Virus record (IMG/VR): IMGVR_UViG_3300009430_000004
Coordinates: 154,089 to 218,088 of that record
DNA length: 64,000 nt
Reading direction: 5' to 3' (one strand)
Within the stretch, counting starts at the first letter, position 1. Every line of letters begins with the position of its first letter. The notes below the pieces were generated by a model. That model ran no database searches. It had not been told where the DNA came from and worked only from the letters and a program-made list of their open reading frames with translations. The position numbers and the translations under genes were made by a program. Shown one piece after another: positions 1-64,000 of this stretch.

Positions 1-562
1 CAACACCAGCTTTACTACTGTCAATCCATGTTTTTCCACCTATCTGAAGGGACTCCTCCCACCCAGAGTTTGGGAAAATTAATGCACCATCAGCGTCTAG
101 GGTATCCCCTGATTTACTAAGTTTTCTAGCTGGGTCAAAATTATTATTTGACCATAATCTAGACCATGCTTTCCAATCTGTCCCAGTTGAATACCCACCT
201 CTAACCCAAGTATCAGAATTACCAGATGAATGTGATATATACATCTGTCCGATAAAATCACTTGAGCCTACATGAGTACCATATACTACAAGAACACCCC
301 ATTGATAACACCCAGCAGGGTAGTTAGAGTTTCCTCCACCATAAATATTGTCTATACTATATATACCAGGGGTTGTCAAGCTATTCCAATCGCCGACAAA
401 TTTCCCCATAGCTCGAAGCATACTAGATACTTCAAATCCATCGAGCAGGTCAGCATTTATGCCAGACCCATGCCCATGGACTAATTTTATTAAGTCAAGA
501 AGATTTCCATGGTGGGCTGTTATATACCCACCAGTTTTACTTCCACCTCTATTACTTGCCAT
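1..562 (-). CDS. Tail fibre protein with pyocin-knob-like domain (runs off left edge; not in ORF track)
   Basis: Manual translation MASNRGG...GSGINADLLDG...TPGIYSI...QWGVLVV...QMYISH...WKAWSRL; AAAGGAG RBS; paralogous to knob modules of 3648..7433. Confidence 0.8.
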   Translation of the reverse strand, partial: MASNRGGSKTGGYITAHHGNLLDLIKLVHGHGSGINADLLDGFEVSSMLRAMGKFVGDWNSLTTPGIYSIDNIYGGGNSNYPAGCYQWGVLVVYGTHVGSSDFIGQMYISHSSGNSDTWVRGGYSTGTDWKAWSRLWSNNNFDPARKLSKSGDTLDADGALIFPNSGWEESLQIGGKTWIDSSKAGV

Positions 563-599
563 GATTATTCAACTCCTTTCATAAATAGTAAGGATTCTA

Positions 600-3500
600 T
601 TAAGTTAATGTTGAAACCTCTACAATTCTATTTTGAGGTTGCACCAATCTATTAGTAAATTTAGCCCTGTTCTTAAATAAGTTATCAAGTTCTGTATCTG
701 TCATACCCCTCTTACAAACAATCAAATCACGAAAGAATGAGTTACATGGAGTTGTCGGACTATTCTCACTATCCCATCCCCAACCCCCTAGGTTTAAATC
801 GTAACCAAACTTAGTTACATAACCATTAGGAGCCATGGAATATCCCGAAATAACTCTTGTGTATACACCCTCTGTGTATGACCATTCTTTTATTGTCAAA
901 GTTGAGCCTGATTTAACAAGACTAATCATTCTTGGATTATTATAATATTTAGCTGGGTCTATATCTGTTGGTGAAGCTTCAGAAATCTTATTTACCTGAT
1001 GAGTTTTCCCCCACCAAATGTAGTTACCACCAACAGTGTTATCTCCACACCCCAAGGAATCTAAATTAAAACTACCAAACTTATCATCTGATGTACCAAC
1101 AGGTATCTTGAAATAAACTATCGACCAATCACCATTCCAATTTAAACCTAAGTCTCGATGAAGATTAAAGGCTAATAATGATCTTTCTCGGATTCCATCA
1201 ACAAATGGTGTGATAAAAGGTCGTTTTTCCCATTGTACTCCACTAACATAGATAAGCCCTTTATCAGGAGAATATCCCCATACTAATGCATCAGCCGCTA
1301 TACCCCAGTCACAACTGTCAAAGAACTTTGTTGTTAGAGATATCCTATGCCAAATATCATCCTCTATCAAATGAGCATTGTACTTATCACTTGAAGAAAC
1401 CCATGTAGCCCAGTCGGTTTTTAAAATAGCAAATGAATAAGGATTAATTCCTGCTTTATTTATTACTTTAACATATGCTGATGAAGTGATATAATCACCT
1501 ATATTACCACTGAAAGCACCATTATAGACACCTTCCCATCCATGCCACTGTTCACTATCACCAGTCTTTTCAAATTCCCATGTTGTTGGACCTATATACG
1601 GTCTTATTGTATTCTTTCGTATAATCCCTCTAACTGTCCAGGGGTCGGTATGTCCACCAACAGTAGCCCATAGGTTCTCTGTTCTTCCACCAACCCATGC
1701 ATACCCATCTTCAAATACTACATTTTCCTCTATTGCTGCTTTAAATTGTCCAGTTGTATCCTTAGTATTAATACTAAGAGGGAAATATACAGCGTCAGAA
1801 GGTATATATGGAGGTAGTTCTTTTACCTTCGTTCTTAATTCACCAGTGCTAGTTATAGGCATCATGCTACCAGTTAGACTTTGGATTTCACTCAGAGTTA
1901 AACATCTGTTATACACATGCATATCCCTAACACTACAATTAGATTTTTCATTGAAGTAAATTTTATTAGCTGAGAATTCTATTGGAATTTCAGCGGTCAT
2001 ATATAATACTTGTGGTGCTGAAGTTAATGGTGTTCCATCAACTAAACCGAATGCTCCTGCCAATCCACCATCTATATACCACATTTCAACTAGATTCCAT
2101 CCTTTAACTAATGGTATATCTACAACGGGGTTTGACGGCACATTCCAACCACCAACCCAAACTACTGGTCCATTATTAATTCTCATAGCACCCCAGTCAT
2201 CAGCAATATATTTATGCTGAACTGTTACTGCTTCTGAGCAATACACAAATGTTCTCCATACAATCCCAGCATTATACTGAGATATATTCATATTAAAATC
2301 AGGGGTATCATCATCTAAATCCTTAAATGATGGGTCAGTGTATTCACTTATTTCATACCCTCCCCTGCCGATACCAACCCCTTTTACTGTATATCGAGTC
2401 CATTTATTTTTATACTCAGTTGTTTCTAGACCATTCTTATAAATTTTAAACTCATTGCCTGTCTTTGTTAGAATAAGTTTATTGAACTTATTGTCAAGGA
2501 TATGCTTCTTCTCTGACACTAAGGTGAAATCACCATAGAAATCAAATCTTGATGTTATTTCTAGCTTAGCATCTCCTCGTTCACCATTTATTCTAGCTGT
2601 CGGACAATTTCTTTTCTCAAGTTGTATATCAGCGAAATCAACGGTTGTATGTGAAAGCTGACTATTCATGAATACCCCACTGAATCGTCTATGAGGACCT
2701 TCAACGAACGTATATGGGGCATATGCCTGTTTCCACCCATCTTCTAGATCCTCAGTATAAATTGGGAGGGTACAACGCCAAGCCCCATTATCAAGGAACC
2801 ACCACCCTATAGAAAATGGTATACCATTCCCCTTGATAACTTTAAATTTGAATGACCAAACCCATGTTTCACCAGTATTATATGTGATTTCTGGTCCTTC
2901 ATATGATATGGGCCAATCTCCTCCATTACCGTCTTTTCTAATACACCTAATTCCATTTCCATAAGGTGTTTTGATGTATTCATGAAAAGTCTGACCATCT
3001 CCAGTACCAACAACCCAATTTTTATATCCATTAGAAAAATTCCCATTTTCAATGTAATTCTTACTAGCCTCATGAATGGAAATAAAATCCTGTCCCAATG
3101 GGAATACACAGTTTGTAGCTTTTACATTAGGGTTATCTAGCATTATATAATTGATATCCCTAAATTCGATTTTATAACTCTCCCAACGACCAAAATCCTC
3201 TATTTGAAACCACGCTCTCAAGGAATGTACAAAGTCACTAGGTAATGTAAATTTAATAGCGAAATCCACCCACTGACCATTAATATCTCCAGTTCTCCAA
3301 GTTTTAGCGATTACCCATCTATGAGGATTGGGTTCTACACTCATATAGTGGAATCCTATACTGGTCAAGGATTCATCATCTGGTGTTTTCCAGCATTTTA
3401 TTTTTCCAGTTATCAGAAATGTTGAACCATCATAATCATAGTAATCTGTGAATGTTGGTCCATGTACATCTCTTGTACTTGTAATAACTTTATCTATATA

Positions 3501-3635
3501 ATATTCTGTAAGTCTATCGTGACAATTCCCATCAAACGGGAAATGGTGTATTAAACCATTTGTTACAAGGGGAAGTCGTTCTTCGACTTCCCCAGCAATT
3601 AATAAATCTCCATCCTTAAAACGCCCTGCAATCAT
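600..3635 (-). CDS. Virion receptor-binding/tail protein with LamG-, CBM- and PA14-like beta-sandwich domains
   Basis: 1011 aa; HHFPFDGN LamG-like start, KNYIENGNFS and QLEK/QWEK CBM4/9-like motifs; inside tail operon; AGGAGG RBS. Confidence 0.65.
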   Translation of the reverse strand: MIAGRFKDGDLLIAGEVEERLPLVTNGLIHHFPFDGNCHDRLTEYYIDKVITSTRDVHGPTFTDYYDYDGSTFLITGKIKCWKTPDDESLTSIGFHYMSVEPNPHRWVIAKTWRTGDINGQWVDFAIKFTLPSDFVHSLRAWFQIEDFGRWESYKIEFRDINYIMLDNPNVKATNCVFPLGQDFISIHEASKNYIENGNFSNGYKNWVVGTGDGQTFHEYIKTPYGNGIRCIRKDGNGGDWPISYEGPEITYNTGETWVWSFKFKVIKGNGIPFSIGWWFLDNGAWRCTLPIYTEDLEDGWKQAYAPYTFVEGPHRRFSGVFMNSQLSHTTVDFADIQLEKRNCPTARINGERGDAKLEITSRFDFYGDFTLVSEKKHILDNKFNKLILTKTGNEFKIYKNGLETTEYKNKWTRYTVKGVGIGRGGYEISEYTDPSFKDLDDDTPDFNMNISQYNAGIVWRTFVYCSEAVTVQHKYIADDWGAMRINNGPVVWVGGWNVPSNPVVDIPLVKGWNLVEMWYIDGGLAGAFGLVDGTPLTSAPQVLYMTAEIPIEFSANKIYFNEKSNCSVRDMHVYNRCLTLSEIQSLTGSMMPITSTGELRTKVKELPPYIPSDAVYFPLSINTKDTTGQFKAAIEENVVFEDGYAWVGGRTENLWATVGGHTDPWTVRGIIRKNTIRPYIGPTTWEFEKTGDSEQWHGWEGVYNGAFSGNIGDYITSSAYVKVINKAGINPYSFAILKTDWATWVSSSDKYNAHLIEDDIWHRISLTTKFFDSCDWGIAADALVWGYSPDKGLIYVSGVQWEKRPFITPFVDGIRERSLLAFNLHRDLGLNWNGDWSIVYFKIPVGTSDDKFGSFNLDSLGCGDNTVGGNYIWWGKTHQVNKISEASPTDIDPAKYYNNPRMISLVKSGSTLTIKEWSYTEGVYTRVISGYSMAPNGYVTKFGYDLNLGGWGWDSENSPTTPCNSFFRDLIVCKRGMTDTELDNLFKNRAKFTNRLVQPQNRIVEVSTLT

Positions 3636-3647
3636 ATATATCCCTCC

Positions 3648-6600
3648 TTAAATGAATACAATGTCTAATGCATTTTCTGAGGAATTGTGTCTTAGCTCTA
3701 TTTTGTTATTAATAGCTATAACACCTGCACTTAATCTATTATTGGTTACATTATCAGCATCACTTCTTAGGAATTGACTAGCATGTAAACCATCTACTGT
3801 ATCTGAGTTACCGCCATTAGCTGGTAATGTAGTCGGAATATCTTCCATTCTAGCAACCCTTTTCCAAGCTTCCCAAGTACCAGATTCTTTATTTCTAAAC
3901 CACATATTACCAGACCTCCACGATATTGCAATCTGTGTTGCCCATTGATGTTGAGGTCCACTAAATTGATTATGGATTACAGATTTATCTGATTCACCAT
4001 CTTCTGTTGGCACATTTACATCACAATGATAGAACCCACTATGATCTAATGTATTGGCATCTCGAGATGTTATATGAGATAATGCTAAGTTAGAAACATG
4101 ATAACCATCAATGGTATCTGCATTACCTCCATTAGCTGGTAATGTAGTAGGAAGATCCTGCATTGTAGCCATCCTAGTCCATGGTTGCCAATCATCATCC
4201 CATCCACCTCTGAAGTAAATATCCTTGTTTTGATGAGACATATACATCTGATTTACGGCATTTCCAGCACTTTTAAGACCCTTGAATACAACAAGAGTAC
4301 CATATTGATATGCATTAGCTGGAGGTGTATTTACACAACCAGTAAATTCAGAAATCGTATACATGCCAGGCTTTCTTAATGTATTAAAATCGCCTTTAAA
4401 TATAGTGCCATCACCAACAGCTCTCATGAAATCTTCAGACTCAATTCCGTCAAACTTATCAGCATCAAGCCCTGAACCAGCACCGTCATTACCTGAGTTC
4501 CAATTAGTTACCCATGGACACCATGTACCGTGAGTCTTTTCTCTTATATACATTGTATTACCATTGTTAGTCGTTGAAAATGCTAATTGTGTAACATAAT
4601 CTTTATCGGCTGAACATATTACCAAAATCTTATGCCAGTCGAGTCCTGCAACACCATATGCAGGATTTGGTACATCATACCATCCATTATCTAACAACGT
4701 ATTTAAATCATAACCTGCTGGTAATCTTTTTGCACCATTACCTAAGCCATATCCAGAAGGTGCGAAGTAGTCACGAATGTTTTTACCACTCATTATTATA
4801 TCTTTAAGAGTCATTGTACCAACAGGTGACATTCGGGCCCCTTCATGCCAACCGTTTCCATCGTCCCATCCCCATGTAAAGTAATCTTGGTTTTCAATTC
4901 CATCATCACTTATACCAAATCTCATTTCTGAGAAATTGTTATTCTCAATGTGCTTAATATATCCAGGGTCATTTGCTTGTGATGGGAAGTAAATTATTGA
5001 GTCTGTTCCTTGTTTACTAACAATCAAGGTTTTACTAACTGTCATATTACCAGCAGTTGTAGTATCGGTATCTGACCTCATAAACTGAGATGCGTGAATT
5101 CCATCCACTGTATCTGCGTCAATATTTGAGTTGTGACCAGTATTAAGGTCAGTTAAATCAAAAATCGTTGAAGCCGCTATATGCCAAACTAGATGTGCTC
5201 CTGCTGTTGGTGCAGGTCCCCCGTCAACTGCTAGGAAACCACCATCATTAAATATACCAGTTTCACCGCAAATATGGACCCTAATATACGTCTCCCACTT
5301 ACCAGTACCAACATTAGTTGATAACCAATAGTGTAATGTATTATCACCACTATCGTTAGAATAATAATTCAGATGATAACCCACTGGAAGTTTTGCTTTA
5401 AAAACCATTATGAATACGCCATTAATTCTACTATAGAAACGCTGAACCACACCTCCATAATGAGGGGATGTTGGGTTACCATTATGTCTAATTTCTAATA
5501 CTTTTTTGGTCTTATTTGGAGCAGTATTCATATCAATTCTATTTATTGCAACACCATCACTACCTGCTGAGTTATTATAAATAAAATATCCATTTAAACC
5601 ACTAGCAAATTCTTCATCTAATAATAGTTTTTTACCTTGTCTAACAGCATATGCTATAGGATTGATTGCACCCATGCCGTTATTACCAAGTATAACTTGC
5701 AGAAGTTTATATCCCTCTGAGTTAAAACTATTAGCATCAAGAGGTCCTTCAACTGTTAAATAGTTATTGATGGTGTCACCATTTTTATTAACAGCATCAG
5801 TTATTCCAATATCAGCTATTGTGGATGGATTGTCAGCGGAAGTCACTCTACCTTTACCATCAACAGTCACTCTCTTATATGTGCCAGGATTAACACCAGT
5901 ATTTTCTAATGTTAACTCAAGATAAGCTTCACTTTCACCGAGAGTTGCAGTTCCAGTAGCATCACCATAGATACTTAATCCATGGGTATGTGTTTTCATT
6001 GATCTAAGATTTAATTCATTGGCAAGCCCATCAATTGTAGAAATTGAGGGTCTTCCGTAGTTTATATAATCTCCTGGACGAAGAGTATGTCCAGTACATA
6101 ATTTAAGAGTTCCTTCTTCAGCATTTCTAACTGCTATCAATAGATGATTGGAGTCTAAACCTCCAACAACCATGGTTGAATAGTCAGCTACAAAAAGGGT
6201 TACATCAGAAGCATTACCACCAGGAGTATGCTTAGCATATAATGCTATCCAACCACCCGCAGGTCCACTCATTAAAATACCACCATCATCTACAGTTACA
6301 GGTGGACACCCAGCTAATCCTGCAATAACAGTACCAACTGGAGGCATAAAAATATCTATATATGCCGATACATTATTTTCTTTATCCATCGGTATAACTA
6401 TAAATCTATTTGTCCATTTTACTTTTGAGTTGTTCCATGATATAACACCCCCACCAGTTATGGCAAAGTGTGCTTGCATGTAGTCAACAATCTTTTGGTC
6501 TCTGGCATCAACTTCATCTTTTCTATAAGCATCGGCTATACCATAACCTGCTATAGTAGTAGGACTAGAAGCACCAGTGATACGACCTTGAGCATTGACT

Positions 6601-7433
6601 GTGAACATAGTATAGGTTCCAGGGGTAACCCCTGTGTCGGTAAGATATAATGTATTACCGTTTTTAGATAATCCTGTGCCAGGAATAATCTGACCAGCAC
6701 CACTAAATTGAACGAAATTAAGGTTTGTTACACCAACTTGAATTCCATCATCAGTAGTTAATACCCAACCAGAATCTTTATTCCAAGTACCATCTTCAAC
6801 AAATACGAACATACCTTTCTTTATAGTAGCCGTACTGTTACAATCAGTTGCTCTTTCCCAAGCACCTGCATGAGCAATCCATATACCATTTTGATTAGGT
6901 GTTGCTTGGTCTTTTACAAGAACTCTATCATTTTCATTAAGTTGTATATCATCAATTACATGAAGTCCAGCTAACGATATATCTCCTCTTGTTGCAATTC
7001 TAACAGAGTCTTTAACATCCAAACCAAGTATTACATTATCAACATAGTTCTTTGTTGCGGGATGCATAGGCTGAGTAGGGTCAGCGTGAAGTATTAAGTA
7101 TCCACGCATAGAGTCCCCGTCTTTATTAACAGGGTCATAGCCTCTTACTGTATCTGCGTCCAAACCGCTATTTAATCCATCAACTGTTTTCAATAATGCC
7201 AATATATTTGCGGCATTGAAATCAACTGCTGGAAGCTTTGTTGCCAAAGCGGCAGCTACTGTTTGAGCAAATGTTGGGTCGTTGTTAATTGAGGCGTATA
7301 AGTCCTTTAATGATATAACATTATCGAACCATTGATATCCTTTTATATCTGCTATTGTGCTAGTAACCAATCCTAACCATTCTATTATACTGACTGGTCT
7401 TTGGGGATGCATTACTAAATTTTTATCAGCCAT
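3648..7433 (-). CDS. Long modular tail fibre protein
   Basis: 1261 aa; GLDAD/DADTVDG linkers, two TG(V)xPGTY..TV...GR(I/V)T repeats, three knob modules, LPANGGN(A/S)DT repeats; late promoter upstream. Confidence 0.85.
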   Translation of the reverse strand: MADKNLVMHPQRPVSIIEWLGLVTSTIADIKGYQWFDNVISLKDLYASINNDPTFAQTVAAALATKLPAVDFNAANILALLKTVDGLNSGLDADTVRGYDPVNKDGDSMRGYLILHADPTQPMHPATKNYVDNVILGLDVKDSVRIATRGDISLAGLHVIDDIQLNENDRVLVKDQATPNQNGIWIAHAGAWERATDCNSTATIKKGMFVFVEDGTWNKDSGWVLTTDDGIQVGVTNLNFVQFSGAGQIIPGTGLSKNGNTLYLTDTGVTPGTYTMFTVNAQGRITGASSPTTIAGYGIADAYRKDEVDARDQKIVDYMQAHFAITGGGVISWNNSKVKWTNRFIVIPMDKENNVSAYIDIFMPPVGTVIAGLAGCPPVTVDDGGILMSGPAGGWIALYAKHTPGGNASDVTLFVADYSTMVVGGLDSNHLLIAVRNAEEGTLKLCTGHTLRPGDYINYGRPSISTIDGLANELNLRSMKTHTHGLSIYGDATGTATLGESEAYLELTLENTGVNPGTYKRVTVDGKGRVTSADNPSTIADIGITDAVNKNGDTINNYLTVEGPLDANSFNSEGYKLLQVILGNNGMGAINPIAYAVRQGKKLLLDEEFASGLNGYFIYNNSAGSDGVAINRIDMNTAPNKTKKVLEIRHNGNPTSPHYGGVVQRFYSRINGVFIMVFKAKLPVGYHLNYYSNDSGDNTLHYWLSTNVGTGKWETYIRVHICGETGIFNDGGFLAVDGGPAPTAGAHLVWHIAASTIFDLTDLNTGHNSNIDADTVDGIHASQFMRSDTDTTTAGNMTVSKTLIVSKQGTDSIIYFPSQANDPGYIKHIENNNFSEMRFGISDDGIENQDYFTWGWDDGNGWHEGARMSPVGTMTLKDIIMSGKNIRDYFAPSGYGLGNGAKRLPAGYDLNTLLDNGWYDVPNPAYGVAGLDWHKILVICSADKDYVTQLAFSTTNNGNTMYIREKTHGTWCPWVTNWNSGNDGAGSGLDADKFDGIESEDFMRAVGDGTIFKGDFNTLRKPGMYTISEFTGCVNTPPANAYQYGTLVVFKGLKSAGNAVNQMYMSHQNKDIYFRGGWDDDWQPWTRMATMQDLPTTLPANGGNADTIDGYHVSNLALSHITSRDANTLDHSGFYHCDVNVPTEDGESDKSVIHNQFSGPQHQWATQIAISWRSGNMWFRNKESGTWEAWKRVARMEDIPTTLPANGGNSDTVDGLHASQFLRSDADNVTNNRLSAGVIAINNKIELRHNSSENALDIVFI
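3810..4170 (-). repeat. Imperfect ~45-bp direct repeat flanking one knob module (about 3810-3855 and 4125-4170)
   Basis: Both copies contain CCATTAGCTGGTAATGTAGT (encodes TTLPANG). Confidence 0.8.
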
Positions 7434-7462
7434 AAAAAATCACTCCTTTCTAGCTATTTCTT

Positions 7463-7474
7463 TATTAAATTGTT
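7463..7474 (-). promoter_or_regulatory. Late promoter AACA-N6-TA (tail fibre operon)
   Basis: AACA ATTTAA TA. Confidence 0.7.
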
Positions 7475-7507
7475 TTTAATAACCAAAATTATTCCGAGTT
7501 AAAGGGC

Positions 7508-7557
7508 AAATGTGGGATGTAAGCAAGCTTAAAAGCAATTGCTTACATCCCATATTT
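7508..7557 (-). terminator. Intrinsic terminator, 19-bp stem
   Basis: AAATGTGGGATGTAAGCAA / TTGCTTACATCCCATATTT. Confidence 0.7.
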
Positions 7558-7563
7558 AGCATT

Positions 7564-8352
7564 TTATAACTTTCGTATATAAGTTGCACTCACAAATCCT
7601 ATACCTGACGAAATAACTGTTGTAGGCACAGGAATTGACCACCAACCATTTTGGAGGTTCATTAATTTAACTCTAGTATTCATTTCTAATTCACAGATAA
7701 CAGGGTAATTTGTGCCCCTACCTGATCTCACATTAAGCATTTTAGCAGTTGTTACTCCATATACTTCATTTGATGGAACTGCTGCTTCAGGTAATATAGC
7801 AATTCCTAAGTGGTCAAGGATACCATAAGCAATCGCAATACCCATCTTCTGTTGTTCTGGGATAGTATCCACTATCTGTTTGTCAACATCATTGTCGATG
7901 AAGGCTCCTTCAACGATAATTGCAGTCATATCAGTTTGTCTGATTACACCGTAGTAATCTGTTTTCCCATTTGTGCTTTTTTTTGAGAATGTTGGGTTAG
8001 GTCTAAAGTTTTGACCTGTTACAGTATGAACTCTTTCAACAACTTTTTTAGCTAAATCAGTGCCTTTTCCGTAGAAAATGCTATGGATAGCCTCAGCTCC
8101 GTCTCCACCACCAGCATTGTAATGGATTGAAACAAAATAGTCAGCTCCCCATTTATTAGCCATGTCGCATCTTTCTGTAAGTCCAACATACCTATCATCG
8201 CTTCGTGTTAATCCCACTGTTAACCCATGCCGAACAAGTACCTCTTTACATTTTAGTGTTGTAACAAGATTCATGTTCTTTTCAACAAGACCATTTGCTA
8301 CAGCACCAGGTTCATTTCCACCATGTCCAGCGTCTAACCATACCTTTGGCAT
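7564..8352 (-). CDS. N-acetylmuramoyl-L-alanine amidase (Amidase_3) with C-terminal SH3b
   Basis: DAGHGG..E..N, SIHYNA, IVEGAF Zn/catalytic motifs; LNVRSGRGTNY..I SH3b motif. Confidence 0.9.
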   Translation of the reverse strand: MPKVWLDAGHGGNEPGAVANGLVEKNMNLVTTLKCKEVLVRHGLTVGLTRSDDRYVGLTERCDMANKWGADYFVSIHYNAGGGDGAEAIHSIFYGKGTDLAKKVVERVHTVTGQNFRPNPTFSKKSTNGKTDYYGVIRQTDMTAIIVEGAFIDNDVDKQIVDTIPEQQKMGIAIAYGILDHLGIAILPEAAVPSNEVYGVTTAKMLNVRSGRGTNYPVICELEMNTRVKLMNLQNGWWSIPVPTTVISSGIGFVSATYIRKL

Positions 8353-8375
8353 ATTATCAGCCCCTTTCTTTTTAT

Positions 8376-8387
8376 TAATTTAATGTT
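8376..8387 (-). promoter_or_regulatory. Late promoter (amidase-SH3)
   Basis: AACA TTAAAT TA. Confidence 0.7.
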
Positions 8388-8408
8388 TGTGATATGAAAA
8401 AAATACAT

Positions 8409-8444
8409 AAAAAATAAGGAATCGTGATATAAAACACGATTCCT
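8409..8444 (-). terminator. Intrinsic terminator
   Basis: AGGAATCGTG / CACGATTCCT with A-tract. Confidence 0.75.
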
Positions 8445-8449
8445 CACCT

Positions 8450-9604
8450 TTAACCTTCTACCAATACTCTGTAGGTATTTGGTCCTACAACGCTATCATC
8501 AGCAATGTGATGATTCCATTGATATTCTTTAATTTTTCCTGCTGTAAGCGGTCCGAAACATCCATCTGGATCTGCCCCAACAGCAGTTTGAACCCATCTA
8601 ACAGCCTCTCCCCTACTACCAATTCTAAGAACTGGCATCTTAGCATAGGTACTCTTTGTTAAAGCACCAACACTACCATCAACATCAAGAAGATTTCCAT
8701 TCTTGTCTGTTATTCCAAGAGCTCTTGTTAACTCTTGGTATGCTCTAACTTTACTAGAGCCACCAGGAACAGGTTTATTTAGTTCTGCAATAGCTTCATT
8801 AAGCTTTCCTAATGTCTTAGGACCTGCAACACCATCATCTTCTCCTGCACCAAGATACTTTAATTGGAATGCTTTAACAGCAGCTTCTGTTCTTGGACCA
8901 AAATCTCCATCAGCAGATAGTTGATATCCAAGTTTAACGAGCTTTAATTGCATTTCCATAACTGTTGTACTCTTATCTCCTCTTCTGAGGCAAGTTATTC
9001 CAGGGTTTGCTTTTGGCTTCTGTACAGGAATTACTGGTGCACCATTTTGAGTAGGCATTCCAGCGGCATCCAATATGCCATGAGCTATAGCAATCCCAAA
9101 TCTTTGTTGTTCTTCAACAGTATCCACTATTTTACTATCGGCACTATCAACAAATGCTCCTTCAACAATTACAGGAGGTGCATTGTTACCTCTAATAACG
9201 CCATAATAGTCAGTTCCTCTTGAATTTAATCTTGTGTAGGTTGGCTTTGGTCTAGTATTTTGTCCTAATTCGGACACGATTCTGTTAACGATACGTGATG
9301 CTAAAATATCATCTGTCATTCCGTGGAAGATACTATGGATGGCTTCCACCCCATCCCCACCACCAGCATTGTAGTGAATGGACACAAAGAAATCAGGTCC
9401 CCAAGCATTTGACAAAGCACATCTTTCATCAAGATCGAGATAAATGTCAGTTGTTCGGGACATTCCAACAATAACACCATGTCTCTCAAGTTCTACCTTA
9501 CAAGCAATTGCTGTTGTGAGATTCATGTGTTTTTCAATTAAGTTACCAGAAACGGCACCAGGATCAGAGCCACCATGACCAGGGTCTAACCATACTTTTA
9601 GCAT
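8450..9604 (-). CDS. N-acetylmuramoyl-L-alanine amidase (Amidase_3) with three PG-binding repeats
   Basis: DPGHGGSDPGA, SIHYNA, IVEGAF; DGDFGPRTEAAVKAFQ, DGSVGALT, DGCFGPLT..IKEYQ PG_binding_1 motifs. Confidence 0.9.
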   Translation of the reverse strand: MLKVWLDPGHGGSDPGAVSGNLIEKHMNLTTAIACKVELERHGVIVGMSRTTDIYLDLDERCALSNAWGPDFFVSIHYNAGGGDGVEAIHSIFHGMTDDILASRIVNRIVSELGQNTRPKPTYTRLNSRGTDYYGVIRGNNAPPVIVEGAFVDSADSKIVDTVEEQQRFGIAIAHGILDAAGMPTQNGAPVIPVQKPKANPGITCLRRGDKSTTVMEMQLKLVKLGYQLSADGDFGPRTEAAVKAFQLKYLGAGEDDGVAGPKTLGKLNEAIAELNKPVPGGSSKVRAYQELTRALGITDKNGNLLDVDGSVGALTKSTYAKMPVLRIGSRGEAVRWVQTAVGADPDGCFGPLTAGKIKEYQWNHHIADDSVVGPNTYRVLVEG

Positions 9605-9635
9605 GGGTTGTCACTCCTTCTTTGTTATAGATTCT

Positions 9636-9647
9636 TAATAGAATGTT
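9636..9647 (-). promoter_or_regulatory. Late promoter (amidase-PGBD)
   Basis: AACA TTCTAT TA. Confidence 0.7.
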
Positions 9648-9650
9648 AAA

Positions 9651-9695
9651 AAAATAAAAGTTAAATGGTGATTAACACCATTTAACCTTATTTTC
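9651..9695 (-). terminator. Intrinsic terminator
   Basis: GTTAAATGGTG / CACCATTTAAC. Confidence 0.75.
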
Positions 9696-10184
9696 TTATT
9701 TGTGGACTTCAAATAAAATCAACTCACCAGTATTTAACCCAAACTTTAATGTTATTGTTAATCTATCAGAGTTTAAAGTCCAATCTCTAGTCCTAAAGAG
9801 CCTACCCCTAACACTGTGATATATAACTAATGAATCCTTATCAACATCATACAATGGTTGATTAATAGGACATACAGTAGTTCCATCACCAGGAGATTTG
9901 AATTCTGACTCTAATATGACAGAATTTCTTTCTAATCTGAAAGTATAAATATCCCAATCATCAGGGTTGAAAACACCAGTAACTGATTCTTTTTTACATA
10001 CGTGAAGTTTATACTTACCATCAGCAGCGTCATTTCTATATATGACATCATTACGATAGTATATTTCGTTTTCCTTAAAATCACGCACTTTGTCGATATT
10101 GTATAACACAACATCAGAAATTAACCTGATAATATTGTTAGAATCAATATTCCTCAGATTATCTTTCATAATTTCAATACTCAT
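9696..10184 (-). CDS. Putative virion protein (possible small carbohydrate-binding motif)
   Basis: 162 aa, AGGAGG RBS, co-transcribed with late gene; Y.RNDVIY...Y..HVC....FNPDDW resembles CBM5/12. Confidence 0.5.
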   Translation of the reverse strand: MSIEIMKDNLRNIDSNNIIRLISDVVLYNIDKVRDFKENEIYYRNDVIYRNDAADGKYKLHVCKKESVTGVFNPDDWDIYTFRLERNSVILESEFKSPGDGTTVCPINQPLYDVDKDSLVIYHSVRGRLFRTRDWTLNSDRLTITLKFGLNTGELILFEVHK

Positions 10185-10197
10185 GTTCTATCCCTCC

Positions 10198-11148
10198 TTA
10201 TTTATCGAGAGTCATAAGGTCGGCATAAATCTTAGCCCCATTAACGTCTACAATATCCTCAAGGACATATTGATTGTTTATATACGCCCCATTAGTAACT
10301 GACAAAACGTTGTAAAGAAAATAGGGAAATGATTCTAATGCCAGTAATGCTGCTGCATCATACATATGAATATATGCCTCCATGTAGCTCCTTACAGTTA
10401 AATCTTTAAGTCCTAGATTCATACCCTCTTTTGTTAGAGCCTTAACAAATGTTGAGAAGTCAGTGAAATCTTCTGGAACCATCATATCATTAATCTCTTT
10501 TAAAACGAAAGGATTACCATTTACACAATTTTTAAGTGCATAGTTAGTAACCATTTCACTATCGGTTAAACCCAGCATATTGATAAGATAGAACTTGCTT
10601 GCAAGGAATAGTACCTTATGCATTTTGCTCTTATCAACATTTAATGCATATTTCTTATTTAATACTCTAACGAACATGTTTGAGTACACCGCAGAACCGT
10701 TTGTAATGATAACATTACGAGTTGCTATTTGCTTACTGTAATGATAGCAGAGCTTAGCAAGATATGCAGATTCAATCATTGTATAAAGTTTCTTAGGGTC
10801 AATGTTAACATTGCCGTTTTCTTTATTCATTGTACCATACACATCAACTACAACAACAGCTACTACTTTATCAGCAGCATTTTTAGTTAAGAAGAATGGC
10901 ATACATGAAGGTATTTTAGCCCCATCTGGTGAATACATAAGCATGATATCCCCAGTTTCAACTTCATTAAGAACTTTATACTTTAATGGGAATTTAAAGT
11001 TCTTGTTTATTATCATAAATGCCTCTTCAAGGTTGTTCTTCTTGAGAACAGTTCCATTTTGTAATATTTTGGCTATATTGTTTGTAACTGCCCCGCTTTG
11101 ATTAAGATTCCTATATATGAAGGTATCTTGAAGCGTTTTGAATGACAT
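10198..11148 (-). CDS. Putative virion structural protein
   Basis: Long ORF; start moved to ATG 11148 behind GAAAGGA RBS and late promoter 11179..11190. Confidence 0.55.
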   Translation of the reverse strand: MSFKTLQDTFIYRNLNQSGAVTNNIAKILQNGTVLKKNNLEEAFMIINKNFKFPLKYKVLNEVETGDIMLMYSPDGAKIPSCMPFFLTKNAADKVVAVVVVDVYGTMNKENGNVNIDPKKLYTMIESAYLAKLCYHYSKQIATRNVIITNGSAVYSNMFVRVLNKKYALNVDKSKMHKVLFLASKFYLINMLGLTDSEMVTNYALKNCVNGNPFVLKEINDMMVPEDFTDFSTFVKALTKEGMNLGLKDLTVRSYMEAYIHMYDAAALLALESFPYFLYNVLSVTNGAYINNQYVLEDIVDVNGAKIYADLMTLDK

Positions 11149-11178
11149 ATTACCACATCCTTTCACACTTTTTAATAT

Positions 11179-11190
11179 TATTAGTATGTT
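11179..11190 (-). promoter_or_regulatory. Late promoter
   Basis: AACA TACTAA TA. Confidence 0.7.
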
Positions 11191-11242
11191 TCCATAGTAT
11201 GTAAGAAAAAATAGTCTCTGATTATTAAAATATTTTTTGACA

Positions 11243-11278
11243 AACTTTAATATAAAACAAATTAAGAGTATATATTAT
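11243..11278 (+). promoter_or_regulatory. Early motif TATATATTAT (11269) plus AACT-N6-TA variant (11243)
   Basis: Upstream of nuclease-sbcD-dnaB operon. Confidence 0.6.
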
Positions 11279-11292
11279 ATAACCGAGGAGGG

Positions 11293-11955
11293 GTGAAAAT
11301 GTATAATAGTGGGCATACTCAGTATTTTAATAGTGATAATATAGAAGTGCCTAGTGCAACGACCGTATTAAAGATTTTAAATAAACCTGCCCTTGTTAAA
11401 TGGGCTAATTATTTAGGCTTCAAGAGACAAAATGTCGATGAAGTGTTAGATGCATCAGCTACTATTGGCACATTAGTGCATCAATTGATATATAGTTACT
11501 TAATGGATAAGTATGTTATATGGATTGGGACAAGAAAATGTGGTAAAGCTACTGCAATGATGTATATGAACAGCTTCCTTGAATGGAAAAGGACACATGA
11601 AGTGAAACCTACATTCATGGAAAAACAATTTACCAGCAAAAGATTTGGTGGTACAATAGATTTTTACGGTGAAGTCGATGGTAAAAAGACAGTATTAGAC
11701 TTCAAAACATCAAAGAAACCTTATTCGTCTATGTTCCTTCAGTTAGCAGCTTACTGTATAATGTTAGAAGAGGCTGGATATGAAGTAGAACAATTGGCGA
11801 TTATAATTATTAATAACTCAGGTTATAATGAAAAGTTTATAACAAGGGAGGAGATACAAAGGTATATTGACGTATTCATAAAACTCGTGGAAGTATTTCA
11901 TAACTGGTACGACTTGAATATAGAGCATGGATGGGGGGATATACTTGCAAAATAA
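11293..11955 (+). CDS. PD-(D/E)XK family nuclease
   Basis: GTLVH, GGTIDF, VLDFKTS, QLAAY motifs. Confidence 0.85.
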   Translation: MKMYNSGHTQYFNSDNIEVPSATTVLKILNKPALVKWANYLGFKRQNVDEVLDASATIGTLVHQLIYSYLMDKYVIWIGTRKCGKATAMMYMNSFLEWKRTHEVKPTFMEKQFTSKRFGGTIDFYGEVDGKKTVLDFKTSKKPYSSMFLQLAAYCIMLEEAGYEVEQLAIIIINNSGYNEKFITREEIQRYIDVFIKLVEVFHNWYDLNIEHGWGDILAK

Positions 11956-13132
11956 TCCGTATGTTGGAGCCATTTTCGCTGACGTTCATACAGGTGCGTT
12001 TAAACCTGTTATACTATACAATGAGTTTAAGGAAGAGGCTCTAGAATATCTAGAAGGACTAGCAATCCTTGATTTTATAGTTATTTGTGGAGATTTCTTC
12101 CACACTAAGTTATCAATGAATTCAGACCACGCTAAGTATGCATTTCAAATACTGATGAGATTATTAGACATCTGTGAGAAGAAAAATGCTAAACTTAGGA
12201 TAGTTAAAGGTACTGAAAGTCATGACAATAAACAATTAGAAATATTTGAGTCTATAATCAAAATGAGCAAGTATGACTTTAAGATTATAGACACAGTTGG
12301 AACAGAAATGTTATTTGACGATATGAAGGTTCTATATATACCAGAGGAATATGTAGAAGACAAGGATGAATATTATAAGGACTATTTTGACCAAGAATAT
12401 GATATGATATTCGGACATGGTTTAGTGTCAGAAGTTGTATTCGTAGCTTCAAGGCAGGAGAGTGAAGAAACTATGGCTAAAGCTCCTGTATTTAAATCAG
12501 AAGAATTGCTCAGAATATGCAAAGGACCTGTATTCTTTGGACATATTCATACACCTCAGGTCATTAATGATAGATTTATTTATGTTGGTTCATTTTCAAG
12601 ATGGAGTTTTGGTGAAGAAGAAGATAAAGGGTTTTATACCGTATCATATGAAACTGACAGCAGTAATTTCATGACAGAGTTTATTGTCAATAAGAAAGCG
12701 AGGAAATATGATACTATTACTATAGACTATACTTCGCCAATATTTGATAAATCTGAAACTGAACAAGTAGATTATCTAATTAAGTTAGCAAATTCTCTTG
12801 TAATTGATTATTTGAGACTTGAGATAAATATACCTGAGGAATACGACAAATCGCCATTATTGGTGAATATGATTAATGATGTCTTTAATAAATATCCAAA
12901 TATAAAGACAAAGATTAATAACAACAAGAAGCTTCGACAAAAGAAAGAAACAGAAGAAAAGATAAATCTATTATTAACACGATATGGATTTATATTCGAT
13001 AAAACGCTGAGCCATGAGGAGAAACTTTCATTGTTTATTAAAGAAAAATACAACAGAAACATTCCTGTAAATAAGATGAGACAATATCTTTATGAGCAGT
13101 TAAGAGTTAGGGGGTCTCAGCATGGTGTCTAG
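11927..13132 (+). CDS. sbcD: SbcD/Mre11-like metallophosphoesterase nuclease
   Basis: ADVH, GDFFH, GTESHD, FGH, GHIH, YVGS motifs. Confidence 0.85.
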   Translation: MDGGIYLQNNPYVGAIFADVHTGAFKPVILYNEFKEEALEYLEGLAILDFIVICGDFFHTKLSMNSDHAKYAFQILMRLLDICEKKNAKLRIVKGTESHDNKQLEIFESIIKMSKYDFKIIDTVGTEMLFDDMKVLYIPEEYVEDKDEYYKDYFDQEYDMIFGHGLVSEVVFVASRQESEETMAKAPVFKSEELLRICKGPVFFGHIHTPQVINDRFIYVGSFSRWSFGEEEDKGFYTVSYETDSSNFMTEFIVNKKARKYDTITIDYTSPIFDKSETEQVDYLIKLANSLVIDYLRLEINIPEEYDKSPLLVNMINDVFNKYPNIKTKINNNKKLRQKKETEEKINLLLTRYGFIFDKTLSHEEKLSLFIKEKYNRNIPVNKMRQYLYEQLRVRGSQHGV

Positions 13133-14780
13133 AAATAATAAATTCAAGCTAGTTGAATATGAGCAAAAGAAAATACCACTAAAATTCGATATTACAATGC
13201 TAAATATGTTAGTAGGATACTTGTTTAAGAAGTCAGCACAGATTACTAGAAAGTCCTTAACAAGTATGAATAAGTTATTTACAATAATAGATGAAAGGGT
13301 ATATGAAGGCAATGAGCAACTAGAGGCTAGACTTAATTTTATAAATAGAGCATTGAAAGCAAGACTTGAGCTCGGCATGGAGAATGAAAATGTAATAATT
13401 AACTTTTGTCGAACTGACAACTATAATAAAGAGAATGACGAAATAATAAAGAACCTTGAAATATATAAGAGAATTAATTTCGAGGAAATAAAGTTTATAA
13501 ATAAGGCAGTAGAAGATAGACTTCAATATGCCGACTTATTTAATTACAAAGACCACCTATATTCAACGGTGGAGAAATTAGACTCAGGTGATTATGACTC
13601 ATTTCAAGAAATAAATAATGAGTTGCTGAGTATATGTAAGGTTATAGTTAATAATAGTAGAAAGATTAAGGTTGTTGAAGAAGTTGATACATTCAGCTTA
13701 GACCCTGAAACTTTCGAAGATAATGTAACTGATATAGTTAATAGACTGAAAGACCCATCAAGAATACTCAAGACAGGACTTCAGAAGCTTAATCAAATAT
13801 TAGCTCCTGGATACCAGTCTAAGAGACTTTATATGTATATGGGTCTTCCAGCAGGATTTAAGTCAGGTATCTTGTTGAAAACTGCAAGAGATATTAAGAA
13901 GTTCAACAAGGGTGTAATGACAAAGAAAGCAGGAAAGAGTCCATGTGTGTTATTAGTCACCATGGAAAACTCTGTGGAAGAATCAATTGAACGTCTATTT
14001 AATATGACAGTTACCCCTGATGATATCAGAAACTTCACAGCTAAACAAGTTGTTAAGATGCTTAAGGAACAAGGGGAACTCATACTTAAAGATGACGAAG
14101 ATATTGATATCATCATTAAATACTATCCAAATAGAAGTATTGATACCAATGACCTCTATACAATTATAGAGGAATTATCAGATGACAACAAAGAAGTTAT
14201 AGCTTTAATTCTTGACTATATTAAGAGAATCAGACCTGCTGAAAAAGCAAAGGATGAAAAAGAAGAATTAAAGAATGTAACAAACGAATTAAAGAATTTG
14301 GCAACAGAGTTAGATATACCAGTTATAACAGCTCATCAGTTAAATAGGGCAGGTGCTGGAGCAGTAGATGCCGCAATGCAAGCTAATAAAGAAGACTTAG
14401 CAAGATTTGTTGGTAGAGCTAATGTAGGTAGTGCTTGGGAAGTTGTAGAAAACTCAGACTGGTGCTGTATTATTAACGTTGAGAAGAAACGTGATACTGG
14501 TCAATATTATCTAACATTCAAGAGAGTTAAGATAAGGTATAGAGACCCTAATGATTTAGGTTACTTCAATCATCCATTCGTTATGGGTAATAGGATGCAG
14601 CTTATTGATGACATGGGTCTTGATAAACCATTATCTGAAGAAAGCTTATCATCAGACTTCGAGGGTGTTGAGCTTGGAAACAAGAAAGGTAAGAGAAATG
14701 CAACTGAACGTGAGGTCATTGATGATGACAATGATAGTGATATCTTTGAATTTGCATGTGCAATAAATTCAAGAAAATAA
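13122..14780 (+). CDS. dnaB: DnaB-like replicative helicase
   Basis: Variant Walker A GLPAGFKS, TMEN, LILDYI, ITAHQLNR motifs. Confidence 0.85.
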   Translation: MVSRNNKFKLVEYEQKKIPLKFDITMLNMLVGYLFKKSAQITRKSLTSMNKLFTIIDERVYEGNEQLEARLNFINRALKARLELGMENENVIINFCRTDNYNKENDEIIKNLEIYKRINFEEIKFINKAVEDRLQYADLFNYKDHLYSTVEKLDSGDYDSFQEINNELLSICKVIVNNSRKIKVVEEVDTFSLDPETFEDNVTDIVNRLKDPSRILKTGLQKLNQILAPGYQSKRLYMYMGLPAGFKSGILLKTARDIKKFNKGVMTKKAGKSPCVLLVTMENSVEESIERLFNMTVTPDDIRNFTAKQVVKMLKEQGELILKDDEDIDIIIKYYPNRSIDTNDLYTIIEELSDDNKEVIALILDYIKRIRPAEKAKDEKEELKNVTNELKNLATELDIPVITAHQLNRAGAGAVDAAMQANKEDLARFVGRANVGSAWEVVENSDWCCIINVEKKRDTGQYYLTFKRVKIRYRDPNDLGYFNHPFVMGNRMQLIDDMGLDKPLSEESLSSDFEGVELGNKKGKRNATEREVIDDDNDSDIFEFACAINSRK

Positions 14781-14798
14781 AGTGATGGGGGTTATAAA

Positions 14799-15125
14799 AT
14801 GTCTACAAATATTACTAGATTAAAAGAGTTGATTGGCAAAGAAATGGACATGGGACTTATCTATTGGGAGGAATATGATTTCAAAAAGACACACAATCAC
14901 ATGAATATCGGAACGTACAAAATCGAGTATAAAAAGATTCTGAAAGAACAGTTCGATATTGAAACTCCATACAATAAGCTAAGTGAAGAAGAAACTGCTA
15001 AAGTCTTAGATGGGTTTGAGAAAAAATTCCGTGTATCAACCGAGCTATTTAAACTCAGAAATACAGTACATCAATTCAGAGCACCACAATTACAATTGTG
15101 GATACAACTTAGTAAGAAGAAGTAA
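14799..15125 (+). CDS. Hypothetical protein
   Basis: 108 aa with GGGGG RBS, in operon. Confidence 0.6.
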   Translation: MSTNITRLKELIGKEMDMGLIYWEEYDFKKTHNHMNIGTYKIEYKKILKEQFDIETPYNKLSEEETAKVLDGFEKKFRVSTELFKLRNTVHQFRAPQLQLWIQLSKKK

Positions 15126-15141
15126 TGGGGGTATACTGAAT

Positions 15142-15369
15142 ATGAAAAAGAAGATATTAAGATTTATTCAGTTTATTACCAATGTACACAGAATACACCA
15201 TATTACGTATTCTTATGGATGGACATTTAAACCGATACCAATTGGATACTTTGATGGATATAAAGAGAAAGACTGTAAAGAAAACTGGTGGGCTCTAAAG
15301 AAAATCAAAGGATTCCATGTTATAAAAAGAAAAGATTTTCATGATTGTACCACAACGGGTACATATTAA
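15142..15369 (+). CDS. Hypothetical protein
   Basis: Start moved to ATG 15142 after GGGGG RBS; followed by terminator. Confidence 0.55.
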   Translation: MKKKILRFIQFITNVHRIHHITYSYGWTFKPIPIGYFDGYKEKDCKENWWALKKIKGFHVIKRKDFHDCTTTGTY

Positions 15370-15372
15370 TAT

Positions 15373-15416
15373 AAAAAAATAAAATCGGGGTAGCTTATGC
15401 TACCCTTAATTTTTTT
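15373..15416. terminator. Bidirectional terminator
   Basis: GGGTAGC / GCTACCC between convergent genes. Confidence 0.7.
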
Positions 15417-15702
15417 GGCTTATTGACCTATTCTTAACCTCTATCTTCGTCCAATACCCATGAAGATGAGGGGTTGTTCGTATCATATTGAAAAATGAGC
15501 TCGGAATATCTCGTTTATATGTATTACAACTTATTATATGTTTAAGTATATCCAATGACACTATATTCTGTCGTATTAAACTGAACTCAAAATCCTCATT
15601 AAAGAATTCATATATAACATGATAATACACTGATAATTTAACCCTTTCAGCAATAGTTAGGTCTTCTCCATTTACAGTCTTAATTATACTCTCCATACTC
15701 AT
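15406..15702 (-). CDS. Hypothetical protein
   Basis: 98 aa, AGGGGG RBS, downstream of CGTA-class promoter. Confidence 0.55.
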   Translation of the reverse strand: MSMESIIKTVNGEDLTIAERVKLSVYYHVIYEFFNEDFEFSLIRQNIVSLDILKHIISCNTYKRDIPSSFFNMIRTTPHLHGYWTKIEVKNRSISQKN

Positions 15703-15804
15703 ACCCCCTAAAACCTTTGTCGGAACATAAAAAATATAAGTCCAAAAGATAAACTTATAATTTTTCCAATAGAATATAATAATAGATGCCGTACCTTAAC
15801 GTCA

Positions 15805-15844
15805 TCCATTATTATAATATATATTTTCTGGATTTGAATATACG
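15805..15844 (-). promoter_or_regulatory. CGTA-N17-TATATATTAT promoter
   Basis: Plus-strand ATAATATATA 15814-23, TACG 15841-44. Confidence 0.65.
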
Positions 15845-15845
15845 A

Positions 15846-16274
15846 TTATAGTCCAGCCTCTCTATTATTGAGTTTTAGAGCATCATCCTCTAAAATAAGT
15901 ATTTCATTGATTACATCAAATATGTCCATTGTGAACAATTTTAATGTTTTCATAGTAAACTGAGACGCACTTGTCAGATTATTTATTCTAAGAATCATAG
16001 ACCATAACTCAGTTGTCCCATAAATTTCAAAACTTAATCTTTTTGGTTGAAATTTATATTTAGCGAACTCCTCTTCTGATAAAGTAACAGTTGATATTAT
16101 CTTTCTAAGATGGTCATGATATTTATCTAACAACGATGTATAATTAACGATTATTCTAGTATTGTTATTATCAATAAAAGAACTTTTTAAGTGTAGCTTA
16201 GCATGGGATATGTCTTGAGTTTTACCAAACTCAATGAGGTCTTGAATAGTATTACACTTTGTTATTGTTAACAT
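15846..16274 (-). CDS. Baseplate wedge/tail protein X-like (LysM-related) protein
   Basis: P.RLSFEIYGTTELWSMILRINN motif typical of gp53/tail-X-like proteins; AGGAGG RBS. Confidence 0.6.
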   Translation of the reverse strand: MLTITKCNTIQDLIEFGKTQDISHAKLHLKSSFIDNNNTRIIVNYTSLLDKYHDHLRKIISTVTLSEEEFAKYKFQPKRLSFEIYGTTELWSMILRINNLTSASQFTMKTLKLFTMDIFDVINEILILEDDALKLNNREAGL

Positions 16275-16285
16275 TTTTTCACCTC

Positions 16286-16663
16286 CTAAACGTTATCTGT
16301 AATATATACAGCCCTAATGTTTCTATCCATAAAACAACAAATAAATCTAGCACCTGAATGTATGATGCCGTTTATATCAGCTTTAAATTGTAAATCCGTA
16401 TTAGCAAACCTAGGTATGGTTATCCAGTTTTGTGTGGTAACTGAATTAGTTGGTGAAGGTTTGCACTCTTCGTCGTTCAAGAATATATTGCTATTGAACA
16501 CGACATTGTTAGTCGAGGGGTTACCCTTGCCTATTAATGGCATAATTTTTGGGACATTCATCTTAAATGAACCGCTACCGTGACTATGATTTCCAATCAA
16601 AAAACAATACTCCATTTGATTTATATCATATTCTTCCAGACAATCCATAATCATCTTAATCAC
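16286..16663 (-). CDS. Putative baseplate/virion protein
   Basis: 125 aa beta-rich, upstream TACA-N6-TA late-like motif, co-transcribed with tail-X-like gene. Confidence 0.45.
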   Translation of the reverse strand: MIKMIMDCLEEYDINQMEYCFLIGNHSHGSGSFKMNVPKIMPLIGKGNPSTNNVVFNSNIFLNDEECKPSPTNSVTTQNWITIPRFANTDLQFKADINGIIHSGARFICCFMDRNIRAVYITDNV

Positions 16664-16696
16664 CTCTTTCTAATATATTTCCTTATATTAATGTAG

Positions 16697-16730
16697 AAAA
16701 AAATAAGAAGAGGTGTAACCCTCTTCTTAA
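16697..16730 (-). terminator. Intrinsic terminator
   Basis: AAGAAGAGG / CCTCTTCTT. Confidence 0.7.
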
Positions 16731-17014
16731 CAAGCGACAACAAACCATAAAATCAATACGGGATGTATCATATAAGATCCATAAAACTCAATCCTAAATT
16801 CATGAGAATCAACACCAAATTTTTCCTCACAGAATAATTTGAATTTTTCAATATCTTCAGGTGTTACATCTTCATATTTTACGTCCATACCTGCTTCTTT
16901 TAAAGCCTCTGTAAATCTCTCATTAGGTGTCAACTCACGAAATGAAGGTTGGTCATACTTCGATTTGTATTCATCATCAAATTTGATAATAGCCTTTTTC
17001 TTTTCGGCTTCCAT
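16727..17014 (-). CDS. Hypothetical protein
   Basis: 95 aa, AGGAGG RBS. Confidence 0.6.
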   Translation of the reverse strand: MEAEKKKAIIKFDDEYKSKYDQPSFRELTPNERFTEALKEAGMDVKYEDVTPEDIEKFKLFCEEKFGVDSHEFRIEFYGSYMIHPVLILWFVVAC

Positions 17015-17025
17015 TGTTATCCCTC

Positions 17026-17631
17026 CTACAGATTAATCTTGATGCAAATCTTTTCAGCTCTTAATTTAGCTTTATCAAGATGACCCATCAATATAAATAA
17101 ATGTTGAGGTTTTGAAACTGAAAATCCATTAATGGAAATTGCGTGTTTACTTATCTCCAAATGCCATGATGCTAGAGTTAAATCTTCTACTATCACGGAA
17201 TGTAAGTAAATTTCTTTCTCAAGTAGAATATCAATTATTGAACACATTAATACATTATCAACCTTTGTCTTACATAAGGTAAGGACATTCTTTACATCTA
17301 AAGAATCACCATATAGAATATTACTTCTGAGGTATGTTAACTGAAATATTGGTCCAGCATCTAATAGTTTGAAATCAAATATTGGATCAAGTCCAGTTGG
17401 CTTAGTTTGTTCATATATGTCCAACACATTGGTTGGGAATAGCAATTCCATTATATCTGAATCAATTTTTCTAGCAGCTTTATTTACTGCTTCGATATCA
17501 ATATCTTTTTCCATTCCAGAAAGTTTTCTTAATATTTCTCCGAATTTGTCTTGGGGGTTTGATTTTAAATCAATACCTATAAACCCAATTGTTGGTTCTG
17601 TTCCATTCATCTTTGCTTTTTCATTAAACAT
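17026..17631 (-). CDS. Hypothetical protein
   Basis: 201 aa, AGGGAG RBS. Confidence 0.6.
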   Translation of the reverse strand: MFNEKAKMNGTEPTIGFIGIDLKSNPQDKFGEILRKLSGMEKDIDIEAVNKAARKIDSDIMELLFPTNVLDIYEQTKPTGLDPIFDFKLLDAGPIFQLTYLRSNILYGDSLDVKNVLTLCKTKVDNVLMCSIIDILLEKEIYLHSVIVEDLTLASWHLEISKHAISINGFSVSKPQHLFILMGHLDKAKLRAEKICIKINL

Positions 17632-17744
17632 GTTTCCACATCTCCCTTTGTCATATTTTTTTAGTTTATTTGATTTTTACTATCTTTAATACATTTAAAT
17701 AATATACAAATAAATCGGCGTTTGTTGATTAGAGGTGATGAAGA

Positions 17745-18917
17745 ATGGGAATAGAATTAAATTCGCAACAAACCGATACAGTTGATAGATTAGTTAAATG
17801 GTGGCATAGTAGAGATAAACAAACCTTTGAGATATCAGGACCTGCTGGTTCTGGTAAGACTACATTGGTTTATTATCTAATTGAGCGAATAGGGATAGAC
17901 CCTAAAAAAGTATTATTTATGGCTTATGTTGGCAAGGCAACAATGGCACTTGCTAGAAAAGGAAATTTTGCTAAGACTATACATAGCACTATTTATAGAT
18001 TAGTTGAAGTTCCTAAACTAGATAATGAAGGAAATCCTATAAAGAAAAATAATAGGGTTGTAACAACAACTGTTTTTCAGAAGAAGGATAAGATAGATGA
18101 TGATATACAGGCGTTAGTTATTGATGAGGGTTCTATGGTAAATAAACAGATAGCTGAGGATATACTTAGCTTTAATTTGCCAATAATTGTACTAGGAGAC
18201 CTAAACCAGCTACCCCCTGTATTCGGAGACTCTTATTTCTTACAAAAACCTGATAGTGTACTTACTCAAGTTATGAGACAGATGGAAAATGACCCAATAG
18301 TACATTTAAGTCAGAGAGCTATAAGAGGAGAATATCTAAACATAGGTAAATATGGACCTATGTGTTTTGTTATTGATAAGGAAGTTATCAATGATAATTT
18401 ATTAATTAAGTCTGATATAGTTATCTGTGGAAAAAATAAAACAAGAGAAGATATCAATAACTATGTAAGACGACAAATTAAAGGAATTAAATCTGACATA
18501 CCAGTTATGGGAGAAAAACTTATATGTAGACAGAATAACTGGAACCTATCTGTTGGAGGGGATATATTCCTCATAAACGGTTTAATAGGTTATATGGAGG
18601 GTATCTATCTTGATACCTATAATAAGAAGTCTATTTGCATAGATTTCAGACCAGAGTTTATGGAAGATGACTACTTTGAGAAGATACCAATGGACTATGA
18701 ATACTTATTCCAGACTTATGAGGAAAAAAAACGAGGCAAGAGAAGTTACTATAATAAGTTTGAATTTGCATATGCCATTACTGCACACTTAGCACAAGGT
18801 TCGCAGTATGATAAAGTAATGATATATGACGAAAGAATAGGTGACAGAGATTACTATAGGAAATGGTTGTACACAGCCATAACTAGGGCTGTTAAAGGAT
18901 TAGTAGTAGCTGTATAA
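17745..18917 (+). CDS. SF1B helicase (RecD/Dda-like)
   Basis: GPAGSGKTT, IDEGSM, GDLNQLPPV, AYAITAHLAQGSQY, YTAITRA motifs. Confidence 0.9.
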   Translation: MGIELNSQQTDTVDRLVKWWHSRDKQTFEISGPAGSGKTTLVYYLIERIGIDPKKVLFMAYVGKATMALARKGNFAKTIHSTIYRLVEVPKLDNEGNPIKKNNRVVTTTVFQKKDKIDDDIQALVIDEGSMVNKQIAEDILSFNLPIIVLGDLNQLPPVFGDSYFLQKPDSVLTQVMRQMENDPIVHLSQRAIRGEYLNIGKYGPMCFVIDKEVINDNLLIKSDIVICGKNKTREDINNYVRRQIKGIKSDIPVMGEKLICRQNNWNLSVGGDIFLINGLIGYMEGIYLDTYNKKSICIDFRPEFMEDDYFEKIPMDYEYLFQTYEEKKRGKRSYYNKFEFAYAITAHLAQGSQYDKVMIYDERIGDRDYYRKWLYTAITRAVKGLVVAV

Positions 18918-19029
18918 AAAAAATAATATGCGGGAGGTCTATCTATCCAGATATAACCTCCCTCTTCCTTAGGGTAATTGATAATTAGACTATATTTTTT
19001 AGTGTCTCAATTATCATTTATGTGTATAC
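18916..19029 (-). ncRNA. Candidate early small RNA (~110 nt)
   Basis: CGTA-N17-TATATATTAT-N6-GTA promoter, 12-bp hairpin, terminator with T-tract only on this strand, no RBS-led ORF. Confidence 0.5.
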
Positions 19030-19066
19030 ACAATTATAATATATATCTGTGTTGGACTACTTTACG
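19027..19066 (-). promoter_or_regulatory. CGTA-N17-TATATATTAT-N6-GTA promoter
   Basis: ATAATATATA 19036-45, TACG 19063-66. Confidence 0.7.
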
Positions 19067-19098
19067 GTTTTCCTAAATACAGAAAAAATAATTTAGAT

Positions 19099-19133
19099 TA
19101 TATATTATATGTAGGTATCAGAACAAATTTATA
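19099..19133 (+). promoter_or_regulatory. Early (19099) and late (19122) promoters in tandem
   Basis: TATATATTAT ATGTAG GTA; AACA AATTTA TA. Confidence 0.65.
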
Positions 19134-19150
19134 AGAAGGGATGGGTTTAT

Positions 19151-19312
19151 ATGGAACCACCAAAGGTTTTAGCAGACCTTATGAAACCTTTGACTCAAAG
19201 GAACATACAATTGGCGACAGAAACGCCAGAAGAAAAAATGCAACGAATAAAAGACCAATTTGGTCTTTACCATGGTCCTGGTAAAAGGAAGAAAAAGAAG
19301 AAGAAAAAATAA
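19151..19312 (+). CDS. 53-aa protein with poly-lysine tail (not in ORF track)
   Basis: MEPPKVL...GPGKRKKKKKKK; AAGAAGGG RBS; early and late promoters directly upstream. Confidence 0.65.
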   Translation: MEPPKVLADLMKPLTQRNIQLATETPEEKMQRIKDQFGLYHGPGKRKKKKKKK

Positions 19313-19334
19313 ATATAAAAGGAGGGTGGGTTAA

Positions 19335-19613
19335 ATGGATTTAGAAAAATTGCAACAAATTATTGCTTACCTTGGAGGAGAGAATAAAATAGCAGGATTT
19401 GTATTTGACAATAGTGGAAGAAGACTATTTGAGAAAGATTTCAGTCTTGCTAAATATCTCATTCCTGATACTGAAGTTTTAGTATTTGTGGAAAAGGATG
19501 GTTATGGAAACACGTTTAAAGTGTTTAAAGCAGTTAGTGATATCCAGACTGTAATAGGAGTCGATGATGTTGCTACCATAGACCACATAGATACAAGATT
19601 TATAAGCATGTAA
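19335..19613 (+). CDS. Hypothetical protein
   Basis: 92 aa, AAGGAGGG RBS, terminator downstream. Confidence 0.65.
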   Translation: MDLEKLQQIIAYLGGENKIAGFVFDNSGRRLFEKDFSLAKYLIPDTEVLVFVEKDGYGNTFKVFKAVSDIQTVIGVDDVATIDHIDTRFISM

Positions 19614-19661
19614 AAAGAATATGTATATAGTAGGATTTTATTCTACTATATACATATTTTT
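19612..19661 (+). terminator. Intrinsic terminator
   Basis: AATATGTATATAGTAG / CTACTATATACATATT. Confidence 0.7.
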
Positions 19662-19685
19662 AATCTATATAAAGGAGGTGGGGTA

Positions 19686-20000
19686 GTGTTTGGTTTGAAA
19701 GATTCAAATATGCCTGTAACAGAATTTGATAGAGACCCTAGGAAACAAGAACTATTAGACAGATATAATCATGGAGACCCTATAGTAAAGAATGTAGTAG
19801 ATAGACTCAATGATTTAAAGTTTAATAAATCAGAAACAATTGATTGGGTCCGATATACTATCGTTAAAGAATTTGAGGATGTTATCTATTATTGCATGAA
19901 AGCTTATCAGGCTATATTGTCAGAGAAGGTTTCAAATGCTGGTAGTATATTTATCGTAGACAAATTATTTACGGTGGATGAGTTGACAAAAAAGGATTAG
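19686..20000 (+). CDS. Hypothetical protein
   Basis: 104 aa, AAGGAGG RBS, GTG start. Confidence 0.6.
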   Translation: MFGLKDSNMPVTEFDRDPRKQELLDRYNHGDPIVKNVVDRLNDLKFNKSETIDWVRYTIVKEFEDVIYYCMKAYQAILSEKVSNAGSIFIVDKLFTVDELTKKD

Positions 20001-20030
20001 ACCAAATAAATTATAAATTATAATTGGGAT

Positions 20031-20084
20031 AACAGTTAATTAAGAAATTTAACTGATATTTCAGTTATATATTATTATGCTGTA
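20031..20084 (+). promoter_or_regulatory. Late (20031) and early (20066) promoters
   Basis: AACA GTTAAT TA; TATATATTAT TATGCT GTA. Confidence 0.65.
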
Positions 20085-20108
20085 ATCAGTAAATAAATAA
20101 TCAAAAAA

Positions 20109-20130
20109 ATAATTATATTATTAGGAGGTA
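20109..20130 (+). repeat. 22-bp shared leader, copy 1
   Basis: ATAATTATATTATTAGGAGGTA, identical at 34853 and 45321. Confidence 0.9.
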
Positions 20131-20137
20131 AACAATC

Positions 20138-20617
20138 ATGGCTAAAGGAAAAAGAAAATTCGTTGAGAAAATCGCTCGTATTAAGGAGCTTCAGAAAGAG
20201 GCTGAAAAGGAAAGAAGAAAGGCGATAATTGAGTGTGCTCACCAAAATGAAAAAGGCAAGCTCAAGATTCACCCAGTTAACGAAAAGGGTGATTATGAAT
20301 GTAAATACTGTGAAGAGCAGTTCAACATGAACTCCATCAGCAGAAGTAACATTGAGGACGCAATCGAAACAATGCACAATGCTATTCAGCAAATCAGATG
20401 TTTCTCTGATCCTGAGGACGATGCTAAGCTTGTAAGATTACTTGGCGAACTTGACTTCAACATGCAGGAAGTTGGCGAGCTCTATGAGAGAATCGTTAAC
20501 CTATACGGCAAGAACAAGAAGAAGAACAGGGGTGACAAGTACAAAGATCATGATAGCTTCGGTAGCTACGGTGCATCCTCATTAAGCTTCATTGGTGGCG
20601 GAAAGAAAAATAAATAG
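20138..20617 (+). CDS. Putative Zn-ribbon protein with basic termini
   Basis: CAH...CKYC motif; carries the 22-bp shared leader. Confidence 0.6.
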   Translation: MAKGKRKFVEKIARIKELQKEAEKERRKAIIECAHQNEKGKLKIHPVNEKGDYECKYCEEQFNMNSISRSNIEDAIETMHNAIQQIRCFSDPEDDAKLVRLLGELDFNMQEVGELYERIVNLYGKNKKKNRGDKYKDHDSFGSYGASSLSFIGGGKKNK

Positions 20618-20648
20618 TAGAAAGCTGCATCAGTCTTTTTAGGTAGCG

Positions 20649-20689
20649 GATGTGTAAGATGGAGTACTCCATCTTACACATTCATTTTT
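20649..20689 (+). terminator. Intrinsic terminator
   Basis: ATGTGTAAGATGGAG / CTCCATCTTACACAT plus T-tract. Confidence 0.75.
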
Positions 20690-20766
20690 GTCTGTTTTAC
20701 AGACAATTATTTTTTGTATCAAAAGAAATTCCAATACGTAAGGGCGTAATAAATTACAAACTAACA

Positions 20767-20778
20767 AACATTATATTG
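20767..20778 (+). promoter_or_regulatory. Late-type promoter (topoisomerase B)
   Basis: AACA TTATAT TG. Confidence 0.55.
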
Positions 20779-20804
20779 GAGTATATTTAAGAAGGGGTGA
20801 TATA

Positions 20805-23231
20805 ATGGAAAAGTTTGTAGATGATGTTATAGAGCATAAAGAGGATGACATCGAGAAAATACAGACTAAACCCAATATGTATATCAGCTACTCAGGTAGA
20901 AGGGGTTCTAAACAGTTAGCTTATGAAAACATCAATAATGGTATTGATGAATGCATTAACCCTAATTCACCTGGAGATGAGATTGATATTGTAATTGATG
21001 AGACTGAAAACTCAATAAGTGTAACCGATAATGGTAGAGGAATTCAGTTTGAAAAGATGGAACTTGTCTGTACAAAGTTACAGGCTGGAAGTAAATTTAC
21101 TAGAGAGGGAAGCGGTGGTTCTGCTGGTGAAAACGGTGTAGGTATGACCGCTATGAATGCTCTCTCAGACTGGTTTGAAATCATTTCATATAGATATGGT
21201 GAAAGAGCCAAGGTAAGATTTGAGTTAGGAAAGCTAGTTCAACCTCTTACTGTAAAGAAAGTATCTGGGGATAAACATGGAACAACGGTCGCATTTAGAC
21301 CATCATCTATGTTCCTAGGAGAAGATTGTGCTATAGACTCTGATGAGTTATTGGCATGGACTGAAAAAATTATTTGTTTAGTACCACCTGAAATAAAGGT
21401 AAACTTTAATGTGATTAAGAAAGGAAAAGAATCAACAATCCAAAAGAAATTTAGAAATAAAAATGGTCTTTACGACTATTGCAAGAAGTTGGCTAAAAAG
21501 CCGCTTATAGACCCAATTCATTTTATGAGAACAATGAAAATGATGGAGAGAGTGAATACAATAACACCATCTAATTTAGATGATGCTATGAAATCACCAA
21601 ACTCGACATTTAAAGACGTAGAACGCTTTATTGGGCTAGAAGTGGCATTTACGTTCAATTCTGGTAGTGTAGACATGGTTGCTGATTCATTCTGTAATTT
21701 TATTAACACAGTAGAGAATGGTGTGCATGTAGATGCAGTTAAAACAGGTATATTACAATACCTAACTAAACAGACAAAAGATATGATGTCTGAGAAGGAA
21801 GCTAAGAATATTGATATAACCTTTGGTGATGCAGCTCAAGGTTTAGTATTAACAGTATACTTGAGCACTAATATGCAACCTCAGTTTGCATCTCAGACTA
21901 AAGAGAAGTTAACAAATAACGATTTCTTCAAACCTCTAAGAGATATGTCTTATAGAGCTTTGGATGAATATTTTAAGAAGAATACAAAAGAGCTGAAGAA
22001 GCTTACTGATATGATAAAGACTAATGCTAAGGCTAGAATAGAAGCCAACAAGGTTAGAAACTCAGTCATTAAAGGTGAGACAACTTCACTCGATGAGCAT
22101 AAATTAAAGAACTTTGCTCCTGCAAATAATAAGGGTAGAAATGAGTATAGAGAGTTATTCTTGATAGAAGGAGACTCAGCAATGGGCTCTGCTAGACAAG
22201 GAAGATTCGATAATGACACTCAAGCACTATTTGCCCTTAAGGGAGTCCCCCTAAACTCATTTAGCTTAAAGCTTGACAAAGTATTATTAAATGATGAGTT
22301 TAGAGGATTAACAAAAGTCTTAGGTTGTAACATAGGAGAAAGATTTGACATAACTAAGTTGAAGTATAAGAAGATTATCATCATGACTGACGCAGATATT
22401 GACGGTAATAGAATTACATCACTTATTTGTGCATTCTTCTTAGTGCATATGCCTGAGATAGTAAAACAAGGTTATCTGTATAAAGCAGTTACGCCTTTAT
22501 ATAAAATAAAGGATAATAAGAAACCTTTCATACTCAATAAACAAGAGTACATTGAAGTCTTTGAGGAAAGAGTTAGAAAGAACATCAGACTTATTAATCC
22601 TGAAACAAAGGTTGTATTCAAGGAAAAAGATATGAAGGAATTCTTGTTAAATAACAGAGAATACCTTGAAGAATTAGATAGAGTAGCAAATCATTTCGCA
22701 GTACATCCTATGATAGTTGAATTCTTAGCTATACATATGGATGATAGCGACTTCCTCAAAAAGCTTAGAAAGAAATTCCCTGAATTGAAAGTTGATGAAG
22801 ACAATGTATTGTCAGGTATATATGAAGGTAGATATCAGAATATAATACTTGATAAGATATTCAATAAAAGAGTCAACACTTTGAAGACTCTTATTAGAGA
22901 AGTCAATCAGAATAAAGCTTATTACATTCTTCATGAAGTTAGAGGTAAGGAGTTCGAAGATAGAGGGTTAATGTCAATCGGTGAGTTGTTAACATTATGT
23001 GAAAAGTTCCAACCTGAGATAGAAATGAGGTATAAGGGACTTGGTGAGTTAGACCCAGCTAAACTAAGAGAAACAACTCTTGACCCGAATAATAGAATAC
23101 TTATCAAACTTACTCTTGAAGACTTGGAAGCAGAGTTAACTAAGTTTAGAATATTACACGGAGATGACTCTGAAGAAAGAAAGAAGCTTATGGCACACTT
23201 CAAAATCAATAGGGAAGATCTTGATAACTAA
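20805..23231 (+). CDS. gyrB: Type IIA topoisomerase ATPase/TOPRIM subunit (GyrB/ParE)
   Basis: ENINNGIDE, DNGRGI, EGDSA, IMTDADIDG, RYKGLGE motifs. Confidence 0.93.
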   Translation: MEKFVDDVIEHKEDDIEKIQTKPNMYISYSGRRGSKQLAYENINNGIDECINPNSPGDEIDIVIDETENSISVTDNGRGIQFEKMELVCTKLQAGSKFTREGSGGSAGENGVGMTAMNALSDWFEIISYRYGERAKVRFELGKLVQPLTVKKVSGDKHGTTVAFRPSSMFLGEDCAIDSDELLAWTEKIICLVPPEIKVNFNVIKKGKESTIQKKFRNKNGLYDYCKKLAKKPLIDPIHFMRTMKMMERVNTITPSNLDDAMKSPNSTFKDVERFIGLEVAFTFNSGSVDMVADSFCNFINTVENGVHVDAVKTGILQYLTKQTKDMMSEKEAKNIDITFGDAAQGLVLTVYLSTNMQPQFASQTKEKLTNNDFFKPLRDMSYRALDEYFKKNTKELKKLTDMIKTNAKARIEANKVRNSVIKGETTSLDEHKLKNFAPANNKGRNEYRELFLIEGDSAMGSARQGRFDNDTQALFALKGVPLNSFSLKLDKVLLNDEFRGLTKVLGCNIGERFDITKLKYKKIIIMTDADIDGNRITSLICAFFLVHMPEIVKQGYLYKAVTPLYKIKDNKKPFILNKQEYIEVFEERVRKNIRLINPETKVVFKEKDMKEFLLNNREYLEELDRVANHFAVHPMIVEFLAIHMDDSDFLKKLRKKFPELKVDEDNVLSGIYEGRYQNIILDKIFNKRVNTLKTLIREVNQNKAYYILHEVRGKEFEDRGLMSIGELLTLCEKFQPEIEMRYKGLGELDPAKLRETTLDPNNRILIKLTLEDLEAELTKFRILHGDDSEERKKLMAHFKINREDLDN

Positions 23232-23232
23232 T

Positions 23233-23260
23233 GGGCTAGAAATCTAGCCCTATTTTTTTA
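23233..23260 (+). terminator. Terminator between topoisomerase genes
   Basis: GGGCTAGA / TCTAGCCC plus T-tract. Confidence 0.7.
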
Positions 23261-23263
23261 AAA

Positions 23264-23273
23264 TATATATTAT
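23264..23273 (+). promoter_or_regulatory. Early motif (topoisomerase A)
   Basis: TATATATTAT. Confidence 0.6.
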
Positions 23274-23299
23274 TGATATAGCAATGATGAGGGAGGTAA

Positions 23300-25705
23300 T
23301 TGTTAATGGGAAAGAAAGAAAAAAAGAAACGTAATAAAACTGCCGATTATAACGGCAATATAGAAATACGTAATATAGGAAATGAATGTACAGCACTTAT
23401 GAAGATATTCGGTGCTAACAATAATCTTATGAGGCATCTTCCATTCGTAACAGATGGATTAAAGCCTGGTGAGAGAAGAATACTTTATACAATGTATGAG
23501 GAGCTTAAAGCTGTATATAATGGTAGATTTAAAAAGGTATCTGCTATTGTAGGGCAGACATTATTCTATCACCCACACGGTGAAGCTCCAGTATATGATA
23601 CAATAACAAAATTAGGTCAGCCATGGAATAACATTCAATGTCTAGTAGATGGAGGAGGAAACTTCGGTTCACCTATGGGAGATGATGCAGGAGCTTCTCG
23701 TTACATTGAGGCAAGATTGAGCTTCTATTCCCATAAGTGTTTCTTTGAAGAGTTTAGTCCTAACATAGTAGATATGAAGCTCAATTATCTTAATGATAGA
23801 AGAGAGCCTGAATATCTTCCATCAAGATATCCAAATGTGCTGATTAATAATACCTTTGGTATAGGTTATGGAGTTGCATGTGGTCTTCCTACTTATAATC
23901 TAAAAGAAGTTTTAGCTTTAACCATAAAACTTTTGGATGACCCAGATTATGAAGATGTAACTCTTATACCTGATAGTCCAACAGGGGCTTATGTTATAGA
24001 TGAAGGACAATTTAAAGAAATATCTGAGACTGGAAAAGGTAAGTTTAAAATGAGAGGTGTTATGGACATTAATGAAACTGAGAACACCTTGACTATTAGA
24101 TCAGTACCTCTACAAGTTTCAGCAATTGATGTTAAAAATGACATCATATCATTATTTGAGGAAAATAAGATACAGGGACTAAAGGATATTAGGGACGACT
24201 CTGATATCGGTTATATCGAGTTGGTTCTATATCTTAAGAAAGAAGTAGACCCAGTATCCATAATGCATACTATATACACTAAGACAAATATGGAGAAGAC
24301 ATTCCCTGTAAACTTCAAATTAATTGATGATTATGAGGATTTCGACTTCAATGTAAGGTCTTTACTTCTTAACTGGATTGACTTCAGAAGAGAAACAAAA
24401 AGAAGACTTTACAATCATAAGCTCATTAGAGCTAGAGAAAGACAGCATATTCTCGAGATACTATTATTCATATTAAATAAGGATAATGCTGAGAAAACTC
24501 TGAAGATTGTAAAGCAGTCTGAAAATAAGAAAGAAATTATAAGTAAGCTTATGAAAGAATATGGTATATCATCATTACAAGCGGATACTATTTCGGAGAT
24601 GAAAATGACTGCATTCTCAAAGGAAGCTTATAAGAGATACGTGGAAGAGAAGAAAGATATTGACGACAAAGTTGAAAAGTTTGAGAAAATAGTACGTTCC
24701 TCAAAGAAAATAGACAAGATGATTAAAGAAGAACTTGAGGAAGGTATCAAACTATTCGGAGAGGATAGAAGAAGTAAGGTAATCACAATTGATGGTGAAA
24801 CTAAGATAAGAGATACTAATCACTTAGTTGTATTGACATTGAATGGTTTCATTAAGAAACTACCTGATAAGTCAACAACTATAGGATTTATCAATCAAGG
24901 TGACTATCCAATTGAAATTATCGAGATTAAGAATACTTCTGATTTACTAATCTTCGATGAGACAGGAAAGATTTCTAAGTTGCCAATACATCTATTACCT
25001 AATAATGATTTGAACGGTGAGGGTGATAAGATAAGCAAGTATTGTGCAATCAATGGAAAGATTACAACAATAATTCCAAAACCTACAGATTTAGTGTTGT
25101 CTCAAGTTAAAGTACCAATATACTTCTTAATGGTTACAAAGAAAGGTGTCATCAAGAAGACTTTAGCTAATCATTATACTAACATCAAGAATGAGTTGTT
25201 AGGTATGATAGTTAAAGATGGTGATGAACTGAAATCAGTTAAGTTGTTAGCTGGAGATAAGAATGTCGTTATTTATACTAATAAAGGTTTTGGTGTAAGA
25301 ATATCTTCAACTGAAATAAAAGAAACTAGCAGAATGAGTATAGGTGTTAAAGCTATTGAAATGGGACTTGATGAAGAAGTCATAGGGATGGATATAGTTA
25401 ATGAGAAAGATAAATATCTATTCTGCTTAACCAATAAAGGCACAGGAAAGAAATCTTCATTGGACACTTTTGCTGTGATGGATAGGAATAGTAAACCTCT
25501 AAGATTAGTTACTTTGGATGCTGACGAGGATTTAATGTTGGTTAGAGTGGTTAAGGGTAACGAGGTTTATAAAGCATATCTAAAGAATACAGTTGAAGAA
25601 ATCAAATTGCAGGATGTAATAGAATTACCTAGATTATCTAAAGGTAAGAAACTAATTCCTGTAAGAAAAGGTGAGGTAATAATTGATATAAAAGAAGTGA
25701 AGTAG
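23300..25705 (+). CDS. gyrA: Type IIA topoisomerase cleavage subunit (GyrA/ParC) with beta-pinwheel CTD
   Basis: DGLKPGERR, YHPHG, catalytic ASRY, CTD blade repeats; GyrA-box absent. Confidence 0.93.
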   Translation: MLMGKKEKKKRNKTADYNGNIEIRNIGNECTALMKIFGANNNLMRHLPFVTDGLKPGERRILYTMYEELKAVYNGRFKKVSAIVGQTLFYHPHGEAPVYDTITKLGQPWNNIQCLVDGGGNFGSPMGDDAGASRYIEARLSFYSHKCFFEEFSPNIVDMKLNYLNDRREPEYLPSRYPNVLINNTFGIGYGVACGLPTYNLKEVLALTIKLLDDPDYEDVTLIPDSPTGAYVIDEGQFKEISETGKGKFKMRGVMDINETENTLTIRSVPLQVSAIDVKNDIISLFEENKIQGLKDIRDDSDIGYIELVLYLKKEVDPVSIMHTIYTKTNMEKTFPVNFKLIDDYEDFDFNVRSLLLNWIDFRRETKRRLYNHKLIRARERQHILEILLFILNKDNAEKTLKIVKQSENKKEIISKLMKEYGISSLQADTISEMKMTAFSKEAYKRYVEEKKDIDDKVEKFEKIVRSSKKIDKMIKEELEEGIKLFGEDRRSKVITIDGETKIRDTNHLVVLTLNGFIKKLPDKSTTIGFINQGDYPIEIIEIKNTSDLLIFDETGKISKLPIHLLPNNDLNGEGDKISKYCAINGKITTIIPKPTDLVLSQVKVPIYFLMVTKKGVIKKTLANHYTNIKNELLGMIVKDGDELKSVKLLAGDKNVVIYTNKGFGVRISSTEIKETSRMSIGVKAIEMGLDEEVIGMDIVNEKDKYLFCLTNKGTGKKSSLDTFAVMDRNSKPLRLVTLDADEDLMLVRVVKGNEVYKAYLKNTVEEIKLQDVIELPRLSKGKKLIPVRKGEVIIDIKEVK

Positions 25706-25732
25706 GGGTATCCCCTACTTCACTCTTATTTT
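25694..25732 (+). terminator. Intrinsic terminator
   Basis: AGTGAAGTAGGGG / CCCCTACTTCACT. Confidence 0.75.
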
Positions 25733-25739
25733 AAAGGAG

Positions 25740-26378
25740 TTGAAAATAATGACAATCAATTTCTATGATGTTGTAACAAAAATGAATGAATTAAAGAATA
25801 AGGTATCATATATAAGGATAGATTTTAATATTGAACAAATAAAACCTGAGAATCAAGATGCCCCTATAATAACACCAAGATACACGGTTGCTTTTATCGA
25901 GCCACCTAGATTTATTGTAAAGATAAAAATATATAAATCTTTGCATGATATGTTATTGAGGGAGATTGAATTTGACTTAAGTCAGTTCAATGTAGCATTT
26001 GAATATGTAAAGGCATTATGTATCACAGATGACCATGATCGTCATATTAGCACAATAGTCTATAATTATAATTCGGCTCAAATAGAACAACATATGGAGA
26101 AGGTAAAGAACTTCTACAGCTTCGTTGGTAATTTCAATATTAGGAATGGTGTCTATAGATCGGTTGAAGAAGCTTATAATTCCTTTGAAGCTTATAGTAG
26201 AAGATTCTATGCTTCATTTGCTTCCAGAATACCACCTATAGAGATGGGTAAGATAAATAATATGAAAGAAGAAATGAAGCAGTTATCAAGGATAATAATG
26301 GATGAGAAATATATGTATATTATAAAGGACACATTAAACTTCTCATTGTTGGATGATGAGAAACTATACTGGTTATAA
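25740..26378 (+). CDS. Hypothetical protein
   Basis: 212 aa, AAAGGAG RBS. Confidence 0.6.
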   Translation: MKIMTINFYDVVTKMNELKNKVSYIRIDFNIEQIKPENQDAPIITPRYTVAFIEPPRFIVKIKIYKSLHDMLLREIEFDLSQFNVAFEYVKALCITDDHDRHISTIVYNYNSAQIEQHMEKVKNFYSFVGNFNIRNGVYRSVEEAYNSFEAYSRRFYASFASRIPPIEMGKINNMKEEMKQLSRIIMDEKYMYIIKDTLNFSLLDDEKLYWL

Positions 26379-26407
26379 AAGGAGGATTATCCTCCTTTAT
26401 TTTTTTT
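26377..26407 (+). terminator. Intrinsic terminator
   Basis: AAAGGAGGA / TCCTCCTTT plus T-tract. Confidence 0.65.
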
Positions 26408-26419
26408 CCAATTAATTGG

Positions 26420-26431
26420 AACAAATTAGTA
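26420..26431 (+). promoter_or_regulatory. Late promoter
   Basis: AACA AATTAG TA. Confidence 0.65.
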
Positions 26432-26450
26432 ATTACCATAAGAAGGGGAG

Positions 26451-26975
26451 ATGGGGATGGATAGACAACCAAGGATTATAGATGAAACCTTTTTAATGGA
26501 GTTCGCTAAATCCTATAACACACTGAAAGACGATGGCATGATTCCAGTTGGCATCAAAAAGAAGCTAATGGTTGAATTTGAATGCAAAGAATCGTCTTAC
26601 TACAGATATCTTCAACTAGCAAGAGATAAAGGGTATGTGTCCGACAGTTATGAGGAGAACACGACAGCTATGAGAAAAAGAGAAGCCAAACTCAGAGAAG
26701 CTCATAAAGTTATTGAACCTGATATGGCTGCAACTCTTAGAGAGATACTGTACGGTAATGAAACAAAGGTAGAGGAGAAAGCTCCTGAAAAAGAAAGCGA
26801 CATATTTATAAGTTTACATAGTGGTTATGAAGACTCTAAAGATGCTGAAAAATATTTTGTTGTAAAAGAGGAGTCAAGTATCGCTCAACCCACGCCAGAA
26901 CCGCCCAGTAGGGTTAAACCTTCAATCGGTACTATCTTGATGGATTACGTCAAGAAAATTTTCACAAAAAGATAA
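26451..26975 (+). CDS. Hypothetical protein, possible N-terminal winged-HTH
   Basis: CKESSYYRYLQLARDKGY helix pattern; own late promoter and terminator. Confidence 0.5.
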   Translation: MGMDRQPRIIDETFLMEFAKSYNTLKDDGMIPVGIKKKLMVEFECKESSYYRYLQLARDKGYVSDSYEENTTAMRKREAKLREAHKVIEPDMAATLREILYGNETKVEEKAPEKESDIFISLHSGYEDSKDAEKYFVVKEESSIAQPTPEPPSRVKPSIGTILMDYVKKIFTKR

Positions 26976-27015
26976 GATATACGGCTAAAAACCGTATATC
27001 TTATCTTATTTTTTT
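26968..27015. terminator. Bidirectional terminator
   Basis: AAGATAAGATATACGG / CCGTATATCTTATCTT. Confidence 0.75.
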
Positions 27016-28180
27016 ATGCTTCTTCCTTTTCATAAAGGACATTAAATACTTCCCTTATATCCATCTTACCATCAAACATATCCTCATTGAACTTTCTTAA
27101 CCAAGCTGAAAGCATTTGTTGCTTCTCATATGTTGGGTCATTGAGGTAGTTTTCATAGTAACCTTTATAAGCTGCAAGGTTATCCTTTAATTCTTCCTTC
27201 AAATCCTTCGGAAGGTTTGGATCATCCAAATCCCTTTCGAGTTTGTTAATCATATTCTTCATTCTTGTCTGATTCTTAGGATGTACACCTATGAATGTAG
27301 ACATGATATTCTGCATAATTCCAGCTATGTCATCAATAACATTAAGAACTGGAACATTTCTAACTATTCTGTTGTACATTTTATTTGGGTCATTCTGCAA
27401 CTTATCTAACGCTGTTGCAAGTGGCTGTGCATACCCATATGATGCAGCAAAGCTATCAGAGAATCTCTCCATACCATATCTAAATAGGTTTGATATGTCG
27501 AAATTAACAACCTGTTGAGCCATAGCAAGTGGGCTACCAAGTAATGGTCCAGAAATGTGATAAAGAAGTCTATTAAGCCCAGCACCTATATTATAGAATA
27601 CTGATAGATACTTCTTAAAGAACCTTTCAACACCCATTCTGATTTCAGTTATTAACTGTACAACCCAATGCTGAACAGCCCAGCCTATAGGACTGTATAA
27701 CAGAGTTGGTATTGTGCATAGGAAGTAAAATGGAGATGTGTCAAAATTGTGTCCTATCTCATGAAGTATGATAGCCATCATTTCTTTCTCATTCAATTTA
27801 GTCTGAGAAATAAGTGCTGTGTCAAGGAACACATAGATTTTCAATCTCTCATTGATAAATTTACCTGATTCTTCCCTTTTCTCGATGTTCTTAAGATACA
27901 TCATAGGGAAAGATGATATTGGTGTGCAGGCATTAGGTACTGAATCTTGCCAGTGAATTTTAATATACTTAACTCCAAAGAAATCAGCAAGAATCTTCTG
28001 TAATTTCTGGTTAGGTTCTGATTTATCTATATCAGTCATCGCCCTGAAAATACTCTTATCGTTATCCTTTCTGATTATCTCTGCAATTTTAGCAAGTTCT
28101 GCCTCCGCTGCTTCGAATTGTTTAGGCTTACCTAGATAAGCTTCCATAACAGGGTTATTTTTTCTTGAAAAAATAGCCAC
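27014..28180 (-). CDS. Zincin-like metallopeptidase, putative virion protein
   Basis: IILHEIGH and downstream E.FSDSFAASYG motif; late promoter. Confidence 0.7.
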   Translation of the reverse strand: MAIFSRKNNPVMEAYLGKPKQFEAAEAELAKIAEIIRKDNDKSIFRAMTDIDKSEPNQKLQKILADFFGVKYIKIHWQDSVPNACTPISSFPMMYLKNIEKREESGKFINERLKIYVFLDTALISQTKLNEKEMMAIILHEIGHNFDTSPFYFLCTIPTLLYSPIGWAVQHWVVQLITEIRMGVERFFKKYLSVFYNIGAGLNRLLYHISGPLLGSPLAMAQQVVNFDISNLFRYGMERFSDSFAASYGYAQPLATALDKLQNDPNKMYNRIVRNVPVLNVIDDIAGIMQNIMSTFIGVHPKNQTRMKNMINKLERDLDDPNLPKDLKEELKDNLAAYKGYYENYLNDPTYEKQQMLSAWLRKFNEDMFDGKMDIREVFNVLYEKEEA

Positions 28181-28216
28181 AATTTTATCATCCCTTTCAT
28201 TTATTAGTTTTCCATT

Positions 28217-28244
28217 TAATTTATTGTTTTAAAACAATTAAATA
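28217..28244. promoter_or_regulatory. Back-to-back late promoters sharing a 16-bp palindrome
   Basis: ATTGTTTTAAAACAAT; AACA-N6-TA on both strands. Confidence 0.75.
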
Positions 28245-28270
28245 AGATAAAATAATAAAGGGGTGATATT

Positions 28271-29431
28271 ATGGCAAATGATAGAGTATTATTAAATGAA
28301 TTATACCCTTTAATAGAGAAGGGTCTATCCAAAAAAGAAAATACCCAGAAGCTTAAGCTGGCTGTAAGCCAATTCCTTGATAGGAACAATGAAAAATTAA
28401 CCACTAATGGTCCAGTATATAGAATTATATTCTCAGAAGAGGATGCTAATAAACTATACGAAGCTATAGAAGTTGACCCGCTTACAATCAAGGGAATAAT
28501 TAATAGGTCACCGACAATTAAGAGTCAGTGGCAGATAATGAATAATCCTTTCAACTCTGCAATAGCCTTGACTATTAGATATTATAAGGTTAACAAGAAC
28601 CCTGAAATGGTTAATGCAACGCTTATATATTTAACAATGTCAATGTATCCATCATTACACTATAAGTATTTTCAATATGAACCTAATGAAAATATAATGA
28701 ATTATACCATCAATAATCTATCAAATAAGTTTAAAATCAAACAAACTGGTACAATTTATGCTGCCTTAGTAGATACTGTACAAGTTAGTGATAGGACTTA
28801 TACTGACGATTTGATACGTGGTACTGATAAGGATATCGTTGACTATATCGAAGCAGTTAAGACAAGAATGAATAGTTTGCTTAGAAAAATATCAAATGAA
28901 TTTTATGAGAATGATAAAAAAAAGAATTATCTTAATACTGAAAGCGATAGCTTCGAAGAAGATAATTATCATGAAGCTGATAGCAATATCTACGCTGTGG
29001 AACGTGTTACTAACAATGTCGTCCTAAAACTTATAGTTAATGGACCAAATATACAGCTAGTTAATATTGCGGCTAAAATGAGCCAAGTAAGTGTTAGTGA
29101 ACTGAGGAATTATGTTAATACCTTGGTTATCGGGGAGAATCGTGAACAAATTAAGACTGTTGTTGAATGTATTTTATTCTTATATTTATTTGATTCACAG
29201 AACAAAGTTGAGGATATAGGAAGCAATAAATTCCTATTCTATTGTCTTGAAGTATATAAGAAATCTAATACTACAGACGAGAATATCATAAAGATTAAGA
29301 AGATTCTTGATGAATGGTTGGAAGACTTAGGAACATACAAAAAAACTCAGAGACTTGCTACTATCAATAATTTTAGAAGGGCTTTGTTTACCTTCTTCGT
29401 TCTAAGTATTCAACATACGGGAAATAGCTAG
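28271..29431 (+). CDS. Late all-alpha protein of unknown function
   Basis: 386 aa, AAAGGGG RBS, late promoter. Confidence 0.6.
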   Translation: MANDRVLLNELYPLIEKGLSKKENTQKLKLAVSQFLDRNNEKLTTNGPVYRIIFSEEDANKLYEAIEVDPLTIKGIINRSPTIKSQWQIMNNPFNSAIALTIRYYKVNKNPEMVNATLIYLTMSMYPSLHYKYFQYEPNENIMNYTINNLSNKFKIKQTGTIYAALVDTVQVSDRTYTDDLIRGTDKDIVDYIEAVKTRMNSLLRKISNEFYENDKKKNYLNTESDSFEEDNYHEADSNIYAVERVTNNVVLKLIVNGPNIQLVNIAAKMSQVSVSELRNYVNTLVIGENREQIKTVVECILFLYLFDSQNKVEDIGSNKFLFYCLEVYKKSNTTDENIIKIKKILDEWLEDLGTYKKTQRLATINNFRRALFTFFVLSIQHTGNS

Positions 29432-29595
29432 AAAAAAAAGCGGGGTCAGAGATAAAAGCATAAAGCCTGGCGTATAGCCCCCCATTGACCCCCCCATCAT
29501 GTGGGAAATTAAACCATGTAAACCATGGATGATGGCTGTTTAAATAGTCACCACATTATCATTTCCCAAGGAATTGACATATTATATATACACAC
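29432..29595 (-). ncRNA. Candidate early structured RNA (~160 nt)
   Basis: CGTA-class promoter, multiple stems, GGGGUCA/UGACCCC terminal stem plus U8. Confidence 0.55.
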
Positions 29596-29632
29596 ATGAT
29601 AATAATATATATTTTATTAGTGTGACTTTACG
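29593..29632 (-). promoter_or_regulatory. CGTA-N17-TATATATTAT-N6-GTG promoter
   Basis: ATAATATATA 29602-11, TACG 29629-32. Confidence 0.7.
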
Positions 29633-29638
29633 AATTAT

Positions 29639-29680
29639 AAAAAAATAAGGAAGATGATTAATTTCATCTTCCTTATTTTT
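29639..29680 (-). terminator. AATAAGG-family terminator
   Basis: AAAAATAAGGAAGATGA / TCATCTTCCTTATTTTT. Confidence 0.75.
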
Positions 29681-30212
29681 CTAACTCATTTATTAACTTA
29701 TTCATTATAACAGTATTACTTATATATCGTAATACAGTTGGATCATTACTTAATGCCTGCCTGCATATATCTTCAGTTTGAATCTTGCAGAATTGTAATG
29801 CTCTAGGAGTTTTCTTAACAGCTTCCATGCATATTTCTTCAGTCTGTTCTTTTACAAATTGTAATGCAGTACCATTCTGCCTAACAGCTTCTATACACAG
29901 CTCATGAGTTTGGTTATCCTTTATCATATTAAGTATCCTACCATTACGCTTAACAGCTTCAAGCTTCATTTCATATGTAGGATTCATTATAAACTGATAT
30001 GACAAAGGATTGTTTCTAATAGCCATTAGACATAATTCCTCAGTTTGGCTTTTAACATATTCCAAGGCATCACCATTCTGTGTAATGGCTACACGACATG
30101 CTTCCTCAGTTTGTGGACTAAAATACCTCAATAACAATCCGTCACGCCTTAAATCGTCAATAATAACAGATGGTAAATGATAGTGGTTTCCTCTCATAGC
30201 AAATTCTCCCAT
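29673..30212 (-). CDS. DUF4116-like repeat protein
   Basis: Five ~24-aa repeats of EE(L/I)C.EAV..NG.AL.(Y/F)VK.QT. Confidence 0.75.
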   Translation of the reverse strand: MGEFAMRGNHYHLPSVIIDDLRRDGLLLRYFSPQTEEACRVAITQNGDALEYVKSQTEELCLMAIRNNPLSYQFIMNPTYEMKLEAVKRNGRILNMIKDNQTHELCIEAVRQNGTALQFVKEQTEEICMEAVKKTPRALQFCKIQTEDICRQALSNDPTVLRYISNTVIMNKLINELEK

Positions 30213-30250
30213 AGATTTTATACCTCCTAATTATATTAGTATCTATATTA

Positions 30251-30281
30251 ATAATATATACTTAGCGTGTCGTAAAATACG
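30251..30281 (-). promoter_or_regulatory. CGTA-N17-TATATATTAT promoter (DUF4116 gene)
   Basis: ATAATATATA 30251-60, TACG 30278-81. Confidence 0.7.
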
Positions 30282-30325
30282 AAAAAAATAAGGATGGTGT
30301 AAAACCATCCTTATTTTCTTTTTTT
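30282..30325 (-). terminator. AATAAGG-family terminator
   Basis: AAAATAAGGATGGT / ACCATCCTTATTTT. Confidence 0.75.
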
Positions 30326-30454
30326 CTCTCTCTTAACGAATTTGTATGTTCCGTCATCATTCGTTACAAGCATCGGTGCATTATGAATTGCATACCCCAT
30401 AAACACCACAGTTACTACAACACAGGCTATAAGAATCTTTACTACTAATGGCAT
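30311..30454 (-). CDS. 47-aa membrane peptide (not in ORF track)
   Basis: MPLVVKILIACVVVTVVFMGYAIH...KREKKRK; early motif at 30489. Confidence 0.55.
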   Translation of the reverse strand: MPLVVKILIACVVVTVVFMGYAIHNAPMLVTNDDGTYKFVKREKKRK

Positions 30455-30488
30455 ACCCCATACCCCTAATATATTATTTCATACTGTG

Positions 30489-30498
30489 ATAATATATA
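30489..30498 (-). promoter_or_regulatory. Early motif
   Basis: TATATATTAT CACA GTA. Confidence 0.55.
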
Positions 30499-30511
30499 AA
30501 TATAACTTCTA

Positions 30512-30850
30512 TTAGGTCAATACTATTTTATACCCAATAAACTTTTGTATTGCTTCTCTTACACTAGGCTTATAACAAGCCACACAATTATCAATCGCAG
30601 TTTCATAGAGATTTATGGCAATTATAACGCCATTGTTGTCAAATTCTATATCCCCACGAGTTGCCCCTGGTAATCTTATTCCATAAAAATTTGGTATAGT
30701 ATTATCACATAGCATATATGTGAATCCACCATAATCTATACAAGATTTATACACATCTAATAAGTGTTCATCCATAGTTCTAGTTAGATCATTTACATAC
30801 CTATCATTATTACACTTTTCATACGGCTTCGTTGATACTAACTCTTCCAT
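30512..30850 (-). CDS. Hypothetical protein
   Basis: Start moved to ATG 30850 after AGGAGG RBS. Confidence 0.55.
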   Translation of the reverse strand: MEELVSTKPYEKCNNDRYVNDLTRTMDEHLLDVYKSCIDYGGFTYMLCDNTIPNFYGIRLPGATRGDIEFDNNGVIIAINLYETAIDNCVACYKPSVREAIQKFIGYKIVLT

Positions 30851-30860
30851 AACAAACCTC

Positions 30861-31259
30861 CTAAAATGAATTAAGAATTTCGGTAAAATAGAATAGTAAA
30901 TCATGTGTTCTGACAATGTTATTATTAAGAATAACAGAATCAATATTGTCAACTATCTTTATATAATACCTCTTATCCTTTTGTACTATTAAACCTTTCT
31001 TTGGGTCCATCATCTTGAGGATTCTCACAAATAAATCAACGGACTTTTTCTCATTATAGAAAAATATCAATGAATCCTCATAGTTTGTTTCAATTGTATT
31101 CACGACAATATCCTTAAATCCCTCTTGCTCATGATAATGTAGCATTGTCAAAGGATATATATTAACATCTGTACTCGTCTTTGTACCTAAAACCGTTCGT
31201 ATTGCATTAGGTTGCTTCTCTATAAATAAAGTTTTTGGAAATGATTTAATAAAATCCAT
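30861..31259 (-). CDS. Hypothetical protein
   Basis: 132 aa, AGGAGGGG RBS. Confidence 0.6.
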   Translation of the reverse strand: MDFIKSFPKTLFIEKQPNAIRTVLGTKTSTDVNIYPLTMLHYHEQEGFKDIVVNTIETNYEDSLIFFYNEKKSVDLFVRILKMMDPKKGLIVQKDKRYYIKIVDNIDSVILNNNIVRTHDLLFYFTEILNSF

Positions 31260-31333
31260 AATATCCCCTCCTATCTATTATATAATGGTTGGGAATATTT
31301 TATATAAGAACTCAATTTTTTCTTTACGAAAAA

Positions 31334-31345
31334 AACAATTAAATA
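31334..31345 (+). promoter_or_regulatory. Late promoter (RNAP beta-C fragment)
   Basis: AACA ATTAAA TA. Confidence 0.7.
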
Positions 31346-31374
31346 AGACTAACTAAATAGAAAGGGGTGAGTTT

Positions 31375-32094
31375 ATGGCTATAACAAAACAAACTAGAAA
31401 ACAAATGGAAGCCTTAATATATTCCGTTTTCGATGCTCTCGACCCTTCCAAAACAAATAGTAATAAATACAAGGATTTCTTCGGGGAAATGTCGGATTCA
31501 CAGTTCGATTCATTTTTTAGAAATTTCTTTAAGGATGAAAATCAGTATTTAACTCTTGATGTTGTGGATTATGAGAGAGATTTTAAGATTGAAAATGTTG
31601 AGCAAGCAGCTAAGATACTTGGGGTTCCATTATTTGAGAAAGTAGTTATGCCATTTGTTAATAAAAATACAGATAAACCAGTCATTACTAAATATGAAGT
31701 ACCTGTGGGATATGTGCATGTTAAGAGGGTTCAGCAGATGCTCAGTAAGAAGAACACTACTTCTACTGAAATAGCTTCCCGTTCAGCATTAACAGGACAG
31801 GTTGTTGGAAAGGATAAGAATGCAAGAGACTCTGATGCTGAAAACTTCGCATTAGTTACGCTTAATGCTAATGAGACATTAAGAGAGTTTATGGGTCCAA
31901 GAGCTGACGACTTAGTAATGAAGAATGAAATGTACGCTTCAATAGCACAAAAGGGATATGTTTCCCTAGACCAATTAACTAACCATGTTGAAAATAAGAC
32001 TACTTTAAATGCCCTCGATGTACATCTAATAGGTATGGGTATTAAGTCAGACCTTGTTACTCAAGGATTATTGGTTAAGAAATCACTAAAATAA
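31375..32094 (+). CDS. RNA polymerase beta C-terminal fragment, probably virion RNAP
   Basis: VPVGYVHVKRVQQ, RS.LTGQ, R.SDAENFAL, LREFMGPRADD match the beta clamp region; only a late promoter upstream. Confidence 0.75.
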   Translation: MAITKQTRKQMEALIYSVFDALDPSKTNSNKYKDFFGEMSDSQFDSFFRNFFKDENQYLTLDVVDYERDFKIENVEQAAKILGVPLFEKVVMPFVNKNTDKPVITKYEVPVGYVHVKRVQQMLSKKNTTSTEIASRSALTGQVVGKDKNARDSDAENFALVTLNANETLREFMGPRADDLVMKNEMYASIAQKGYVSLDQLTNHVENKTTLNALDVHLIGMGIKSDLVTQGLLVKKSLK

Positions 32095-32137
32095 AAAAAA
32101 TAAGGTATGGAGAAATCCATACCTTATTTTTATTTTT
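32092..32137. terminator. AATAAGG-family bidirectional terminator
   Basis: AAAATAAGGTATGGA / TCCATACCTTATTTT. Confidence 0.8.
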
Positions 32138-32466
32138 TAATATGTTACTATATACTCATCATCTTCCCCATCGAATACACGTTTTGCTTCCATAACGGAT
32201 TTGTATAAATCGAATAGAGTAATCGGATGAAAAGTATTAAGATACTCAATAAAAGTTCTTCCATCATTAACTATAGCCAAGGATTTATCACGATCAAATG
32301 TAATCGTAACCTTTTGAGTATTATCAAATTCATTGACAAATATAAACTTTGGAAAAACGTTATTAACGTTTACAAACCTAGTAGTTTGACAAACCTCATG
32401 ATTTATTGATGTTCTAACCTTGTTGTACATTGACTGATAATCTTTTAATTCAAACATTTCTTTCAC
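32137..32466 (-). CDS. Hypothetical protein
   Basis: 109 aa, AGGAGGG RBS. Confidence 0.6.
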   Translation of the reverse strand: MKEMFELKDYQSMYNKVRTSINHEVCQTTRFVNVNNVFPKFIFVNEFDNTQKVTITFDRDKSLAIVNDGRTFIEYLNTFHPITLFDLYKSVMEAKRVFDGEDDEYIVTY

Positions 32467-32476
32467 CCTCCTTATA

Positions 32477-33064
32477 TTAACCGTAAACTATAATGCCTTT
32501 TTTGGTACTGATACATCCAGTTAACCAACCAAAGGAATCTTGTTCACCTGCAAATACTCTATAACCTGCTCCTTCGACCTTCTTAATATTGGTCCAATTA
32601 CATCTTCCATTACTGGATATCAATGCACCGCAAGCTAACCCATCTATAATACGAGCAGCATCATCCTCATTATCACTATTCATGTCAATATATAATCGAC
32701 CTTCATAGTCATATGACTTAACTTCAGATTCACCAGATTCAACTTTCTTGAGCATGTCAAGAAGTTCTGTCAAGTAATCCTTAGTTTCTGGATGTATCTT
32801 CTCTTCAAGAGGTGAAGGGTAATTATCAAAATGTCTCCAACCGAGACTGAGTAAGTATTCAAAAGCTTCAGCATTTCTATTACTGCTGAAATCTGAAACA
32901 GTCATTGAGATTTTGCTATAATCTGTTCTAACATTGAAAGTCTTAGCTTCCTCATCCTTTTGTCCGAGTTCTTTCCTTGTTAGGTTAACTCCATCAAAAG
33001 ATACAATCTCAAGAATGCTACCCATATAGGTTTTAATAAAAACTGGTTTTTCTAATCTTATCAT
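32477..33064 (-). CDS. Hypothetical protein
   Basis: 195 aa, GGGAGG RBS, CGTA-class promoter; C-terminal GEQDSFGWLTGCI motif. Confidence 0.6.
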   Translation of the reverse strand: MIRLEKPVFIKTYMGSILEIVSFDGVNLTRKELGQKDEEAKTFNVRTDYSKISMTVSDFSSNRNAEAFEYLLSLGWRHFDNYPSPLEEKIHPETKDYLTELLDMLKKVESGESEVKSYDYEGRLYIDMNSDNEDDAARIIDGLACGALISSNGRCNWTNIKKVEGAGYRVFAGEQDSFGWLTGCISTKKGIIVYG

Positions 33065-33150
33065 GATTTAATTCCTCCCACAGAATCAAAATATTTTTCA
33101 CTAGCATCTATATTTACTAGCGGAACATACAAATATATTATCTACGTATG

Positions 33151-33190
33151 TACACAATAATAATATATATTCATCATGTTTTAATTTACG
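33151..33190 (-). promoter_or_regulatory. CGTA-N17-TATATATTAT-N6-GTA promoter
   Basis: ATAATATATA 33160-69, TACG 33187-90. Confidence 0.7.
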
Positions 33191-33206
33191 ATTTTAATAT
33201 TATAGG

Positions 33207-33218
33207 AACATAGAAATA
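33207..33218 (+). promoter_or_regulatory. Late promoter
   Basis: AACA TAGAAA TA. Confidence 0.65.
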
Positions 33219-33245
33219 ATCGAAAATAATTGTGAGGTGATTATA

Positions 33246-33413
33246 ATGAGTGACAAAGGAGAATTGCACATTGTAACAGAAGTTGGGACATTTGGCGATT
33301 TAAATATAACCGACCCAACAAAGAAAAAGGTGGCTAAAAAGGACGAAGATATGGATGCCCTTATAAGAGAAGCTCACCAGGAAAACATAAAAAATCTTGG
33401 ACAGAAAAAGTAA
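33246..33413 (+). CDS. 55-aa late protein (not in ORF track)
   Basis: MSDKGELHIVTEVG...; GAGGTG RBS; late promoter 33207 and terminator 33416. Confidence 0.65.
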   Translation: MSDKGELHIVTEVGTFGDLNITDPTKKKVAKKDEDMDALIREAHQENIKNLGQKK

Positions 33414-33415
33414 TT

Positions 33416-33448
33416 GGTATGGGAGTTAGTCTCCCATGCCTAATTTTT
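33416..33448 (+). terminator. Intrinsic terminator
   Basis: GGTATGGGAG / CTCCCATGCC. Confidence 0.65.
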
Positions 33449-33467
33449 ATCGTAAGGAGATGGTTAT

Positions 33468-33614
33468 ATGGAAATTCAAACAATTGGTAATGATGAGGTA
33501 AAAATAGAGCCTCTACCAATAGAAGTGATAGAACCAATCGAACCACCAGTAATTGATTGTTCTGCTGTATTTTCAGCATTAGGGGTTCCCCCTCATTTAC
33601 TAGGGGTTAAATAG
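33468..33614 (+). CDS. 48-aa peptide ending in portal-like motif (not in ORF track)
   Basis: MEIQ...CSAVFSALGVPPHLLGVK; AAGGAG RBS. Confidence 0.55.
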   Translation: MEIQTIGNDEVKIEPLPIEVIEPIEPPVIDCSAVFSALGVPPHLLGVK

Positions 33615-33635
33615 AAAGTTAATAGTTAAAATAAA

Positions 33636-33654
33636 TATATATTATCTTTCTGTA
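33636..33654 (+). promoter_or_regulatory. Early promoter (tubulin)
   Basis: TATATATTAT CTTTCT GTA. Confidence 0.65.
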
Positions 33655-33695
33655 ATCAAACATAAATAATCTAAATATAAAGGAGATGTATATCA

Positions 33696-34826
33696 ATGTT
33701 AAAAGTTTGCGTAATCGGTATAGGTAATGCTGGAAACCAAATAGCTGAGTTGGCTAAAAAGGAAAGAAACATTCCTGGGATTGCACTCAATTCAAGCGAG
33801 AAAGATATATCAACACTATGTCACGTAGATAAGTTTATCGTAGGTGACGAAAAGGGTGCTGGTAAAGATCGTAATATCGCCAAAGAGTTTATGAGACAGA
33901 ATATTCAAACACTACTGAAACAAGATTTGTTTAAGAAGATGGTTGAAGAGAATGAGGTTGTGTTTATCGTAAGTTCTACAGGCGGCGGAACAGGAAGCGG
34001 AATGGCTCCCGTATTAACAGATATACTCACAAGGGTGTATCCAATGAAAAAATTCCTGTTAACATTCATACTGCCACCATTAAGAGAAAGCGTAGCTGCA
34101 CAACAAAATACAATTGAGTATCTTAAAGAGATGAGAAAGTTTAATCCAACTTATCTTCCATATGACAACAACAAGCTTGCTGGAAGACCAACAAGTGTTA
34201 TGATGGAAGAAGTTAATAAAGAAGTTGTTGAAGACTTTTGTATCATCCGTGGAGATTATCAGTTCGCTACTCAATATAACAGCATAGATGAAAAAGACAT
34301 GCTGAAGCTTATTGAGACGCCAGGAAGATTGAGCTTTGCTAAGGTCTATAATATCAGAGAGAAAGACCTTGATGACAAATCAATCGAAGACCATTTAATA
34401 AATAATATCACAAACACATCAGTAATGTGTGAATTGGAAAGAGATAGAATCATTAAGAGACTTGGCATAATTACTAATCTTAACGAGAAGATGCACAAGT
34501 TACTAGATACTAATCTTCCAACTTTAAAAGAACTTATTGGCGAACCTGTAGAAGGGTTTGAACATATCTATGTTAATAAGGCAGATGATGAACCAAATAG
34601 AGTTATTGCAATTCTTTCAGGTTTGTCTGTTCCTGATGACAGAATTGAAAAAGTTCTGCAACGAATTGAGGATGCAGAAGAACAGCTTATGAAGACCAAG
34701 GATTCATCAATACTTGATGATGCTAAAACTGACTTGATAGATGAGTTGAGAGACACATCTGGAAGTAAGGTTGGTGCTCAAGAAGTTGACCTTGGAGATA
34801 TCTTCGACAGCTATATGAAGAAGTAA
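33696..34826 (+). CDS. Tubulin/FtsZ-family GTPase (PhuZ/TubZ-like)
   Basis: VIGIGNAGNQI, GAGKD, STGGGTGSG signature, T7-loop-like SIDEKD. Confidence 0.9.
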   Translation: MLKVCVIGIGNAGNQIAELAKKERNIPGIALNSSEKDISTLCHVDKFIVGDEKGAGKDRNIAKEFMRQNIQTLLKQDLFKKMVEENEVVFIVSSTGGGTGSGMAPVLTDILTRVYPMKKFLLTFILPPLRESVAAQQNTIEYLKEMRKFNPTYLPYDNNKLAGRPTSVMMEEVNKEVVEDFCIIRGDYQFATQYNSIDEKDMLKLIETPGRLSFAKVYNIREKDLDDKSIEDHLINNITNTSVMCELERDRIIKRLGIITNLNEKMHKLLDTNLPTLKELIGEPVEGFEHIYVNKADDEPNRVIAILSGLSVPDDRIEKVLQRIEDAEEQLMKTKDSSILDDAKTDLIDELRDTSGSKVGAQEVDLGDIFDSYMKK

Positions 34827-34843
34827 TAAAATAATTTATCAAT

Positions 34844-34874
34844 AACAAAAAAATAATTATATTATTAGGAGGTA
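34844..34874 (+). promoter_or_regulatory. Late promoter fused to 22-bp shared leader, copy 2
   Basis: AACA AAAAAA TA then ATTATATTATTAGGAGGTA. Confidence 0.75.
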
Positions 34875-34881
34875 ACCTATT

Positions 34882-35745
34882 ATGAGTATTAAAGAATTTG
34901 TGAGAGACTGGAAACCAAAGAAAATGAGTAAAGATGACAGGACATACATGCTGTATGATAACATTCCTGCCATGGTAAGCTTCTATATTAAGAGGGGACA
35001 TGCTGACCAGGATACAGTAAATAAGCTGTTTGACAAAATGGAAGATCCAAAGTTCCCTAAGACATTACTTAGAATTTTAAAGACACAGGATGAAACTCCT
35101 GTTGAGCTTGGAATGGCTGTTGTTATTGCTGACTTCTTAGAAAGAAGGCATGCCAAAGTTGATGAAGAAACTCTTGGAATGTATGATGAATCTGTAACAA
35201 AGATTCTTAAGCCAAGAATGAAAAAGCTCAGCAAGAAGCTTGGTCTTGAAAAGGATATCCTTAAGGAGCTGCTGGTTGTAGTGCCTGATACTGATGTTAT
35301 GTCAGACAAGAAGTTCATCGGCATTTATGTAATGAAGATGCTTAGAAGACTTTATATCCTTGCAAAGGATACTGACCTTGGTCTGGAAGATGTTAAAACT
35401 GTTAAGAAGCTTTTCAAAGCTCTATTCGGCGATGACCAGATTGATAATATAGCTATCAATGTACTTCTTGAAAGAAAAGAAGGAATGAAGAATTTCGGCG
35501 ATAGACAACTTGCTGTTTGGAATCTTATGACTTCTTTCGCTCTTGAGACTTTAGAAGATCACAAGAAGAAAGAAATCAAAGAAATGCTTGAGCATTATAT
35601 CGGCAGAAGAGCTAAAGATGCTGAAAAAGGTAGGGACTTCGCTAGAAGAGTGCAGTTAAGCCAGGTTGCAGAGGATAATTATCCAAAGCTTGCTGCTGCT
35701 GTAGAAGACCTTTGCGAAAAGGACAAGAATAAGAAGTTCCTGTAA
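34882..35745 (+). CDS. Charged all-alpha protein of unknown function
   Basis: 287 aa; 22-bp shared leader; late promoter. Confidence 0.65.
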   Translation: MSIKEFVRDWKPKKMSKDDRTYMLYDNIPAMVSFYIKRGHADQDTVNKLFDKMEDPKFPKTLLRILKTQDETPVELGMAVVIADFLERRHAKVDEETLGMYDESVTKILKPRMKKLSKKLGLEKDILKELLVVVPDTDVMSDKKFIGIYVMKMLRRLYILAKDTDLGLEDVKTVKKLFKALFGDDQIDNIAINVLLERKEGMKNFGDRQLAVWNLMTSFALETLEDHKKKEIKEMLEHYIGRRAKDAEKGRDFARRVQLSQVAEDNYPKLAAAVEDLCEKDKNKKFL

Positions 35746-35760
35746 AACAGAGATGAAATA

Positions 35761-35795
35761 GAAGAGGGTATAATTACTCTCTTCTTTTTCTTTTC
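35761..35795 (+). terminator. Intrinsic terminator
   Basis: GAAGAGGGTA / TACTCTCTTC plus T-tract. Confidence 0.65.
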
Positions 35796-35843
35796 CCGAA
35801 GATTGATAAAAAGACCAAATAAGTAAAAAATTACTAAGGTCAT

Positions 35844-35855
35844 AACAAATATTTA
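35844..35855 (+). promoter_or_regulatory. Late promoter
   Basis: AACA AATATT TA. Confidence 0.6.
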
Positions 35856-35884
35856 AATTAATGGTTAAGGATGGGGGAGTTAAA

Positions 35885-36769
35885 ATGATAGGTATTTATA
35901 ATGGGAGCAAAACACCATGGGCGACAAGTAAGGTGAGCGATAAGGTTTTATGTCTGTTCAAATCAAAGGAATATCCTAAGGATGGACAGGTGAACAAGAA
36001 GTCAGCTCATATAATAGCCTACAACACGCTGTTTGGCTCCACTTTAGATAATGCTTTAACGAGCATATTGAACGGGTATGTAAACATGAAAACTATGGAG
36101 ACTCTAACTGATAAGAGTACAACAATTATATTTAGTAAGAAAGATTACAATCCGTTCGTAACAGAAAGAACAAAACAGCTCAAGGATATATTCCTTATTA
36201 CACTTAGCCTCAGAGGTAAAAGAGTAATAGATATATCTAATGAGAACACTTTCCTTCTGGAAGGGTTCATCATGGGCGGCGAATTAACTGTGATAGCTTC
36301 ACTCAACAACTTTGAGAACACTTTGCAAATAAGACTGCTCGATAGTGTTCAAGCTAAGGTGGTTGTTTACACATTCCGCAGGGATGGAGAAAATAATAAG
36401 ATGGGAATGACAGTCCATACTGTTGATGCTGTTGAAGCTGATTTCGAAGCGAGTTTCTCGATGAAGAAATTCAGACCTTCAAAGCCTACCCACACAATAA
36501 TTTGCTATCGCAAAGACAAAGAACAGCTCCTTCAAGTTGTTGACACGACAGTCCATAACATCGTGGAGATTTCCAAGACAACTATGGAGCAAGTTATCAA
36601 ACAGTTAAAAGATGAGAATTACAAAGCTGTGACACTATTCGTTAATGATTCTGAGGTCAATAGTGTTACAAAGAAAATCTATGGTGCCGCAATGGTTAAC
36701 CTTTCAAAGAATTTCAAAACATATTATGAATTAATAAATACTGGAAAAGTAAGAAAAATAAAATTATAG
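35885..36769 (+). CDS. Hypothetical protein
   Basis: Start moved to ATG 35885 after GGGGGAG RBS; late promoter 35844. Confidence 0.6.
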   Translation: MIGIYNGSKTPWATSKVSDKVLCLFKSKEYPKDGQVNKKSAHIIAYNTLFGSTLDNALTSILNGYVNMKTMETLTDKSTTIIFSKKDYNPFVTERTKQLKDIFLITLSLRGKRVIDISNENTFLLEGFIMGGELTVIASLNNFENTLQIRLLDSVQAKVVVYTFRRDGENNKMGMTVHTVDAVEADFEASFSMKKFRPSKPTHTIICYRKDKEQLLQVVDTTVHNIVEISKTTMEQVIKQLKDENYKAVTLFVNDSEVNSVTKKIYGAAMVNLSKNFKTYYELINTGKVRKIKL

Positions 36770-36780
36770 ATGAAGACAAC

Positions 36781-36825
36781 AGAGCTAATCCTTATACGGG
36801 ATTAGCTCCTTTATTATTTTTTTAG
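36781..36825 (+). terminator. Intrinsic terminator
   Basis: GAGCTAATCC / GGATTAGCTC. Confidence 0.7.
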
Positions 36826-36852
36826 ACAAGTATATATTTTTATTTAGTCATA

Positions 36853-36864
36853 AACTTTATATTA
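36853..36864 (+). promoter_or_regulatory. AACT-N6-TA variant promoter (recA)
   Basis: AACT TTATAT TA. Confidence 0.45.
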
Positions 36865-36905
36865 AGGCTAAATATTTTAAATTAGGCTGAAGGGAGAGAT
36901 ATAAT

Positions 36906-38144
36906 ATGGCTAATAGAATGCTTGAAAGATTAAGAGAAAAAGATAAAAAAGGCTTATTCAAAGCCTCACAAACTTCTATAAGTTATCCGACAGGATTCGT
37001 TCCATTCGATTATAGAAATGGATATATGGTTCAGGTAAGAGACCTGGATGAGAATTTAATAACTGAGTACCCGTCAGTGGGAATGGTAGGGGGAACCTTT
37101 ATCACCATCATAGGTAAGTCGGGTACAGCAAAGACAACATTCGCTGCACAGATAGCGGCAAAGATTGTACGACCATATGAAAATGCGTTCGTACAACATT
37201 ATGACCTCGAACAAGCTTTGACATATACAAGAATAAAGAATATCACTGGCTTGTTACAGAGAGAAATGGATGATAAGTATATACTTAAGCAGGAAAAGAA
37301 CTTTATTGAGGATATCTTTGACTCAATAATGGCTATAGCTAATGAGAAAGAGGCGAATAAAGCTGATTACACATACAATACGGGATTATTGGATGAGTTT
37401 AACAGACCTATATTTGCCTATGTTCCGACAGTAATAATTGTCGACTCTATACCTACAATTGCTTCTAAAGATACAGGAGATGCAATGGAAGGTGGTACTT
37501 ATGCTAACAGAGTTGCTAAGGCATTGGCTCAGTTCTATAAGAGATTGATGCCAGTAATAAAGACTTACAACATAACTGTTATTGCTATTAATCATATCAA
37601 TCAGAAGATTGAGATTAATCCAATGATGAAGACTCAACCTCAGTTATTATATATGAAGATGGATGAGTCAATACCAGGTGGAAATGCACCAATTTACTAT
37701 GCACATAATCTTCTTAAATTTATCTCAGTTGGTTCTGAGAAATATAATATGGAAGAGCATGGATTCGACGGATTTAAAACTCGTTGTGAGCTACTCAAAT
37801 CAAGAACAAACAAAGCAGGTCAATACTGCAATCTTATTTACAATCAGGTTACTGGTTTCGACCCAGTTCTTACTATGTATGACTTTGCTAAAGAAAACGA
37901 ATTGGTTGATGGAAGAAGACCATACAACTATATCGTGGACTACAAAGACATCAAATTCGATGCTAAGGTATTTAAGAAAGAGTTCTTGACTAATGATAAG
38001 CTCAGATTTGCATTATTTGATAAGACTGTGCCTATATTACAGAAACAGCTTTCAAGGGTTGACCCTGAAGAAAGTAGCACAATGCACATTAGTGAAATAC
38101 TTGATAGACTTGAAAGGTCACAAGAAAAGGAATTCGCAGCTTAA
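36906..38144 (+). CDS. recA: RecA/UvsX-like recombinase
   Basis: GKSGTAKTT Walker A, YDLEQA, IIVDSI Walker B, INHI, PGGNAPIYYA. Confidence 0.85.
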   Translation: MANRMLERLREKDKKGLFKASQTSISYPTGFVPFDYRNGYMVQVRDLDENLITEYPSVGMVGGTFITIIGKSGTAKTTFAAQIAAKIVRPYENAFVQHYDLEQALTYTRIKNITGLLQREMDDKYILKQEKNFIEDIFDSIMAIANEKEANKADYTYNTGLLDEFNRPIFAYVPTVIIVDSIPTIASKDTGDAMEGGTYANRVAKALAQFYKRLMPVIKTYNITVIAINHINQKIEINPMMKTQPQLLYMKMDESIPGGNAPIYYAHNLLKFISVGSEKYNMEEHGFDGFKTRCELLKSRTNKAGQYCNLIYNQVTGFDPVLTMYDFAKENELVDGRRPYNYIVDYKDIKFDAKVFKKEFLTNDKLRFALFDKTVPILQKQLSRVDPEESSTMHISEILDRLERSQEKEFAA

Positions 38145-38145
38145 T

Positions 38146-38155
38146 TATATATTAT
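38146..38155 (+). promoter_or_regulatory. Early motif (nvRNAP beta-C)
   Basis: TATATATTAT. Confidence 0.6.
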
Positions 38156-38183
38156 TAGTATGGTAGAGACAGAATAATATATA

Positions 38184-40496
38184 ATGAAAGGAGACAGGCA
38201 AATGTCAAATGTTCAACCGAAACCACAATTAAGAAAAGAAAAAGACTATATTAATACGACAACGATAAGGTTGAAAGAGACCTTATGTGAAAAAGAGGAA
38301 AAGTACCATTTTAAAGATGATATATTCGGTATGACATTACTAACGAACCCTGGATATATAAGTGCTTCAAGAAATATAATGTTTACATCACATTTGAGGC
38401 AGTTCGTTAACCTGTTGAACCCTGAGTTTCCAAAGGTGTTTACCAACTATGAAAATATAGTTGGTAAATACTCAACTGGATATTATAGGGCGAAAACAGA
38501 TTTAAAGGTAGTTGATAAAATAGCTAAGTTCGGCAACGGAGTATTGGACAATCATCTATATCTTCTATTCACATATGATGAAGAGAATGATAAATATGAT
38601 GTTATTCAGAAACGTATAGTTGAAGACTTAACAGAAAAGTTCGGGTTCCCTTACAATAATGAAGTAATGGATGCTAAGGAACCAGGAGATGAAGTAAGAG
38701 CAGGAGAGGTGTTATACAAGACACCGTCATATGATGAGGACATGAATTACTGTTATGGTAAGAATGTCAAGTTCATGTATCTGCTAGATAATGACACCAT
38801 AGAGGACGCAATAAAGTGTTCTAAGTCATTTGCAAAGTCTATGAAATCTAAGGAAGTAGAAACTGTTAAAGTGTCCCTAAATGATAACGATATATTCTGT
38901 AATTATTATGGGACAAACGAAGAGTACAAGTGCTTCCCAGATATTAATGAGTTTATAAAGGATAAGATAGTTTGTGTTAAACGAAGAATACACAACAATC
39001 AGCTTTTATATGATGTAAAGAAATCAAATCTAAGAAAAATCAATTTTATGTCAGACAGCCTATCATTCTGTGAAGGTAGAATTGTAGACATAAATATCTA
39101 TTCAAATAAACCAATAGAAGAGATAGAAGACAATAGCTTTAATAGGCAATTATTAAAATATATTAAAATGCAGAGAGAATTCTACATCAAGGTTTATGAG
39201 AGATGTAAAAAGATAATAGACTCTGGCTCAAAGTATTCCAGTGAAGTTAACTTCTACTATAAGAAAGCTAAGAACATTCTCGATGAAAAGTATAAATGGA
39301 AAGAAGAAGATAATTCAGTATTCAGTAATATGATTATTGAATTCTTAATCGAGAGAGATGTTGAACTTTCAGTGGGACAGAAGATTACAGGACGATATGG
39401 AAATAAGGGAGTAGTATCTGAAATACTTCCAGACGAGGAAATGCCGTTCTTGGAAACTGGGGAAAGAGTTGATATCATATTCAATACTCTCGGCGTTATA
39501 AACAGAACAAATTCATTCCAGTTAATGGAGCAGTCAATTAACTTTATTTGTAACAGAGTAAGGGAAAGACTGAAGATTATGAATGATTTGAAAGAGAAGG
39601 AAAAATTATTATTTAAGATAATTAATTACTTCAATGACAAGCAGGCTGATAGTCTGCATGATTACTATAAGAGATTGGCTAAAGTCGACAAAGAAGATTT
39701 CTTTGAAGATATTATAGAAAGAGGAATATTTGTTCATATCCCGCCACTATGGGAAGACAGGAGTCTATTCGATAGACTTAACGACATTTATAAAGAATTC
39801 ACATGGATTAAACCATATGATGTTTATGTCAATAGGTTTGGTAGAAAGATAAAGATGTTGAAACAGTTAATAGTCGGGGATATGTACGTTATAAAATTAA
39901 AACAAACATCAAAGAAAGGTTTCTCGGTAAGAGCAACAGGTTCTCTTAGTAAGAGAGGCGTTCCAGAGAAATCTAATAAGGCTAAAAATCATCAGGAGCT
40001 TTATTCAAGAACACCTATAAGAATAGGTATTGATGAAAATCTCAATACTGCAATTGGTGTTGAAACCGAAGAAATAGCTAAGATCCACTTATTCTATAGG
40101 TCATCAGTTATAGGAAGACGAGACCTAGGAGAAAGATTAACAACAAATATTAAGGAAGTAAAGGAATTTAAATATTCACCAGAGTTTAAGAATAGAAATG
40201 TTGAGATTCTTCAAGCTTATCTTAAAGCAATGGGTCTGAAAATAGACTTTGAAGAGGATAAGTATTTCATAGATATATTCCTAGGTAGTATGGAGGAATA
40301 TAATTATGGGGATAAAACCTTTATATGCACTAGGAGAGAGTTTGAAGATAGAAAAACTAGGATGGACGTTGAAACTGACTTCCGAGAAAAGAACTATTTC
40401 GTTGGCTCTAAGGCTGAATATGAGGAAGCTGTCGATAAAAGAGTCAATGATGTCAATTTAAGAAAGTCTAAGTATGTAATAGATGTAAAAATGTAA
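38184..40496 (+). CDS. RNA polymerase beta C-terminal half, probably non-virion RNAP
   Basis: TIEDAI, GQKITGRYGNKGVVS..LPDEEMP, VDIIFNTLGVINR, VGDMYVIKLK motifs; early motif upstream. Confidence 0.9.
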   Translation: MKGDRQMSNVQPKPQLRKEKDYINTTTIRLKETLCEKEEKYHFKDDIFGMTLLTNPGYISASRNIMFTSHLRQFVNLLNPEFPKVFTNYENIVGKYSTGYYRAKTDLKVVDKIAKFGNGVLDNHLYLLFTYDEENDKYDVIQKRIVEDLTEKFGFPYNNEVMDAKEPGDEVRAGEVLYKTPSYDEDMNYCYGKNVKFMYLLDNDTIEDAIKCSKSFAKSMKSKEVETVKVSLNDNDIFCNYYGTNEEYKCFPDINEFIKDKIVCVKRRIHNNQLLYDVKKSNLRKINFMSDSLSFCEGRIVDINIYSNKPIEEIEDNSFNRQLLKYIKMQREFYIKVYERCKKIIDSGSKYSSEVNFYYKKAKNILDEKYKWKEEDNSVFSNMIIEFLIERDVELSVGQKITGRYGNKGVVSEILPDEEMPFLETGERVDIIFNTLGVINRTNSFQLMEQSINFICNRVRERLKIMNDLKEKEKLLFKIINYFNDKQADSLHDYYKRLAKVDKEDFFEDIIERGIFVHIPPLWEDRSLFDRLNDIYKEFTWIKPYDVYVNRFGRKIKMLKQLIVGDMYVIKLKQTSKKGFSVRATGSLSKRGVPEKSNKAKNHQELYSRTPIRIGIDENLNTAIGVETEEIAKIHLFYRSSVIGRRDLGERLTTNIKEVKEFKYSPEFKNRNVEILQAYLKAMGLKIDFEEDKYFIDIFLGSMEEYNYGDKTFICTRREFEDRKTRMDVETDFREKNYFVGSKAEYEEAVDKRVNDVNLRKSKYVIDVKM

Positions 40497-40532
40497 GAAT
40501 AAGGTATGGGGTTTCCCATACCTTATTTTTTT
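40497..40532 (+). terminator. AATAAGG-family terminator
   Basis: AATAAGGTATGGG / CCCATACCTTATT. Confidence 0.8.
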
Positions 40533-40556
40533 GTCAAAACTCAATAATCGTAAAAC

Positions 40557-40587
40557 CGTATTTACTCGATTATCAAATATATATTAT
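40557..40587 (+). promoter_or_regulatory. CGTA-N17-TATATATTAT promoter
   Basis: CGTA 40557-60, TATATATTAT 40578-87. Confidence 0.7.
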
Positions 40588-40636
40588 TATTGTAGATATA
40601 CATAAGATATGGGATTATGTGTATTGAATATATTCT

Positions 40637-41209
40637 ATGGGAGGAATAGAAATGAAAAGTATAGTAAACTTAATAGTATTAATTATTATCTGCGTGGTAG
40701 GAGTTGAGGTGGCAAATAAAATCGTTAGCTGTTTTAACAACGGTGAGGAGGTAAAGGTTGTAGCTATAATAACTACAATAGTTGTTGTGGCAATCATTGT
40801 TCTAGCAAAAGAATTTTTATGTGTTGGAACCGAACCTGGTATAAATGAGGAAGATGAGGACGATGACTCAAAAGGAGGTCGAGTAATTAACCTAACTCAT
40901 TACAGAAGGGAAGATGGTGAATACGCTCAAATCACACCTGTTAAGGTGATAGATAATGTCAATAAGTTTGATAATGATGAGGATTTGTATGTTCCTGCAT
41001 TATCTAGGGTTGAAAAGGAGAACTTAATACATTATGAAAGGATTGATACGGAGTCAATCAAACAAGAAGTTCTCAGGATGATTTCAACTGGCAACAGAAG
41101 AATTGAAATGGAAGTTGTCGAAAGATTAAACAGACTTGCACAAGTAGAGGACACTTCAGAGTTTATGGAAGAGAATCCTCAAGTATTAAAATTCATATTT
41201 AGTTATTAA
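40637..41209 (+). CDS. Membrane protein with two N-terminal TM segments
   Basis: Two hydrophobic stretches then acidic domain; CGTA-class promoter; true start likely ATG 40652. Confidence 0.6.
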   Translation: MGGIEMKSIVNLIVLIIICVVGVEVANKIVSCFNNGEEVKVVAIITTIVVVAIIVLAKEFLCVGTEPGINEEDEDDDSKGGRVINLTHYRREDGEYAQITPVKVIDNVNKFDNDEDLYVPALSRVEKENLIHYERIDTESIKQEVLRMISTGNRRIEMEVVERLNRLAQVEDTSEFMEENPQVLKFIFSY

Positions 41210-41229
41210 TTGAAAGGGTGGGAAATTAA

Positions 41230-42360
41230 ATGAATAAGAAAGTAAACCAAATCAGACCAACAAGAGTTATAGAGGTAGTTGAGCTAATCGAGAAAATCCG
41301 TGCAGAACATCCAACAGCAACATTGAGAAATGTATTCCAGTTGCTTAAATCAGGTAAGGCATATTCCAGATTGAATGATTATGAAAAGAAGAAAATTTGG
41401 GACGAGCCAGATATCACCGCTGCCTTACAAGTGTTTGTCAATAACTCCAATGAAGATGATAAACAACTTTTTGAAAAATCTTCAGATATGAATGAAACTG
41501 TTGACAGGATCATTGGAGACATAATGGCTGGTAAGACTTATAATTCTTCTGAAGGAGATAACGAAGAGTTGGAAACTGACAAAAATAAAGGAGAAGACGA
41601 AAACATGGAAAATTATATTAAGAAAACTGGCGAAGACACAACTCCAAAAAATATTGAAGAATACTTTAAAAGTGAAAGTGGGGAAGAAGCTATGAAAACC
41701 GAGCAAACTGGAACTAAAGGTGAAGAAAATAAATCTGAAAAGACATCACCTAAGAAATATAACGGCAAAGCCTTCATATTCAAATATAAGAAAGCAGTTG
41801 ACCTAAATGAGACTATAGAAGTCTCAATCGGAGACAAAGATGGGAACAAAGAAAGCAACAAAGATGAAAATTGGAAAACAATTGAAGGTGTTGAATACGA
41901 AACTAAAGACGGGGCTGAAGCTGGTGAAAAGAAATCTGGGATAGTAGTTGAGTTTGTTAAGAAACTTAAGATGCTACAAGAAAAGGAATCAGAATCTTTT
42001 ACAAAGCTTGTTAATATAATCAAAGAAAAGAAGAGCCTTGATCTGGATGATCTTATAGAAGAAATGGATATGAGATTATTCGGTTTGATTGGTGTAATCA
42101 TGGCGTTTGCTAGTAAGTCCAATGTTGAAAAGCATCAAATAGCACAGTACATAGTATGTACTGCTGAAGGGCTATATGATTATGCAGTTTATGAATCTGA
42201 TGTTACAGGTACTGATATAGTAGTTTCGGGTAATGTTATTCCTTTCAAGAAGAAGGAAGAAATAGTTACTAAAAAGACGGAAGACTATAGCCATATACAT
42301 TTTCCAAGTGTAAAAACTAAACTTGAAGGGATGGCTAAGAGAAGAGCATTATTCGGTTAA
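41230..42360 (+). CDS. Hypothetical protein with acidic low-complexity centre
   Basis: 376 aa, GAAAGGGTGGG RBS. Confidence 0.65.
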   Translation: MNKKVNQIRPTRVIEVVELIEKIRAEHPTATLRNVFQLLKSGKAYSRLNDYEKKKIWDEPDITAALQVFVNNSNEDDKQLFEKSSDMNETVDRIIGDIMAGKTYNSSEGDNEELETDKNKGEDENMENYIKKTGEDTTPKNIEEYFKSESGEEAMKTEQTGTKGEENKSEKTSPKKYNGKAFIFKYKKAVDLNETIEVSIGDKDGNKESNKDENWKTIEGVEYETKDGAEAGEKKSGIVVEFVKKLKMLQEKESESFTKLVNIIKEKKSLDLDDLIEEMDMRLFGLIGVIMAFASKSNVEKHQIAQYIVCTAEGLYDYAVYESDVTGTDIVVSGNVIPFKKKEEIVTKKTEDYSHIHFPSVKTKLEGMAKRRALFG

Positions 42361-42367
42361 TTTATAA

Positions 42368-42406
42368 AATAAAAATAAGGGCAAATCTTCATGCCCTTAT
42401 TTTTTT
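42368..42406 (+). terminator. AATAAGG-family terminator
   Basis: AAAAATAAGGGCA / TGCCCTTATTTTT. Confidence 0.75.
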
Positions 42407-42426
42407 CCTTTAATTCGTATTATACT

Positions 42427-42448
42427 TATATATTATAACAAAGTAATA
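42427..42448 (+). promoter_or_regulatory. Overlapping early and late promoters
   Basis: TATATATTAT AACAAA GTA and AACA AAGTAA TA. Confidence 0.65.
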
Positions 42449-42474
42449 ATAAATCGAAAGGTGGTAATTTTATC

Positions 42475-43113
42475 ATGAAGAGAACAAAAATATTTATGGG
42501 CTTAGAGTTCACAGGATTAAGAAAGGACACTAGCCTTGTGTCTATAGGATTAGTTTCAGAAGATGGTAGAGAATTCTACGCTGAAGCTACAGATTATGAA
42601 CCGATACTTGTTGACCAATGGTTAAAGGATAACGTTATAAGCAAGTTAAAATACCAAGGTGTTCAAGCATCACCATTGAATGGAGAAGGGGAAATTGTCG
42701 TTCAAGAGGAGCCTGTGGTAAACGAAGAAAATCTTCCGTTCCACATATACATGTGCGACAAATCTTCGGTGATTGCTCAAAGTCTCAGAGAATGGTTTGC
42801 ACAGTTTGATTTTGTTGAAATATGGTGCGATGTTTATGCGTATGACTGGGTTGTATTCTGCGACTTGTTTGGTACTACAGCATTTGATATTCCAGCAAAT
42901 ATATACTACATTCCATTTGACCTTGCTACTGCAATGAGGATGTGTTCAGTAAACCCAGATTTGAACAGAGAAGGTTATGTTGCTATCCCTGAAGTGAACA
43001 GAGCTACTAATCAGCATAATGCATTATGGGATGCAAAGATTCAATTGCTTACATTAGCAAGACTTCAAAAGAAATATGACTTCGCAGATAGAGCATTAAA
43101 ATTTGATTTCTAA
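42475..43113 (+). CDS. DEDDh 3'-5' exonuclease-like protein (Rv2179c-like), first Asp replaced
   Basis: G-L-EFTGL, SIGLV, YDW, HNALWDA motifs. Confidence 0.75.
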   Translation: MKRTKIFMGLEFTGLRKDTSLVSIGLVSEDGREFYAEATDYEPILVDQWLKDNVISKLKYQGVQASPLNGEGEIVVQEEPVVNEENLPFHIYMCDKSSVIAQSLREWFAQFDFVEIWCDVYAYDWVVFCDLFGTTAFDIPANIYYIPFDLATAMRMCSVNPDLNREGYVAIPEVNRATNQHNALWDAKIQLLTLARLQKKYDFADRALKFDF

Positions 43114-43142
43114 ATCAGGAAGGGTCAATCCCTTCCTGATTT
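43113..43142 (+). terminator. Intrinsic terminator
   Basis: AATCAGGAAGGG / CCCTTCCTGATT. Confidence 0.7.
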
Positions 43143-43172
43143 ATATATTATTCTCTTGTAAACATAACAATG
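43142..43172 (+). promoter_or_regulatory. Early and late promoters (ligase)
   Basis: TATATATTAT TCTCTT GTA; AACA TAACAA TG. Confidence 0.65.
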
Positions 43173-43184
43173 GAGGTGAGGTAA

Positions 43185-45269
43185 ATGATGGATAAAGACA
43201 TGCTAATTGGAGCATTGTCCACGATATATCTAACTATTGAAGAGAAAGATGATTATGCTAAAGCAATAGAAATGTTAAATGCCATGAAAATAAATAGTTT
43301 AGTTAATTATTATATTAACGTGGCTGAAGAGTATGATGAACAAGATTCTGTTATCATACAACAAATCATATGGATACTCCAAGCAATATATAATAATAGT
43401 GGGGAGATATCTCCTGTGACGGATGAAGATTATGATAAGATATATGAAATAAATAGGACATTTACTGGTGAAGAAATAGTAGGTTCCTTTAATGCTTCAG
43501 ATAGAAATATATCTAATCATAAGTATCCTGATTTAAGAGGAACCTTAGATAAGGTTCATTTTATTACCCTCGAAGATAAGGGTAAAGATAAAAGAAAGTC
43601 AATCCCAGAATGGAGAAAAGCAGTAGAAAATAAACTGGGGCGACCTTTAACCGATGATGAATGTCAAATGTATGCATTTCCTAAATTTGATGGTTTATCT
43701 GAAATATTTGAGTGTGATAATACTGGATTAGTCGAGAAAGTATTGTCGAGGGGAGATACAGATAAGAACGAAGCTGTTGATACCACTAAATTATTTAAGG
43801 GAACTAAATTCAGTATGATTGAAGGATGGAATTCACCTTATGGAATAAAGACAGAGGTTGTAATGTCAGAAGATAATTATAATGAACTCTGTTCTAAGGA
43901 AGGTGACTTTAAGAGTCCAAGAAGTGCAGTATCGTCCATATTGAATTCAAAGGAACTTGATAGGAAGTATCTAAAATATCTGACTGTAGTTCCATTACAG
44001 ATTCAGAATTATGATACTAAGCAAATAATAGTGGCACCATCAATGTTTCAACAATATCCATGGAGTCTAATAAATCTTAATGATGAAGACCATATGAGAG
44101 AAACCTTTAATGGTATAAAGAAAAAGATGGAAACAGAATATGGTGTACCTATAGACGGTATAGTTTTAAGATTTAAGAATACAAATCTTCATACTGTGTT
44201 AGGACGAGATGGTGCAATTAATAAATATGAGGTTGCATTTAAGTTTCCACCAGAGCAGAAGAAAACCATATTAAAGGATATAGACTTCTCAGTAGGTATC
44301 CTTGGAGGGGTTACCCCTGTTGCTAAAATAGAACCTGTTAAAATTAAAGGTAATACAATCAAAAGTATTAGCTTAGGTTCTATTGATAGATTTGAAAGCT
44401 TTGAATTCAGAGTTGGAGATGAGGTAATTGTAAAATATGATATTATACCTTATCTGACAAAAGATGAAACATGTAAACCTGGGATTGGAAAGAAATTTGA
44501 AACTCCTAAAGAATGTCCATTTTGTCATGAGGAGTTAAAGAAAGACCCTGTGTTAAAATGTGTTAATCTAAATTGTGAATCTAGAGCTATAGGTAAGATT
44601 CTTAATTATGTAGAAAAGATGAGAATCGCTAATATATCTATTGGTATAATAACAACCCTATTCAAGGCAGGTTATTTAAAGTCTATCGAAGACTTATATA
44701 AACTGGAAAAACATAAGAGGTCTATTGTTATGATGGACGGATTCGGTGAAACATCTTTCAATAAGATTATTGCAGGTGTAGATTCGAGAAGAGATGTATA
44801 TGACTATGAATTTATGGGGTCATTAGGTATCCCAGATATCGGTCGCAAAATGTTTAAAAAGATTTCAAATATATATTATCTAGATGAGTTAATACAGATA
44901 TGTATTAATGACAAGGCTGAAAAGCTTACTGCGATAGGAGGTATAAAGAAGAAGACAGCTAATAAAATTATAGAAGGTGTAAACCTTAATAAAGATTTAA
45001 TTACATTTCTACGTTCCGAGTTAAAAATTAGGAGGGATGAACGAAGATATACAATCAAAGTGTACTTCACAAAAGTGAGGGATAAAGAATTTGCAAAGTA
45101 TCTTGAAAGTAAAGATGTCTTAATAATGGAAAGCTATAACAATGAAGTTGATTTGTTAATCATTCCAGACAGAAATACTGAATCAAGTAAAATAACTAAG
45201 GCTCAAAAAGCTAATAAGGAAATCGTCACAATTGACGAGGCTTATAAGATGTTCGGTTATAACCAGTAA
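43185..45269 (+). CDS. ligA: NAD-dependent DNA ligase
   Basis: KFDG adenylation motif, DGIV, AFKFP, OB fold, CPFC..C...C Zn finger, BRCT tail. Confidence 0.92.
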   Translation: MMDKDMLIGALSTIYLTIEEKDDYAKAIEMLNAMKINSLVNYYINVAEEYDEQDSVIIQQIIWILQAIYNNSGEISPVTDEDYDKIYEINRTFTGEEIVGSFNASDRNISNHKYPDLRGTLDKVHFITLEDKGKDKRKSIPEWRKAVENKLGRPLTDDECQMYAFPKFDGLSEIFECDNTGLVEKVLSRGDTDKNEAVDTTKLFKGTKFSMIEGWNSPYGIKTEVVMSEDNYNELCSKEGDFKSPRSAVSSILNSKELDRKYLKYLTVVPLQIQNYDTKQIIVAPSMFQQYPWSLINLNDEDHMRETFNGIKKKMETEYGVPIDGIVLRFKNTNLHTVLGRDGAINKYEVAFKFPPEQKKTILKDIDFSVGILGGVTPVAKIEPVKIKGNTIKSISLGSIDRFESFEFRVGDEVIVKYDIIPYLTKDETCKPGIGKKFETPKECPFCHEELKKDPVLKCVNLNCESRAIGKILNYVEKMRIANISIGIITTLFKAGYLKSIEDLYKLEKHKRSIVMMDGFGETSFNKIIAGVDSRRDVYDYEFMGSLGIPDIGRKMFKKISNIYYLDELIQICINDKAEKLTAIGGIKKKTANKIIEGVNLNKDLITFLRSELKIRRDERRYTIKVYFTKVRDKEFAKYLESKDVLIMESYNNEVDLLIIPDRNTESSKITKAQKANKEIVTIDEAYKMFGYNQ

Positions 45270-45292
45270 TAATAAAAAATTATTCACTGGAT

Positions 45293-45342
45293 AACATATC
45301 AATGAAGGCAAAAATAAATTATAATTATATTATTAGGAGGTA
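45293..45342 (+). promoter_or_regulatory. Late promoter plus 22-bp shared leader, copy 3
   Basis: AACA TATCAA TG; leader 45321-45342. Confidence 0.75.
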
Positions 45343-45349
45343 GACAATT

Positions 45350-45703
45350 ATGTCAAAGGAAAATGCAAGACTTATTGAAATCAGAGAAAATGAAAAGGAA
45401 ATAATGAAGGTAGCTGAGAAAGCTCAGAAGTACCTAGAAGAAGAAAATAACATAGTTATCACTCATCCAGCAGCAATCCCAACAATCGGATATGCTTTCT
45501 TACGTTGCCTGATAGAGCACCTCAATGAGAACAAATCAGTTGGAAACAACATTGAGATTAACGTAATGCAGCTTTTCGATATGGGTATCAGCTATAGAGA
45601 GAACGATGATGCAGAGAAAGAAGGAAACTTCGATCCATATCTTAGACCTGGTCAAGAGTTCAAGCTTCTTGTTAAGGATGATGGTGAGACTGAAGAGGAT
45701 TAA
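45350..45703 (+). CDS. Divergent HU/IHF-like DNA-binding protein
   Basis: Two helices, then I.V.QLF...ISYR, F.PGQEFKLLVK pattern; 22-bp shared leader. Confidence 0.6.
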   Translation: MSKENARLIEIRENEKEIMKVAEKAQKYLEEENNIVITHPAAIPTIGYAFLRCLIEHLNENKSVGNNIEINVMQLFDMGISYRENDDAEKEGNFDPYLRPGQEFKLLVKDDGETEED

Positions 45704-45709
45704 TAGAAT

Positions 45710-45748
45710 CATAATATCGGATGGGGTTTCCCATCCGATATAATTTAT
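45710..45748 (+). terminator. Intrinsic terminator
   Basis: ATATCGGATGGG / CCCATCCGATAT. Confidence 0.7.
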
Positions 45749-45794
45749 ATATTCAGTTAAACATTTTTTTCTATTAGGAGAGGGGGTAAAAACT

Positions 45795-46295
45795 ATGTTT
45801 ACTTACAATGGTGTTAGGTTTAACGAACTTGAGGAAGTGACTGTAAAAGAAGGTCCTTTCAAGGGAGTACGAGGAAAATTTATTGGGTCTAAACACTGTC
45901 CTACAGAACAAAACCAGTTGAGATTTATTGCTGAAGTAAGAGTAGACCATATTAATACATTAGAGGTTGAATTCAGTAATTTACAAAAAGATGGTATTGA
46001 TTATATAATTTGCTTAGTTAGCGAATTTGCTGGTGAGCAAGTAATTGAGAAGATTATCCATACTGTAACGCTCCGTAATGATACTGAGCTGGGTAATTAT
46101 TTGACAGAACTTGATAGAGGACTTGCTCTAAAGACAAGGATTGAAACATTTACATCTCTTAAGATGCAGATAAATGAGAAGCTGAGATATTTTTACAAAG
46201 CTTTCTCAGCCGAAGACATGAAGCTTGAGATGTATATAGATAATATTCCTCTTCGTTCTGATGTTGTAACTTATTTTAAAAGTAGAATGATGTAG
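45795..46295 (+). CDS. KOW (NusG-CTD-like) domain protein
   Basis: EVTVKEGPFKGVRGKF ... LEVEFSNLQK. Confidence 0.55.
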   Translation: MFTYNGVRFNELEEVTVKEGPFKGVRGKFIGSKHCPTEQNQLRFIAEVRVDHINTLEVEFSNLQKDGIDYIICLVSEFAGEQVIEKIIHTVTLRNDTELGNYLTELDRGLALKTRIETFTSLKMQINEKLRYFYKAFSAEDMKLEMYIDNIPLRSDVVTYFKSRMM

Positions 46296-46306
46296 GGGGG
46301 CTGGAT

Positions 46307-46561
46307 ATGGATATGTTAGATGGAAAGCACCTTACAGAACCTTGTGAGGTGTTTATTGGTTATGTGACATTTAAAGATGGCACTAAAGAAGTATACCATA
46401 CAGCTCAGAAATCTAAAGAATCTGCACAAGCTTTCTTTGAAATAATGGCAACATCTTACGGGATGTTTGAATATAAAGATATAAAGGTTGTACCATTAAA
46501 TGAAGCTCTATTAGATTCTGGATATAAGGTTATTGCAATTGCAACAGTCCCAACGGAGTAA
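46307..46561 (+). CDS. Hypothetical protein
   Basis: 84 aa, AGGGGGG RBS. Confidence 0.6.
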   Translation: MDMLDGKHLTEPCEVFIGYVTFKDGTKEVYHTAQKSKESAQAFFEIMATSYGMFEYKDIKVVPLNEALLDSGYKVIAIATVPTE

Positions 46562-46580
46562 ACTCTAAACTGATTTTATT

Positions 46581-46599
46581 CATATATTATATATTCGTA
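46581..46599 (+). promoter_or_regulatory. Early promoter variant (nvRNAP beta-N)
   Basis: CATATATTAT ATATTC GTA. Confidence 0.6.
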
Positions 46600-46671
46600 A
46601 GGAGGTGTGAATAAAATCAGTTTTATTTTATATTGACACAAAAAATCTATGTTCCTGAAGGGGGAAATTCG

Positions 46672-48342
46672 ATGAAAGACTTTATAAAATCGTATAAAAA
46701 CCCTAACGAGAGCCGAATAAATTTCGGACTCATGAATCGAGAATACGATGATGATTTAATCCAGTATCTCGTGAATAGTTGTAAATCCCTTGAGGTTCTA
46801 AAGAATATCAAGTTTCTAGGTTATGATTATACTGATGATGAAACTAAGATAGACCTCAATGATTACATGACAACTCGTAAAAAGAGTAAGAAAAAGGTTG
46901 ATACGAAGTATATGTATCTACAAGATAGTAGATACGGGGAGCTGAAGTTAAAATTCATGCTCAAATGTAAGGATGAAACATTCCAATTAACAAAGAAACT
47001 TCTAGTCCCAGTTCCAGATGAAAATGGATACTATACAATAAAGGGAAAGAAGTATTTCTTATTATATCAGCTTGTCGATGCGTCGACATACACAACACGA
47101 CAAAACCTAACTCTGAAATCTCTTATGCCTATAACGGAAAAGAGAAATCAGAAAACCTATTCAGATACAGAAGGAAATAGCTATACTGCTCCAGCGTATG
47201 TGATATATGTATTCAGAAAAGAAGTAGACATTTTACTGTTTTATTTCGCAAAGATAGGTGTTAAGAAAACCTTAGATTACTTCTCAGTGAGTCAAATAAT
47301 TAAATTCAGAGAAGATATCGTAGACAAGGAAAACAACATCTATTTTTCGATCAATAGCAAAATGGTGCTAGAAGTAAATCGTTACTTCTTTTTGAAGTAT
47401 CAATACGTGCAGAGTATAATATTCATGATTCTAAACATTTGCTCGAATAGATTGTCATTTGATAATCTTGAGAACAAAACGTACTGGATAGAGAAAATAG
47501 GTAGCATGAATGCTACAAATGCTTATAATTATTATGAGAAAGGTTTAAGCAGTTTAACTTATTTTGATAGACTGCTGGATGAAACCACAAAGGATATTCT
47601 CAAGTTACATGATGAGAACAAGAGAAGTATCTATGCAATCGTAAGATGGATGATTCAGAACTTCAATGAGCTAAGAAAGAAAGATAATCTGGCTCTTGAA
47701 AATAAACGACTAAGATGTAATGAATATATTGCATCACTATTAACTAAAGCATTTAGTGATAGACTTAATCGTATAATAGGTTTGGGAAATAAGATATCTA
47801 TAGACAAGATAAAAGAGATATTCAAATTCCCTGGCGATATCATTATGCAACACCTATATAAGTCTGGATTGCTACGTTATGATGACAAGATTAACGACAT
47901 GGACTTCTTTAGTAAGTTCAGATATACTTTAAAGGGACCTAATAGTTTAGGTAATAAGAATGATAATAATATCTCCATAAAGTATAGGGGAATCCATCCT
48001 TCTTATATAGGAAGGATTGACATAAACGTTTGCGGTAATTCAGACCCAGGAACATCTGGTGTTATAACACCATTTTGTGAAACAGATGGGTTGTATTTTG
48101 ACGGAAAGAATGAACCAGAAGAGTTTAAATACAATTTTGAGAAAGATATTATTGACCGTAAGAGAGAGACTTCAGATAAGTATTTCATTGATGTTGGATA
48201 TGAAAACATAACAGACTACTTCAATGTCCATGAAAGATTCGCTAAGGTCAATAGAGGTATAACAATCACAGAGATTGAAAAGGAAGACTTTACTAAATAC
48301 TTTATTAAAATTAATATCAATGATGGGGATGATGAGATATAA
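46672..48342 (+). CDS. RNA polymerase beta N-terminal half, probably non-virion RNAP
   Basis: YTIKGKKYFLLYQL, SKFRYTLKGP, RGIHPSYIGRIDI..GNSDPG match beta fork/Rif regions; start moved to ATG 46672. Confidence 0.85.
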   Translation: MKDFIKSYKNPNESRINFGLMNREYDDDLIQYLVNSCKSLEVLKNIKFLGYDYTDDETKIDLNDYMTTRKKSKKKVDTKYMYLQDSRYGELKLKFMLKCKDETFQLTKKLLVPVPDENGYYTIKGKKYFLLYQLVDASTYTTRQNLTLKSLMPITEKRNQKTYSDTEGNSYTAPAYVIYVFRKEVDILLFYFAKIGVKKTLDYFSVSQIIKFREDIVDKENNIYFSINSKMVLEVNRYFFLKYQYVQSIIFMILNICSNRLSFDNLENKTYWIEKIGSMNATNAYNYYEKGLSSLTYFDRLLDETTKDILKLHDENKRSIYAIVRWMIQNFNELRKKDNLALENKRLRCNEYIASLLTKAFSDRLNRIIGLGNKISIDKIKEIFKFPGDIIMQHLYKSGLLRYDDKINDMDFFSKFRYTLKGPNSLGNKNDNNISIKYRGIHPSYIGRIDINVCGNSDPGTSGVITPFCETDGLYFDGKNEPEEFKYNFEKDIIDRKRETSDKYFIDVGYENITDYFNVHERFAKVNRGITITEIEKEDFTKYFIKININDGDDEI

Positions 48343-48369
48343 TAGGGAAACCTATTATATCTTATTATT

Positions 48370-48768
48370 TTGGAGGATGGAATAATGATAAAGACTTCTT
48401 ATTTTGCTAAGTTCAATGGAGATAATGGAGTCTCTATAGCAACTAATACACCTTGGTGGTTTAAAGGAGAAATATATCCTGAATTGGCTCCACCTAAGTG
48501 GTTGATGGTTAAATATAATAAGAAAGAAATAACTGACGAAGATTATGAAGCTTTATATAATTATCATGTGCTCAGAAAACTCATGCCATTGAAGGTTTAT
48601 AATGACCTCAATGAAAAGGTGTTACTCGGGTATAAAGAATCGGGACAGTTTTGTCATAGAAGGGTTGTTGCAAGATGGTTGAAAAAACGTCTTGGAGTTA
48701 CAATAAAAGAAATTGATTACCCAGAGGAAGGTGATAAGGATGACGATGAAGTATCACGGGAAGCATAA
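48370..48768 (+). CDS. DUF488-like protein
   Basis: IKTSYF..GVSIA..P, ELAP, FCHRR.VA.WL. Confidence 0.7.
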   Translation: MEDGIMIKTSYFAKFNGDNGVSIATNTPWWFKGEIYPELAPPKWLMVKYNKKEITDEDYEALYNYHVLRKLMPLKVYNDLNEKVLLGYKESGQFCHRRVVARWLKKRLGVTIKEIDYPEEGDKDDDEVSREA

Positions 48769-48979
48769 AGCAAACCCTATAAATCCGTATACTAAGCCAA
48801 ATAGGAAAGTTCATTTCTGGACATGTGAAGATTGCGGTTCGATACATTGGAGCACAGATAAGGAAGAACCTAATTGTTCTTGTAAGACCAGACATGAGCC
48901 AGTCCCAATATTGGCAATGGGTAAATGTGCAGTCAAGTTTTGGAAGAAATTAATGAGTTTAATAAAATACTATCCATAG
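48713..48979 (+). CDS. Small Zn-ribbon protein
   Basis: WTCEDCGS...CSC. Confidence 0.5.
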   Translation: MITQRKVIRMTMKYHGKHKANPINPYTKPNRKVHFWTCEDCGSIHWSTDKEEPNCSCKTRHEPVPILAMGKCAVKFWKKLMSLIKYYP

Positions 48980-49173
48980 AAGGTGAATTTATGGCTAAAT
49001 CAAGATTACGACAACTTGAAGATTTCAAAGCTGACTTAGAAATCGTATTTAGTTTGTTAGAAGACGATTTTAAGGAAGCTAACCAAACTATAAATGGAAT
49101 GATGGCTGTTGACCAATTCAACCATTTATATAAAACACTCTGTAGTGAGATTGATAGAGAGAAAAACAAATAA
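48925..49173 (+). CDS. Hypothetical protein
   Basis: True start probably ATG 48991 after GAAGGTG. Confidence 0.5.
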   Translation: MCSQVLEEINEFNKILSIEGEFMAKSRLRQLEDFKADLEIVFSLLEDDFKEANQTINGMMAVDQFNHLYKTLCSEIDREKNK

Positions 49174-49184
49174 TAAATAAGGGG

Positions 49185-49670
49185 ATGGGAATCTTGTTCA
49201 ACAATCCAAGGAAAATAAAAATTGAATTCAAAGAACAAATCACACGCACTCAAAATTTATTTGGTTCTATAGAAGAGCTAAAGAGTGCTGATTTATATCT
49301 GGTTGAAAGAAACCCGAATGGACATTGTTTATGTGTCTGTAAACCAAAGGACAGAGGTGAATATTTAGTAGATATACACAATGAAGATATCAAATCAATC
49401 TATGTGAGTCCTATACCAGCAGACCCAATGGCTGCTGCTATGGCTATGATGCAAGCTATAATAAATAAGGATAAGCCAGGCTGTGAATATTGTGATGAAT
49501 GTGAACATATATTTCCAACTGAGTCACAGCAGGAAATTCTTAGGAGAACAGGATATAGTAATATTCCTGACCATATGTGTTCATTAAGTCAGAAAAAGAT
49601 AATTCATAATGGGCAACATCCAAGACTACCGAAGCCTAGTGACTGTCCACTAAAAGGAGGAATGATTTAA
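49185..49670 (+). CDS. Hypothetical protein with Cys-rich C-terminus
   Basis: CEYCDECEH...C...P.DCPL. Confidence 0.6.
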   Translation: MGILFNNPRKIKIEFKEQITRTQNLFGSIEELKSADLYLVERNPNGHCLCVCKPKDRGEYLVDIHNEDIKSIYVSPIPADPMAAAMAMMQAIINKDKPGCEYCDECEHIFPTESQQEILRRTGYSNIPDHMCSLSQKKIIHNGQHPRLPKPSDCPLKGGMI

Positions 49671-49966
49671 TGGTTTATGTACCTTTTGTAATGCCATTCT
49701 TTAGGAAAAAAGAAGAGTCTAAACCATCAGGTTTTCCTTCGAAAGGTGAGGGGAGGTTTGAACCGTATTTAATGAAAGTAATTGTTAGAAATAGCCACGG
49801 CAAAAGATTCGGTACTGTAATAAGGCTAAATCTAATTGATGAATTACCTAAGAAATTAGAGCATATAGGTTTCTATAAGATTGAAGAAACTCATATACTG
49901 GATTCATTTGAGACTATGGTATATGAAGAACAAAATAAATTAGTGAAAGAGGGTAAAGAAATATGA
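49670..49966 (+). CDS. Hypothetical protein
   Basis: AAGGAGG RBS, TAATG coupling. Confidence 0.6.
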   Translation: MVYVPFVMPFFRKKEESKPSGFPSKGEGRFEPYLMKVIVRNSHGKRFGTVIRLNLIDELPKKLEHIGFYKIEETHILDSFETMVYEEQNKLVKEGKEI

Positions 49967-50205
49967 CAATCAGGGAAAAAATGGAACAAATGTTATTTGA
50001 GCACGGAATGTTTGAATCACAGGCTAAAGAGGTAATGGATAAAGTTGAGAAGGAAGAGGTTGAAATGAAAGGTAGATGGGACGATGAAGAAACTGATTAT
50101 CCAACACCTATGATTAATGTCGCATGGATTGCTGTTAAGCATCATGCTCTTGAATGGATAGATGCTAATTTACCTAAAGCTTGGTATCGACCAATGTTCC
50201 TATAA
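49963..50205 (+). CDS. Hypothetical protein
   Basis: ATGA overlap, 80 aa. Confidence 0.6.
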   Translation: MTIREKMEQMLFEHGMFESQAKEVMDKVEKEEVEMKGRWDDEETDYPTPMINVAWIAVKHHALEWIDANLPKAWYRPMFL

Positions 50206-50228
50206 TGATAAAATATAAAAAATAATTT

Positions 50229-50272
50229 AATATGAAACTTATCTTTAAGAGAGATAAGTTTCATATTTTTTT
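50229..50272 (+). terminator. Terminator containing AACT-N6-TA
   Basis: AATATGAAACTTATCT / AGATAAGTTTCATATT. Confidence 0.7.
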
Positions 50273-50289
50273 AAAGTGGTGGTGATGCG

Positions 50290-51075
50290 ATGCTTGACAT
50301 AGATATAGACAAAATAAGCAGAACGTTAATTCAACCTATTAAAGAATTAACACTAAAAATACACATAAAATTATTACAAGAGAAGGAAGGGCGTAAAGAA
50401 AACTTCCATCATTTATTTAACTTTGACGGTAATAAATACCTCAAGTTAGACTTACAGTCATTTCTCACATTAGAGATGAATGACGGGGAGTGGGCTAGAG
50501 ATAAGTCCATACTGATAGATCAAAAGAATATCTATCACATAATAAAAGGCTTTGAGACTATGATTGAGTCAATATATAACGGCGGAGTGTTTGCAGTTAA
50601 TAAAAGCGGAGAGGTTGTTATATTTTCGGACAAGATTCAAGAGCATACAGTAAAGCTATTTAATATAGGTAATAATCAGAAATTAATTCTGAAACCTGCT
50701 AAGATATTTGATGAGAACGAAGTATCATATGAAGGTGTAGTTATATTCTTTAATAAAACAGACAACTTTGTACAACTACCAATAGATGCGTTCGAGTCAT
50801 TATATTATACATTAAAACAAACCAATATATTTGTTTACTCTCAGCTTCTATTAAATTATTATATGTCATGTATTAAGGATGAGAAGATAGAGTTGAAAGA
50901 AGTTGTTAGCAAGAGTCAGGCTAAGACTCCTAAGAAGCAACATCCGTTATTTGTAGAACAAAAAGAGGAGGTTAAATCTAGTGTATTTAAGAAGGACTCA
51001 GATGAAGAGTTTTTCAACTTTAATAATGGAGGTAATAAAGATGCTGGGGTTCAACAAGAAGAGAAACCAGAATGA
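50290..51075 (+). CDS. Hypothetical protein with acidic tail (nucleic-acid binding suspected)
   Basis: 261 aa beta-rich core, DSDEEFF tail; AACT-N6-TA motif upstream. Confidence 0.6.
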   Translation: MLDIDIDKISRTLIQPIKELTLKIHIKLLQEKEGRKENFHHLFNFDGNKYLKLDLQSFLTLEMNDGEWARDKSILIDQKNIYHIIKGFETMIESIYNGGVFAVNKSGEVVIFSDKIQEHTVKLFNIGNNQKLILKPAKIFDENEVSYEGVVIFFNKTDNFVQLPIDAFESLYYTLKQTNIFVYSQLLLNYYMSCIKDEKIELKEVVSKSQAKTPKKQHPLFVEQKEEVKSSVFKKDSDEEFFNFNNGGNKDAGVQQEEKPE

Positions 51076-51280
51076 TGATGAGAAGCTCTGCACAGCAGAG
51101 TTTCTTATAACTCGGTATGAGAATTCAGAAATTGTCAAAGTGCCTATTGATGTTACTTTTGACATGGTAGAAGGAGATGATGATGAAAACTTTAAAAGAG
51201 CTTATAGGTCACTTGTAGCTTCAGATAGCTTAAGAAAGGGTGACCATATGGTAGAATTAATACGAATATATACTAAGTAA
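51041..51280 (+). CDS. Hypothetical protein
   Basis: Start moved to ATG 51041 after GGAGGT. Confidence 0.55.
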   Translation: MLGFNKKRNQNDDEKLCTAEFLITRYENSEIVKVPIDVTFDMVEGDDDENFKRAYRSLVASDSLRKGDHMVELIRIYTK

Positions 51281-51287
51281 AGGAGAG

Positions 51288-51644
51288 ATGACAATGGAAA
51301 GTAATGAATTAGTAAAATTATTTAATGAGAAGGTAGATTACCTTCTAAAGAATTCAGATTTAATGACAGTTAAAGACCATGACATCGTCGTTAAGATAGA
51401 TGGAAAAGGTGAGACTGCAACAGCTCGAAAACTAAAAGAGAAATTTATAGTCAGCACAATTAGTGAATCAATATTTATTGTCGCTAATTATGAGGTTAAT
51501 AATGACCCTAATAAATGCGATTTAATAATGACTATATCAAATTCAGGTCACACATTTGTTGCCAATATAGGCGAGTATCTTAACGCTAAGCTATTATTGG
51601 CTAAATTGCTGGATAAGGTAGAGTTGAAAAACAGAAACCTATAA
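51288..51644 (+). CDS. Hypothetical protein
   Basis: 118 aa, AAGGAG RBS. Confidence 0.6.
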   Translation: MTMESNELVKLFNEKVDYLLKNSDLMTVKDHDIVVKIDGKGETATARKLKEKFIVSTISESIFIVANYEVNNDPNKCDLIMTISNSGHTFVANIGEYLNAKLLLAKLLDKVELKNRNL

Positions 51645-51655
51645 TGCAAATTGTT

Positions 51656-51674
51656 TATATATTATATATTGGTA
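51656..51674 (+). promoter_or_regulatory. Early promoter
   Basis: TATATATTAT ATATTG GTA. Confidence 0.65.
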
Positions 51675-51690
51675 ATAATTTTGTAGAGGG

Positions 51691-52350
51691 GTGATTTGCA
51701 TGAATATAGGTGTATATACAGGAAGGCTCGTTCTCATAATGGGAGATGAGTTCTGTGAAGTTGAGCTATATCGTGAGGGGAAGAAGCTCAAAAAGGGTCT
51801 AGGGTATATAAAAGGCTCTATAGTTTATATCTATAGAGGGAAGATGGAGAAATTCAAGAAATCTGAATTGGTAGCTGGAATATATCTGGACAGGAATGAT
51901 AATTACGTATTCGTGGAACCAACAAGAGATGAAGCTATTAAATACAGCATAGATAATATATCTGAGCTAGATATAGACAAAATCTTTAATGAAGTTGGTG
52001 AAAATGAAGATGATTTTGTTCAGCCAGAAGACATCGAGATTATAAATAACAATTCGGAAGTTTATATTCCGACAATTAAGGATGATGATGACTTTTTAAA
52101 GTATATTGTCAAGAAAGTCATAATCGACAAAAAGATTAATCTGAAAAACTATAAAGATAAGTTCACAAGCCAGTATGACCTCAACAATATGAAATCAGGG
52201 TTAAATAAAGATACCAAGATGACTGTACCTAACTTTAAGAAGTGGTGTGAGGCTCTTGGTATCACTTGGGAAATGAGGATATTTGATGCTGGCGTGGATA
52301 AGTTGAATCCATTACCCGATGATATATTTATAGAAAGTGACAATTTTTAG
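51691..52350 (+). CDS. Protein with putative C-terminal XRE-like HTH
   Basis: MTVPNFKKWCEALGITWEMRI pattern; early motif upstream. Confidence 0.5.
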   Translation: MICMNIGVYTGRLVLIMGDEFCEVELYREGKKLKKGLGYIKGSIVYIYRGKMEKFKKSELVAGIYLDRNDNYVFVEPTRDEAIKYSIDNISELDIDKIFNEVGENEDDFVQPEDIEIINNNSEVYIPTIKDDDDFLKYIVKKVIIDKKINLKNYKDKFTSQYDLNNMKSGLNKDTKMTVPNFKKWCEALGITWEMRIFDAGVDKLNPLPDDIFIESDNF

Positions 52351-52370
52351 GAGGGGTGGTTAATCCGCCC

Positions 52371-52394
52371 CTCCCATATATATATATATGGGAG
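52371..52394. repeat. 24-bp perfect palindrome CTCCC(AT)7GGGAG
   Basis: Direct reading; overlaps an upstream hairpin and the downstream RBS. Confidence 0.85.
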
Positions 52395-52756
52395 ATGGGA
52401 AAATGAATGATATTAAGATAAAATTAACTAGAGATCAATTGAATAATATTATAAAATTTCTAAATACTATTATGCAGAATGATATAACATCATTCTACTT
52501 ATATCTGGATATAACACCAGATAATCCACCTACACAAGAACAGTTGGACAAACTGTATGAGTGTATTGAACGAACAGTTAAGATTTATTATCCCGAAAAT
52601 ATTTTTTCTAAATTTGAGGTTGTGTACTTAGAGCAAGGAGTTAGTGTAGATTATGATATAGATACTCCGAAGCTTGAGGCATTCCTTTCGAGGGATATTA
52701 ATAATACAAGGAAAATTTCTGATCCTAATTACTCAGCGAGTAATATACTACAATAA
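52388..52756 (+). CDS. Hypothetical protein
   Basis: 122 aa. Confidence 0.55.
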   Translation: MGDGKMNDIKIKLTRDQLNNIIKFLNTIMQNDITSFYLYLDITPDNPPTQEQLDKLYECIERTVKIYYPENIFSKFEVVYLEQGVSVDYDIDTPKLEAFLSRDINNTRKISDPNYSASNILQ

Positions 52757-52769
52757 GGGGGGTTTAATA

Positions 52770-53108
52770 ATGGAAAATCAAATTAAACAACAAGACGACA
52801 CAATACATGCAAATTTGTCTGAAAATGCATCAATTACCTTTCACATGGGGAACCCACATGTGGTCATGACTATATCTGCTGAGGGAATAATTTCCTTTCC
52901 AGATTCAATCAAGGAAGCTAATGCAGATGAGATTGCAAAGCAGGTTATAACCTTATTAGAGGATAATACTGCAACTAAAGTCGCTAATCTAAAGCAAATA
53001 CTTAGAAGTGTGGATGGAAGAAAATTTGCTGATTATGGGACAATGAATTTTGTGAAAGCTGTGTTATTTGACAAAATTTATAATTTATATATTGGGGATG
53101 GTAAGTAA
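52770..53108 (+). CDS. Hypothetical protein
   Basis: Start moved to ATG 52770 after AAGGGGGG. Confidence 0.55.
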   Translation: MENQIKQQDDTIHANLSENASITFHMGNPHVVMTISAEGIISFPDSIKEANADEIAKQVITLLEDNTATKVANLKQILRSVDGRKFADYGTMNFVKAVLFDKIYNLYIGDGK

Positions 53109-53109
53109 T

Positions 53110-53913
53110 ATGGAGCGTTTAACATTTTTCGGAACAGGGTGTTTTAATAATACCAAACTTGGAAATAACAGTGGTTTCTTTATGGTAGAAGATAATTTAT
53201 TTATCATTGACTGCGGAGAGACAGTTTTTCATAGTATACTAAAATCAGGCGTTCTTAAATATGCCAAGGACATTACGGTTATGGTAACACATGGACATGG
53301 AGACCATGTAGGTAGCTTCACATCATTTGCTTTCCATGTGTTCTATTTCATGAATAAAAAGGTTACATTGGTTACAAATAATCAGGACGATATTGTTGGG
53401 GTGTTTAACAGACAGATGGGTAACATAACAAAGTATGTTAAGCTAAAGAGTACCAACAAAGATGGCTCAGTTTCTTTTAATATTGGATGTACTGATGTGA
53501 ATATACAGTATGTAAAAGTTGACCATGTTGACTACTTAAAGAGTTATGGACTAATAGTAAATATTAATAATCCTTTATCAGGAAAGGATAGTTTCTATTA
53601 TAGTGGTGATAGTAGCGATATTAAGCCATTTATATTAAGAAAGTTTGAAAGGGGAGAAATAGAATATATTTATCAAGACGTTACATTTAAGGAATATGAA
53701 AATCAACCTCATATGTCAGTATATAAGTTGATGGAAAAAATTCCTGCTGAAAAGAGAGATAAAGTATTCTGTATGCATTTAGATCCTGATTTTGATATTC
53801 AGATTGCAATGAATCTTGGATTCTCTATACCTCCCCGTACTACAGAAGGAGGCGTTATAAGATGTCAAAGTATATCAGGACAGATTTTAGAAACCATCCT
53901 ATACTATTCGTAG
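53110..53913 (+). CDS. MBL-fold phosphodiesterase (Apyc1/RNase Z-like)
   Basis: GTG, NNS, IDCG, THGHGDH, HV..SY, YSGD, QD, H, MH metal-ligand series. Confidence 0.8.
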   Translation: MERLTFFGTGCFNNTKLGNNSGFFMVEDNLFIIDCGETVFHSILKSGVLKYAKDITVMVTHGHGDHVGSFTSFAFHVFYFMNKKVTLVTNNQDDIVGVFNRQMGNITKYVKLKSTNKDGSVSFNIGCTDVNIQYVKVDHVDYLKSYGLIVNINNPLSGKDSFYYSGDSSDIKPFILRKFERGEIEYIYQDVTFKEYENQPHMSVYKLMEKIPAEKRDKVFCMHLDPDFDIQIAMNLGFSIPPRTTEGGVIRCQSISGQILETILYYS

Positions 53914-54449
53914 ATAGGAGATTGTCTAAAGAGGAGAAAAAACCAGGTTTATACTATTATGCTATAAGACACGATGATGAACAGTGGCTTCCTGCAACAA
54001 TAGAAGAAGCTGTTCTCGTCAATCACTATGGGACAATCATCAGTAAAGAAAAGCTAGATTTAGATGTTCCTGAGTGGAGAGGTGGATATTATATCAACCT
54101 CAGTGAAGAAGAATCAGATGAATTTCTATATGTCAACAAGTTGGTGACATTGGATGAATATTTGGAGGAAGTTGGCTACGGTGTTAAGTGCAGAGTGTTT
54201 CTAGGTATACCATCAATACGAATTCATGGGAAAGAATATAAGGTAAGTATTTTTGATAGAAAAGGTTATTTCAACAAAGGTACTGCCTATATTTTTAATG
54301 ATTGGGTTTTACCATATAAAGGGACTTTACAAGAAACTGTAGGGAAATACTTGGAGCCAGGGGTTTATAAACATCATGAACATATCTTCCTTCTCTTTCC
54401 AATTTATGATGAGGAACATGTTTATAATATTGGGAATCTGGAGGAATGA
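53862..54449 (+). CDS. LPD28-like domain protein
   Basis: LFVDRR..GLYYYAIR.DD...PATIE..VLVNHYGTII motif. Confidence 0.65.
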   Translation: MSKYIRTDFRNHPILFVDRRLSKEEKKPGLYYYAIRHDDEQWLPATIEEAVLVNHYGTIISKEKLDLDVPEWRGGYYINLSEEESDEFLYVNKLVTLDEYLEEVGYGVKCRVFLGIPSIRIHGKEYKVSIFDRKGYFNKGTAYIFNDWVLPYKGTLQETVGKYLEPGVYKHHEHIFLLFPIYDEEHVYNIGNLEE

Positions 54450-54727
54450 TTATTATGGCAAGGTGGATGAAGGGGGTACTCCTTCACACTGACGTAGGTG
54501 TGAAGTTGTTGTGCTTAAAGGGAAATGGTAGACCTTGGACTAAAGAAGAGTGTTTCAGATATTGCAATTTAAGACAAGACGAGTTTGACAATAAAGTGAG
54601 GTCTAACAGATTAGTATTAAAGGCATCATTGATAGATGCGACAAATAAAAAAGGTCGGGACTGGTATAAAGATGAGAATAACTTTAAAGAAGTATCAGTA
54701 TCTATCGACTATAACAGAATGCGGTAA
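54446..54727 (+). CDS. Hypothetical protein
   Basis: 93 aa, GGAGG RBS. Confidence 0.55.
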   Translation: MIIMARWMKGVLLHTDVGVKLLCLKGNGRPWTKEECFRYCNLRQDEFDNKVRSNRLVLKASLIDATNKKGRDWYKDENNFKEVSVSIDYNRMR

Positions 54728-54740
54728 CGAGTGTTTTTTA

Positions 54741-54778
54741 ATTCCTATTACAACAAGATTGTAATAGGAATATTTTTT
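54741..54778 (+). terminator. Terminator containing late promoter
   Basis: TTCCTATTACA / TGTAATAGGAA. Confidence 0.7.
54752..54763 (+). promoter_or_regulatory. Late-type promoter inside terminator hairpin
   Basis: AACA AGATTG TA. Confidence 0.55.
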
Positions 54779-54803
54779 ATATTTTTTTAGGAGGTATTTT
54801 ATA

Positions 54804-55130
54804 ATGAATAAAAAAGAAGGAATAACAAAGATATTTAATGATTATGTAGAAAAAGGAGGTTGTGTGATGGATTTAATACCAAAGATTGAAGCTTTATACA
54901 ACGATGATGACATAACATTCAAGATTACTAATATAATAAAAGAAAAAACTATGTTCGGTTCAACAACTATAGAAGCCGAGTGTGTTCAGGATGGGGTAAC
55001 TGTTATAGTTACAATGCCGTATGATGTGGCTAATGATAATAAAAAGATAAAAGAGGTTTTGAAGCAGGCATATATGGCAAAACCTAAGCTCACTGAACAA
55101 GAAACTCTTAATGTAGGAGATATACTCTAA
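54804..55130 (+). CDS. Hypothetical protein
   Basis: 108 aa, AGGAGG RBS. Confidence 0.6.
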   Translation: MNKKEGITKIFNDYVEKGGCVMDLIPKIEALYNDDDITFKITNIIKEKTMFGSTTIEAECVQDGVTVIVTMPYDVANDNKKIKEVLKQAYMAKPKLTEQETLNVGDIL

Positions 55131-55160
55131 TACTATCAATCCGAGGATTGGGGTGAAAAG

Positions 55161-57830
55161 ATGAAGATAAAATATTTGTTATTAAAGAATTTTGCTAGTA
55201 TTTATACAGCAATGAAGAAAAAGGTAGTAGAAATAGACTTTAAAAAGTCTAAGAACAGAGTAATCCTATTAGTAGGAGATAATGGTACTGGTAAAACATC
55301 TTTATTGAGTGCTCTTCACCCATTTGCTTATCCAGGGAATATGGATGTGCGAGATACTGGAGAATTGATTTTAGATGAGGTTGATGGGTATAAAGAGGTA
55401 CATCTTGAAGATGACGGTACACTATATGTAATAAAACATCATTACTTATATACTAAGAATGGTAGAAATGTTAAAAGTTATATATCAAAAGATGGCACAG
55501 AAATGAATCCTAATGGAAATGTGACATCATTTAAAGAAATAATTTTATCAGAACTATCTCTGGAAATTGATTTCCTCAAGTTAATTAGGCTTGGTTCTAA
55601 TGTTACTAACTTTATAGATATGAAAGCATCTGAGCGTAAGAGTTTTACTTCAGAATTATTATCTGAGGTTGATGTGTATAGTAAGCTATATAAGAAGATT
55701 AATGAGGACAGTAGAGTTTTAAAGACTATGATGAAATCAGTAACTGATAAGCTAGAGAAGTTAAAAATCCTTGATGAAAAGGATGTCATAATAGTAATAG
55801 AATTATTAGAAGATAAGTTGACTTCGTTGAAAGAAGAGAAAGATTCGTACAATAGTCAAATTTGGTCTATAAATGGTTCTATTGGTACATTAATACCTGA
55901 AGGGGTTGAATCTTTCCTATATTCAATCAGGACAGATGAAGAATCATACAATGACATGGTTAGGGAGATAAAGACAAAGCAGAATAAGATAGATAAGATA
56001 CCAATGATTATAATGGGAAGTATTGAGGAATCTATATCCTCCGTAATGACTGAAATAACTAATAATGAAAATAAGATAGCTATGAACACAAATATGATAA
56101 ACTTCTACTTCACACAGTTGAATAATCTATATACTCAGAAGGAAGAGAGAGAAAATAATCTGAAGTATATAACTTCAGATTTAGAGTATACTAAGTTAAA
56201 CGACCTATATCTCGGTTTACATCGTGAGAAAGAGAAGTTGGATAAGCACTATAAAAATTATGAGCCTAAGTGTAGCAAAGATGATATGTTGTCGGCACTT
56301 AGACTTATGCAGGAAATAGAGCAGTTTGTGTCAAACATTCATACATTTAATCATAATGCTGTAACTAATGTTGTTAATCATATGCTGAATGATGAGGATG
56401 TAAATGATAATGTTCGACGTGAGATATCTAGTATTGATGATAAGATTCAGAAGAATAACTTCGAACTAATGAAGTTAAATAACATAGTTGGCAAGAAAGA
56501 CGGAGTATATGTACTATTCAAACCAACAGACTGTAAGTCCAGTAATTGCCCATATGTTAAGTTCTATGATGACCATGTTGATGCTAAGAAAGATTCTCCT
56601 GTTGAGAAACTTACTGCTGAAATAAAGAAACTTGAGAATAAACGAGAATTCTTTGAGTCTATGTATGATATTAATAAAAATATAGACTATATACTTCTCT
56701 TAATAAAATCAAATAATAAATTAATTGAGAAGTTACCTGAAGATTTCTTCAGTATAAAAAGAATTCTTAATTCAATTAAAGATTGTATACCCTTCTTTGA
56801 TGAAGATAATATCACTAATTATATAGCGGTGCTTGAGGAGTATGAGCATTATTTATCTATCAAGGAAAAGATAAAGGACATTAAGAAGGAATTATCTTTC
56901 ATTGAGAAGAATGCCACATCTCTTGCTACAATGCAGAAAGAGCTAGATGTGTTAGATAATGATATTTATAAACTTAATAATGACATTAACTCATTAAAGA
57001 AGGTCAACGAAATGTTAAGTGTGAGAAACGATAAATTATCAGACTTGAGAGAAGTTTATGAAGATTATAAAGATGGTCTTGATGAAATAAAGGACTTGAG
57101 TGATAAGGCTTCTAAGCTATTTGACAGTTTGGTAGAGCGTAGAAAGATACAGAAAAAGATAGATGAGTATATTGTCATCAAAAAGGATTATGAACGTAAA
57201 ATCTCAGTATTGGACGTTCAAATAAAGCAAGTTGACGAAGAGATAACAAACAATAAATTCAAATTAAGAGAGTTTGAGGCTCTTAAAGAAGAAAAAGCTA
57301 TCATCGAAGAACAATTCGATGATATAGACACTATAAAAGAAGCATTGTCATCTAATAAGGGAATGCCACTACTATTCATTCAGCTATACTTAAGGAAAAC
57401 TAAAGCTATTGTTAATGAGTTATTGAGTGAGTTATTCGGTGGTGAACTGGAAATAGATGATTTTGACATAAATGATAGAGAATTTAAAATACCTTATATC
57501 AAGAATGGTATTAGAGTTTCAGATATCATATCTTGTTCACAAGGTGAGAGAAGCTTTATATCTTTGGCAATATCATTTGCTCTAGTAAAGCAATCAATAG
57601 AGCGATATAATATCATGCTCTTAGATGAGATTGACTCAACTCTCGATATGACTAATAGACCAATATTCATAAAGATATTGGAAGAACAGTTAAAAGCAAT
57701 AGGCTCTGAACAGGTATTCTTGATAACACATAACAACATGTTTGATAATTACCCTGTTGACTTAATTATGACATCAGACATTGAAATAGATAATTACAAG
57801 AATACTAATGTTATCTTCAGGGCAGCATAA
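55161..57830 (+). CDS. sbcC: SbcC/Rad50-like SMC ATPase
   Basis: GDNGTGKTS, long coiled coil with central C-x4-C, CSQGE signature, LLDEID, ITH. Confidence 0.9.
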   Translation: MKIKYLLLKNFASIYTAMKKKVVEIDFKKSKNRVILLVGDNGTGKTSLLSALHPFAYPGNMDVRDTGELILDEVDGYKEVHLEDDGTLYVIKHHYLYTKNGRNVKSYISKDGTEMNPNGNVTSFKEIILSELSLEIDFLKLIRLGSNVTNFIDMKASERKSFTSELLSEVDVYSKLYKKINEDSRVLKTMMKSVTDKLEKLKILDEKDVIIVIELLEDKLTSLKEEKDSYNSQIWSINGSIGTLIPEGVESFLYSIRTDEESYNDMVREIKTKQNKIDKIPMIIMGSIEESISSVMTEITNNENKIAMNTNMINFYFTQLNNLYTQKEERENNLKYITSDLEYTKLNDLYLGLHREKEKLDKHYKNYEPKCSKDDMLSALRLMQEIEQFVSNIHTFNHNAVTNVVNHMLNDEDVNDNVRREISSIDDKIQKNNFELMKLNNIVGKKDGVYVLFKPTDCKSSNCPYVKFYDDHVDAKKDSPVEKLTAEIKKLENKREFFESMYDINKNIDYILLLIKSNNKLIEKLPEDFFSIKRILNSIKDCIPFFDEDNITNYIAVLEEYEHYLSIKEKIKDIKKELSFIEKNATSLATMQKELDVLDNDIYKLNNDINSLKKVNEMLSVRNDKLSDLREVYEDYKDGLDEIKDLSDKASKLFDSLVERRKIQKKIDEYIVIKKDYERKISVLDVQIKQVDEEITNNKFKLREFEALKEEKAIIEEQFDDIDTIKEALSSNKGMPLLFIQLYLRKTKAIVNELLSELFGGELEIDDFDINDREFKIPYIKNGIRVSDIISCSQGERSFISLAISFALVKQSIERYNIMLLDEIDSTLDMTNRPIFIKILEEQLKAIGSEQVFLITHNNMFDNYPVDLIMTSDIEIDNYKNTNVIFRAA

Positions 57831-57861
57831 AGATAGTTAAGTATTTCTTAACTATCTTTTT
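57829..57861 (+). terminator. Intrinsic terminator
   Basis: AAAGATAGTTAAG / CTTAACTATCTTT. Confidence 0.7.
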
Positions 57862-57864
57862 GAA

Positions 57865-57883
57865 TATATATTATTATGCTGTA
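57865..57883 (+). promoter_or_regulatory. Early promoter
   Basis: TATATATTATTATGCTGTA, identical 19-mer at 20066. Confidence 0.65.
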
Positions 57884-57908
57884 GATTAATTACAATATTT
57901 ATTTAAGT

Positions 57909-58454
57909 TTGGGAGGGTTCAAAATGTTAAAAGAAAAAATGACAATGGAAGATTTAATGGCTAGGCTAAAGAAGATGGGACTTTATGCGTATAGTCACAG
58001 GGGAGAACAAAATGTTGTAACAATTGTCTATGGATACACTAATCCTGACTATGAAATAGGACAGGATACACACAATGTTTGCGGTGAAACACCATTTGAA
58101 ATCTTTGAAAAGATTACAGCATGGATTAATGACAAGAAGTTCTGGTTAGAACAAGATAAATATCTAGTTCTAGATTATGCAGAAAACCCATATAATATTG
58201 ACCTTAGTTACGAGCTTTTGAAAATGGGTTTCAAGTGTGCTGACATTGAATTAGAAGAAACTAACTTTGTAGCAGTTGATTGTAGATTCTGCTATATAAA
58301 TGAAAATAAAATATTCTGCTATGACGGAATCCTGAGATTTGATAATGTTGGTAATAAGTTCTCAACTATGGAGTACATTAAAGTATGGGTTGAGAAATTC
58401 AGCATATTCTTCCCAGGGAAGGAATTTGTACCTTGTAAAAACAAAGACATATAA
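57909..58454 (+). CDS. Hypothetical protein
   Basis: True start probably ATG 57924; early motif upstream. Confidence 0.6.
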   Translation: MGGFKMLKEKMTMEDLMARLKKMGLYAYSHRGEQNVVTIVYGYTNPDYEIGQDTHNVCGETPFEIFEKITAWINDKKFWLEQDKYLVLDYAENPYNIDLSYELLKMGFKCADIELEETNFVAVDCRFCYINENKIFCYDGILRFDNVGNKFSTMEYIKVWVEKFSIFFPGKEFVPCKNKDI

Positions 58455-58490
58455 AAATAGAGCTAGGAGAAATCCTAGCTCTATTTTTTT
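58453..58490 (+). terminator. Intrinsic terminator
   Basis: AAAATAGAGCTAGGA / TCCTAGCTCTATTTT. Confidence 0.75.
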
Positions 58491-58491
58491 A

Positions 58492-58522
58492 CGTAAAATC
58501 AAGACCAATAATTATATATTAT
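58492..58522 (+). promoter_or_regulatory. CGTA-N17-TATATATTAT promoter
   Basis: CGTA 58492-95, TATATATTAT 58513-22. Confidence 0.7.
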
Positions 58523-58541
58523 AATAGTGAGGTGATAGAAT

Positions 58542-58778
58542 ATGATAGGATTAAGAATACCAAAAACGGATCAACATATAAGACATGATAATTTTGATGA
58601 TGTCAAGGCTTATGTTGAAAAGGAATACCCAAATGTTAAATTTGATGAGCTGGACGATAATGTTAAAACAGGAATGCAAATGGAATATTATCTAACCAGT
58701 AAAATCAAGATACCTGATGGAGATGCTAGTAAGTATGTAATACCTTACTCCACAGGTATAGAAGAGGATAAAAAATAA
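58542..58778 (+). CDS. Hypothetical protein
   Basis: 78 aa, GAGGTG RBS, CGTA-class promoter. Confidence 0.6.
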   Translation: MIGLRIPKTDQHIRHDNFDDVKAYVEKEYPNVKFDELDDNVKTGMQMEYYLTSKIKIPDGDASKYVIPYSTGIEEDKK

Positions 58779-58806
58779 GGACATGGTTACCCATGCCTTA
58801 TTTTTT
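58770..58806. terminator. AATAAGG-family bidirectional terminator
   Basis: AAAAATAAGGACATGG / CCATGCCTTATTTTT. Confidence 0.7.
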
Positions 58807-58810
58807 TGTT

Positions 58811-59992
58811 TTAATCATCGTCATCTTCATCAGGAGATACTACTTCAATTACTTTGTAACTTCTTCCTCTTTCATCAGTAGCGTATCTTCCATCATCACT
58901 AAATTTAACTCTACCTATATCTTTCTTTCTTGGTAGAGGGTAGTCAAATACCTGTTGATTATTTTTATCTAATGCAACAAATTCCCAGTCTCCTGTGTCT
59001 ATCCATTTCTTAACGACAACTCTAACACCTCTATTTTCATATTCGATGTATTTACTTCCCTCTTCGCTTCTAAATGGATTTTCTACACTACTGAGTCTTT
59101 CTTCTATCAGACGGGAATATCTGTCCATTTCGATGTCAGACATACCATCATCCTTACTCTTTTCAATTTGTTCAACCAATGAATCAACTTCATCATCATC
59201 GTCATCATTATTTCTAGAACCAAACTCTTTAACAAAGTTGTTTCTTCCATACTTAAGAACATTCTTAAGATATGTAGTTGCAATCATTTCTGATGTAGCT
59301 CCACCTTGAGCGTTAGCTGCATTTGTCTTACCATCAGCCTTGATTTTAAGGTCTGCAATAGTTTTCTTAATAGATGATATTTCCTTGATAATACTAAGCT
59401 TGTTTTGCTTAGATGAAAGTATGGACATAATAAGGTCATTAACATACTTACTAACGCCCCTTGTCTTACTAGCCTCTAACCCCTCGTATTTCTTATCAAG
59501 TCTTTTACCAAACTTATTAACTTCATCAAGAAGATTGTATAAAAGAGTTAATTCTTCAGCAAACTCTTTCTTATAAGGATTTTCTTCCTTCTTAAGTTTG
59601 TCATAACTCTTTTTCTGTTCATCTATGATCCCGTCATCTATACCATCTTCACTGTCTTCTCTAAATATCTCATCTATATCAATGAGATTAGCCGCACTGG
59701 TAGCATCATAATCGTCATCATTGGAACCGTCTTCATTGGTGGATACGTTTCCAATTTCACCTGCCGACATGAACTCCAGGTCACTGAATTCCTTATTCTT
59801 CTTCTTTTTTTTCTTGTCCTTTTTCTTCTTAGATAAAGAAGATAAAGTAAATACTTCCTCTTTCTCCTCAGGCTCTTTTACCTTAGGAGGTGAAGGTATT
59901 GTACTTCTCAGAGTCTTAATCTCCGAGATAAGGCTATCTTTCTTAATAGGCATATTAATATTAATAGTGTACTGGTCGCTCATAATAAACAC
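58811..59992 (-). CDS. Late coiled-coil protein with poly-Lys and poly-Asp tracts
   Basis: 393 aa, AGGAGG RBS, late promoter 60002. Confidence 0.65.
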   Translation of the reverse strand: MFIMSDQYTININMPIKKDSLISEIKTLRSTIPSPPKVKEPEEKEEVFTLSSLSKKKKDKKKKKKNKEFSDLEFMSAGEIGNVSTNEDGSNDDDYDATSAANLIDIDEIFREDSEDGIDDGIIDEQKKSYDKLKKEENPYKKEFAEELTLLYNLLDEVNKFGKRLDKKYEGLEASKTRGVSKYVNDLIMSILSSKQNKLSIIKEISSIKKTIADLKIKADGKTNAANAQGGATSEMIATTYLKNVLKYGRNNFVKEFGSRNNDDDDDEVDSLVEQIEKSKDDGMSDIEMDRYSRLIEERLSSVENPFRSEEGSKYIEYENRGVRVVVKKWIDTGDWEFVALDKNNQQVFDYPLPRKKDIGRVKFSDDGRYATDERGRSYKVIEVVSPDEDDDD

Positions 59993-60001
59993 CTCCTTAT
60001 T

Positions 60002-60013
60002 TATTATAGTGTT
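60002..60013 (-). promoter_or_regulatory. Late promoter
   Basis: AACA CTATAA TA. Confidence 0.7.
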
Positions 60014-60046
60014 TTTCTTATACTAAATTACATAGCTAAATAAATT

Positions 60047-60114
60047 TATATATTATATAAGTGATAATAAATACCATACCAATGGTTTTTAATTTTATTC
60101 TCAACAAAAATATA
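60047..60114 (+). promoter_or_regulatory. Early (60047) and late (60103) promoters (DNA polymerase)
   Basis: TATATATTAT; AACA AAAATA TA. Confidence 0.65.
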
Positions 60115-60135
60115 ATATGAGGGGAGTGATAATTA

Positions 60136-61950
60136 ATGGAGTTTCTGAAGAATATAGATAAAGACAATATTATGCTAATAAACGTAATATATCACAATGG
60201 AAAAAAAGAAACCAGTTATAACGACTATCTCGATATAGTATATAAAGAGTTAGATACAGGTAATAAGAAAGTTGTTACAATCGAAAATCCTGAAATGGAT
60301 ATATATTTTGCAAAAGAAAATTGCCGAAACTATGACTACAATAAGTCATTTATTGAGATGAAAGATGCTGAAACACATAGATGTAAGTTTAAAGAAATGC
60401 CATTCTATATCGCCAAACAAGCAGGTGATGAGTACATTAGGTATGTAAAGAACTGCATCGAGACAAAAAATAGGGCTGGGATCAATAACATACATAAGTA
60501 TAAGTATGTATTTGGTTCAGACTATGATATTGAAAATTGGTACAGGATACAATGGTATCTTAATTATACCAACGATAAACCAAAACCGATAACTAAGCAG
60601 TTCCTAGATATAGAGGTTGACGGTATTGATGTTGAGGGGGTTCCTGTTGATGGTGTCTGCCCGATTAATGCAGTAACCATAGTGGATGAACAATCACTAT
60701 CATGTCATACGTTCTTATTAAGGAATGATAAAAATCCTCAGATACAGGAGTTTGAGGATACAATTGATGATTTTATCAATGACCTCCATGAAGCATTTGA
60801 TGATGTTTATGGTAAGTTAGATTATAGGATTTACATGTATGATGAGGATAGAGAAATAGACCTTATAAGGGATATATTTAAACTCATTAATACAATGAAA
60901 CGAGATTTCCTTATGATATGGAACATGGGGTATGATATTCCGTACATCACAGGTAGGATAATTGAGCTTGGATATGACCCAGTTGAAATCATGTGTCATA
61001 AGGATTTTAAGATAAAGGAGTTATTCTATAAGAAGGATAACTTAAACTTCAAGGTAGAGAATAAGTCAGACTACTTTAAGATATCTTCATATACCTATTT
61101 TGCAGACCAAATGTTATTATATGCAGGCTTAAGAAAAGGGCAAAGTGAGTTAAGGTCTCATGCTCTTAACTATATAGCACAGGTAGAAATAGGTGATGAA
61201 AAGCTAGACTATCATGAAGAAGCTGATATCAAAACATTACCTTATGTAAACTATAAGAAGTTTGTAATGTATAATATAAAAGACGTTCTGCTACAATTAG
61301 GTATTGAGATAAAAACTCATGATATCGACAATATATACTTAAGAGCGTATTCTAATGCAACTTCTTATTATAAGATATTTAAACAGACTGTCTTCTTAAA
61401 GAATCGTGCTTATTTAGAGTTTTATCAGCAGGGATTAGTTATTGGCAATAATGTCAATATTGATTATGGTATTTCTAGGTACGATTCTAAAGATGATGAC
61501 GATGAAGATGAAAAGTTTGACGGAGCTTTAGTTGCTGACCCAATGTTAAACTGTCACACTGGTATCGAATTATTACAGCATAAGAGTATGTTTATATTCG
61601 ATAATGTAGTAGACATGGACTTCAGCAGTATGTATCCTCATATAATTATAACATTCAATGTTGCACCTAACTGCATGATAGGTAAGTTAGTCCTCAACAA
61701 AGAAATAAAGGATATGTACAATAAGAAAGATATTGACAATGATAAGTATGATGCAGGTAAAGATTTTGTTGATAACATGCTAATTAAGAATGTTGCTAAC
61801 ATGGGAACTAAGTGGTTCAAATTACCTGATGTTGTCGAGCTAGATAGCTTGGTGCGAAATAAGTTTAAAATTCAAGACACAACTAAGATAGTTATGTCTA
61901 AAGAACAATTTAGCAAGTATTTCTTAGAAGGATTAAAAATTGTTGTTTAA
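60136..61950 (+). CDS. Family B DNA polymerase, N-terminal half (exonuclease plus motif A)
   Basis: LDIE (ExoI), WN..YDIPY (ExoII), YNIKD (ExoIII), DMDFSSMYP; no motif B or C. Confidence 0.85.
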   Translation: MEFLKNIDKDNIMLINVIYHNGKKETSYNDYLDIVYKELDTGNKKVVTIENPEMDIYFAKENCRNYDYNKSFIEMKDAETHRCKFKEMPFYIAKQAGDEYIRYVKNCIETKNRAGINNIHKYKYVFGSDYDIENWYRIQWYLNYTNDKPKPITKQFLDIEVDGIDVEGVPVDGVCPINAVTIVDEQSLSCHTFLLRNDKNPQIQEFEDTIDDFINDLHEAFDDVYGKLDYRIYMYDEDREIDLIRDIFKLINTMKRDFLMIWNMGYDIPYITGRIIELGYDPVEIMCHKDFKIKELFYKKDNLNFKVENKSDYFKISSYTYFADQMLLYAGLRKGQSELRSHALNYIAQVEIGDEKLDYHEEADIKTLPYVNYKKFVMYNIKDVLLQLGIEIKTHDIDNIYLRAYSNATSYYKIFKQTVFLKNRAYLEFYQQGLVIGNNVNIDYGISRYDSKDDDDEDEKFDGALVADPMLNCHTGIELLQHKSMFIFDNVVDMDFSSMYPHIIITFNVAPNCMIGKLVLNKEIKDMYNKKDIDNDKYDAGKDFVDNMLIKNVANMGTKWFKLPDVVELDSLVRNKFKIQDTTKIVMSKEQFSKYFLEGLKIVV

Positions 61951-61965
61951 AGGAGAGGATAAAAA

Positions 61966-62616
61966 ATGGAAGAAATATTATTTGACCTTACATCAAAGGA
62001 TGTAAAGAAATTAAATGAATTCAATCAGGTTGTTAAAAAGTATTTTAATAACTATTATTTATTTGAAGATGGAGTTGTTATAGGGGAAAGTATCCTAGAT
62101 AAGGGCTCGCACTGTTGTATCTCAACTATCATACCGATGGATAATATTCCTGAAGATTCAATTCCTTATTTTAACTCATCAGCCATATTTCAGTTGATTA
62201 AAGATAGGAAAAAGGAAATAAAAGCTGTAGTCATTAGCTATGGTAGAACATGCTTAAGACTTGCTGACGGTTTGGACTATACAATTGGTGGAATTATTAA
62301 AAAAGATGAGATTAAAAAAGAAATTAAAGATAGTTATGATTTAGCAAAAAGGATCATAGAAAAAACTGATAAAGAATCTGAGAAAATTGAGGATTCCACT
62401 ATCGACCAGTTAGTGGACAATGAAATTGTCACTTATGACAACGATGTTCATAAAGTAAGAATGACTAAAGAATTAATTCCTGCATTAAAGAAGGGATTGA
62501 ATGTTAATATTGCTTTTAATGACATAGAAGGTGATGAGACTAAATTTGAAACAATATTAATGACTGATAGGGAAGACATAAAAACTTATCATAAGTATAC
62601 TTGCATTAGATTCTAG
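61966..62616 (+). CDS. Hypothetical protein next to the polymerase gene
   Basis: 216 aa, AAGGAG RBS. Confidence 0.6.
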   Translation: MEEILFDLTSKDVKKLNEFNQVVKKYFNNYYLFEDGVVIGESILDKGSHCCISTIIPMDNIPEDSIPYFNSSAIFQLIKDRKKEIKAVVISYGRTCLRLADGLDYTIGGIIKKDEIKKEIKDSYDLAKRIIEKTDKESEKIEDSTIDQLVDNEIVTYDNDVHKVRMTKELIPALKKGLNVNIAFNDIEGDETKFETILMTDREDIKTYHKYTCIRF

Positions 62617-62645
62617 TGGCGATTTATCGCCACTTTATTTTTTTA
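62615..62645 (+). terminator. Intrinsic terminator
   Basis: AGTGGCGAT / ATCGCCACT. Confidence 0.65.
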
Positions 62646-62663
62646 TAGGAGGTAAAAAGATAG

Positions 62664-62942
62664 ATGTTTTTTAAGAAGTTAATGTCAATTAGTAAATTTA
62701 AATCCACTATAAAAGAAATAGAATCTGATAGATTCTTCTATTTTAAAGAAGAAATTATGAAGGAATTGATTCATAATAAGAAACTTGGCATTGTAAGTTT
62801 TAAAATTTACTTACCTAAGTTTATTCACGACAATCCAACCCTATATAAGGAATTTGAAGCATTCCTTAATAAGTTAGGTTATCAATTGGTTAAATATAAT
62901 ATCGGGGAATATATCGAAGAAGACCCTCGGTTAAGAAAATAA
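62664..62942 (+). CDS. Hypothetical protein
   Basis: 92 aa, AGGAGG RBS. Confidence 0.6.
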   Translation: MFFKKLMSISKFKSTIKEIESDRFFYFKEEIMKELIHNKKLGIVSFKIYLPKFIHDNPTLYKEFEAFLNKLGYQLVKYNIGEYIEEDPRLRK

Positions 62943-62946
62943 TTTT

Positions 62947-62958
62947 AACATAATTATA
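62947..62958 (+). promoter_or_regulatory. Late promoter
   Basis: AACA TAATTA TA. Confidence 0.65.
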
Positions 62959-62979
62959 AAAAAGAGGAGGGGATCGAGT

Positions 62980-63141
62980 ATGGGAGAAAAATATCCTGAA
63001 TGTCCGTATGCATTACAGTGTTGCTGTCATGTTGAAGGTTCTAATACTAAGCCCTGCGTGAGAAAAGAACAAGACAAAGCGGCTGGTAAGCCGAATTCAT
63101 TCGAACCTAAGTTCTGCACATATTCAATGAATCCCCCATAA
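62980..63141 (+). CDS. 53-aa Cys-rich late peptide (not in ORF track)
   Basis: MGEKYPECPYALQCCCHVEG..PC..FCTY; GAGGAGGGG RBS; own promoter and terminator. Confidence 0.7.
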   Translation: MGEKYPECPYALQCCCHVEGSNTKPCVRKEQDKAAGKPNSFEPKFCTYSMNPP

Positions 63142-63172
63142 GGTTTTTAACCTTATGGGTTATTTCATTTTT
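63128..63172 (+). terminator. Intrinsic terminator
   Basis: CCCATAAGG / CCTTATGGG. Confidence 0.65.
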
Positions 63173-63173
63173 A

Positions 63174-63199
63174 AACAATATATTGTGAACACAATAATA
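63174..63199 (+). promoter_or_regulatory. Two tandem late promoters for the ncRNA candidate
   Basis: AACA ATATAT TG and AACA CAATAA TA. Confidence 0.65.
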
Positions 63200-63378
63200 A
63201 GTCGGGGGATTAATATAGATTTTTAGAATTTTCCACAAATAAACCTCCTTAAAGCGTTTTGTTAATTAGTGTTTTAAAAGGCCCTTAAAATTGGTGAAAA
63301 ACTATCAATTCCTCCGACTTATTATTAACATAAAAAATAACCTATGTGTACATGAGTGTGCATATAGGTTATTTTTTT
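63185..63378 (+). ncRNA. Candidate late structured RNA (~180-190 nt) with anti-SD motif
   Basis: Two tandem AACA-N6-TR promoters, closing stem with G-U pair, own terminator, no ORF. Confidence 0.6.
63332..63378. terminator. Bidirectional terminator ending the ncRNA candidate
   Basis: AAAAAATAACCTATGTG / CATATAGGTTATTTTTT. Confidence 0.75.
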
Positions 63379-63411
63379 ATCCTTTATTTTGTAGTTATTA
63401 AAATTATCGGG

Positions 63412-63423
63412 AACAAAAATATA
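63412..63423 (+). promoter_or_regulatory. Late promoter (portal)
   Basis: AACA AAAATA TA. Confidence 0.7.
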
Positions 63424-63454
63424 AATAAATTAAGGTTAAAGAAGGTGATAGATA

Positions 63455-64000
63455 ATGGCAAAGAAAGATGAAAAAAAGAATGGTGTATCTATCAAGAAAG
63501 TAGAAAAACCTTTGATTAAATTAAACTCCTTGTTTAACGATATCATTGACAATATTTCATACAATACATCTAAATCAGACAATCGAAGAGAAAAAGAGCT
63601 GAAGAAGTTATCGGATGAAATAGATGATATAGTATTCCAGGAGATTAAATCACTTACTACTTTCACAGGGGATGATATATCAACTTTCTTAGTTAAACTA
63701 TTTAATGATTATGACAATCAACAGCAAACGGCGGTTAAGGGTATAGAAGATATATTTGCATCGGAAACAAACGGCATATTCCAATTCTTTCAGGAGAGAT
63801 ATAAGAATCTTAATCTTCTCTATGATGATTTGAATATGATTTGTAGCCAATTATATGAGTTGCAAGAAGCTATTGCCGCTACAAGAGATGCTATCGTCAC
63901 TTCTGACGATTTATCTCAAACGGTTTCAAGAACTCTTAAGTTCAAGAACTCAAATGAGAAAGAAAAAGCCCATATTGCTCTTATCGAGAATATGGAGAAG
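63455..64000 (+). CDS. Portal protein, N-terminal part (runs off right edge)
   Basis: Manual translation; LYDDLNMICSQLYELQEAIAATRDAIVTSDD resembles T4 gp20/phiKZ-type portal N-terminal motif; late promoter 63412. Confidence 0.6.
   Translation, partial: MAKKDEKKNGVSIKKVEKPLIKLNSLFNDIIDNISYNTSKSDNRREKELKKLSDEIDDIVFQEIKSLTTFTGDDISTFLVKLFNDYDNQQQTAVKGIEDIFASETNGIFQFFQERYKNLNLLYDDLNMICSQLYELQEAIAATRDAIVTSDDLSQTVSRTLKFKNSNEKEKAHIALIENMEK

What the first reader, a model, noticed from the sequence alone, without database searches (positions are those of the whole stretch)
20109..45342. Identical 22-bp leader ATAATTATATTATTAGGAGGTA on three unlinked genes
Seen: perfect copies at 20109, 34853 and 45321 precede the Zn-ribbon protein, the 287-aa protein after tubulin, and the HU-like protein. 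Two copies are fused to A(A/T)CA-AAAAAA-TA promoters so that the transcript starts inside the repeat. By eye the three genes favour AAG/CTT/TTC/AAC codons, unlike their neighbours. Inference: a translational operator or enhancer co-regulating abundant DNA-organising proteins, like T4 RegA/gp32 operators.
Basis: partly seen in the sequence, partly recalled or inferred. Interest (0 to 1): 0.65.

Follow-up and report, generated by a model that had tools for sequence, protein, structure and literature searches.

The report
Shared leader of abundant phage genes
Four unrelated, heavily expressed genes of an uncultured giant phage related to Bacillus phage AR9 carry one identical 22-base promoter-end-plus-ribosome-binding leader, and the same genes in several sister phages share other, lineage-specific leaders, which points to coordinated high-level translation rather than a conserved T4-style operator.

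Summary
The 22-mer occurs perfectly at window 20109, 34853 and 45321, against 0 expected by chance. A fourth perfect copy lies outside the window at genome position 57464.

The genome is a 218-kb AR9/PBS1-like jumbo phage from groundwater. It uses AR9-type early (TATATATTAT-N6-G) and late (AACA-N6-TA/G) promoters. In three copies the late promoter abuts the repeat, so the predicted transcript starts at base 3. In the fourth copy a conserved late promoter lies 17 nt upstream of the 22-mer, so the repeat is entirely 5' UTR. The shared unit is therefore a short A/U-only 5' UTR plus an AGGAGGU Shine-Dalgarno sequence.

All four genes are compact promoter-leader-ORF-terminator units. On codon bias they rank 7th to 15th of 183 genes, beside the tail sheath and major head genes.

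The 22-mer itself is not conserved in relatives. However, orthologues of these genes in several sister genomes share their own lineage-specific translation-initiation sequences (permutation counts 0, 1, 57 and 377 of 20,000 in four genomes; three others not significant).

My preferred reading is a high-expression leader cassette homogenised by recombination and kept by selection. A dedicated translational operator remains possible. No RegA or gp32 homologue is present. Only the 117-aa protein is HU-like, by fold only, and it is acidic.

The parts
20109..20130 (+). 22-mer copy 1. Predicted +1 at 20111; SD AGGAGG at 20123-20128; ATG at 20138.
20100..20111 (+). AR9-type late-promoter-like site ATCA-A6-TA, a one-base variant of AACA, fused to copy 1.
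   Evidence: PWM 8.2 bits; rule taken from PMC5312081
20065..20082 (+). AR9-type early-promoter motif TTATATATTAT-N6-G upstream of copy 1. With the late site this forms a tandem early + late arrangement.
20138..20617 (+). 159-aa basic protein (P0001). C33/H35/C55/C58 are invariant in 7 orthologues. Codon-bias rank 15 of 183.
20648..20683 (+). Terminator-like hairpin (16 pairs) plus T-run after P0001.
34844..34855 (+). Late promoter AACA-A6-TA fused to copy 2. Predicted +1 at 34855.
   Evidence: PWM 16.9 bits, mid-range
34853..34874 (+). 22-mer copy 2. SD at 34867-34872; ATG at 34882. No terminator lies between the tubulin stop and this site.
34882..35745 (+). 287-aa all-helical basic protein (P0002). 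It follows tubulin in most relatives examined. Codon-bias rank 10 of 183.
35760..35785 (+). Terminator-like hairpin after P0002.
45293..45304 (+). Late promoter AACA-TATCAA-TG. Predicted +1 is G at 45304. Its position is conserved in one relative, L053.
45321..45342 (+). 22-mer copy 3. It lies wholly inside the predicted 46-nt 5' UTR (45304-45349). SD at 45335-45340; ATG at 45350.
45350..45703 (+). 117-aa acidic protein (P0003) with an HU/IHF-like predicted fold. Highly conserved (48-74% identity to P0003 across 29 aligned sequences). Codon-bias rank 11 of 183.
45714..45741 (+). Hairpin (12 pairs) after P0003, with a weak T tail.
30221..30242 (-). Degenerate copy with 3 mismatches before a DUF4116 gene (29673-30212, -). 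It is driven by an early-type promoter and the gene has low codon bias. Probably not part of the set.

Best explanation
The 22-mer is the shared 5' end of the mRNA of a small class of very highly expressed non-structural genes. It comprises the last two bases of an AR9-type late (non-virion RNA polymerase) promoter, a 12-nt A/U-only unstructured stretch, and the Shine-Dalgarno sequence AGGAGGU placed 7-9 nt before the AUG.

Each gene is a compact unit: an early promoter (own or read-through), a late promoter, the leader, the ORF and a terminator. Each gene is therefore probably made throughout infection and in large amounts.

The leader works in cis as a strong, open ribosome-loading site. It may also stabilise the 5' end. 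No dedicated trans factor is needed.

Its perfect identity in four places reflects copying of the cassette between these genes by the phage's own recombination system, retained by selection for maximal and matched output. The same process has homogenised the initiation regions of the orthologous genes, with other sequences, in sister lineages.

Shown: the anatomy, promoter motif usage, codon bias, terminators, and the lineage-specific co-variation. Inferred: the transcription start sites, expression level, enhancer effect, and the recombination origin.
For: Phage type and promoter use:
- The nearest cultured relatives are AR9/PBS1, at 37% identity in the RNAP beta subunit.
- A homologue of the AR9 promoter-specificity subunit gp226 is present (E 1.5e-21).
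- AACA-N6-T[AG] occurs 63 times in sense and 5 times in antisense upstream of genes. TATATATTAT occurs 25 versus 2 times.
- The distance from predicted +1 to the ATG is typically 25-32 nt for late genes, and 25-27 nt for the two AACA-type copies scored.

The repeat acts as transcribed leader:
- At 45321 the promoter sits 17 nt upstream of the 22-mer, and its position is conserved in one relative. Perfect identity there begins 2 nt before the point where the RNA starts in the other three copies.

High expression:
- Codon-usage ranks are 7, 10, 11 and 15 of 183, next to the tail sheath, major head protein and RNR.
- Orthologues rank in the top ~10% in 4 further genomes.
- Terminator-like hairpins follow each of the three window genes.
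- Predicted structure around the start is weak for three of the four genes: ranks 17, 24 and 28 of 220.

Homogenisation rather than ancient conservation:
- The 22-mer is absent from relatives.
- Tract lengths differ between pairs: 33, 30 and 22 nt.
- G004 shows nested, overlapping tracts.
- UvsX and SbcC-like recombination genes are present.
- A second identical-leader family sits on 7 non-homologous early-type genes.
Against: - Other top-expressed genes, such as the sheath and head genes, do not use this leader. It is therefore not simply the best ribosome-binding site for every abundant gene.
- The late-promoter PWM scores of the copies are only mid-range.
- Conversion between 30-bp patches without flanking homology is not a demonstrated process in this phage.
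- Recurrence of leader sharing in the same gene set in several lineages is also what a dedicated regulon would produce.
- No expression data exist. The only run holding this DNA is a groundwater DNA metagenome.
Confidence: 0.5

Rival explanations
1. The leader is a dedicated post-transcriptional operator. A phage-encoded protein binds it, or a nuclease cuts it, and so co-regulates this gene set. The factor could be one of the set's own basic proteins acting autogenously, or an SD-context-specific endoribonuclease in the manner of T4 RegB. Factor and site co-evolve, which makes the site lineage-specific.
For: - The shared sequences are confined to the set. In G004, AGGAGGAAACTAAA occurs 4 times in 234 kb: at orthologues of three of the four genes plus the orthologue of G000 89654-90205. 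In G006, GGAGGACAAAA occurs 3 times, all at orthologues of the set.
- Permutation against random strong-SD gene sets gives 0/20000, 1/20000, 57/20000 and 377/20000 in four genomes.
- 11 of the 21 ortholog-group pairs that share a leader substring of at least 11 nt in two or more genomes fall within six genes.
- Structural genes with equal codon bias use another Shine-Dalgarno flavour.
- AR9 itself shows no such families.
- The G006 sequence fits the T4 RegB site consensus GGAGRAYARAA given in PMC3014915.
Against: - No RegA or gp32 family member is present.
- The position of the shared block moves between lineages: upstream of the SD in the window's genome, and SD plus spacer in G004 and G006. 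This is unusual for one conserved binding protein.
- Three of seven genomes show no significant sharing.
- The window's own 22-mer does not fit the RegB consensus.
- No complementary (antisense) copy exists within 2 mismatches in the window's genome or G004, or within 1 mismatch for the shorter G006 motif.
- No binding data exist.
Confidence: 0.27
2. The identity is a neutral by-product of recent ectopic recombination between A/T-rich initiation regions. The 22-mer is an ordinary ribosome-binding site with no special property.
For: - The 22-mer is not conserved in any relative.
- Tract end points vary.
- A second leader family sits on unrelated early genes, so such copying is frequent in this genome.
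Against: - The same orthologous genes are affected in independent lineages.
- All of them lie at the extreme of codon bias in five genomes. Neutral copying should hit genes at random.
- At 45321 the transcribed part is perfect while the adjoining promoter-like part has diverged.
Confidence: 0.13
3. The repeat acts on DNA. Its TATATTAT core followed by N6-G mimics the early (virion RNA polymerase) promoter. The site would then be a second, overlapping promoter or a decoy or roadblock for that polymerase.
For: The core TATATTAT and a G exactly 6 nt downstream are present in all four copies.
Against: - The early-promoter PWM scores are 7.7-11.1 bits, against 14-25 bits for nearly all true sites in leave-one-out scoring.
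- The two bases before the core (AT) depart from TA, which is present in about 90-95% of the other early sites once the four leader copies are set aside.
- A start at that G would give an mRNA without a Shine-Dalgarno sequence.
- AR9's virion polymerase is reported to be intolerant of single deviations (PMC5312081).
- The shared leaders in G004 and G006 have no such core.
Confidence: 0.04

Closest known systems
AR9/PBS1 late promoters and 'continuously expressed' genes (Lavysh et al. 2017, PMC5312081)
   Same: The two promoter motifs match: TATATATTAT-N6-G and AACA-N6-TA/G, with the last base as the start site. Early and late promoters are arranged in tandem before replication-type genes. A gp226 homologue is present.
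   Different: AR9 shows no family of identical leaders. The longest shared initiation-region substrings between gene pairs are 17-19 nt. The four proteins have no detectable AR9 homologues.
T4 RegA regulon and gp32 autogenous operator (reviewed in PMC3014915)
   Same: Both involve A/U-rich, unstructured sequences at initiation regions shared by several unrelated mRNAs for replication-type proteins.
   Different: RegA sites include the AUG and are only loosely similar to each other. The gp32 operator has a pseudoknot. Here the copies are exact, stop before the AUG, and no RegA or gp32 homologue is encoded.
PeSL promoter-stem-loop cassettes of T4-type phages (PMC2839356, PMC4122927)
   Same: Short, near-identical regulatory cassettes are repeated at the 5' ends of unrelated genes and are thought to spread and act through recombination.
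   Different: PeSLs are early promoter plus terminator hairpin modules flanking variable ORFan genes. Here there is no hairpin, the promoter is the late type, and the genes are conserved and syntenic. The window genome's second leader family, on early-type genes, is closer to the PeSL picture.
Phage translational enhancer leaders and 5' stabilisers (T7 gene 10 leader; the Bacillus STAB-SD element). These are recalled from my own knowledge and were not checked here.
   Same: Both have a short A/U-rich leader with a strong Shine-Dalgarno sequence near the 5' end, associated with very high expression.
   Different: The known examples are single-gene leaders. Here one sequence is copied on four genes and co-varies across lineages. 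The effect has not been measured.

Membership tests
AR9-type late (nvRNAP) promoter | AACA at -11 to -8 and T(-1) A/G(+1) | tested here: met
   Exact at 34844-34855, at 45293-45304, and at the fourth copy in the genome. The 20100-20111 site has ATCA, one deviation.
AR9-type late (nvRNAP) promoter | The motif is used genome-wide, oriented upstream of genes | tested here: met
   63 sense versus 5 antisense in the window's genome, with similar ratios in five relatives.
AR9-type late (nvRNAP) promoter | Presence of the promoter-specificity subunit (AR9 gp226) and split beta/beta' subunits | tested here: met
   gp226 homologue at genome 37427-38911, E 1.5e-21. RNAP beta piece at window 38184-40496.
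AR9-type late (nvRNAP) promoter | Mapped transcription start; deoxyuridine-containing template | not testable with these tools
   No RNA runs hold this DNA. Base modification cannot be read from the sequence.
AR9-type early (vRNAP) promoter | Full consensus A/T-rich TATATATTAT-N6-G | tested here: not met
   The leader scores 7.7-11.1 bits, against 14-25 bits for nearly all true sites. It has AT instead of TA before the core.
T4 RegA translational regulon | A RegA-family repressor is encoded | tested here: not met
   PF01818 has no match at E<=1 in the complete genome.
T4 RegA translational regulon | Operator overlaps the AUG, is A/U-rich and is unstructured | tested here: inconclusive
   The leader is A/U-rich and unstructured, but the shared block ends 5-7 nt before the AUG.
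T4 gp32 autogenous operator | gp32-family SSB and a 5' pseudoknot | tested here: not met
   PF08804 is absent. The leader has no G/C outside the SD and no fold. No Rfam family matches.
HU/IHF (Bac_DNA_binding), for the 117-aa protein | Sequence membership | tested here: not met
   No Pfam or PHROG hit. The profile search against PDB puts IHF beta at the top, but only at E 1.4.
HU/IHF (Bac_DNA_binding), for the 117-aa protein | Two helices plus a beta-sheet with an arm (the fold) | tested here: inconclusive
   Model pLDDT is 88. HU/Hbb/IHF chains fill the top of both searches, but weakly: Foldseek E 0.055, probability 0.94; VIA Z 6.7, 5.3 and 5.1.
HU/IHF (Bac_DNA_binding), for the 117-aa protein | Basic DNA-wrapping arms | tested here: not met
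   pI is 4.6. The arm region is rich in D/E, and the C-terminal tail is acidic.
PeSL cassettes of T4-type phages | Early promoter plus stem-loop, flanking variable genes | tested here: not met
   The cassette has no hairpin, the promoter is the late type, and the genes are conserved and syntenic.

The most novel reading that the evidence does not exclude
An uncultured clade of AR9-like jumbo phages has a post-transcriptional regulon of at least six abundant, mostly basic, non-structural proteins. These are the Zn-site protein, the tubulin-adjacent helical protein, the acidic HU-fold protein, a 197-aa protein, a 183-aa protein and a 266-aa protein. Their translation-initiation regions act as a lineage-specific 'address' read by a fast co-evolving phage factor (a protein, a nuclease or a small RNA). 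Temporal or quantitative control would then be exerted at the ribosome-binding step, not only by the two phage RNA polymerases.
Probability: 0.25. Interest if true: 0.75.

Novelty: new variant of a known kind. Interest (0 to 1): 0.5.

Why it matters
Gene control in jumbo phages with two multisubunit RNA polymerases is currently described in terms of promoters only. This finding has four consequences.

1. It provides a sequence-defined, testable candidate for a translation-level layer of control.
2. It picks out a short list of conserved proteins of unknown function that are predicted to be as abundant as the capsid protein. One of them is the gene directly after the phage tubulin.
3. If the leader proves to be a strong enhancer, it is a compact expression part of about 33 bp (promoter, UTR and SD) for AR9-type polymerase systems in Firmicutes.
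4. If it proves to be an operator, it would be a regulon whose recognition sequence changes between sister lineages, which is unusual.

Tried and rejected
- **Chance.** Rejected: 0 expected by shuffles.
- **Paralogy of the four genes.** Rejected. The proteins differ in length, N-termini and predicted folds, and they belong to separate ortholog families.
- **Conservation of the 22-mer in relatives.** An exact 18-mer scan of IMG/VR found only a near-identical 104-kb contig plus unrelated chance hits. Orthologue upstream regions in about ten relatives lack it.
- **Early-promoter function.** Rejected on PWM scores.
- **Known RNA family or tRNA.** None found.
- **Antisense or complementary copy elsewhere in the genome.** None within 2 mismatches (1 for the shorter G006 motif).
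- **Homologues in cultured phages.** tblastn of the 287-aa and 117-aa proteins found none. Profiles searched against the AR9 and Listeria phage LPJP1 genomes found none. AR9 transcriptome and proteome data therefore cannot be transferred.
- **Function of the 287-aa protein.** The model is confident (pLDDT 92), but only generic helical-repeat noise appears in PDB, and the only significant BFVD matches (3 at E <= 0.001) are uncharacterised gut myovirus proteins.
- **Function of the 197-aa protein.** The Atlas search was uninformative.
- **Expression evidence.** The only run holding the DNA is a groundwater DNA metagenome, probably the source sample.
- **RegA and gp32 families.** Absent.
- **Searching ENA/Logan contigs through the genome search.** Not possible.
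- **Not used, because not needed for the claim:** the big representative protein search and complex prediction.
Full report
**1. Observation**

The 22-mer ATAATTATATTATTAGGAGGTA occurs perfectly at window 20109, 34853 and 45321, all on the + strand. One 3-mismatch copy lies at 30221 (-). None is expected in dinucleotide-preserving shuffles.

The window is bases 154089-218088 of a 218,088-bp IMG/VR virus record with terminal repeats and 33.5% G+C. The whole genome holds a fourth perfect copy at 57464.

Each copy ends 5-7 nt before an ATG:
- a 159-aa protein at 20138;
- a 287-aa protein at 34882, directly after a tubulin gene (Pfam Tubulin, 2.7e-20);
- a 117-aa protein at 45350;
- a 197-aa protein at genome 57491.

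Three copies are identical over 30-33 nt, because A[A/T]CAAAAAA lies directly upstream of them.

**2. What kind of genome this is**

The surrounding genes encode topoisomerase II subunits, a Dda-like helicase, UvsX, a split RNA polymerase beta subunit, NAD ligase, a DNA polymerase and SbcC.

The closest cultured phages are Bacillus phages AR9/PBS1, at 37% identity in RNAP beta. A homologue of AR9 gp226, annotated in the AR9 record as a non-virion RNAP subunit and, to my knowledge, its promoter-specificity subunit, is present here and in all relatives examined.

AR9 uses two promoter types: the early promoter AAATATATATTAT-N6-G(+1) and the late promoter AACA-N6-T-A/G(+1). Its 'continuously expressed' genes carry both (PMC5312081).

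The same two motifs dominate this genome. TATATATTAT-N6-G and AACA-N6-TA appear upstream of many genes. Both are strongly strand-specific:
- late motif: 63 sense versus 5 antisense;
- early motif: 25 sense versus 2 antisense.

Five relatives give similar ratios. The only sequencing run holding this DNA is a groundwater metagenome, and no RNA run holds it.

**3. Anatomy of the repeat**

By the AR9 rule, AACA-A6-T-A at 34844-34855 and at the fourth copy, and the one-base variant ATCA-A6-T-A at 20100-20111, place +1 on the third base of the 22-mer. The RNA would then begin AAUUAUAUUAUUAGGAGGUA, with the SD 7-9 nt before the AUG and a total 5' UTR of 25-27 nt. That length is typical of late genes in this phage.

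The copy at 45321 has no promoter in register. Instead, AACA-TATCAA-T-G lies at 45293-45304. One relative has a late promoter at the same position (AACA-TATTTT-T-G). At this site the 22-mer is therefore entirely 5' UTR.

Perfect identity at this copy begins two bases before the point where transcription starts in the other three. The upstream part resembles a decayed copy of the CAAAAAA tract. I read this, by inference, as the conserved unit being the transcribed leader rather than the promoter.

Early-type promoters lie upstream of copy 1 (20065-20082) and of the fourth copy. The tubulin and ligase genes, which precede copies 2 and 3 without an intervening terminator, also have early-type promoters. 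Terminator-like hairpins follow the three window genes at 20648, 35760 and 45714. By eye, one also follows the fourth gene.

Each gene is therefore a compact unit of promoter, leader, ORF and terminator, probably expressed both early and late.

**4. Is the TATATTAT core an early promoter?**

A position weight matrix built from 37 early sites scores the four copies at 7.7-11.1 bits. True sites score 14-25 bits in leave-one-out scoring. The two bases before the core differ from the TA that nearly all the other early sites have. A start there would also remove the SD from the mRNA. I reject this reading.

The late-promoter scores of the copies are mid-range (13.0 and 16.9 bits). By sequence, the promoter is not exceptional.

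**5. Are the genes abundant?**

On the first axis of codon usage, the four genes rank 7, 10, 11 and 15 of 183. That end of the axis is occupied by the tail sheath, major head protein, other virion proteins and ribonucleotide reductase.

- TTC, AAG and CTT are enriched in all four genes.
- AAC is enriched in two.

Orthologues of the four lie in the top ~10% (all but one in the top 15), together with the head protein, in four more genomes. In a fifth genome the main axis does not track the head gene and is uninformative.

Predicted structure around the start codon is weak for three of the four genes: ranks 17, 24 and 28 of 220.

**6. Relatives**

An exact 18-mer scan of IMG/VR finds the leader only in a near-identical 104-kb contig. 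Protein searches give 26, 30 and 7 family members (query included), all unnamed or carrying only generic or automatic labels, from metagenomes.

Synteny (tubulin, 287-aa gene, UvsX, RNAP beta, ligase, 117-aa gene) holds in relatives at about 60% identity.

None of the orthologues carries the 22-mer. Late promoters of the AACA-N6-TA type do precede most of the orthologues.

**7. Lineage-specific co-variation**

Within other genomes, the same genes share other sequences.

| Genome | Shared sequence | Occurrences | Where |
|---|---|---|---|
| G004 (234 kb) | AGGAGGAAACTAAA | 4 | Orthologues of three of the four genes, plus the orthologue of genome gene 89654-90205 |
| G006 (264 kb) | GGAGGACAAAA | 3 | All at orthologues of the set |
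| G001 | a 15-mer | 2 | Both at orthologues of the set |

I summed the longest common substrings among the orthologues' -40..+3 regions and compared the sum with 20,000 random sets of strong-SD genes. Random sets reached the observed value in:
- 0 cases in the window's genome;
- 1 case in G004;
- 57 cases in G006;
- 377 cases in G001.

G002, G003 and G005 were not significant.

Across genomes, 21 ortholog-group pairs share a substring of at least 11 nt in two or more genomes. Eleven of these pairs fall within six genes: the four, plus a 183-aa basic protein and a 266-aa protein. Partial similarity is also seen in three further metagenomic relatives.

AR9 itself has no such families.

**8. Leaders track expression class**

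The window's genome has three Shine-Dalgarno flavours that track expression class.

| SD flavour | Genes | Promoter association | Notes |
|---|---|---|---|
| RAAAGGn(n)TGA | 11 | 8 with late promoters, 0 with early | Includes several very large ORFs; one matches a virion structural family |
| TRTGGGAGGA, inside an identical 21-26-nt leader | 7 | 0 with late, 4 with early | Non-homologous genes with low codon bias |
| TAGGAGGTA | 9 | 3 with late promoters, 4 with early | The present set and a few other codon-biased genes |

**9. The proteins**

None of the four proteins matches Pfam above its curated cut-offs, or any PHROG family.

| Protein | Properties |
|---|---|
| 117 aa | Model pLDDT 88. 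HU, Hbb and IHF chains dominate both fold searches, but weakly (Foldseek E 0.055; VIA Z 6.7 to 5.1). pI 4.6, with an acidic arm and tail. |
| 159 aa | Basic. Invariant CxH...CxxC. |
| 287 aa | Confident all-helical model. No informative match. |
| 197 aa | Uninformative. |

'DNA-organising' therefore remains a guess.

**10. Interpretation**

I favour (0.5) a high-expression leader cassette. The promoter end, an open A/U tract and a strong SD near the 5' end were copied among a class of abundant continuous-class genes by recombination. The cassette is kept because it maximises and equalises output.

The main rival (0.27) is a dedicated operator read by a co-evolving factor.
- For it: the gene-set restriction and the recurrence across lineages.
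- Against it: the shared block shifts position between lineages, RegA and gp32 homologues are absent, and no complementary RNA is found.

I give a purely neutral recombination by-product 0.13 and a DNA-level early-promoter mimic 0.04.

Noticed in passing
window 33065-33090 (-) and 40625-40651 (+); also genome 24634, 48315, 51929, 90748 and 107921: A second identical leader, TTCTGTGGGAGGAATTAAAT(C)ATG (21-26 nt), precedes seven non-homologous genes with low codon bias. Four of them have early-type promoters. This resembles the PeSL-style cassettes of T4-type phages.
   Followed up: partly
genome 52382-54358, outside the window (L046:12382-14358): The phage encodes a 658-aa protein with dCache_1 and MCPsignal domains, that is, a methyl-accepting chemotaxis-type receptor. 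This is an unusual gene for a phage.
   Followed up: no
genome 89654-90205 (-) and 32718-33518 (+), outside the window: Two further conserved genes have leaders that co-vary with the four in sister genomes. One encodes a 183-aa basic protein. The other encodes a 266-aa protein with an acidic-hydrophobic C-terminal tip reminiscent of SSB tails. In this genome their leaders are degenerate versions of the 22-mer.
   Followed up: partly
window 3648-7433 (-), 27014-28180 (-), 31375-32094 (+), and elsewhere in the genome: Eight of the eleven genes with the distinct SD flavour RAAAGGn(n)TGA have a late promoter and none has an early one. Leader type therefore tracks temporal class.
   Followed up: partly
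locus G006:C1, around 167621, 184692 and 194514: The leader shared by three orthologues in relative G006, GGAGGACAAAA, fits the T4 RegB cleavage-site consensus GGAGRAYARAA exactly. This may be coincidence.
   Followed up: no
window 33696-35745; loci L052-L055: The tubulin gene and the 287-aa gene are adjacent in most relatives. In one relative (L052) the tubulin position is taken by a 556-aa DUF8224 protein.
   Followed up: no
window 29673-30242 (-): A DUF4116-repeat protein gene carries a 3-mismatch version of the leader behind an early-type promoter. Its codon bias is low.
   Followed up: partly
genome 56495-58512, outside the window: The fourth leader gene sits between an endolysin (glucosaminidase + SH3) and a PC4-like DNA-binding protein. 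The endolysin neighbour is conserved in one relative examined (L152).
   Followed up: no

What the first reader, a model, noticed from the sequence alone, without database searches (positions are those of the whole stretch)
29432..29632. Immediate-early ~160-nt structured RNA with alternative pairings and G-tracts
Seen: a CGTA-class promoter points leftward into a gap with no RBS-led ORF (only a 10-codon MSIPWEMIMW). The transcript has unusually GC-rich tracts (G7, G6), a GGGGUCA/UGACCCC terminal stem followed by U8, and a CCAUG/CAUGG hairpin. It also has competing helices: AUUUCCCACAU can pair with GGGAAAU or AUGUGG, and CCAUCAU pairs with AUGAUGG. Inference: a switchable sRNA or protein-decoy RNA (for example an anti-defence sponge or antitoxin mimic) made in the first minutes of infection.
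Basis: partly seen in the sequence, partly recalled or inferred. Interest (0 to 1): 0.8.

Follow-up and report, generated by a model that had tools for sequence, protein, structure and literature searches.

The report
Early small RNA of jumbo phage
A giant bacterial virus related to Bacillus phage AR9 carries a short non-coding RNA gene, switched on at the start of infection and kept in several distant relatives, whose conserved C-rich stretch matches the ribosome-landing sites of a few of the virus's own early genes, so it probably acts as a small regulatory RNA rather than a protein decoy.

Summary
The sequence features are real. On the minus strand, a bipartite promoter (CGTA-N17-TATATATTAT) matches the experimentally defined AR9 early, virion-RNA-polymerase consensus AAATATATATTAT-N6-G exactly. 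It predicts a start at 29595. A GC-rich hairpin plus U8 ends the transcript at 29432, giving about 164 nt with no SD-led ORF.

No Rfam family, tRNA or INPHARED phage DNA matches it, and no RNA run could be found.

The decisive evidence is comparative. Five diverged metagenomic relatives (61-73% aa identity in the neighbouring late gene, synonymous sites saturated) keep the same unit in the same slot: early promoter, short ORF-less RNA, terminator against the late gene's stop codon. They share a C-rich core (UCCCAC in four of six). That core is predicted unpaired in four of six RNAs.

In this phage the core region pairs with the SD-to-AUG region of at least three early genes. Two of these carry an identical 26-nt initiation region. 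In relative L176 the cognate RNA pairs with the equivalent early gene, with a compensating change.

Best reading (about 0.5): a trans-acting early sRNA that occludes ribosome binding on selected early phage mRNAs. The G-tracts, the alternative helices and overall fold stability are window-specific or not significant. I found no support for a decoy, sponge or antitoxin role.

The parts
29641..29685 (.). Bidirectional hairpin terminator that ends the upstream DUF4116 gene (29673-30212, minus strand). It probably also ends read-through of the plus-strand late gene.
   Evidence: Sequence. The hairpin has A/T runs on both sides. The weak miRNA-model hits simply reflect this hairpin.
29629..29632 (-). 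CGTA upstream promoter element, 17 nt before TATATATTAT.
   Evidence: CGTA-N17-TATATATTAT: 7 matches in the window against 0.00 expected. A CGTA also lies about 18-19 nt upstream of the 13-nt core at the two annotated AR9 early promoters inspected.
29602..29614 (-). Early (virion RNAP) promoter core AAATATATATTAT.
   Evidence: Perfect match to the AR9 early consensus AAATATATATTAT-N6-G(+1) defined by dRNA-seq and primer extension (PMC5312081). Six perfect copies in the window against 0.04 expected.
29432..29595 (-). Predicted ~164-nt early non-coding RNA, from +1 at G29595 to the end of the U8 tract.
   Evidence: Promoter spacing rule. No SD-led closed ORF. No Rfam or tRNA hit. Positional homologues in L174/L031, L030, L176, L177 and L186.
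29500..29518 (-). Conserved core and predicted seed: CAUGGUUUAAUUUCCCACA, with the family core UCCCAC at 29501-29506.
   Evidence: 11-mers shared with at most 1 mismatch by W, L176 and L177: 3 observed, 0 of 1000 shuffles reach this. Synonymous sites of the neighbouring gene are saturated. The segment is complementary to early-gene TIRs.
29555..29567 (-). Window-specific 5' anti-seed segments GGGAAAU and AUGUGG (RNA positions 29-45; together they span 29551-29567) that can sequester the core.
   Evidence: Constrained folds of -41.8, -43.7 and -41.2 kcal/mol. Core unpaired probability is 0.33 in W against 0.83-0.99 in four relatives. These segments are not present in the relatives.
29432..29493 (-). 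Intrinsic terminator: GGGGUCA...UGACCCC stem enclosing two small hairpins, then GC and U8. The G7 and G6 tracts lie in and next to its 5' arm. It abuts the stop codon of (+)28271-29431.
   Evidence: Fold. Every stand-alone member except L186 has a hairpin plus U-run at the same place, but of unrelated sequence.
33062..33082 (-). Predicted target 1: TIR UGUGGGAGGAAUUAAAUCAUG of early gene 32477-33064 (195 aa, no family hit), driven by the CGTA-class early promoter at 33160-33190.
   Evidence: 19 bp with a 2-nt bulge, -24.0 to -25.6 kcal/mol. Best of 88 TIRs in the duplex scan. At most 2 of 2000 shuffles reach it. About -10 kcal/mol after unfolding costs. Promoter.
41218..41232 (+). Predicted target 2: TIR GUGGGAAAUUAAAUG of gene 41230-42360 (376 aa, ORFan), the second gene of the early operon from promoter 40557-40594.
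   Evidence: 13 contiguous perfect base pairs with the core. Best of 88 TIRs when unfolding cost is included (-15.0 against a median of -6.5). 0 of 2000 shuffles. No homologue at E<=1e-10 among about 5.8 billion proteins.
28233..28244 (+). Late-type promoter AACA-N6-TA in front of the convergent gene 28271-29431 (AR9 g052 homologue).
   Evidence: Sequence. AR9 late consensus. AR9 g052 is late, with expression of 0.26, 9.6 and 210 at 5, 20 and 40 min.

Best explanation
The locus encodes a roughly 160-nt trans-acting small regulatory RNA of an AR9/PBS1-like jumbo phage.

Proposed mechanism:
1. The injected virion RNA polymerase transcribes it from a consensus early promoter in the first minutes of infection (inferred from the promoter match).
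2. The RNA ends at an intrinsic terminator (inferred).
3. Its conserved, mostly single-stranded C-rich core (UCCCAC) and the adjacent A/U-rich stretch base-pair with the Shine-Dalgarno-to-AUG region of a small set of the phage's own early mRNAs. These mRNAs share a UGUGGGAGGAAUUA-type initiation region.
4. Pairing blocks ribosome binding, and so limits or shortens production of those early proteins. This last step is inferred from the predicted duplexes only.

In the window's copy, a 5' domain can fold back on the core. The late convergent mRNA probably reads through the locus in antisense. Either could modulate the RNA's availability (speculative).
For: Promoter. It is a perfect match to the experimentally defined AR9 early consensus, including the +1 G, and it carries the over-represented CGTA-N17 element. 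In AR9, 33 of 34 promoters predicted from this motif were active.

No coding capacity. There is no SD-led closed ORF in this RNA, and no peptide is shared across the family.

Conservation. The same unit (early promoter, short ORF-less RNA, terminator touching the stop codon of the g052 homologue) occurs in L174/L031, L030, L176, L177 and L186. These phages are 61-73% identical to the window in that protein. Four-fold site identity among the six phages is 0.32-0.51 against 0.39 expected by chance, so neutral sequence should be scrambled. Even so, W, L176 and L177 share 11-13-nt blocks around UUCCCAC (0-1 of 1000 shuffles).

Accessibility. The core is predicted unpaired with P = 0.83-0.99 in L174, L030, L176 and L177.

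Targets in the window.
- The core region gives the two best duplexes of 88 TIRs. Both sit on SD-AUG of genes in early transcription units: 33064(-) at -24.0 and 41230(+) at -19.9 kcal/mol. Only 0.7% of shuffled seeds reach the best value. Per-pair shuffles reach the observed energy in at most 2 of 2000 trials.
- With unfolding costs included, 41230 ranks first of 88.

Targets elsewhere in the same genome. A second early gene (L191:2092-2628) has the identical 26-nt TIR, and a third (L191:5706-6011) has a near copy.

Cross-genome check. In L176 the cognate RNA pairs with the TIR of the positionally equivalent early gene at -21.5 to -23.7 kcal/mol; the next best TIR in that locus is -13.1. The full-length ddG is -19.8 against -11.9 for the next best. 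A compensating difference is present: UUUAAUU:AAUUAAA in W against UUGUU:AACAA in L176. Cognate pairs beat the W/L176 swapped pairs.
Against: - There is no expression evidence. No RNA run was listed, and the DNA contigs showed no variants.
- The host is unknown, so host targets cannot be examined.
- The window RNA's own core is mostly paired in the predicted ensemble (P unpaired 0.33).
- With unfolding costs, the 33064 TIR drops to about -10 kcal/mol, roughly seventh of 88.
- GC-rich segments of the RNA also give low duplex energies with arbitrary sites.
- SD plus an A/U-rich spacer is a generic sequence in this AT-rich genome, so some complementarity to an anti-TIR-like RNA is expected.
- The target proteins in W (195 aa) and L176 (249 aa) are not detectably homologous, and the 376-aa target is an ORFan. 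What is conserved is an initiation region, not a gene.
- Alignment between the W/L176/L177 subgroup and L174/L030 is ambiguous. With all six RNAs, the shared-k-mer test is only marginal (28 of 500).
- Covariation rests on two genomes only.
Confidence: 0.5

Rival explanations
1. Cis-antisense partner of the convergent late mRNA. The late g052-homologue transcript is not stopped by the hairpin in the plus direction, reads through the locus, and forms a perfect duplex with the early RNA. This could process or stabilise the late mRNA, as lambda OOP does, or it could titrate the early RNA late in infection. It may coexist with the trans model.
For: Convergent geometry is conserved in all six members, with the terminator abutting the late gene's stop codon. 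In the plus orientation the hairpin is followed by CCCAUCAUG rather than a U-run, and the next plus-strand terminator is at 29641-29685. The gene is late by promoter and by the AR9 data.
Against: A pure cis-antisense role would not need a conserved primary-sequence core or an unpaired seed. The RNA does not overlap the coding sequence. Read-through by the non-virion RNAP is assumed, not shown.
Confidence: 0.15
2. Protein-binding RNA: a decoy or operator mimic. The UUCCCAC-containing element would be a binding site for a phage or host RNA-binding protein, for example a translational repressor or nuclease. The stand-alone RNA would titrate it.
For: The same core recurs in the 5'UTRs of early mRNAs in relatives that lack the stand-alone RNA (L004, L005 and L026 twice), next to a stem that shows covariation. 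It also occurs in a 3'UTR in L179/L180. That pattern fits a reusable recognition element.
Against: No candidate protein, no repeat array and no known family were found. The extended, compensated complementarity to TIRs is not explained by a protein site.
Confidence: 0.12
3. Relic cassette. The unit would be an early promoter and terminator left after loss of a small accessory gene in a variable early-gene island, with no function of its own.
For: The slot is variable. Some relatives carry a 73-77-aa gene (L179-L181, L184, L185) or a 56-aa membrane gene (L183) there, and others carry nothing (L005, L006, L007, L178, AR9). The window RNA's fold is not significantly stable.
Against: Six lineages with saturated synonymous divergence keep a near-consensus promoter, a terminator (weak in L186) and a shared core. 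In L176 the unit stands alone between two late genes. There is no tblastn trace of the 74-aa gene in the RNA.
Confidence: 0.1
4. Small-peptide gene. Candidates are the 10-aa MSIPWEMIMW, the 5-aa MVYMV, or a hydrophobic 32-aa ORF (29402-29500) acting like a type I toxin.
For: The ORFs exist. MVY-type mini-ORFs appear in W and L176.
Against: None has an SD. The 32-aa ORF runs through the U8 terminator. No peptide is conserved across the six members.
Confidence: 0.03
5. Replication-priming or R-loop transcript. The G7/G6 tracts would form a persistent RNA-DNA hybrid or G-quadruplex, as at ColE1 or the mitochondrial CSBII.
For: G7-N5-G6 on the RNA strand lies just upstream of a termination point.
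Against: The G-tracts are absent from all relatives. No origin-like repeats or skew change were seen locally.
Confidence: 0.03

Closest known systems
UCCC/C-rich-seed base-pairing sRNAs of Firmicutes (S. aureus RNAIII and Rsa RNAs, RsaE/RoxS, Listeria LhrC)
   Same: A short RNA ending in an intrinsic terminator. An unpaired C-rich motif (UCCC...) is predicted to pair with the G-rich SD region and occlude ribosome binding. Background from PMC2790875 and PMC4132741 as listed, and from general knowledge.
   Different: It is phage-encoded and driven by a virion-RNAP early promoter. It has a single core rather than several C-rich loops. The predicted targets are the phage's own early mRNAs. There is no Rfam model match, so it is not a member of those families.
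Phage lambda OOP RNA (short convergent antisense RNA at the 3' end of cII)
   Same: A short RNA from its own promoter, convergent with a neighbouring gene and ending at a strong terminator (general knowledge).
   Different: OOP overlaps the coding 3' end and acts in cis. This RNA stops at the stop codon, and its conserved core points to trans targets.
T4 RegA/RegB control of early mRNAs
   Same: Post-transcriptional down-regulation of a subset of early phage mRNAs at their SD/AUG regions (general knowledge). This is the same logic as proposed here.
   Different: RegA and RegB are proteins. Here the proposed effector is an RNA.
AR9 early transcription units (Lavysh et al. 2017, PMC5312081)
   Same: Identical promoter consensus and +1 rule. 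The neighbouring late gene is homologous to AR9 g052.
   Different: In the 50 kb of AR9 examined, every early promoter leads into a protein gene and the core motif is absent. AR9 has no unit in this slot.
phi29 pRNA (early-promoter-driven structured packaging RNA of a Bacillus phage)
   Same: A non-coding RNA of similar size made from an early promoter of a Firmicute phage (general knowledge).
   Different: No match at Rfam gathering thresholds, and none listed at E<=10 over 29380-29700. The phage lineage and packaging machinery are unrelated.

Membership tests
AR9-type early (virion RNAP) transcription unit | Promoter AAATATATATTAT-N6-G(+1) | tested here: met
   Perfect match at 29614-29595(-). 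Six copies in the window against 0.04 expected.
AR9-type early (virion RNAP) transcription unit | Transcript present at 5 min and independent of protein synthesis | not testable with these tools
   No RNA run was listed for this metagenomic phage.
Trans-acting base-pairing sRNA | Independent promoter and intrinsic terminator, with no translated ORF | tested here: met
   The same architecture occurs in five relatives.
Trans-acting base-pairing sRNA | Conserved, accessible seed | tested here: inconclusive
   The core is conserved and unpaired in four of six members. In the window's own RNA it is mostly paired (P unpaired 0.33).
Trans-acting base-pairing sRNA | Seed-target complementarity kept by compensatory change across genomes | tested here: inconclusive
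   Seen for W against L176.
Trans-acting base-pairing sRNA | Regulation of target translation or stability | not testable with these tools
   Needs reporter or toeprint assays.
RsaE/RoxS, RNAIII, LhrC and other curated sRNA families (Rfam) | Covariance-model match at the gathering score | tested here: not met
   0 matches in the window and in six related loci. Only hairpin noise appeared at E<=10.
Cis-antisense RNA (lambda OOP type) | Overlap with the coding 3' end of the convergent gene | tested here: not met
   The U-tract ends at 29432 and the stop codon ends at 29431. Overlap with a read-through 3'UTR is only inferred.
Type III antitoxin (ToxI-like) or repeat-array decoy RNA | Tandem array of about 30-40-nt repeats next to a toxin gene | tested here: not met
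   The sequence shows only a 2 x 9-nt CAUGGUUUA duplication. The neighbours are a DUF4116 protein and a late virion-type gene.
Riboswitch or transcription attenuator | Regulated gene downstream on the same strand | tested here: not met
   The transcript runs into the 3' end of a convergent gene, and there is no Rfam cis-regulatory hit.
Type I toxin-antitoxin | SD-led small hydrophobic ORF with an overlapping antisense RNA | tested here: not met
   The 32-aa ORF lacks an SD and crosses the terminator. It is not conserved.

The most novel reading that the evidence does not exclude
Jumbo phages of this clade run an RNA-based timer.

- An sRNA made by the injected virion polymerase silences a regulon of the phage's own early genes. 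These genes are marked by a shared, exchangeable initiation-region module: UGUGGGAGGAAUUA, often shown as a GUGGGA hairpin loop.
- Later, antisense read-through from the convergent late gene neutralises the sRNA.
- The same core, reused in the 5' and 3' UTRs of early mRNAs in relatives, would make this a clade-wide post-transcriptional code for early genes.
Probability: 0.2. Interest if true: 0.8.

Novelty: new member of a known kind. Interest (0 to 1): 0.6.

Why it matters
Regulatory RNAs of virulent phages are poorly characterised. For the jumbo phage phiKZ, one predicted sRNA could not be confirmed by Northern blot, and its authors suggested that any phiKZ sRNAs would appear only later in infection (PMC8244752).

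Here the candidate is concrete. It is a conserved family with a defined promoter, a defined 3' end, a seed and named candidate targets. That makes the question 'do jumbo phages use sRNAs to control their early programme?' directly testable.

It also flags a shared initiation-region module on unrelated early genes, which is a handle on how early proteins of unknown function are co-regulated.

Tried and rejected
- Rfam at gathering and at E<=10: nothing beyond hairpin noise. ARAGORN: none.
- BLAST against INPHARED phages, both near and distant modes: no DNA match.
- Sequencing runs: only two groundwater DNA runs and no RNA run. Read laying gave the source contig and no informative variants.
- Exact G-tract motif scan: 7 unrelated contigs, judged coincidental or unexplained.
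- Two promoter-plus-motif scans used a motif I had mis-aligned. They hit only an unrelated conserved coding block and chance sites. Two stricter scans found only the window's own contigs.
- A DUF4116-gene search in IMG/VR found only self.
- tblastn of the 73-74-aa slot genes against the RNA: no remnant.
- An nhmmer profile of the core found no further copies in about 50 related loci.
- The first 50 kb of AR9 has no ORF-less early unit and no core motif. The rest of AR9 was not fetched.
- The second short early RNA in the window (around 19029) shows no outstanding TIR complement.
- The target 376-aa protein has no homologue. Target proteins have no Pfam or PHROG hit.
- MAFFT alignment of all six cores is ambiguous, so I built no covariance model and make no claim of a conserved secondary structure.

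Full report
**What the window is.** The flanking proteins place the window in the AR9/PBS1 group of jumbo phages.
- It has split multisubunit RNAP genes and gyrase genes.
- The gene just left of the finding, (+)28271-29431, is 42% identical to AR9 g052. It is 28% identical to phiR1-37 g205, which one record annotates as a structural protein.
- No INPHARED phage matches at the DNA level.
- The window is identical over the matched gene and the locus to IMG/VR contig 3300009430_000004 (218 kb), and a groundwater metagenome run holds all its sampled words.

**The observation.** The finding lies in the 241-nt gap between two convergent ORFs: (+)28271-29431 and (-)29673-30212, a DUF4116 protein. Reading the minus strand, the order of features is:
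1. A hairpin with U-run at 29685-29641 ends the DUF4116 gene.
2. CGTA follows at 29632-29629.
3. Seventeen bases later comes AAATATATATTAT, at 29614-29602.
4. Six bases after that is G29595.

This is exactly the AR9 early consensus AAATATATATTAT-N6-G(+1). That consensus was defined by dRNA-seq and primer extension and attributed to the injected virion RNAP. In AR9, 33 of 34 promoters predicted from the motif were active (PMC5312081).

In the window the full consensus occurs 6 times against 0.04 expected. The bipartite CGTA-N17-TATATATTAT occurs 7 times against 0.00 expected.

The transcript would run 164 nt to a GGGGUCA...UGACCCC stem followed by GC and U8 (29432-29439). This directly abuts the stop codon of the convergent gene. 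The G7 and G6 tracts, the CCAUG/CAUGG hairpin, the competing helices and the 10-codon ORF are all present.

No ORF in the RNA both has an SD and closes before the terminator.

The RNA as a whole is not more stable than shuffles (z = -0.76). The three alternative conformers lie within 2.5 kcal/mol of each other.

**Related sequences.** Homologues of the neighbouring protein were collected from IMG/VR, JGI, ENA and Logan. I then read the slot downstream of each.

Five diverged lineages hold the same kind of unit on the opposite strand:
- L174 (the same phage as L031 and L175)
- L030
- L176
- L177
- L186

Each has a near-consensus early promoter with a start at G or A. Each gives an RNA of 73-150 nt without a conserved or SD-led ORF, and then a hairpin plus U-run touching the late gene's stop codon. 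The terminator is weak in L186.

Other relatives fill the slot differently:
- a 73-77-aa early gene (L179-L181, L184, L185)
- a 56-aa membrane-protein gene (L183)
- nothing (L005, L006, L007, L178, AR9)

The carriers are scattered over a star-like tree of the neighbouring protein.

Between carriers, amino-acid identity in that protein is 57-73%. Identity at four-fold degenerate sites is 0.32-0.51 against 0.39 expected from composition. Unconstrained sequence should therefore be randomised.

Despite that, the RNAs share a C-rich core: UUUCCCACA (W), AUUCCCACA (L176), UUUCCCACA (L177), AAUCCCACG (L174), AAUUCCACG (L030) and a looser AAUUUCCAU (L186).
- W, L176 and L177 share 11-13-nt blocks around the core that 0-1 of 1000 shuffles reproduce.
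- With all six RNAs and an ungapped statistic, the signal is only marginal (28 of 500).
- The alignment between the two subgroups is ambiguous.
- The core is predicted unpaired with probability 0.83-0.99 in L174, L030, L176 and L177, 0.55 in L186, and 0.33 in the window's RNA.

The G-tracts, the 5' anti-seed domain and the terminator sequences are not shared. No Rfam family matches any member.

**What the core could pair with.** I searched the window for the complement of the conserved core. This gave a 13-nt perfect match, GUGGGAAAUUAAA, that runs from the SD into the AUG of gene 41230-42360. That is the second gene of an operon with a perfect CGTA-class early promoter.

A duplex scan of the core region against 88 SD-led TIRs ranked two sites on top:
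- The TIR of early gene 32477-33064, UGUGGGAGGAAUUAAAUCAUG: 19 bp with a 2-nt bulge, covering SD and AUG, at -24.0 kcal/mol.
- The 41230 TIR, at -19.9 kcal/mol.

Only 0.7% of shuffled seeds reach the best value. Per-pair shuffles of the RNA or the target reach the observed energies in at most 2 of 2000 trials.

When the cost of unfolding both RNAs is included, 41230 remains first of 88 (-15.0 against a median of -6.5). The 33064 site falls to about -10 kcal/mol.

In L176 the cognate RNA pairs with AUGUGGGAGGAACAAAUCAUG. This is the TIR of the first gene of the early operon in the same relative position, convergent with the RNAP-fragment gene.
- The duplex energy is -21.5 to -23.7 kcal/mol; the next best TIR in that locus is -13.1.
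- The full-length ddG is -19.8 against -11.9 for the next best.
- The spacer differs between the two phages in a compensated way: UUUAAUU pairs with AAUUAAA in W, and UUGUU pairs with AACAA in L176.
- Each cognate pair is more stable than the W/L176 swapped pair.

A pattern scan for this TIR in IMG/VR returned only the window's own phage, but at two further places outside the window:
- Early gene L191:2092-2628 (178 aa, multi-TM by inspection) has the identical 26-nt initiation region.
- Early gene L191:5706-6011 has a near copy.

In three of these sites the sequence AAUUNU-GUGGGA-GGAAUU can form a small hairpin that shows GUGGGA in its loop. This rests on sequence inspection and on the target fold.

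The target proteins have no Pfam or PHROG hit. The W and L176 targets are not homologous to each other, and one target is an ORFan.

**Interpretation.** The best-supported reading is a trans-acting early sRNA. Its C-rich core and adjacent A/U stretch occlude the SD-AUG region of a small set of early phage mRNAs that share an initiation-region module.

What is shown:
- the promoter match
- the absence of coding capacity
- positional and sequence conservation against saturated neutral divergence
- statistically unusual complementarity to early-gene TIRs in two genomes

What is inferred:
- that the RNA is made
- that it stops at the hairpin
- that it pairs in vivo and represses

The convergent late gene carries an AACA-N6-TA late promoter at 28233-28244, and AR9 g052 is late. 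Its transcript probably reads through the locus, because in the plus direction the hairpin lacks a U-run. An antisense interaction late in infection is therefore a plausible second layer, or a rival explanation.

The core also appears in the 5'UTRs of early mRNAs in relatives without the stand-alone RNA, next to a covarying stem. It appears in a 3'UTR in L179/L180 as well. This keeps a protein-binding (decoy or operator) reading alive.

The relic, peptide and R-loop readings are less likely, for the reasons given under the rivals.

**Limits.**
- No transcript evidence exists for this uncultured phage.
- The host is unknown.
- TIRs in an AT-rich genome are compositionally similar to one another.
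- Four collection scans were wasted: two on a mis-specified motif, and two stricter ones that returned only the window's own contigs.

**Verdict.** 'Switchable' is possible for this copy only. 'Decoy, sponge or antitoxin mimic' is unsupported. The locus is best filed as a new family of phage-encoded, early-expressed, base-pairing sRNA: a known kind of regulator in a setting where few have been characterised.

Noticed in passing
window 18918-19066 (-): A second CGTA-N17 early promoter gives a roughly 110-nt RNA with no SD-led ORF. It ends at a hairpin plus U8 that abuts the stop codon of the convergent gene 17745-18917. The layout matches the finding, but the sequence differs (it contains CAAUUACCCUAAGG), and there is no outstanding TIR complement.
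   Followed up: partly
L191:2092-2628 (-) and L191:5706-6011 (-) (same phage genome, outside the window); window 33062-33087 (-): Two unrelated early genes share an identical 26-nt translation-initiation region (AUUCUGUGGGAGGAAUUAAAUCAUGA), and a third has a near copy. This looks like an exchangeable leader module.
   Followed up: partly
L004 ~1850, L005 ~2170, L026 ~540 and ~1390: Early mRNAs of relatives carry a 5'UTR element AUUAUUCCCAC-N5-7-GGGGAAAUAA, with a stem (CUAAUAAG/CUUAUUAG and variants) that changes on both sides between copies.
   Followed up: partly
L004, L005, L006/L029 (homologues of window 31375-32094): The RNAP beta-fragment gene is interrupted by roughly 330-1450 nt in these relatives (split tblastn hits), suggesting an intron, an intein or an inserted gene. 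The window's copy is intact.
   Followed up: no
window 29478-29495 and loci L014-L016, L019-L022: The exact 17-mer GGGGGGTCAATGGGGGG recurs in 7 unrelated viral contigs, mostly in AT-rich, apparently non-coding contexts. In L015 a similar G6-N5-G6 unit recurs about 90 nt upstream, and in L014 part of the motif (TCAATGGGGGG) recurs as an inverted repeat. Unexplained.
   Followed up: partly
window 44867-44886 (+): A perfect early-promoter consensus lies inside ORF 43185-45269. It may be an internal early promoter.
   Followed up: no
window 41230-42360 (+): This 376-aa early-operon protein has no homologue at E<=1e-10 among about 5.8 billion proteins, and no Pfam or PHROG hit.
   Followed up: partly
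window 29641-29685 and 30282-30320: Long A/T-flanked hairpins act as bidirectional terminators between early units. Each is followed within about 10-40 nt by the next CGTA-class promoter, giving a regular terminator-promoter cassette structure in the early-gene island.
   Followed up: partly
L054-L173: A mis-specified pattern incidentally hit a 63-nt block conserved in more than 100 small viral contigs. The block appears to be coding (roughly ...FEDIYYVGEVK...QFPHL by my reading of the hits) and is unrelated to this finding.
   Followed up: no

What the first reader, a model, noticed from the sequence alone, without database searches (positions are those of the whole stretch)
53110..53913. Apyc1-like MBL phosphodiesterase: candidate anti-Pycsar enzyme
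Seen: the motif order GTG..K..NNS, IDCG, THxHxDH, HV..SY, FYYSGD, YQD, H, IP.E..D.VF.MH. Known: Apyc1 of Bacillus phages is an MBL-fold enzyme with this layout that degrades cCMP/cUMP; RNase Z-like proteins share the fold. Inference: counter-defence against cyclic-nucleotide signalling, sitting in a cluster of small early genes.
Basis: partly seen in the sequence, partly recalled or inferred. Interest (0 to 1): 0.65.

Follow-up and report, generated by a model that had tools for sequence, protein, structure and literature searches.

The report
Short-loop cousin of phage Apyc1 phosphodiesterase
This jumbo-phage gene encodes an intact metal-dependent phosphodiesterase whose nearest studied relative is the anti-Pycsar enzyme Apyc1, but it belongs to a separate, uncharacterised sister family that lacks two features Apyc1 needs to cut cCMP/cUMP, so its real substrate is unknown.

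Summary
Window 53110-53913 (+) is a real 267-aa ORF with every listed motif, a full binuclear-metal site and a confident MBL fold (pLDDT 92).

It belongs to a large short-loop sister family (PHROG 392; crystal structure 7FCT, no function published) found in large Bacillus and Staphylococcus phages and in Bacillota chromosomes. One member, from Staphylococcus phage Madawaska, was reported to cleave cNMPs weakly or not at all. Phage SBSphiC carries another, yet is not among the phages credited with cCMP/cUMP degradation.

Best reading: an active homodimeric phosphodiesterase on an unresolved nucleotide substrate. I put the anti-Pycsar reading at about 0.15.

The parts
53110..53913 (+). MBL-fold phosphodiesterase gene (267 aa plus stop), protein P0001
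   Evidence: ORF and translation; phrog_392 1.6e-25; PF12706 33.5 bits, over its 27-bit cut-off, and PF23023 34.4 bits, under its 50-bit cut-off; AF2 model pLDDT 92.4, pTM 0.89
53094..53098 (+). Shine-Dalgarno-like GGGGA, 11 nt before the ATG
   Evidence: read from the sequence
53209..53211 (+). D34 codon (MBL motif I Asp)
   Evidence: invariant in 53/53 family members and in all Apyc1 and RNase Z rows
53290..53307 (+). H61-G-H63-G-D65-H66: HxHxDH metal-binding motif II
   Evidence: invariant; aligns with SBSphiJ Apyc1 H64/H66/D68/H69, whose mutation kills activity (PMC9117128)
53320..53325 (+). T71-S72: the positions of Apyc1 E74-E75, with the catalytic carboxylate absent
   Evidence: E74 is E in 15/15 canonical Apyc1; in the family it is G57/A8/S6/P4/T2, and T in the query. 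In the dimer model, residues 71 and 72 touch residues 63-64 of the other protomer
53404..53436 (+). Residues 99-109: short segment in place of the Apyc1-specific nucleotide-binding loop
   Evidence: 11 residues against 19-24 (median 22) in canonical Apyc1; family median 10, Madawaska 10, SBSphiC 10
53524..53526 (+). H139 codon (motif III His)
   Evidence: invariant
53608..53610 (+). D167 codon (motif IV bridging Asp, FYYSGD)
   Evidence: invariant
53671..53679 (+). Y188-Q189-D190 (YQD), where Apyc1 has xHD and RNase Z has HEAT
   Evidence: Y188 and D190 nearly invariant; alignment. Equivalence to RNase Z HEAT rests on my own knowledge of RNase Z motifs
53710..53712 (+). H201 codon (equivalent of the Apyc1 'VHAS' / RNase Z 'HST' His)
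   Evidence: nearly invariant; alignment
53776..53778 (+). H223 codon (motif V His, CMH)
   Evidence: invariant
53830..53910 (+). C-terminal 27 residues, lineage-specific and disordered, overlapping the next gene
   Evidence: absent from homologues; pLDDT 40-76; the next ORF starts at 53862
51653..51665 (+). GTTTATATATTAT: promoter-like motif at the head of the six-gene unit that holds the MBL gene
   Evidence: resembles AR9's annotated early promoters AARTTTATATTAT; the core ATATATATTAT with up to one mismatch gives 39 matches against 14.6 expected, many just upstream of gene starts; sequence
51700..54727 (+). Putative transcription unit: 216-aa, 122-aa and 113-aa genes, MBL, LPD28-domain gene (53862-54449), 93-aa gene
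   Evidence: tight or overlapping ORFs; LPD28 PF18843 67.7 bits; the other small genes match no family
54741..54771 (+). Terminator-like hairpin (13 pairs) plus T-run that closes the unit

Best explanation
The gene encodes a catalytically competent, homodimeric, binuclear-metal (Zn/Mn-type) phosphodiesterase of the MBL fold. It belongs to a large 'short-loop' sister family of Apyc1. That family comprises PHROG 392, the crystal structure 7FCT 'MBLBt2', and the single MBL genes of Bastille-like, AR9/PBS1-like, Tsamsa-like and jumbo Staphylococcus phages, plus many Bacillota chromosomal genes. Shown: the fold, the complete metal site, the family placement, the absence of the RNase Z arm, and the absence of Apyc1's extended loop and trans Glu. 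Inferred: two metal ions held by D34/H61/H63/D65/H66/H139/D167/H223 activate water to cut a phosphodiester, with D190 and H201 assisting. The two active sites lie at the dimer interface, each facing the partner's 68-76 helix. Without the capping loop the pocket should be more open than in Apyc1, so the substrate is probably a nucleotide phosphodiester other than, or broader than, the small pyrimidine cNMPs. The gene is probably expressed with early/replication genes, and it evolves faster than its neighbours. That fits an accessory, host-directed role, possibly degradation of some nucleotide signal. A specific anti-Pycsar (cCMP/cUMP) activity is not supported.
Against: No assay exists for this protein or for any member closer than 32% identity. 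The Madawaska assay used 1 mM Mg2+ without Mn2+, and the protein needed 500 mM NaCl plus glycerol, so that negative result may be technical. The SBSphiC evidence is indirect, because Fig. 1c is not held in the library. AU tests do not reject the query, or its trio, sitting next to canonical Apyc1 (p 0.85 and 0.36). No phage genome carries both types (256 of 256 and 276 of 276 records have one place), which is compatible with the two being functional substitutes. Hobbs et al. validated 10 'Apyc1 homologues' whose identities I could not retrieve, and some might be short-loop proteins. The dimer pass may reflect the model's memory of solved relatives.
Confidence: 0.6

Rival explanations
1. One reading: a genuine anti-Pycsar enzyme that degrades cCMP/cUMP (and other cNMPs) fast enough to stop Pycsar effector activation, as Apyc1 does.
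For: Apyc1 is the nearest characterised family by sequence and fold. The metal site is intact. The predicted dimer has the same trans geometry. Phages carry either canonical Apyc1 or the short-loop type, never both. AU tests allow a sister position to Apyc1. A search seeded with SBSphiJ Apyc1 reaches short-loop phage proteins, so BLAST-defined Apyc1 homologue sets, and probably automated anti-defence annotation, would include this family.
Against: E74, required for cCMP hydrolysis in SBSphiJ Apyc1 and invariant in 15/15 canonical members, is Thr here. The Apyc1-specific loop proposed to hold small pyrimidine cNMPs is missing. PF23023 scores 34.4 bits, under the 50-bit cut-off. Loop-less relatives such as YhfI strongly prefer cAMP/cGMP and need roughly 100-fold more enzyme for cCMP/cUMP (PMC9117128 and its source data). 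The Madawaska homologue cleaved cNMPs weakly or not at all. SBSphiC lysates are not credited with cCMP/cUMP degradation. Canonical Apyc1 and a short-loop paralogue coexist in one bacterium, which argues against redundancy.
Confidence: 0.15
2. A nucleic-acid-directed phosphodiesterase (RNA or DNA end-processing, or a host nucleic-acid turnover nuclease) that works with the phage replication/recombination module.
For: The gene lies in a co-directional block with RNase H, NAD-ligase, a polymerase-like gene, SbcC and DNA polymerase. Its position upstream of SbcC is conserved in three divergent relatives. In AR9 and Madawaska the homologue lies next to topoisomerase II/gyrase genes. The MBL RNase Z/RNase J group is the next structural neighbour after Apyc1. 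Loss of the capping loop should open the pocket (inference).
Against: There is no beta-CASP domain, exosite or other nucleic-acid-binding appendage. The association with SbcC is not conserved outside this small lineage: Bastille and AR9 differ. A canonical SbcD partner exists elsewhere in the window. Bacterial members have no conserved nucleic-acid-metabolism neighbours.
Confidence: 0.2
3. An RNase Z (tRNA 3'-processing endonuclease), as many phage homologues are annotated.
For: The weak best NCBIfam hit is RNase Z (38 bits, N-terminal 140 residues). GenBank annotations of homologues include 'RNaseZ' and 'ribonuclease Z'.
Confidence: 0.03
4. A true beta-lactam-hydrolysing metallo-beta-lactamase, as the title of 7FCT might suggest.
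For: 7FCT is titled 'metallo-beta-lactamase MBLBt2'. There are weak N-terminal hits to class B enzymes (E 0.006-0.85).
Against: Only the shared HxHxDH region aligns. No class-B NCBIfam model is reached for the query. The fold ranks phosphodiesterases first. A phage has no evident use for a beta-lactamase (inference).
Confidence: 0.01

Closest known systems
Apyc1 (anti-Pycsar protein 1; Pfam PF23023; SBSphiJ gp147; PDB 7T28, 7U2R, 7U2S)
   Different: 23% identity to SBSphiJ Apyc1. Scores 34 bits on PF23023, where true members score 205-255. Invariant E74 is Thr, E75 is Ser and invariant W102 is Phe. The nucleotide-binding loop is 11 residues instead of 19-24. It lies outside the canonical clade (98/96). 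A separate paralogue coexists with Apyc1 in P. medicaginis.
7FCT, 'metallo-beta-lactamase MBLBt2' (crystal structure released 2023; no paper found in the library)
   Different: No function is published, so it adds no functional information. The query has an extra 27-residue disordered tail and T71/S72 where 7FCT has Gly-Asp (alignment).
Staphylococcus phage Madawaska QQO92874.1 ('RNaseZ-like protein'), assayed by Tesson et al. 2024
   Same: Same short-loop family in both trees. 32% identity. Loop of 10 residues. Gly at the E74 position. Encoded by an AR9-like jumbo phage.
   Different: It is a long branch with extra insertions. [quoted passage not shown] The query has not been tested.
Bacillus subtilis YhfI (PDB 6KNS/6KNT), a class II MBL cNMP phosphodiesterase
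   Different: Only 14-17% identity. The family profile scores it at 39 bits over about 160 residues. YhfI prefers cAMP/cGMP (Hobbs et al.).
RNase Z / ELAC (TIGR02651; PDB 1Y44, 2CBN)
   Same: Shares the MBL core, the HxHxDH motif, the His/Asp accessory residues and the dimeric architecture.

Membership tests
Apyc1 (PF23023, canonical anti-Pycsar nuclease) | Scores over Pfam's curated gathering cut-off (50 bits) | tested here: not met
   34.4 bits, or 27.6 bits in the six-frame search. True members score 205.4 (SBSphiJ), 209 (KKP_4047) and 254.6 (P. medicaginis). Family relatives straddle the line at 19-58 bits.
Apyc1 (PF23023, canonical anti-Pycsar nuclease) | MBL fold with HxHxDH and a complete binuclear metal site | tested here: met
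   D34, H61, H63, D65, H66, H139, D167 and H223 are invariant; model pLDDT 92.4.
Apyc1 (PF23023, canonical anti-Pycsar nuclease) | Extended Apyc1-specific loop that reaches into the partner's nucleotide pocket | tested here: not met
   The segment between the anchors is 11 residues, against 19-24 (median 22) in 15 canonical Apyc1. It matches Madawaska (10) and RNase Z (13).
Apyc1 (PF23023, canonical anti-Pycsar nuclease) | Trans-acting catalytic Glu (SBSphiJ E74), required for cCMP hydrolysis | tested here: not met
   E in 15/15 canonical members; T71 in the query; G/A/S/P/T across the 78 family rows. Position 71 lies at the predicted dimer interface against residue 64 of the partner.
Apyc1 (PF23023, canonical anti-Pycsar nuclease) | Tyr112 of SBSphiJ Apyc1 | tested here: inconclusive
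   Not conserved even among canonical members (Y in 5 of 15), and it falls in the deleted loop region of the query.
Apyc1 (PF23023, canonical anti-Pycsar nuclease) | Branches inside the clade of verified Apyc1 proteins | tested here: inconclusive
   It lies outside the canonical clade (98/96), and the short-loop family is monophyletic at 90/90. However, AU tests do not reject a position next to the Apyc1 stem (p 0.85 and 0.36).
Apyc1 (PF23023, canonical anti-Pycsar nuclease) | Homodimer | tested here: met
   In silico only: ipSAE 0.70 against a best control of 0.32; the mark was reached by 21 of 30 solved homodimers and 0 of 23 monomers; at least 95% contact agreement; pLDDT at least 91. The pass may be from memory of solved relatives.
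Apyc1 (PF23023, canonical anti-Pycsar nuclease) | Hydrolyses cCMP/cUMP as efficiently as cAMP/cGMP, and protects phage from Pycsar | not testable with these tools
   Needs biochemistry and plaque assays. The only assayed family member (Madawaska) gave weak or no cleavage.
RNase Z (TIGR02651) | Scores over the equivalog cut-off (292.95 bits) | tested here: not met
   38.1 bits, residues 4-143 only.
RNase Z (TIGR02651) | Flexible arm / tRNA exosite inserted after motif IV | tested here: not met
   22 residues between the motif IV Asp and the next conserved Asp, against 44-46 in five RNase Z proteins. No extra element appears in the model.
RNase Z (TIGR02651) | Is the genome's RNase Z orthologue, with tRNA substrates to hand | tested here: not met
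   All five genomes with a short-loop gene also hold a true RNase Z. RNase Z forms a 100/100 clade. There are 0 tRNA genes in the 218-kb phage.
Short-loop Apyc1-sister family (PHROG 392 / 7FCT type) | Significant full-length match to the family model and to the solved member | tested here: met
Short-loop Apyc1-sister family (PHROG 392 / 7FCT type) | Short loop (10-17 residues), no Glu at the E74 position, and the YQD motif | tested here: met
   Loop of 11 residues, T71, and Y188-Q189-D190.
Class B metallo-beta-lactamase | Match to class B core models | tested here: not met
   No class B NCBIfam model is reached by the query. PDB class B hits are E 0.006-0.85 and cover residues 10-74 only.

The most novel reading that the evidence does not exclude
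The short-loop family, carried as a single copy by roughly 240 large Bacillus and Staphylococcus phages, never together with canonical Apyc1, and conserved yet fast-evolving in this jumbo-phage lineage, could be a distinct counter-defence enzyme. It would destroy a nucleotide immune signal other than cCMP/cUMP, for example a cyclic oligonucleotide or another phosphodiester messenger that fits a pocket opened by loss of the capping loop.
Probability: 0.2. Interest if true: 0.7.

Novelty: new member of a known kind. Interest (0 to 1): 0.35.

Why it matters
Homology-based annotation (a BLAST search seeded with SBSphiJ Apyc1, sub-threshold Pfam hits, and probably anti-defence finders) lumps this family with Apyc1. 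That would credit roughly 240 large Bacillota phages, and this jumbo phage, with anti-Pycsar activity. The sequence, the structure and the limited published biochemistry suggest that the label is unsafe for the short-loop family. Sorting this out matters for counting anti-defence genes correctly. It also matters because the family's true substrate is unknown, despite its wide distribution and an already solved structure. If that substrate is another immune signal, the family would be a new counter-defence activity. If it is housekeeping nucleotide turnover, the 'Apyc1' annotations should be narrowed.

Tried and rejected
1. Nucleotide search of the 4-kb region in the phage collection found no match. 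The phage has no close sequenced relative apart from a second IMG/VR record at 100% identity.

2. Literature on 7FCT / MBLBt2: nothing relevant found. A search for Apyc2 or Apyc1-like subfamily papers added nothing.

3. The search for related loci with the single protein in genome contigs found nothing. The 53-row alignment was too diverse to make patterns. A 7-row alignment worked.

5. A YhfI-type outgroup via NF041851 was not found in the five genomes, so YhfI appears only in the structure and profile comparisons.

6. Idea that the MBL protein replaces SbcD as SbcC's nuclease partner: rejected, because a canonical SbcD-like gene lies at 11927-13132 (phrog_100, 2.9e-40).

7. Idea that it matures phage tRNAs: rejected, because the genome has no tRNA genes.

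8. Guilt by association in bacteria: no conserved neighbour and no cyclase or defence gene in 27 loci. The commonest neighbours are an ABC ATPase (8 loci) and Spo0A (7 loci). The Oceanirhabdus copy is in an ordinary chromosomal setting.

9. PADLOC found only chance-level hits (LmuA 14 bits; SAVED_TIR 13.5 bits for the 93-aa neighbour).

10. The Hobbs supplements do not list the 10 assayed homologues, and Fig. 1c (the per-phage screen result) is not held.

11. The 'quick' 98-row tree was under-optimised: a constrained search found a better likelihood. I therefore do not rely on its topology. A careful run with the mixture model was killed by the sandbox, and the LG+G4 careful tree was used instead.

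12. The sigma-70 promoter scan was at chance level (67 found against 58 expected).

13. The sequencing-run and read-laying tools were not used.

Full report
**What is there.** Window 53110-53913 (+) is a 267-aa ORF. A GGGGA ribosome-binding site lies 11 nt upstream of the ATG. The window is the last 64 kb of a 218-kb viral record with direct terminal repeats.

The surrounding genes are an RNAP beta-like subunit, RNase H, an NAD-dependent ligase, a polymerase-like gene, SbcC and DNA polymerase. An exonuclease, SbcD and a DnaB-like helicase lie further upstream. The multisubunit-RNAP gene and the best phage relatives point to an AR9/PBS1-like jumbo phage of a low-GC Bacillota host. This is an inference; the host is unknown.

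**Family assignment by sequence.**
- Pfam gives PF23023 (Apyc1) at 34.4 bits, below its 50-bit cut-off, and the generic PF12706 at 33.5 bits, above its 27-bit cut-off.
- PHROGs gives phrog_392 'metal-dependent hydrolase' at 1.6e-25.
- Among solved structures the best match is 7FCT (3.6e-40). The three Apyc1 structures follow at 1e-8 to 1e-7. RNase Z matches at 2.5e-3 over the N-terminal 70 residues only.
- For calibration, genuine Apyc1 proteins score 205 bits (SBSphiJ gp147, located in LT960608) and 209 bits (KKP_4047). AR9 gp022 scores 50 bits and Bastille gp115 scores 35 bits.
- The RNase Z equivalog model gives 38 bits against a cut-off of 293. It gives similar weak scores to genuine Apyc1, so that echo carries no information.
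- An exhaustive search finds 897 representative clusters at E<=1e-3 and 501 at E<=1e-10, mostly 230-250 aa.
- Named relatives are 'MBL fold metallo-hydrolase' proteins of Clostridium, Niameybacter, Oceanirhabdus and others at 35-40% identity. A scan of species genomes adds Pelosinus, Acetivibrio, Lysinibacillus, Niallia, Shouchella and Paenibacillus.

**Three separate lineages.**
- Paenibacillus medicaginis holds RNase Z, a canonical Apyc1 (255 bits) and a short-loop gene (58 bits) as three paralogues.
- A careful ML tree (53 rows, LG+G4) recovers RNase Z (100/100), canonical Apyc1 (98/96) and the query's family (90/90). That family includes AR9, Bastille, SBSphiC and Madawaska. The query groups with two metagenomic proteins, P0002 and P0003 (100/91).
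- Caution: with only three groups the deep topology is weak. AU tests do not reject the query being held together with canonical Apyc1 (p 0.85 on the quick tree, where the constrained search even found a better likelihood; p 0.36 on the careful tree). The query's lineage could therefore be the nearest short-loop branch to Apyc1, and Apyc1 may have arisen from within this family. Membership has to be judged on features.

**Features.**
- Across 53 family members D34, H61, H63, D65, H66, H139, D167 and H223 are invariant, and H201, Y188 and D190 nearly so. The enzyme therefore looks catalytically competent.
- Hobbs et al. (PMC9117128) showed that E74 and Y112 of SBSphiJ Apyc1, supplied by the opposing protomer, are needed for cCMP hydrolysis. 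They also showed that Apyc1 has a specific extended loop reaching into the nucleotide pocket.
- In my alignment E74 is Glu in 15 of 15 canonical Apyc1 proteins. In the 78 family rows it is Gly, Ala, Ser, Pro or Thr, and it is Thr71 in the query. The invariant W102 is Phe in the query (Leu in most of the family).
- The loop segment is 19-24 residues (median 22) in Apyc1. It is 10-17 (median 10) in the family, 11 in the query, 10 in Madawaska and SBSphiC, and 13 in RNase Z.
- The RNase Z flexible-arm segment is 44-46 residues in RNase Z but 22 in the query.

**Structure.**
- The AlphaFold2 model, built on a 53-row alignment, has pLDDT 92.4 and pTM 0.89. Only the last 27 residues are disordered.
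- Foldseek ranks 7FCT first ('metallo-beta-lactamase MBLBt2', TM 0.82/0.92), then the Apyc1 structures (0.69-0.78), YhfI (0.60-0.72) and RNase Z (about 0.6).
- The family profile scores 7FCT at 304 bits, Apyc1 at 88-108 bits full-length, and ELAC/RNase Z at 35-50 bits over the N-terminal half.
- A homodimer prediction passed. The score was 0.70 in three runs against a best control of 0.32. The mark was reached by 21 of 30 solved homodimers and 0 of 23 monomers. The runs agree in at least 95% of contacts, and the partner's pLDDT is at least 91.
- The interface includes residues 62-65, 68-76 and 94-105. Residues 71/72 touch residues 63/64 of the partner, which is the Apyc1-type trans geometry but without the carboxylate. 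The pass may be from memory of solved relatives.

**Published biochemistry that bears on the family.**
- Tesson et al. (PMC11370490, PMC11724313) purified Staphylococcus phage Madawaska QQO92874.1. [quoted passage not shown]
- That protein is the gene under my hit H29 (32% identity to the query), and it falls in the query's family in both trees.
- Caveat: their assay used Mg2+ without Mn2+, and the protein needed high salt and glycerol.
- Bacillus phage SBSphiC carries an intact short-loop gene of 317 aa, with a 10-residue loop and Gly at the E74 position. It was among the 57 phages in the Hobbs lysate screen.
- The paper credits cCMP/cUMP degradation only to the SBSphiJ family. This is indirect, because Fig. 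1c is not available to me.
- Hobbs et al. also showed that loop-less MBL phosphodiesterases such as YhfI strongly prefer cAMP/cGMP.

**Points in favour of an Apyc1-like role.**
- A tblastn probe that detects both types finds 256 phage records and 256 places. SBSphiJ Apyc1 as probe finds 276 records and 276 places. No phage carries both types.
- Only about 35 of those 276 records are at least 60% identical to SBSphiJ Apyc1. The other 241 are below 60%, and the B. cereus-group and Staphylococcus phage proteins I checked among them (Bastille, Madawaska) are short-loop. BLAST-defined 'Apyc1 homologue' sets in the literature therefore include this family.
- The one-or-the-other pattern fits functional substitution, but it could equally be a lineage effect. 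The genes sit at different loci: after the ribonucleotide reductase genes in SBSphiJ and KKP_4047, and after a sigma factor gene in Bastille.

**Local context.**
- The motif GTTTATATATTAT at 51653-51665 lies about 35 nt upstream of an ATG at 51700. A hairpin plus T-run sits at 54741-54771. Together they bracket six tightly packed genes, with the MBL gene fourth.
- The motif resembles AR9's annotated early promoters. The variant AAATATATATTAT occurs six times in the window against 0.08 expected. Early expression is therefore plausible but not shown.
- The downstream gene has an LPD28 domain. The other four genes in the unit match no family.
- In three divergent relatives (L108, L106, L107) the order 261-aa gene, 219-aa gene, MBL, 93-aa gene, SbcC is conserved. 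The MBL protein is only 39-40% identical, against 47-64% for its neighbours, and the small genes in between vary.
- Bacterial homologues have no conserved partner and no cyclase or defence neighbour.

**Verdict.** The gene is a new, divergent member (at most 41% identical to anything known) of a known but functionally uncharacterised family. That family is the short-loop sister of Apyc1. It is not RNase Z, and by the tested defining features it is not a member of canonical Apyc1. It most likely works as a homodimeric two-metal phosphodiesterase on a nucleotide phosphodiester.

My estimates for its role are:
- efficient cCMP/cUMP degradation with an anti-Pycsar role, about 0.15;
- a different nucleotide-signal target, about 0.2;
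- a nucleic-acid-end or turnover role, about 0.2;
- the remainder spread over other small-molecule phosphodiesters.

Noticed in passing
window 15814, 23261, 29602, 33633, 40575, 44867 (13-mers); core copies at e.g. 11268, 38145, 42426, 43141, 51655, 57864, 58512, 60046: AAATATATATTAT occurs 6 times exactly, against 0.08 expected. The core ATATATATTAT with up to one mismatch gives 39 matches against 14.6 expected, many just upstream of + strand gene starts. It is one base off the early promoters annotated in Bacillus phage AR9 (AARTTTATATTAT), so it is probably this phage's promoter for an AR9-type RNA polymerase.
   Followed up: partly
window 38184-40496 (+) and the whole 218-kb record: There is an RNAP beta-like subunit (phrog_3295, 5.7e-114), direct terminal repeats, and no tRNA gene in the whole genome. 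The phage looks AR9/PBS1-like but has no close sequenced relative (no megablast hit in 50,697 phage records).
   Followed up: partly
window 53862-54449 (+): The gene just downstream overlaps the MBL gene by 52 nt and carries an LPD28 domain (large polyvalent protein-associated domain 28, 67.7 bits). In the related contig L108 this slot holds a Peptidase_S8 gene instead, so the slot is variable.
   Followed up: partly
window 55161-57830 (SbcC-like) and 11927-13132 (SbcD-like): The two subunits of the SbcCD-type nuclease are encoded about 42 kb apart instead of side by side.
   Followed up: no
window 50229-50267: A long near-perfect hairpin (16-18 pairs) with T-runs on both strands, like a bidirectional terminator, lies between the 80-aa gene and the 261-aa gene.
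   Followed up: no
L108 4364-5113, L106 775-1509, L107 1071-1805 against window 50290-57830: In conserved synteny the MBL protein is the most divergent of the shared genes (39-40% identity against 47-64%), which suggests faster evolution than its neighbours.
   Followed up: partly
L094, L098, L103 (Paenibacillus medicaginis, G003): One bacterium carries RNase Z, a canonical Apyc1 and a short-loop paralogue. The short-loop gene and RNase Z lie on the same contig, about 22 kb apart.
   Followed up: partly
L111 1489-2442 (Bacillus phage SBSphiC): The short-loop MBL of SBSphiC has an extra C-terminal extension of about 75 residues that the other family members I aligned lack. The SBSphiC record carries no annotation.
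   Followed up: no
L026 6803-9210 and six other bacterial loci: In 7 of 27 bacterial loci the short-loop gene lies beside spo0A, and in 4 also beside spoIVB. This is a core sporulation locus, not a mobile or defence context.
   Followed up: partly
window 58811-59992 (-): A 393-aa gene on the minus strand (phrog_27823, unknown function) interrupts an otherwise + strand replication block, and the local GC skew reverses there.
   Followed up: no
L002 and L011 (AR9, Madawaska): In both AR9-like jumbo phages the short-loop MBL gene sits a few genes from the topoisomerase II / gyrase subunit genes. In this window it sits upstream of SbcC instead.
   Followed up: no
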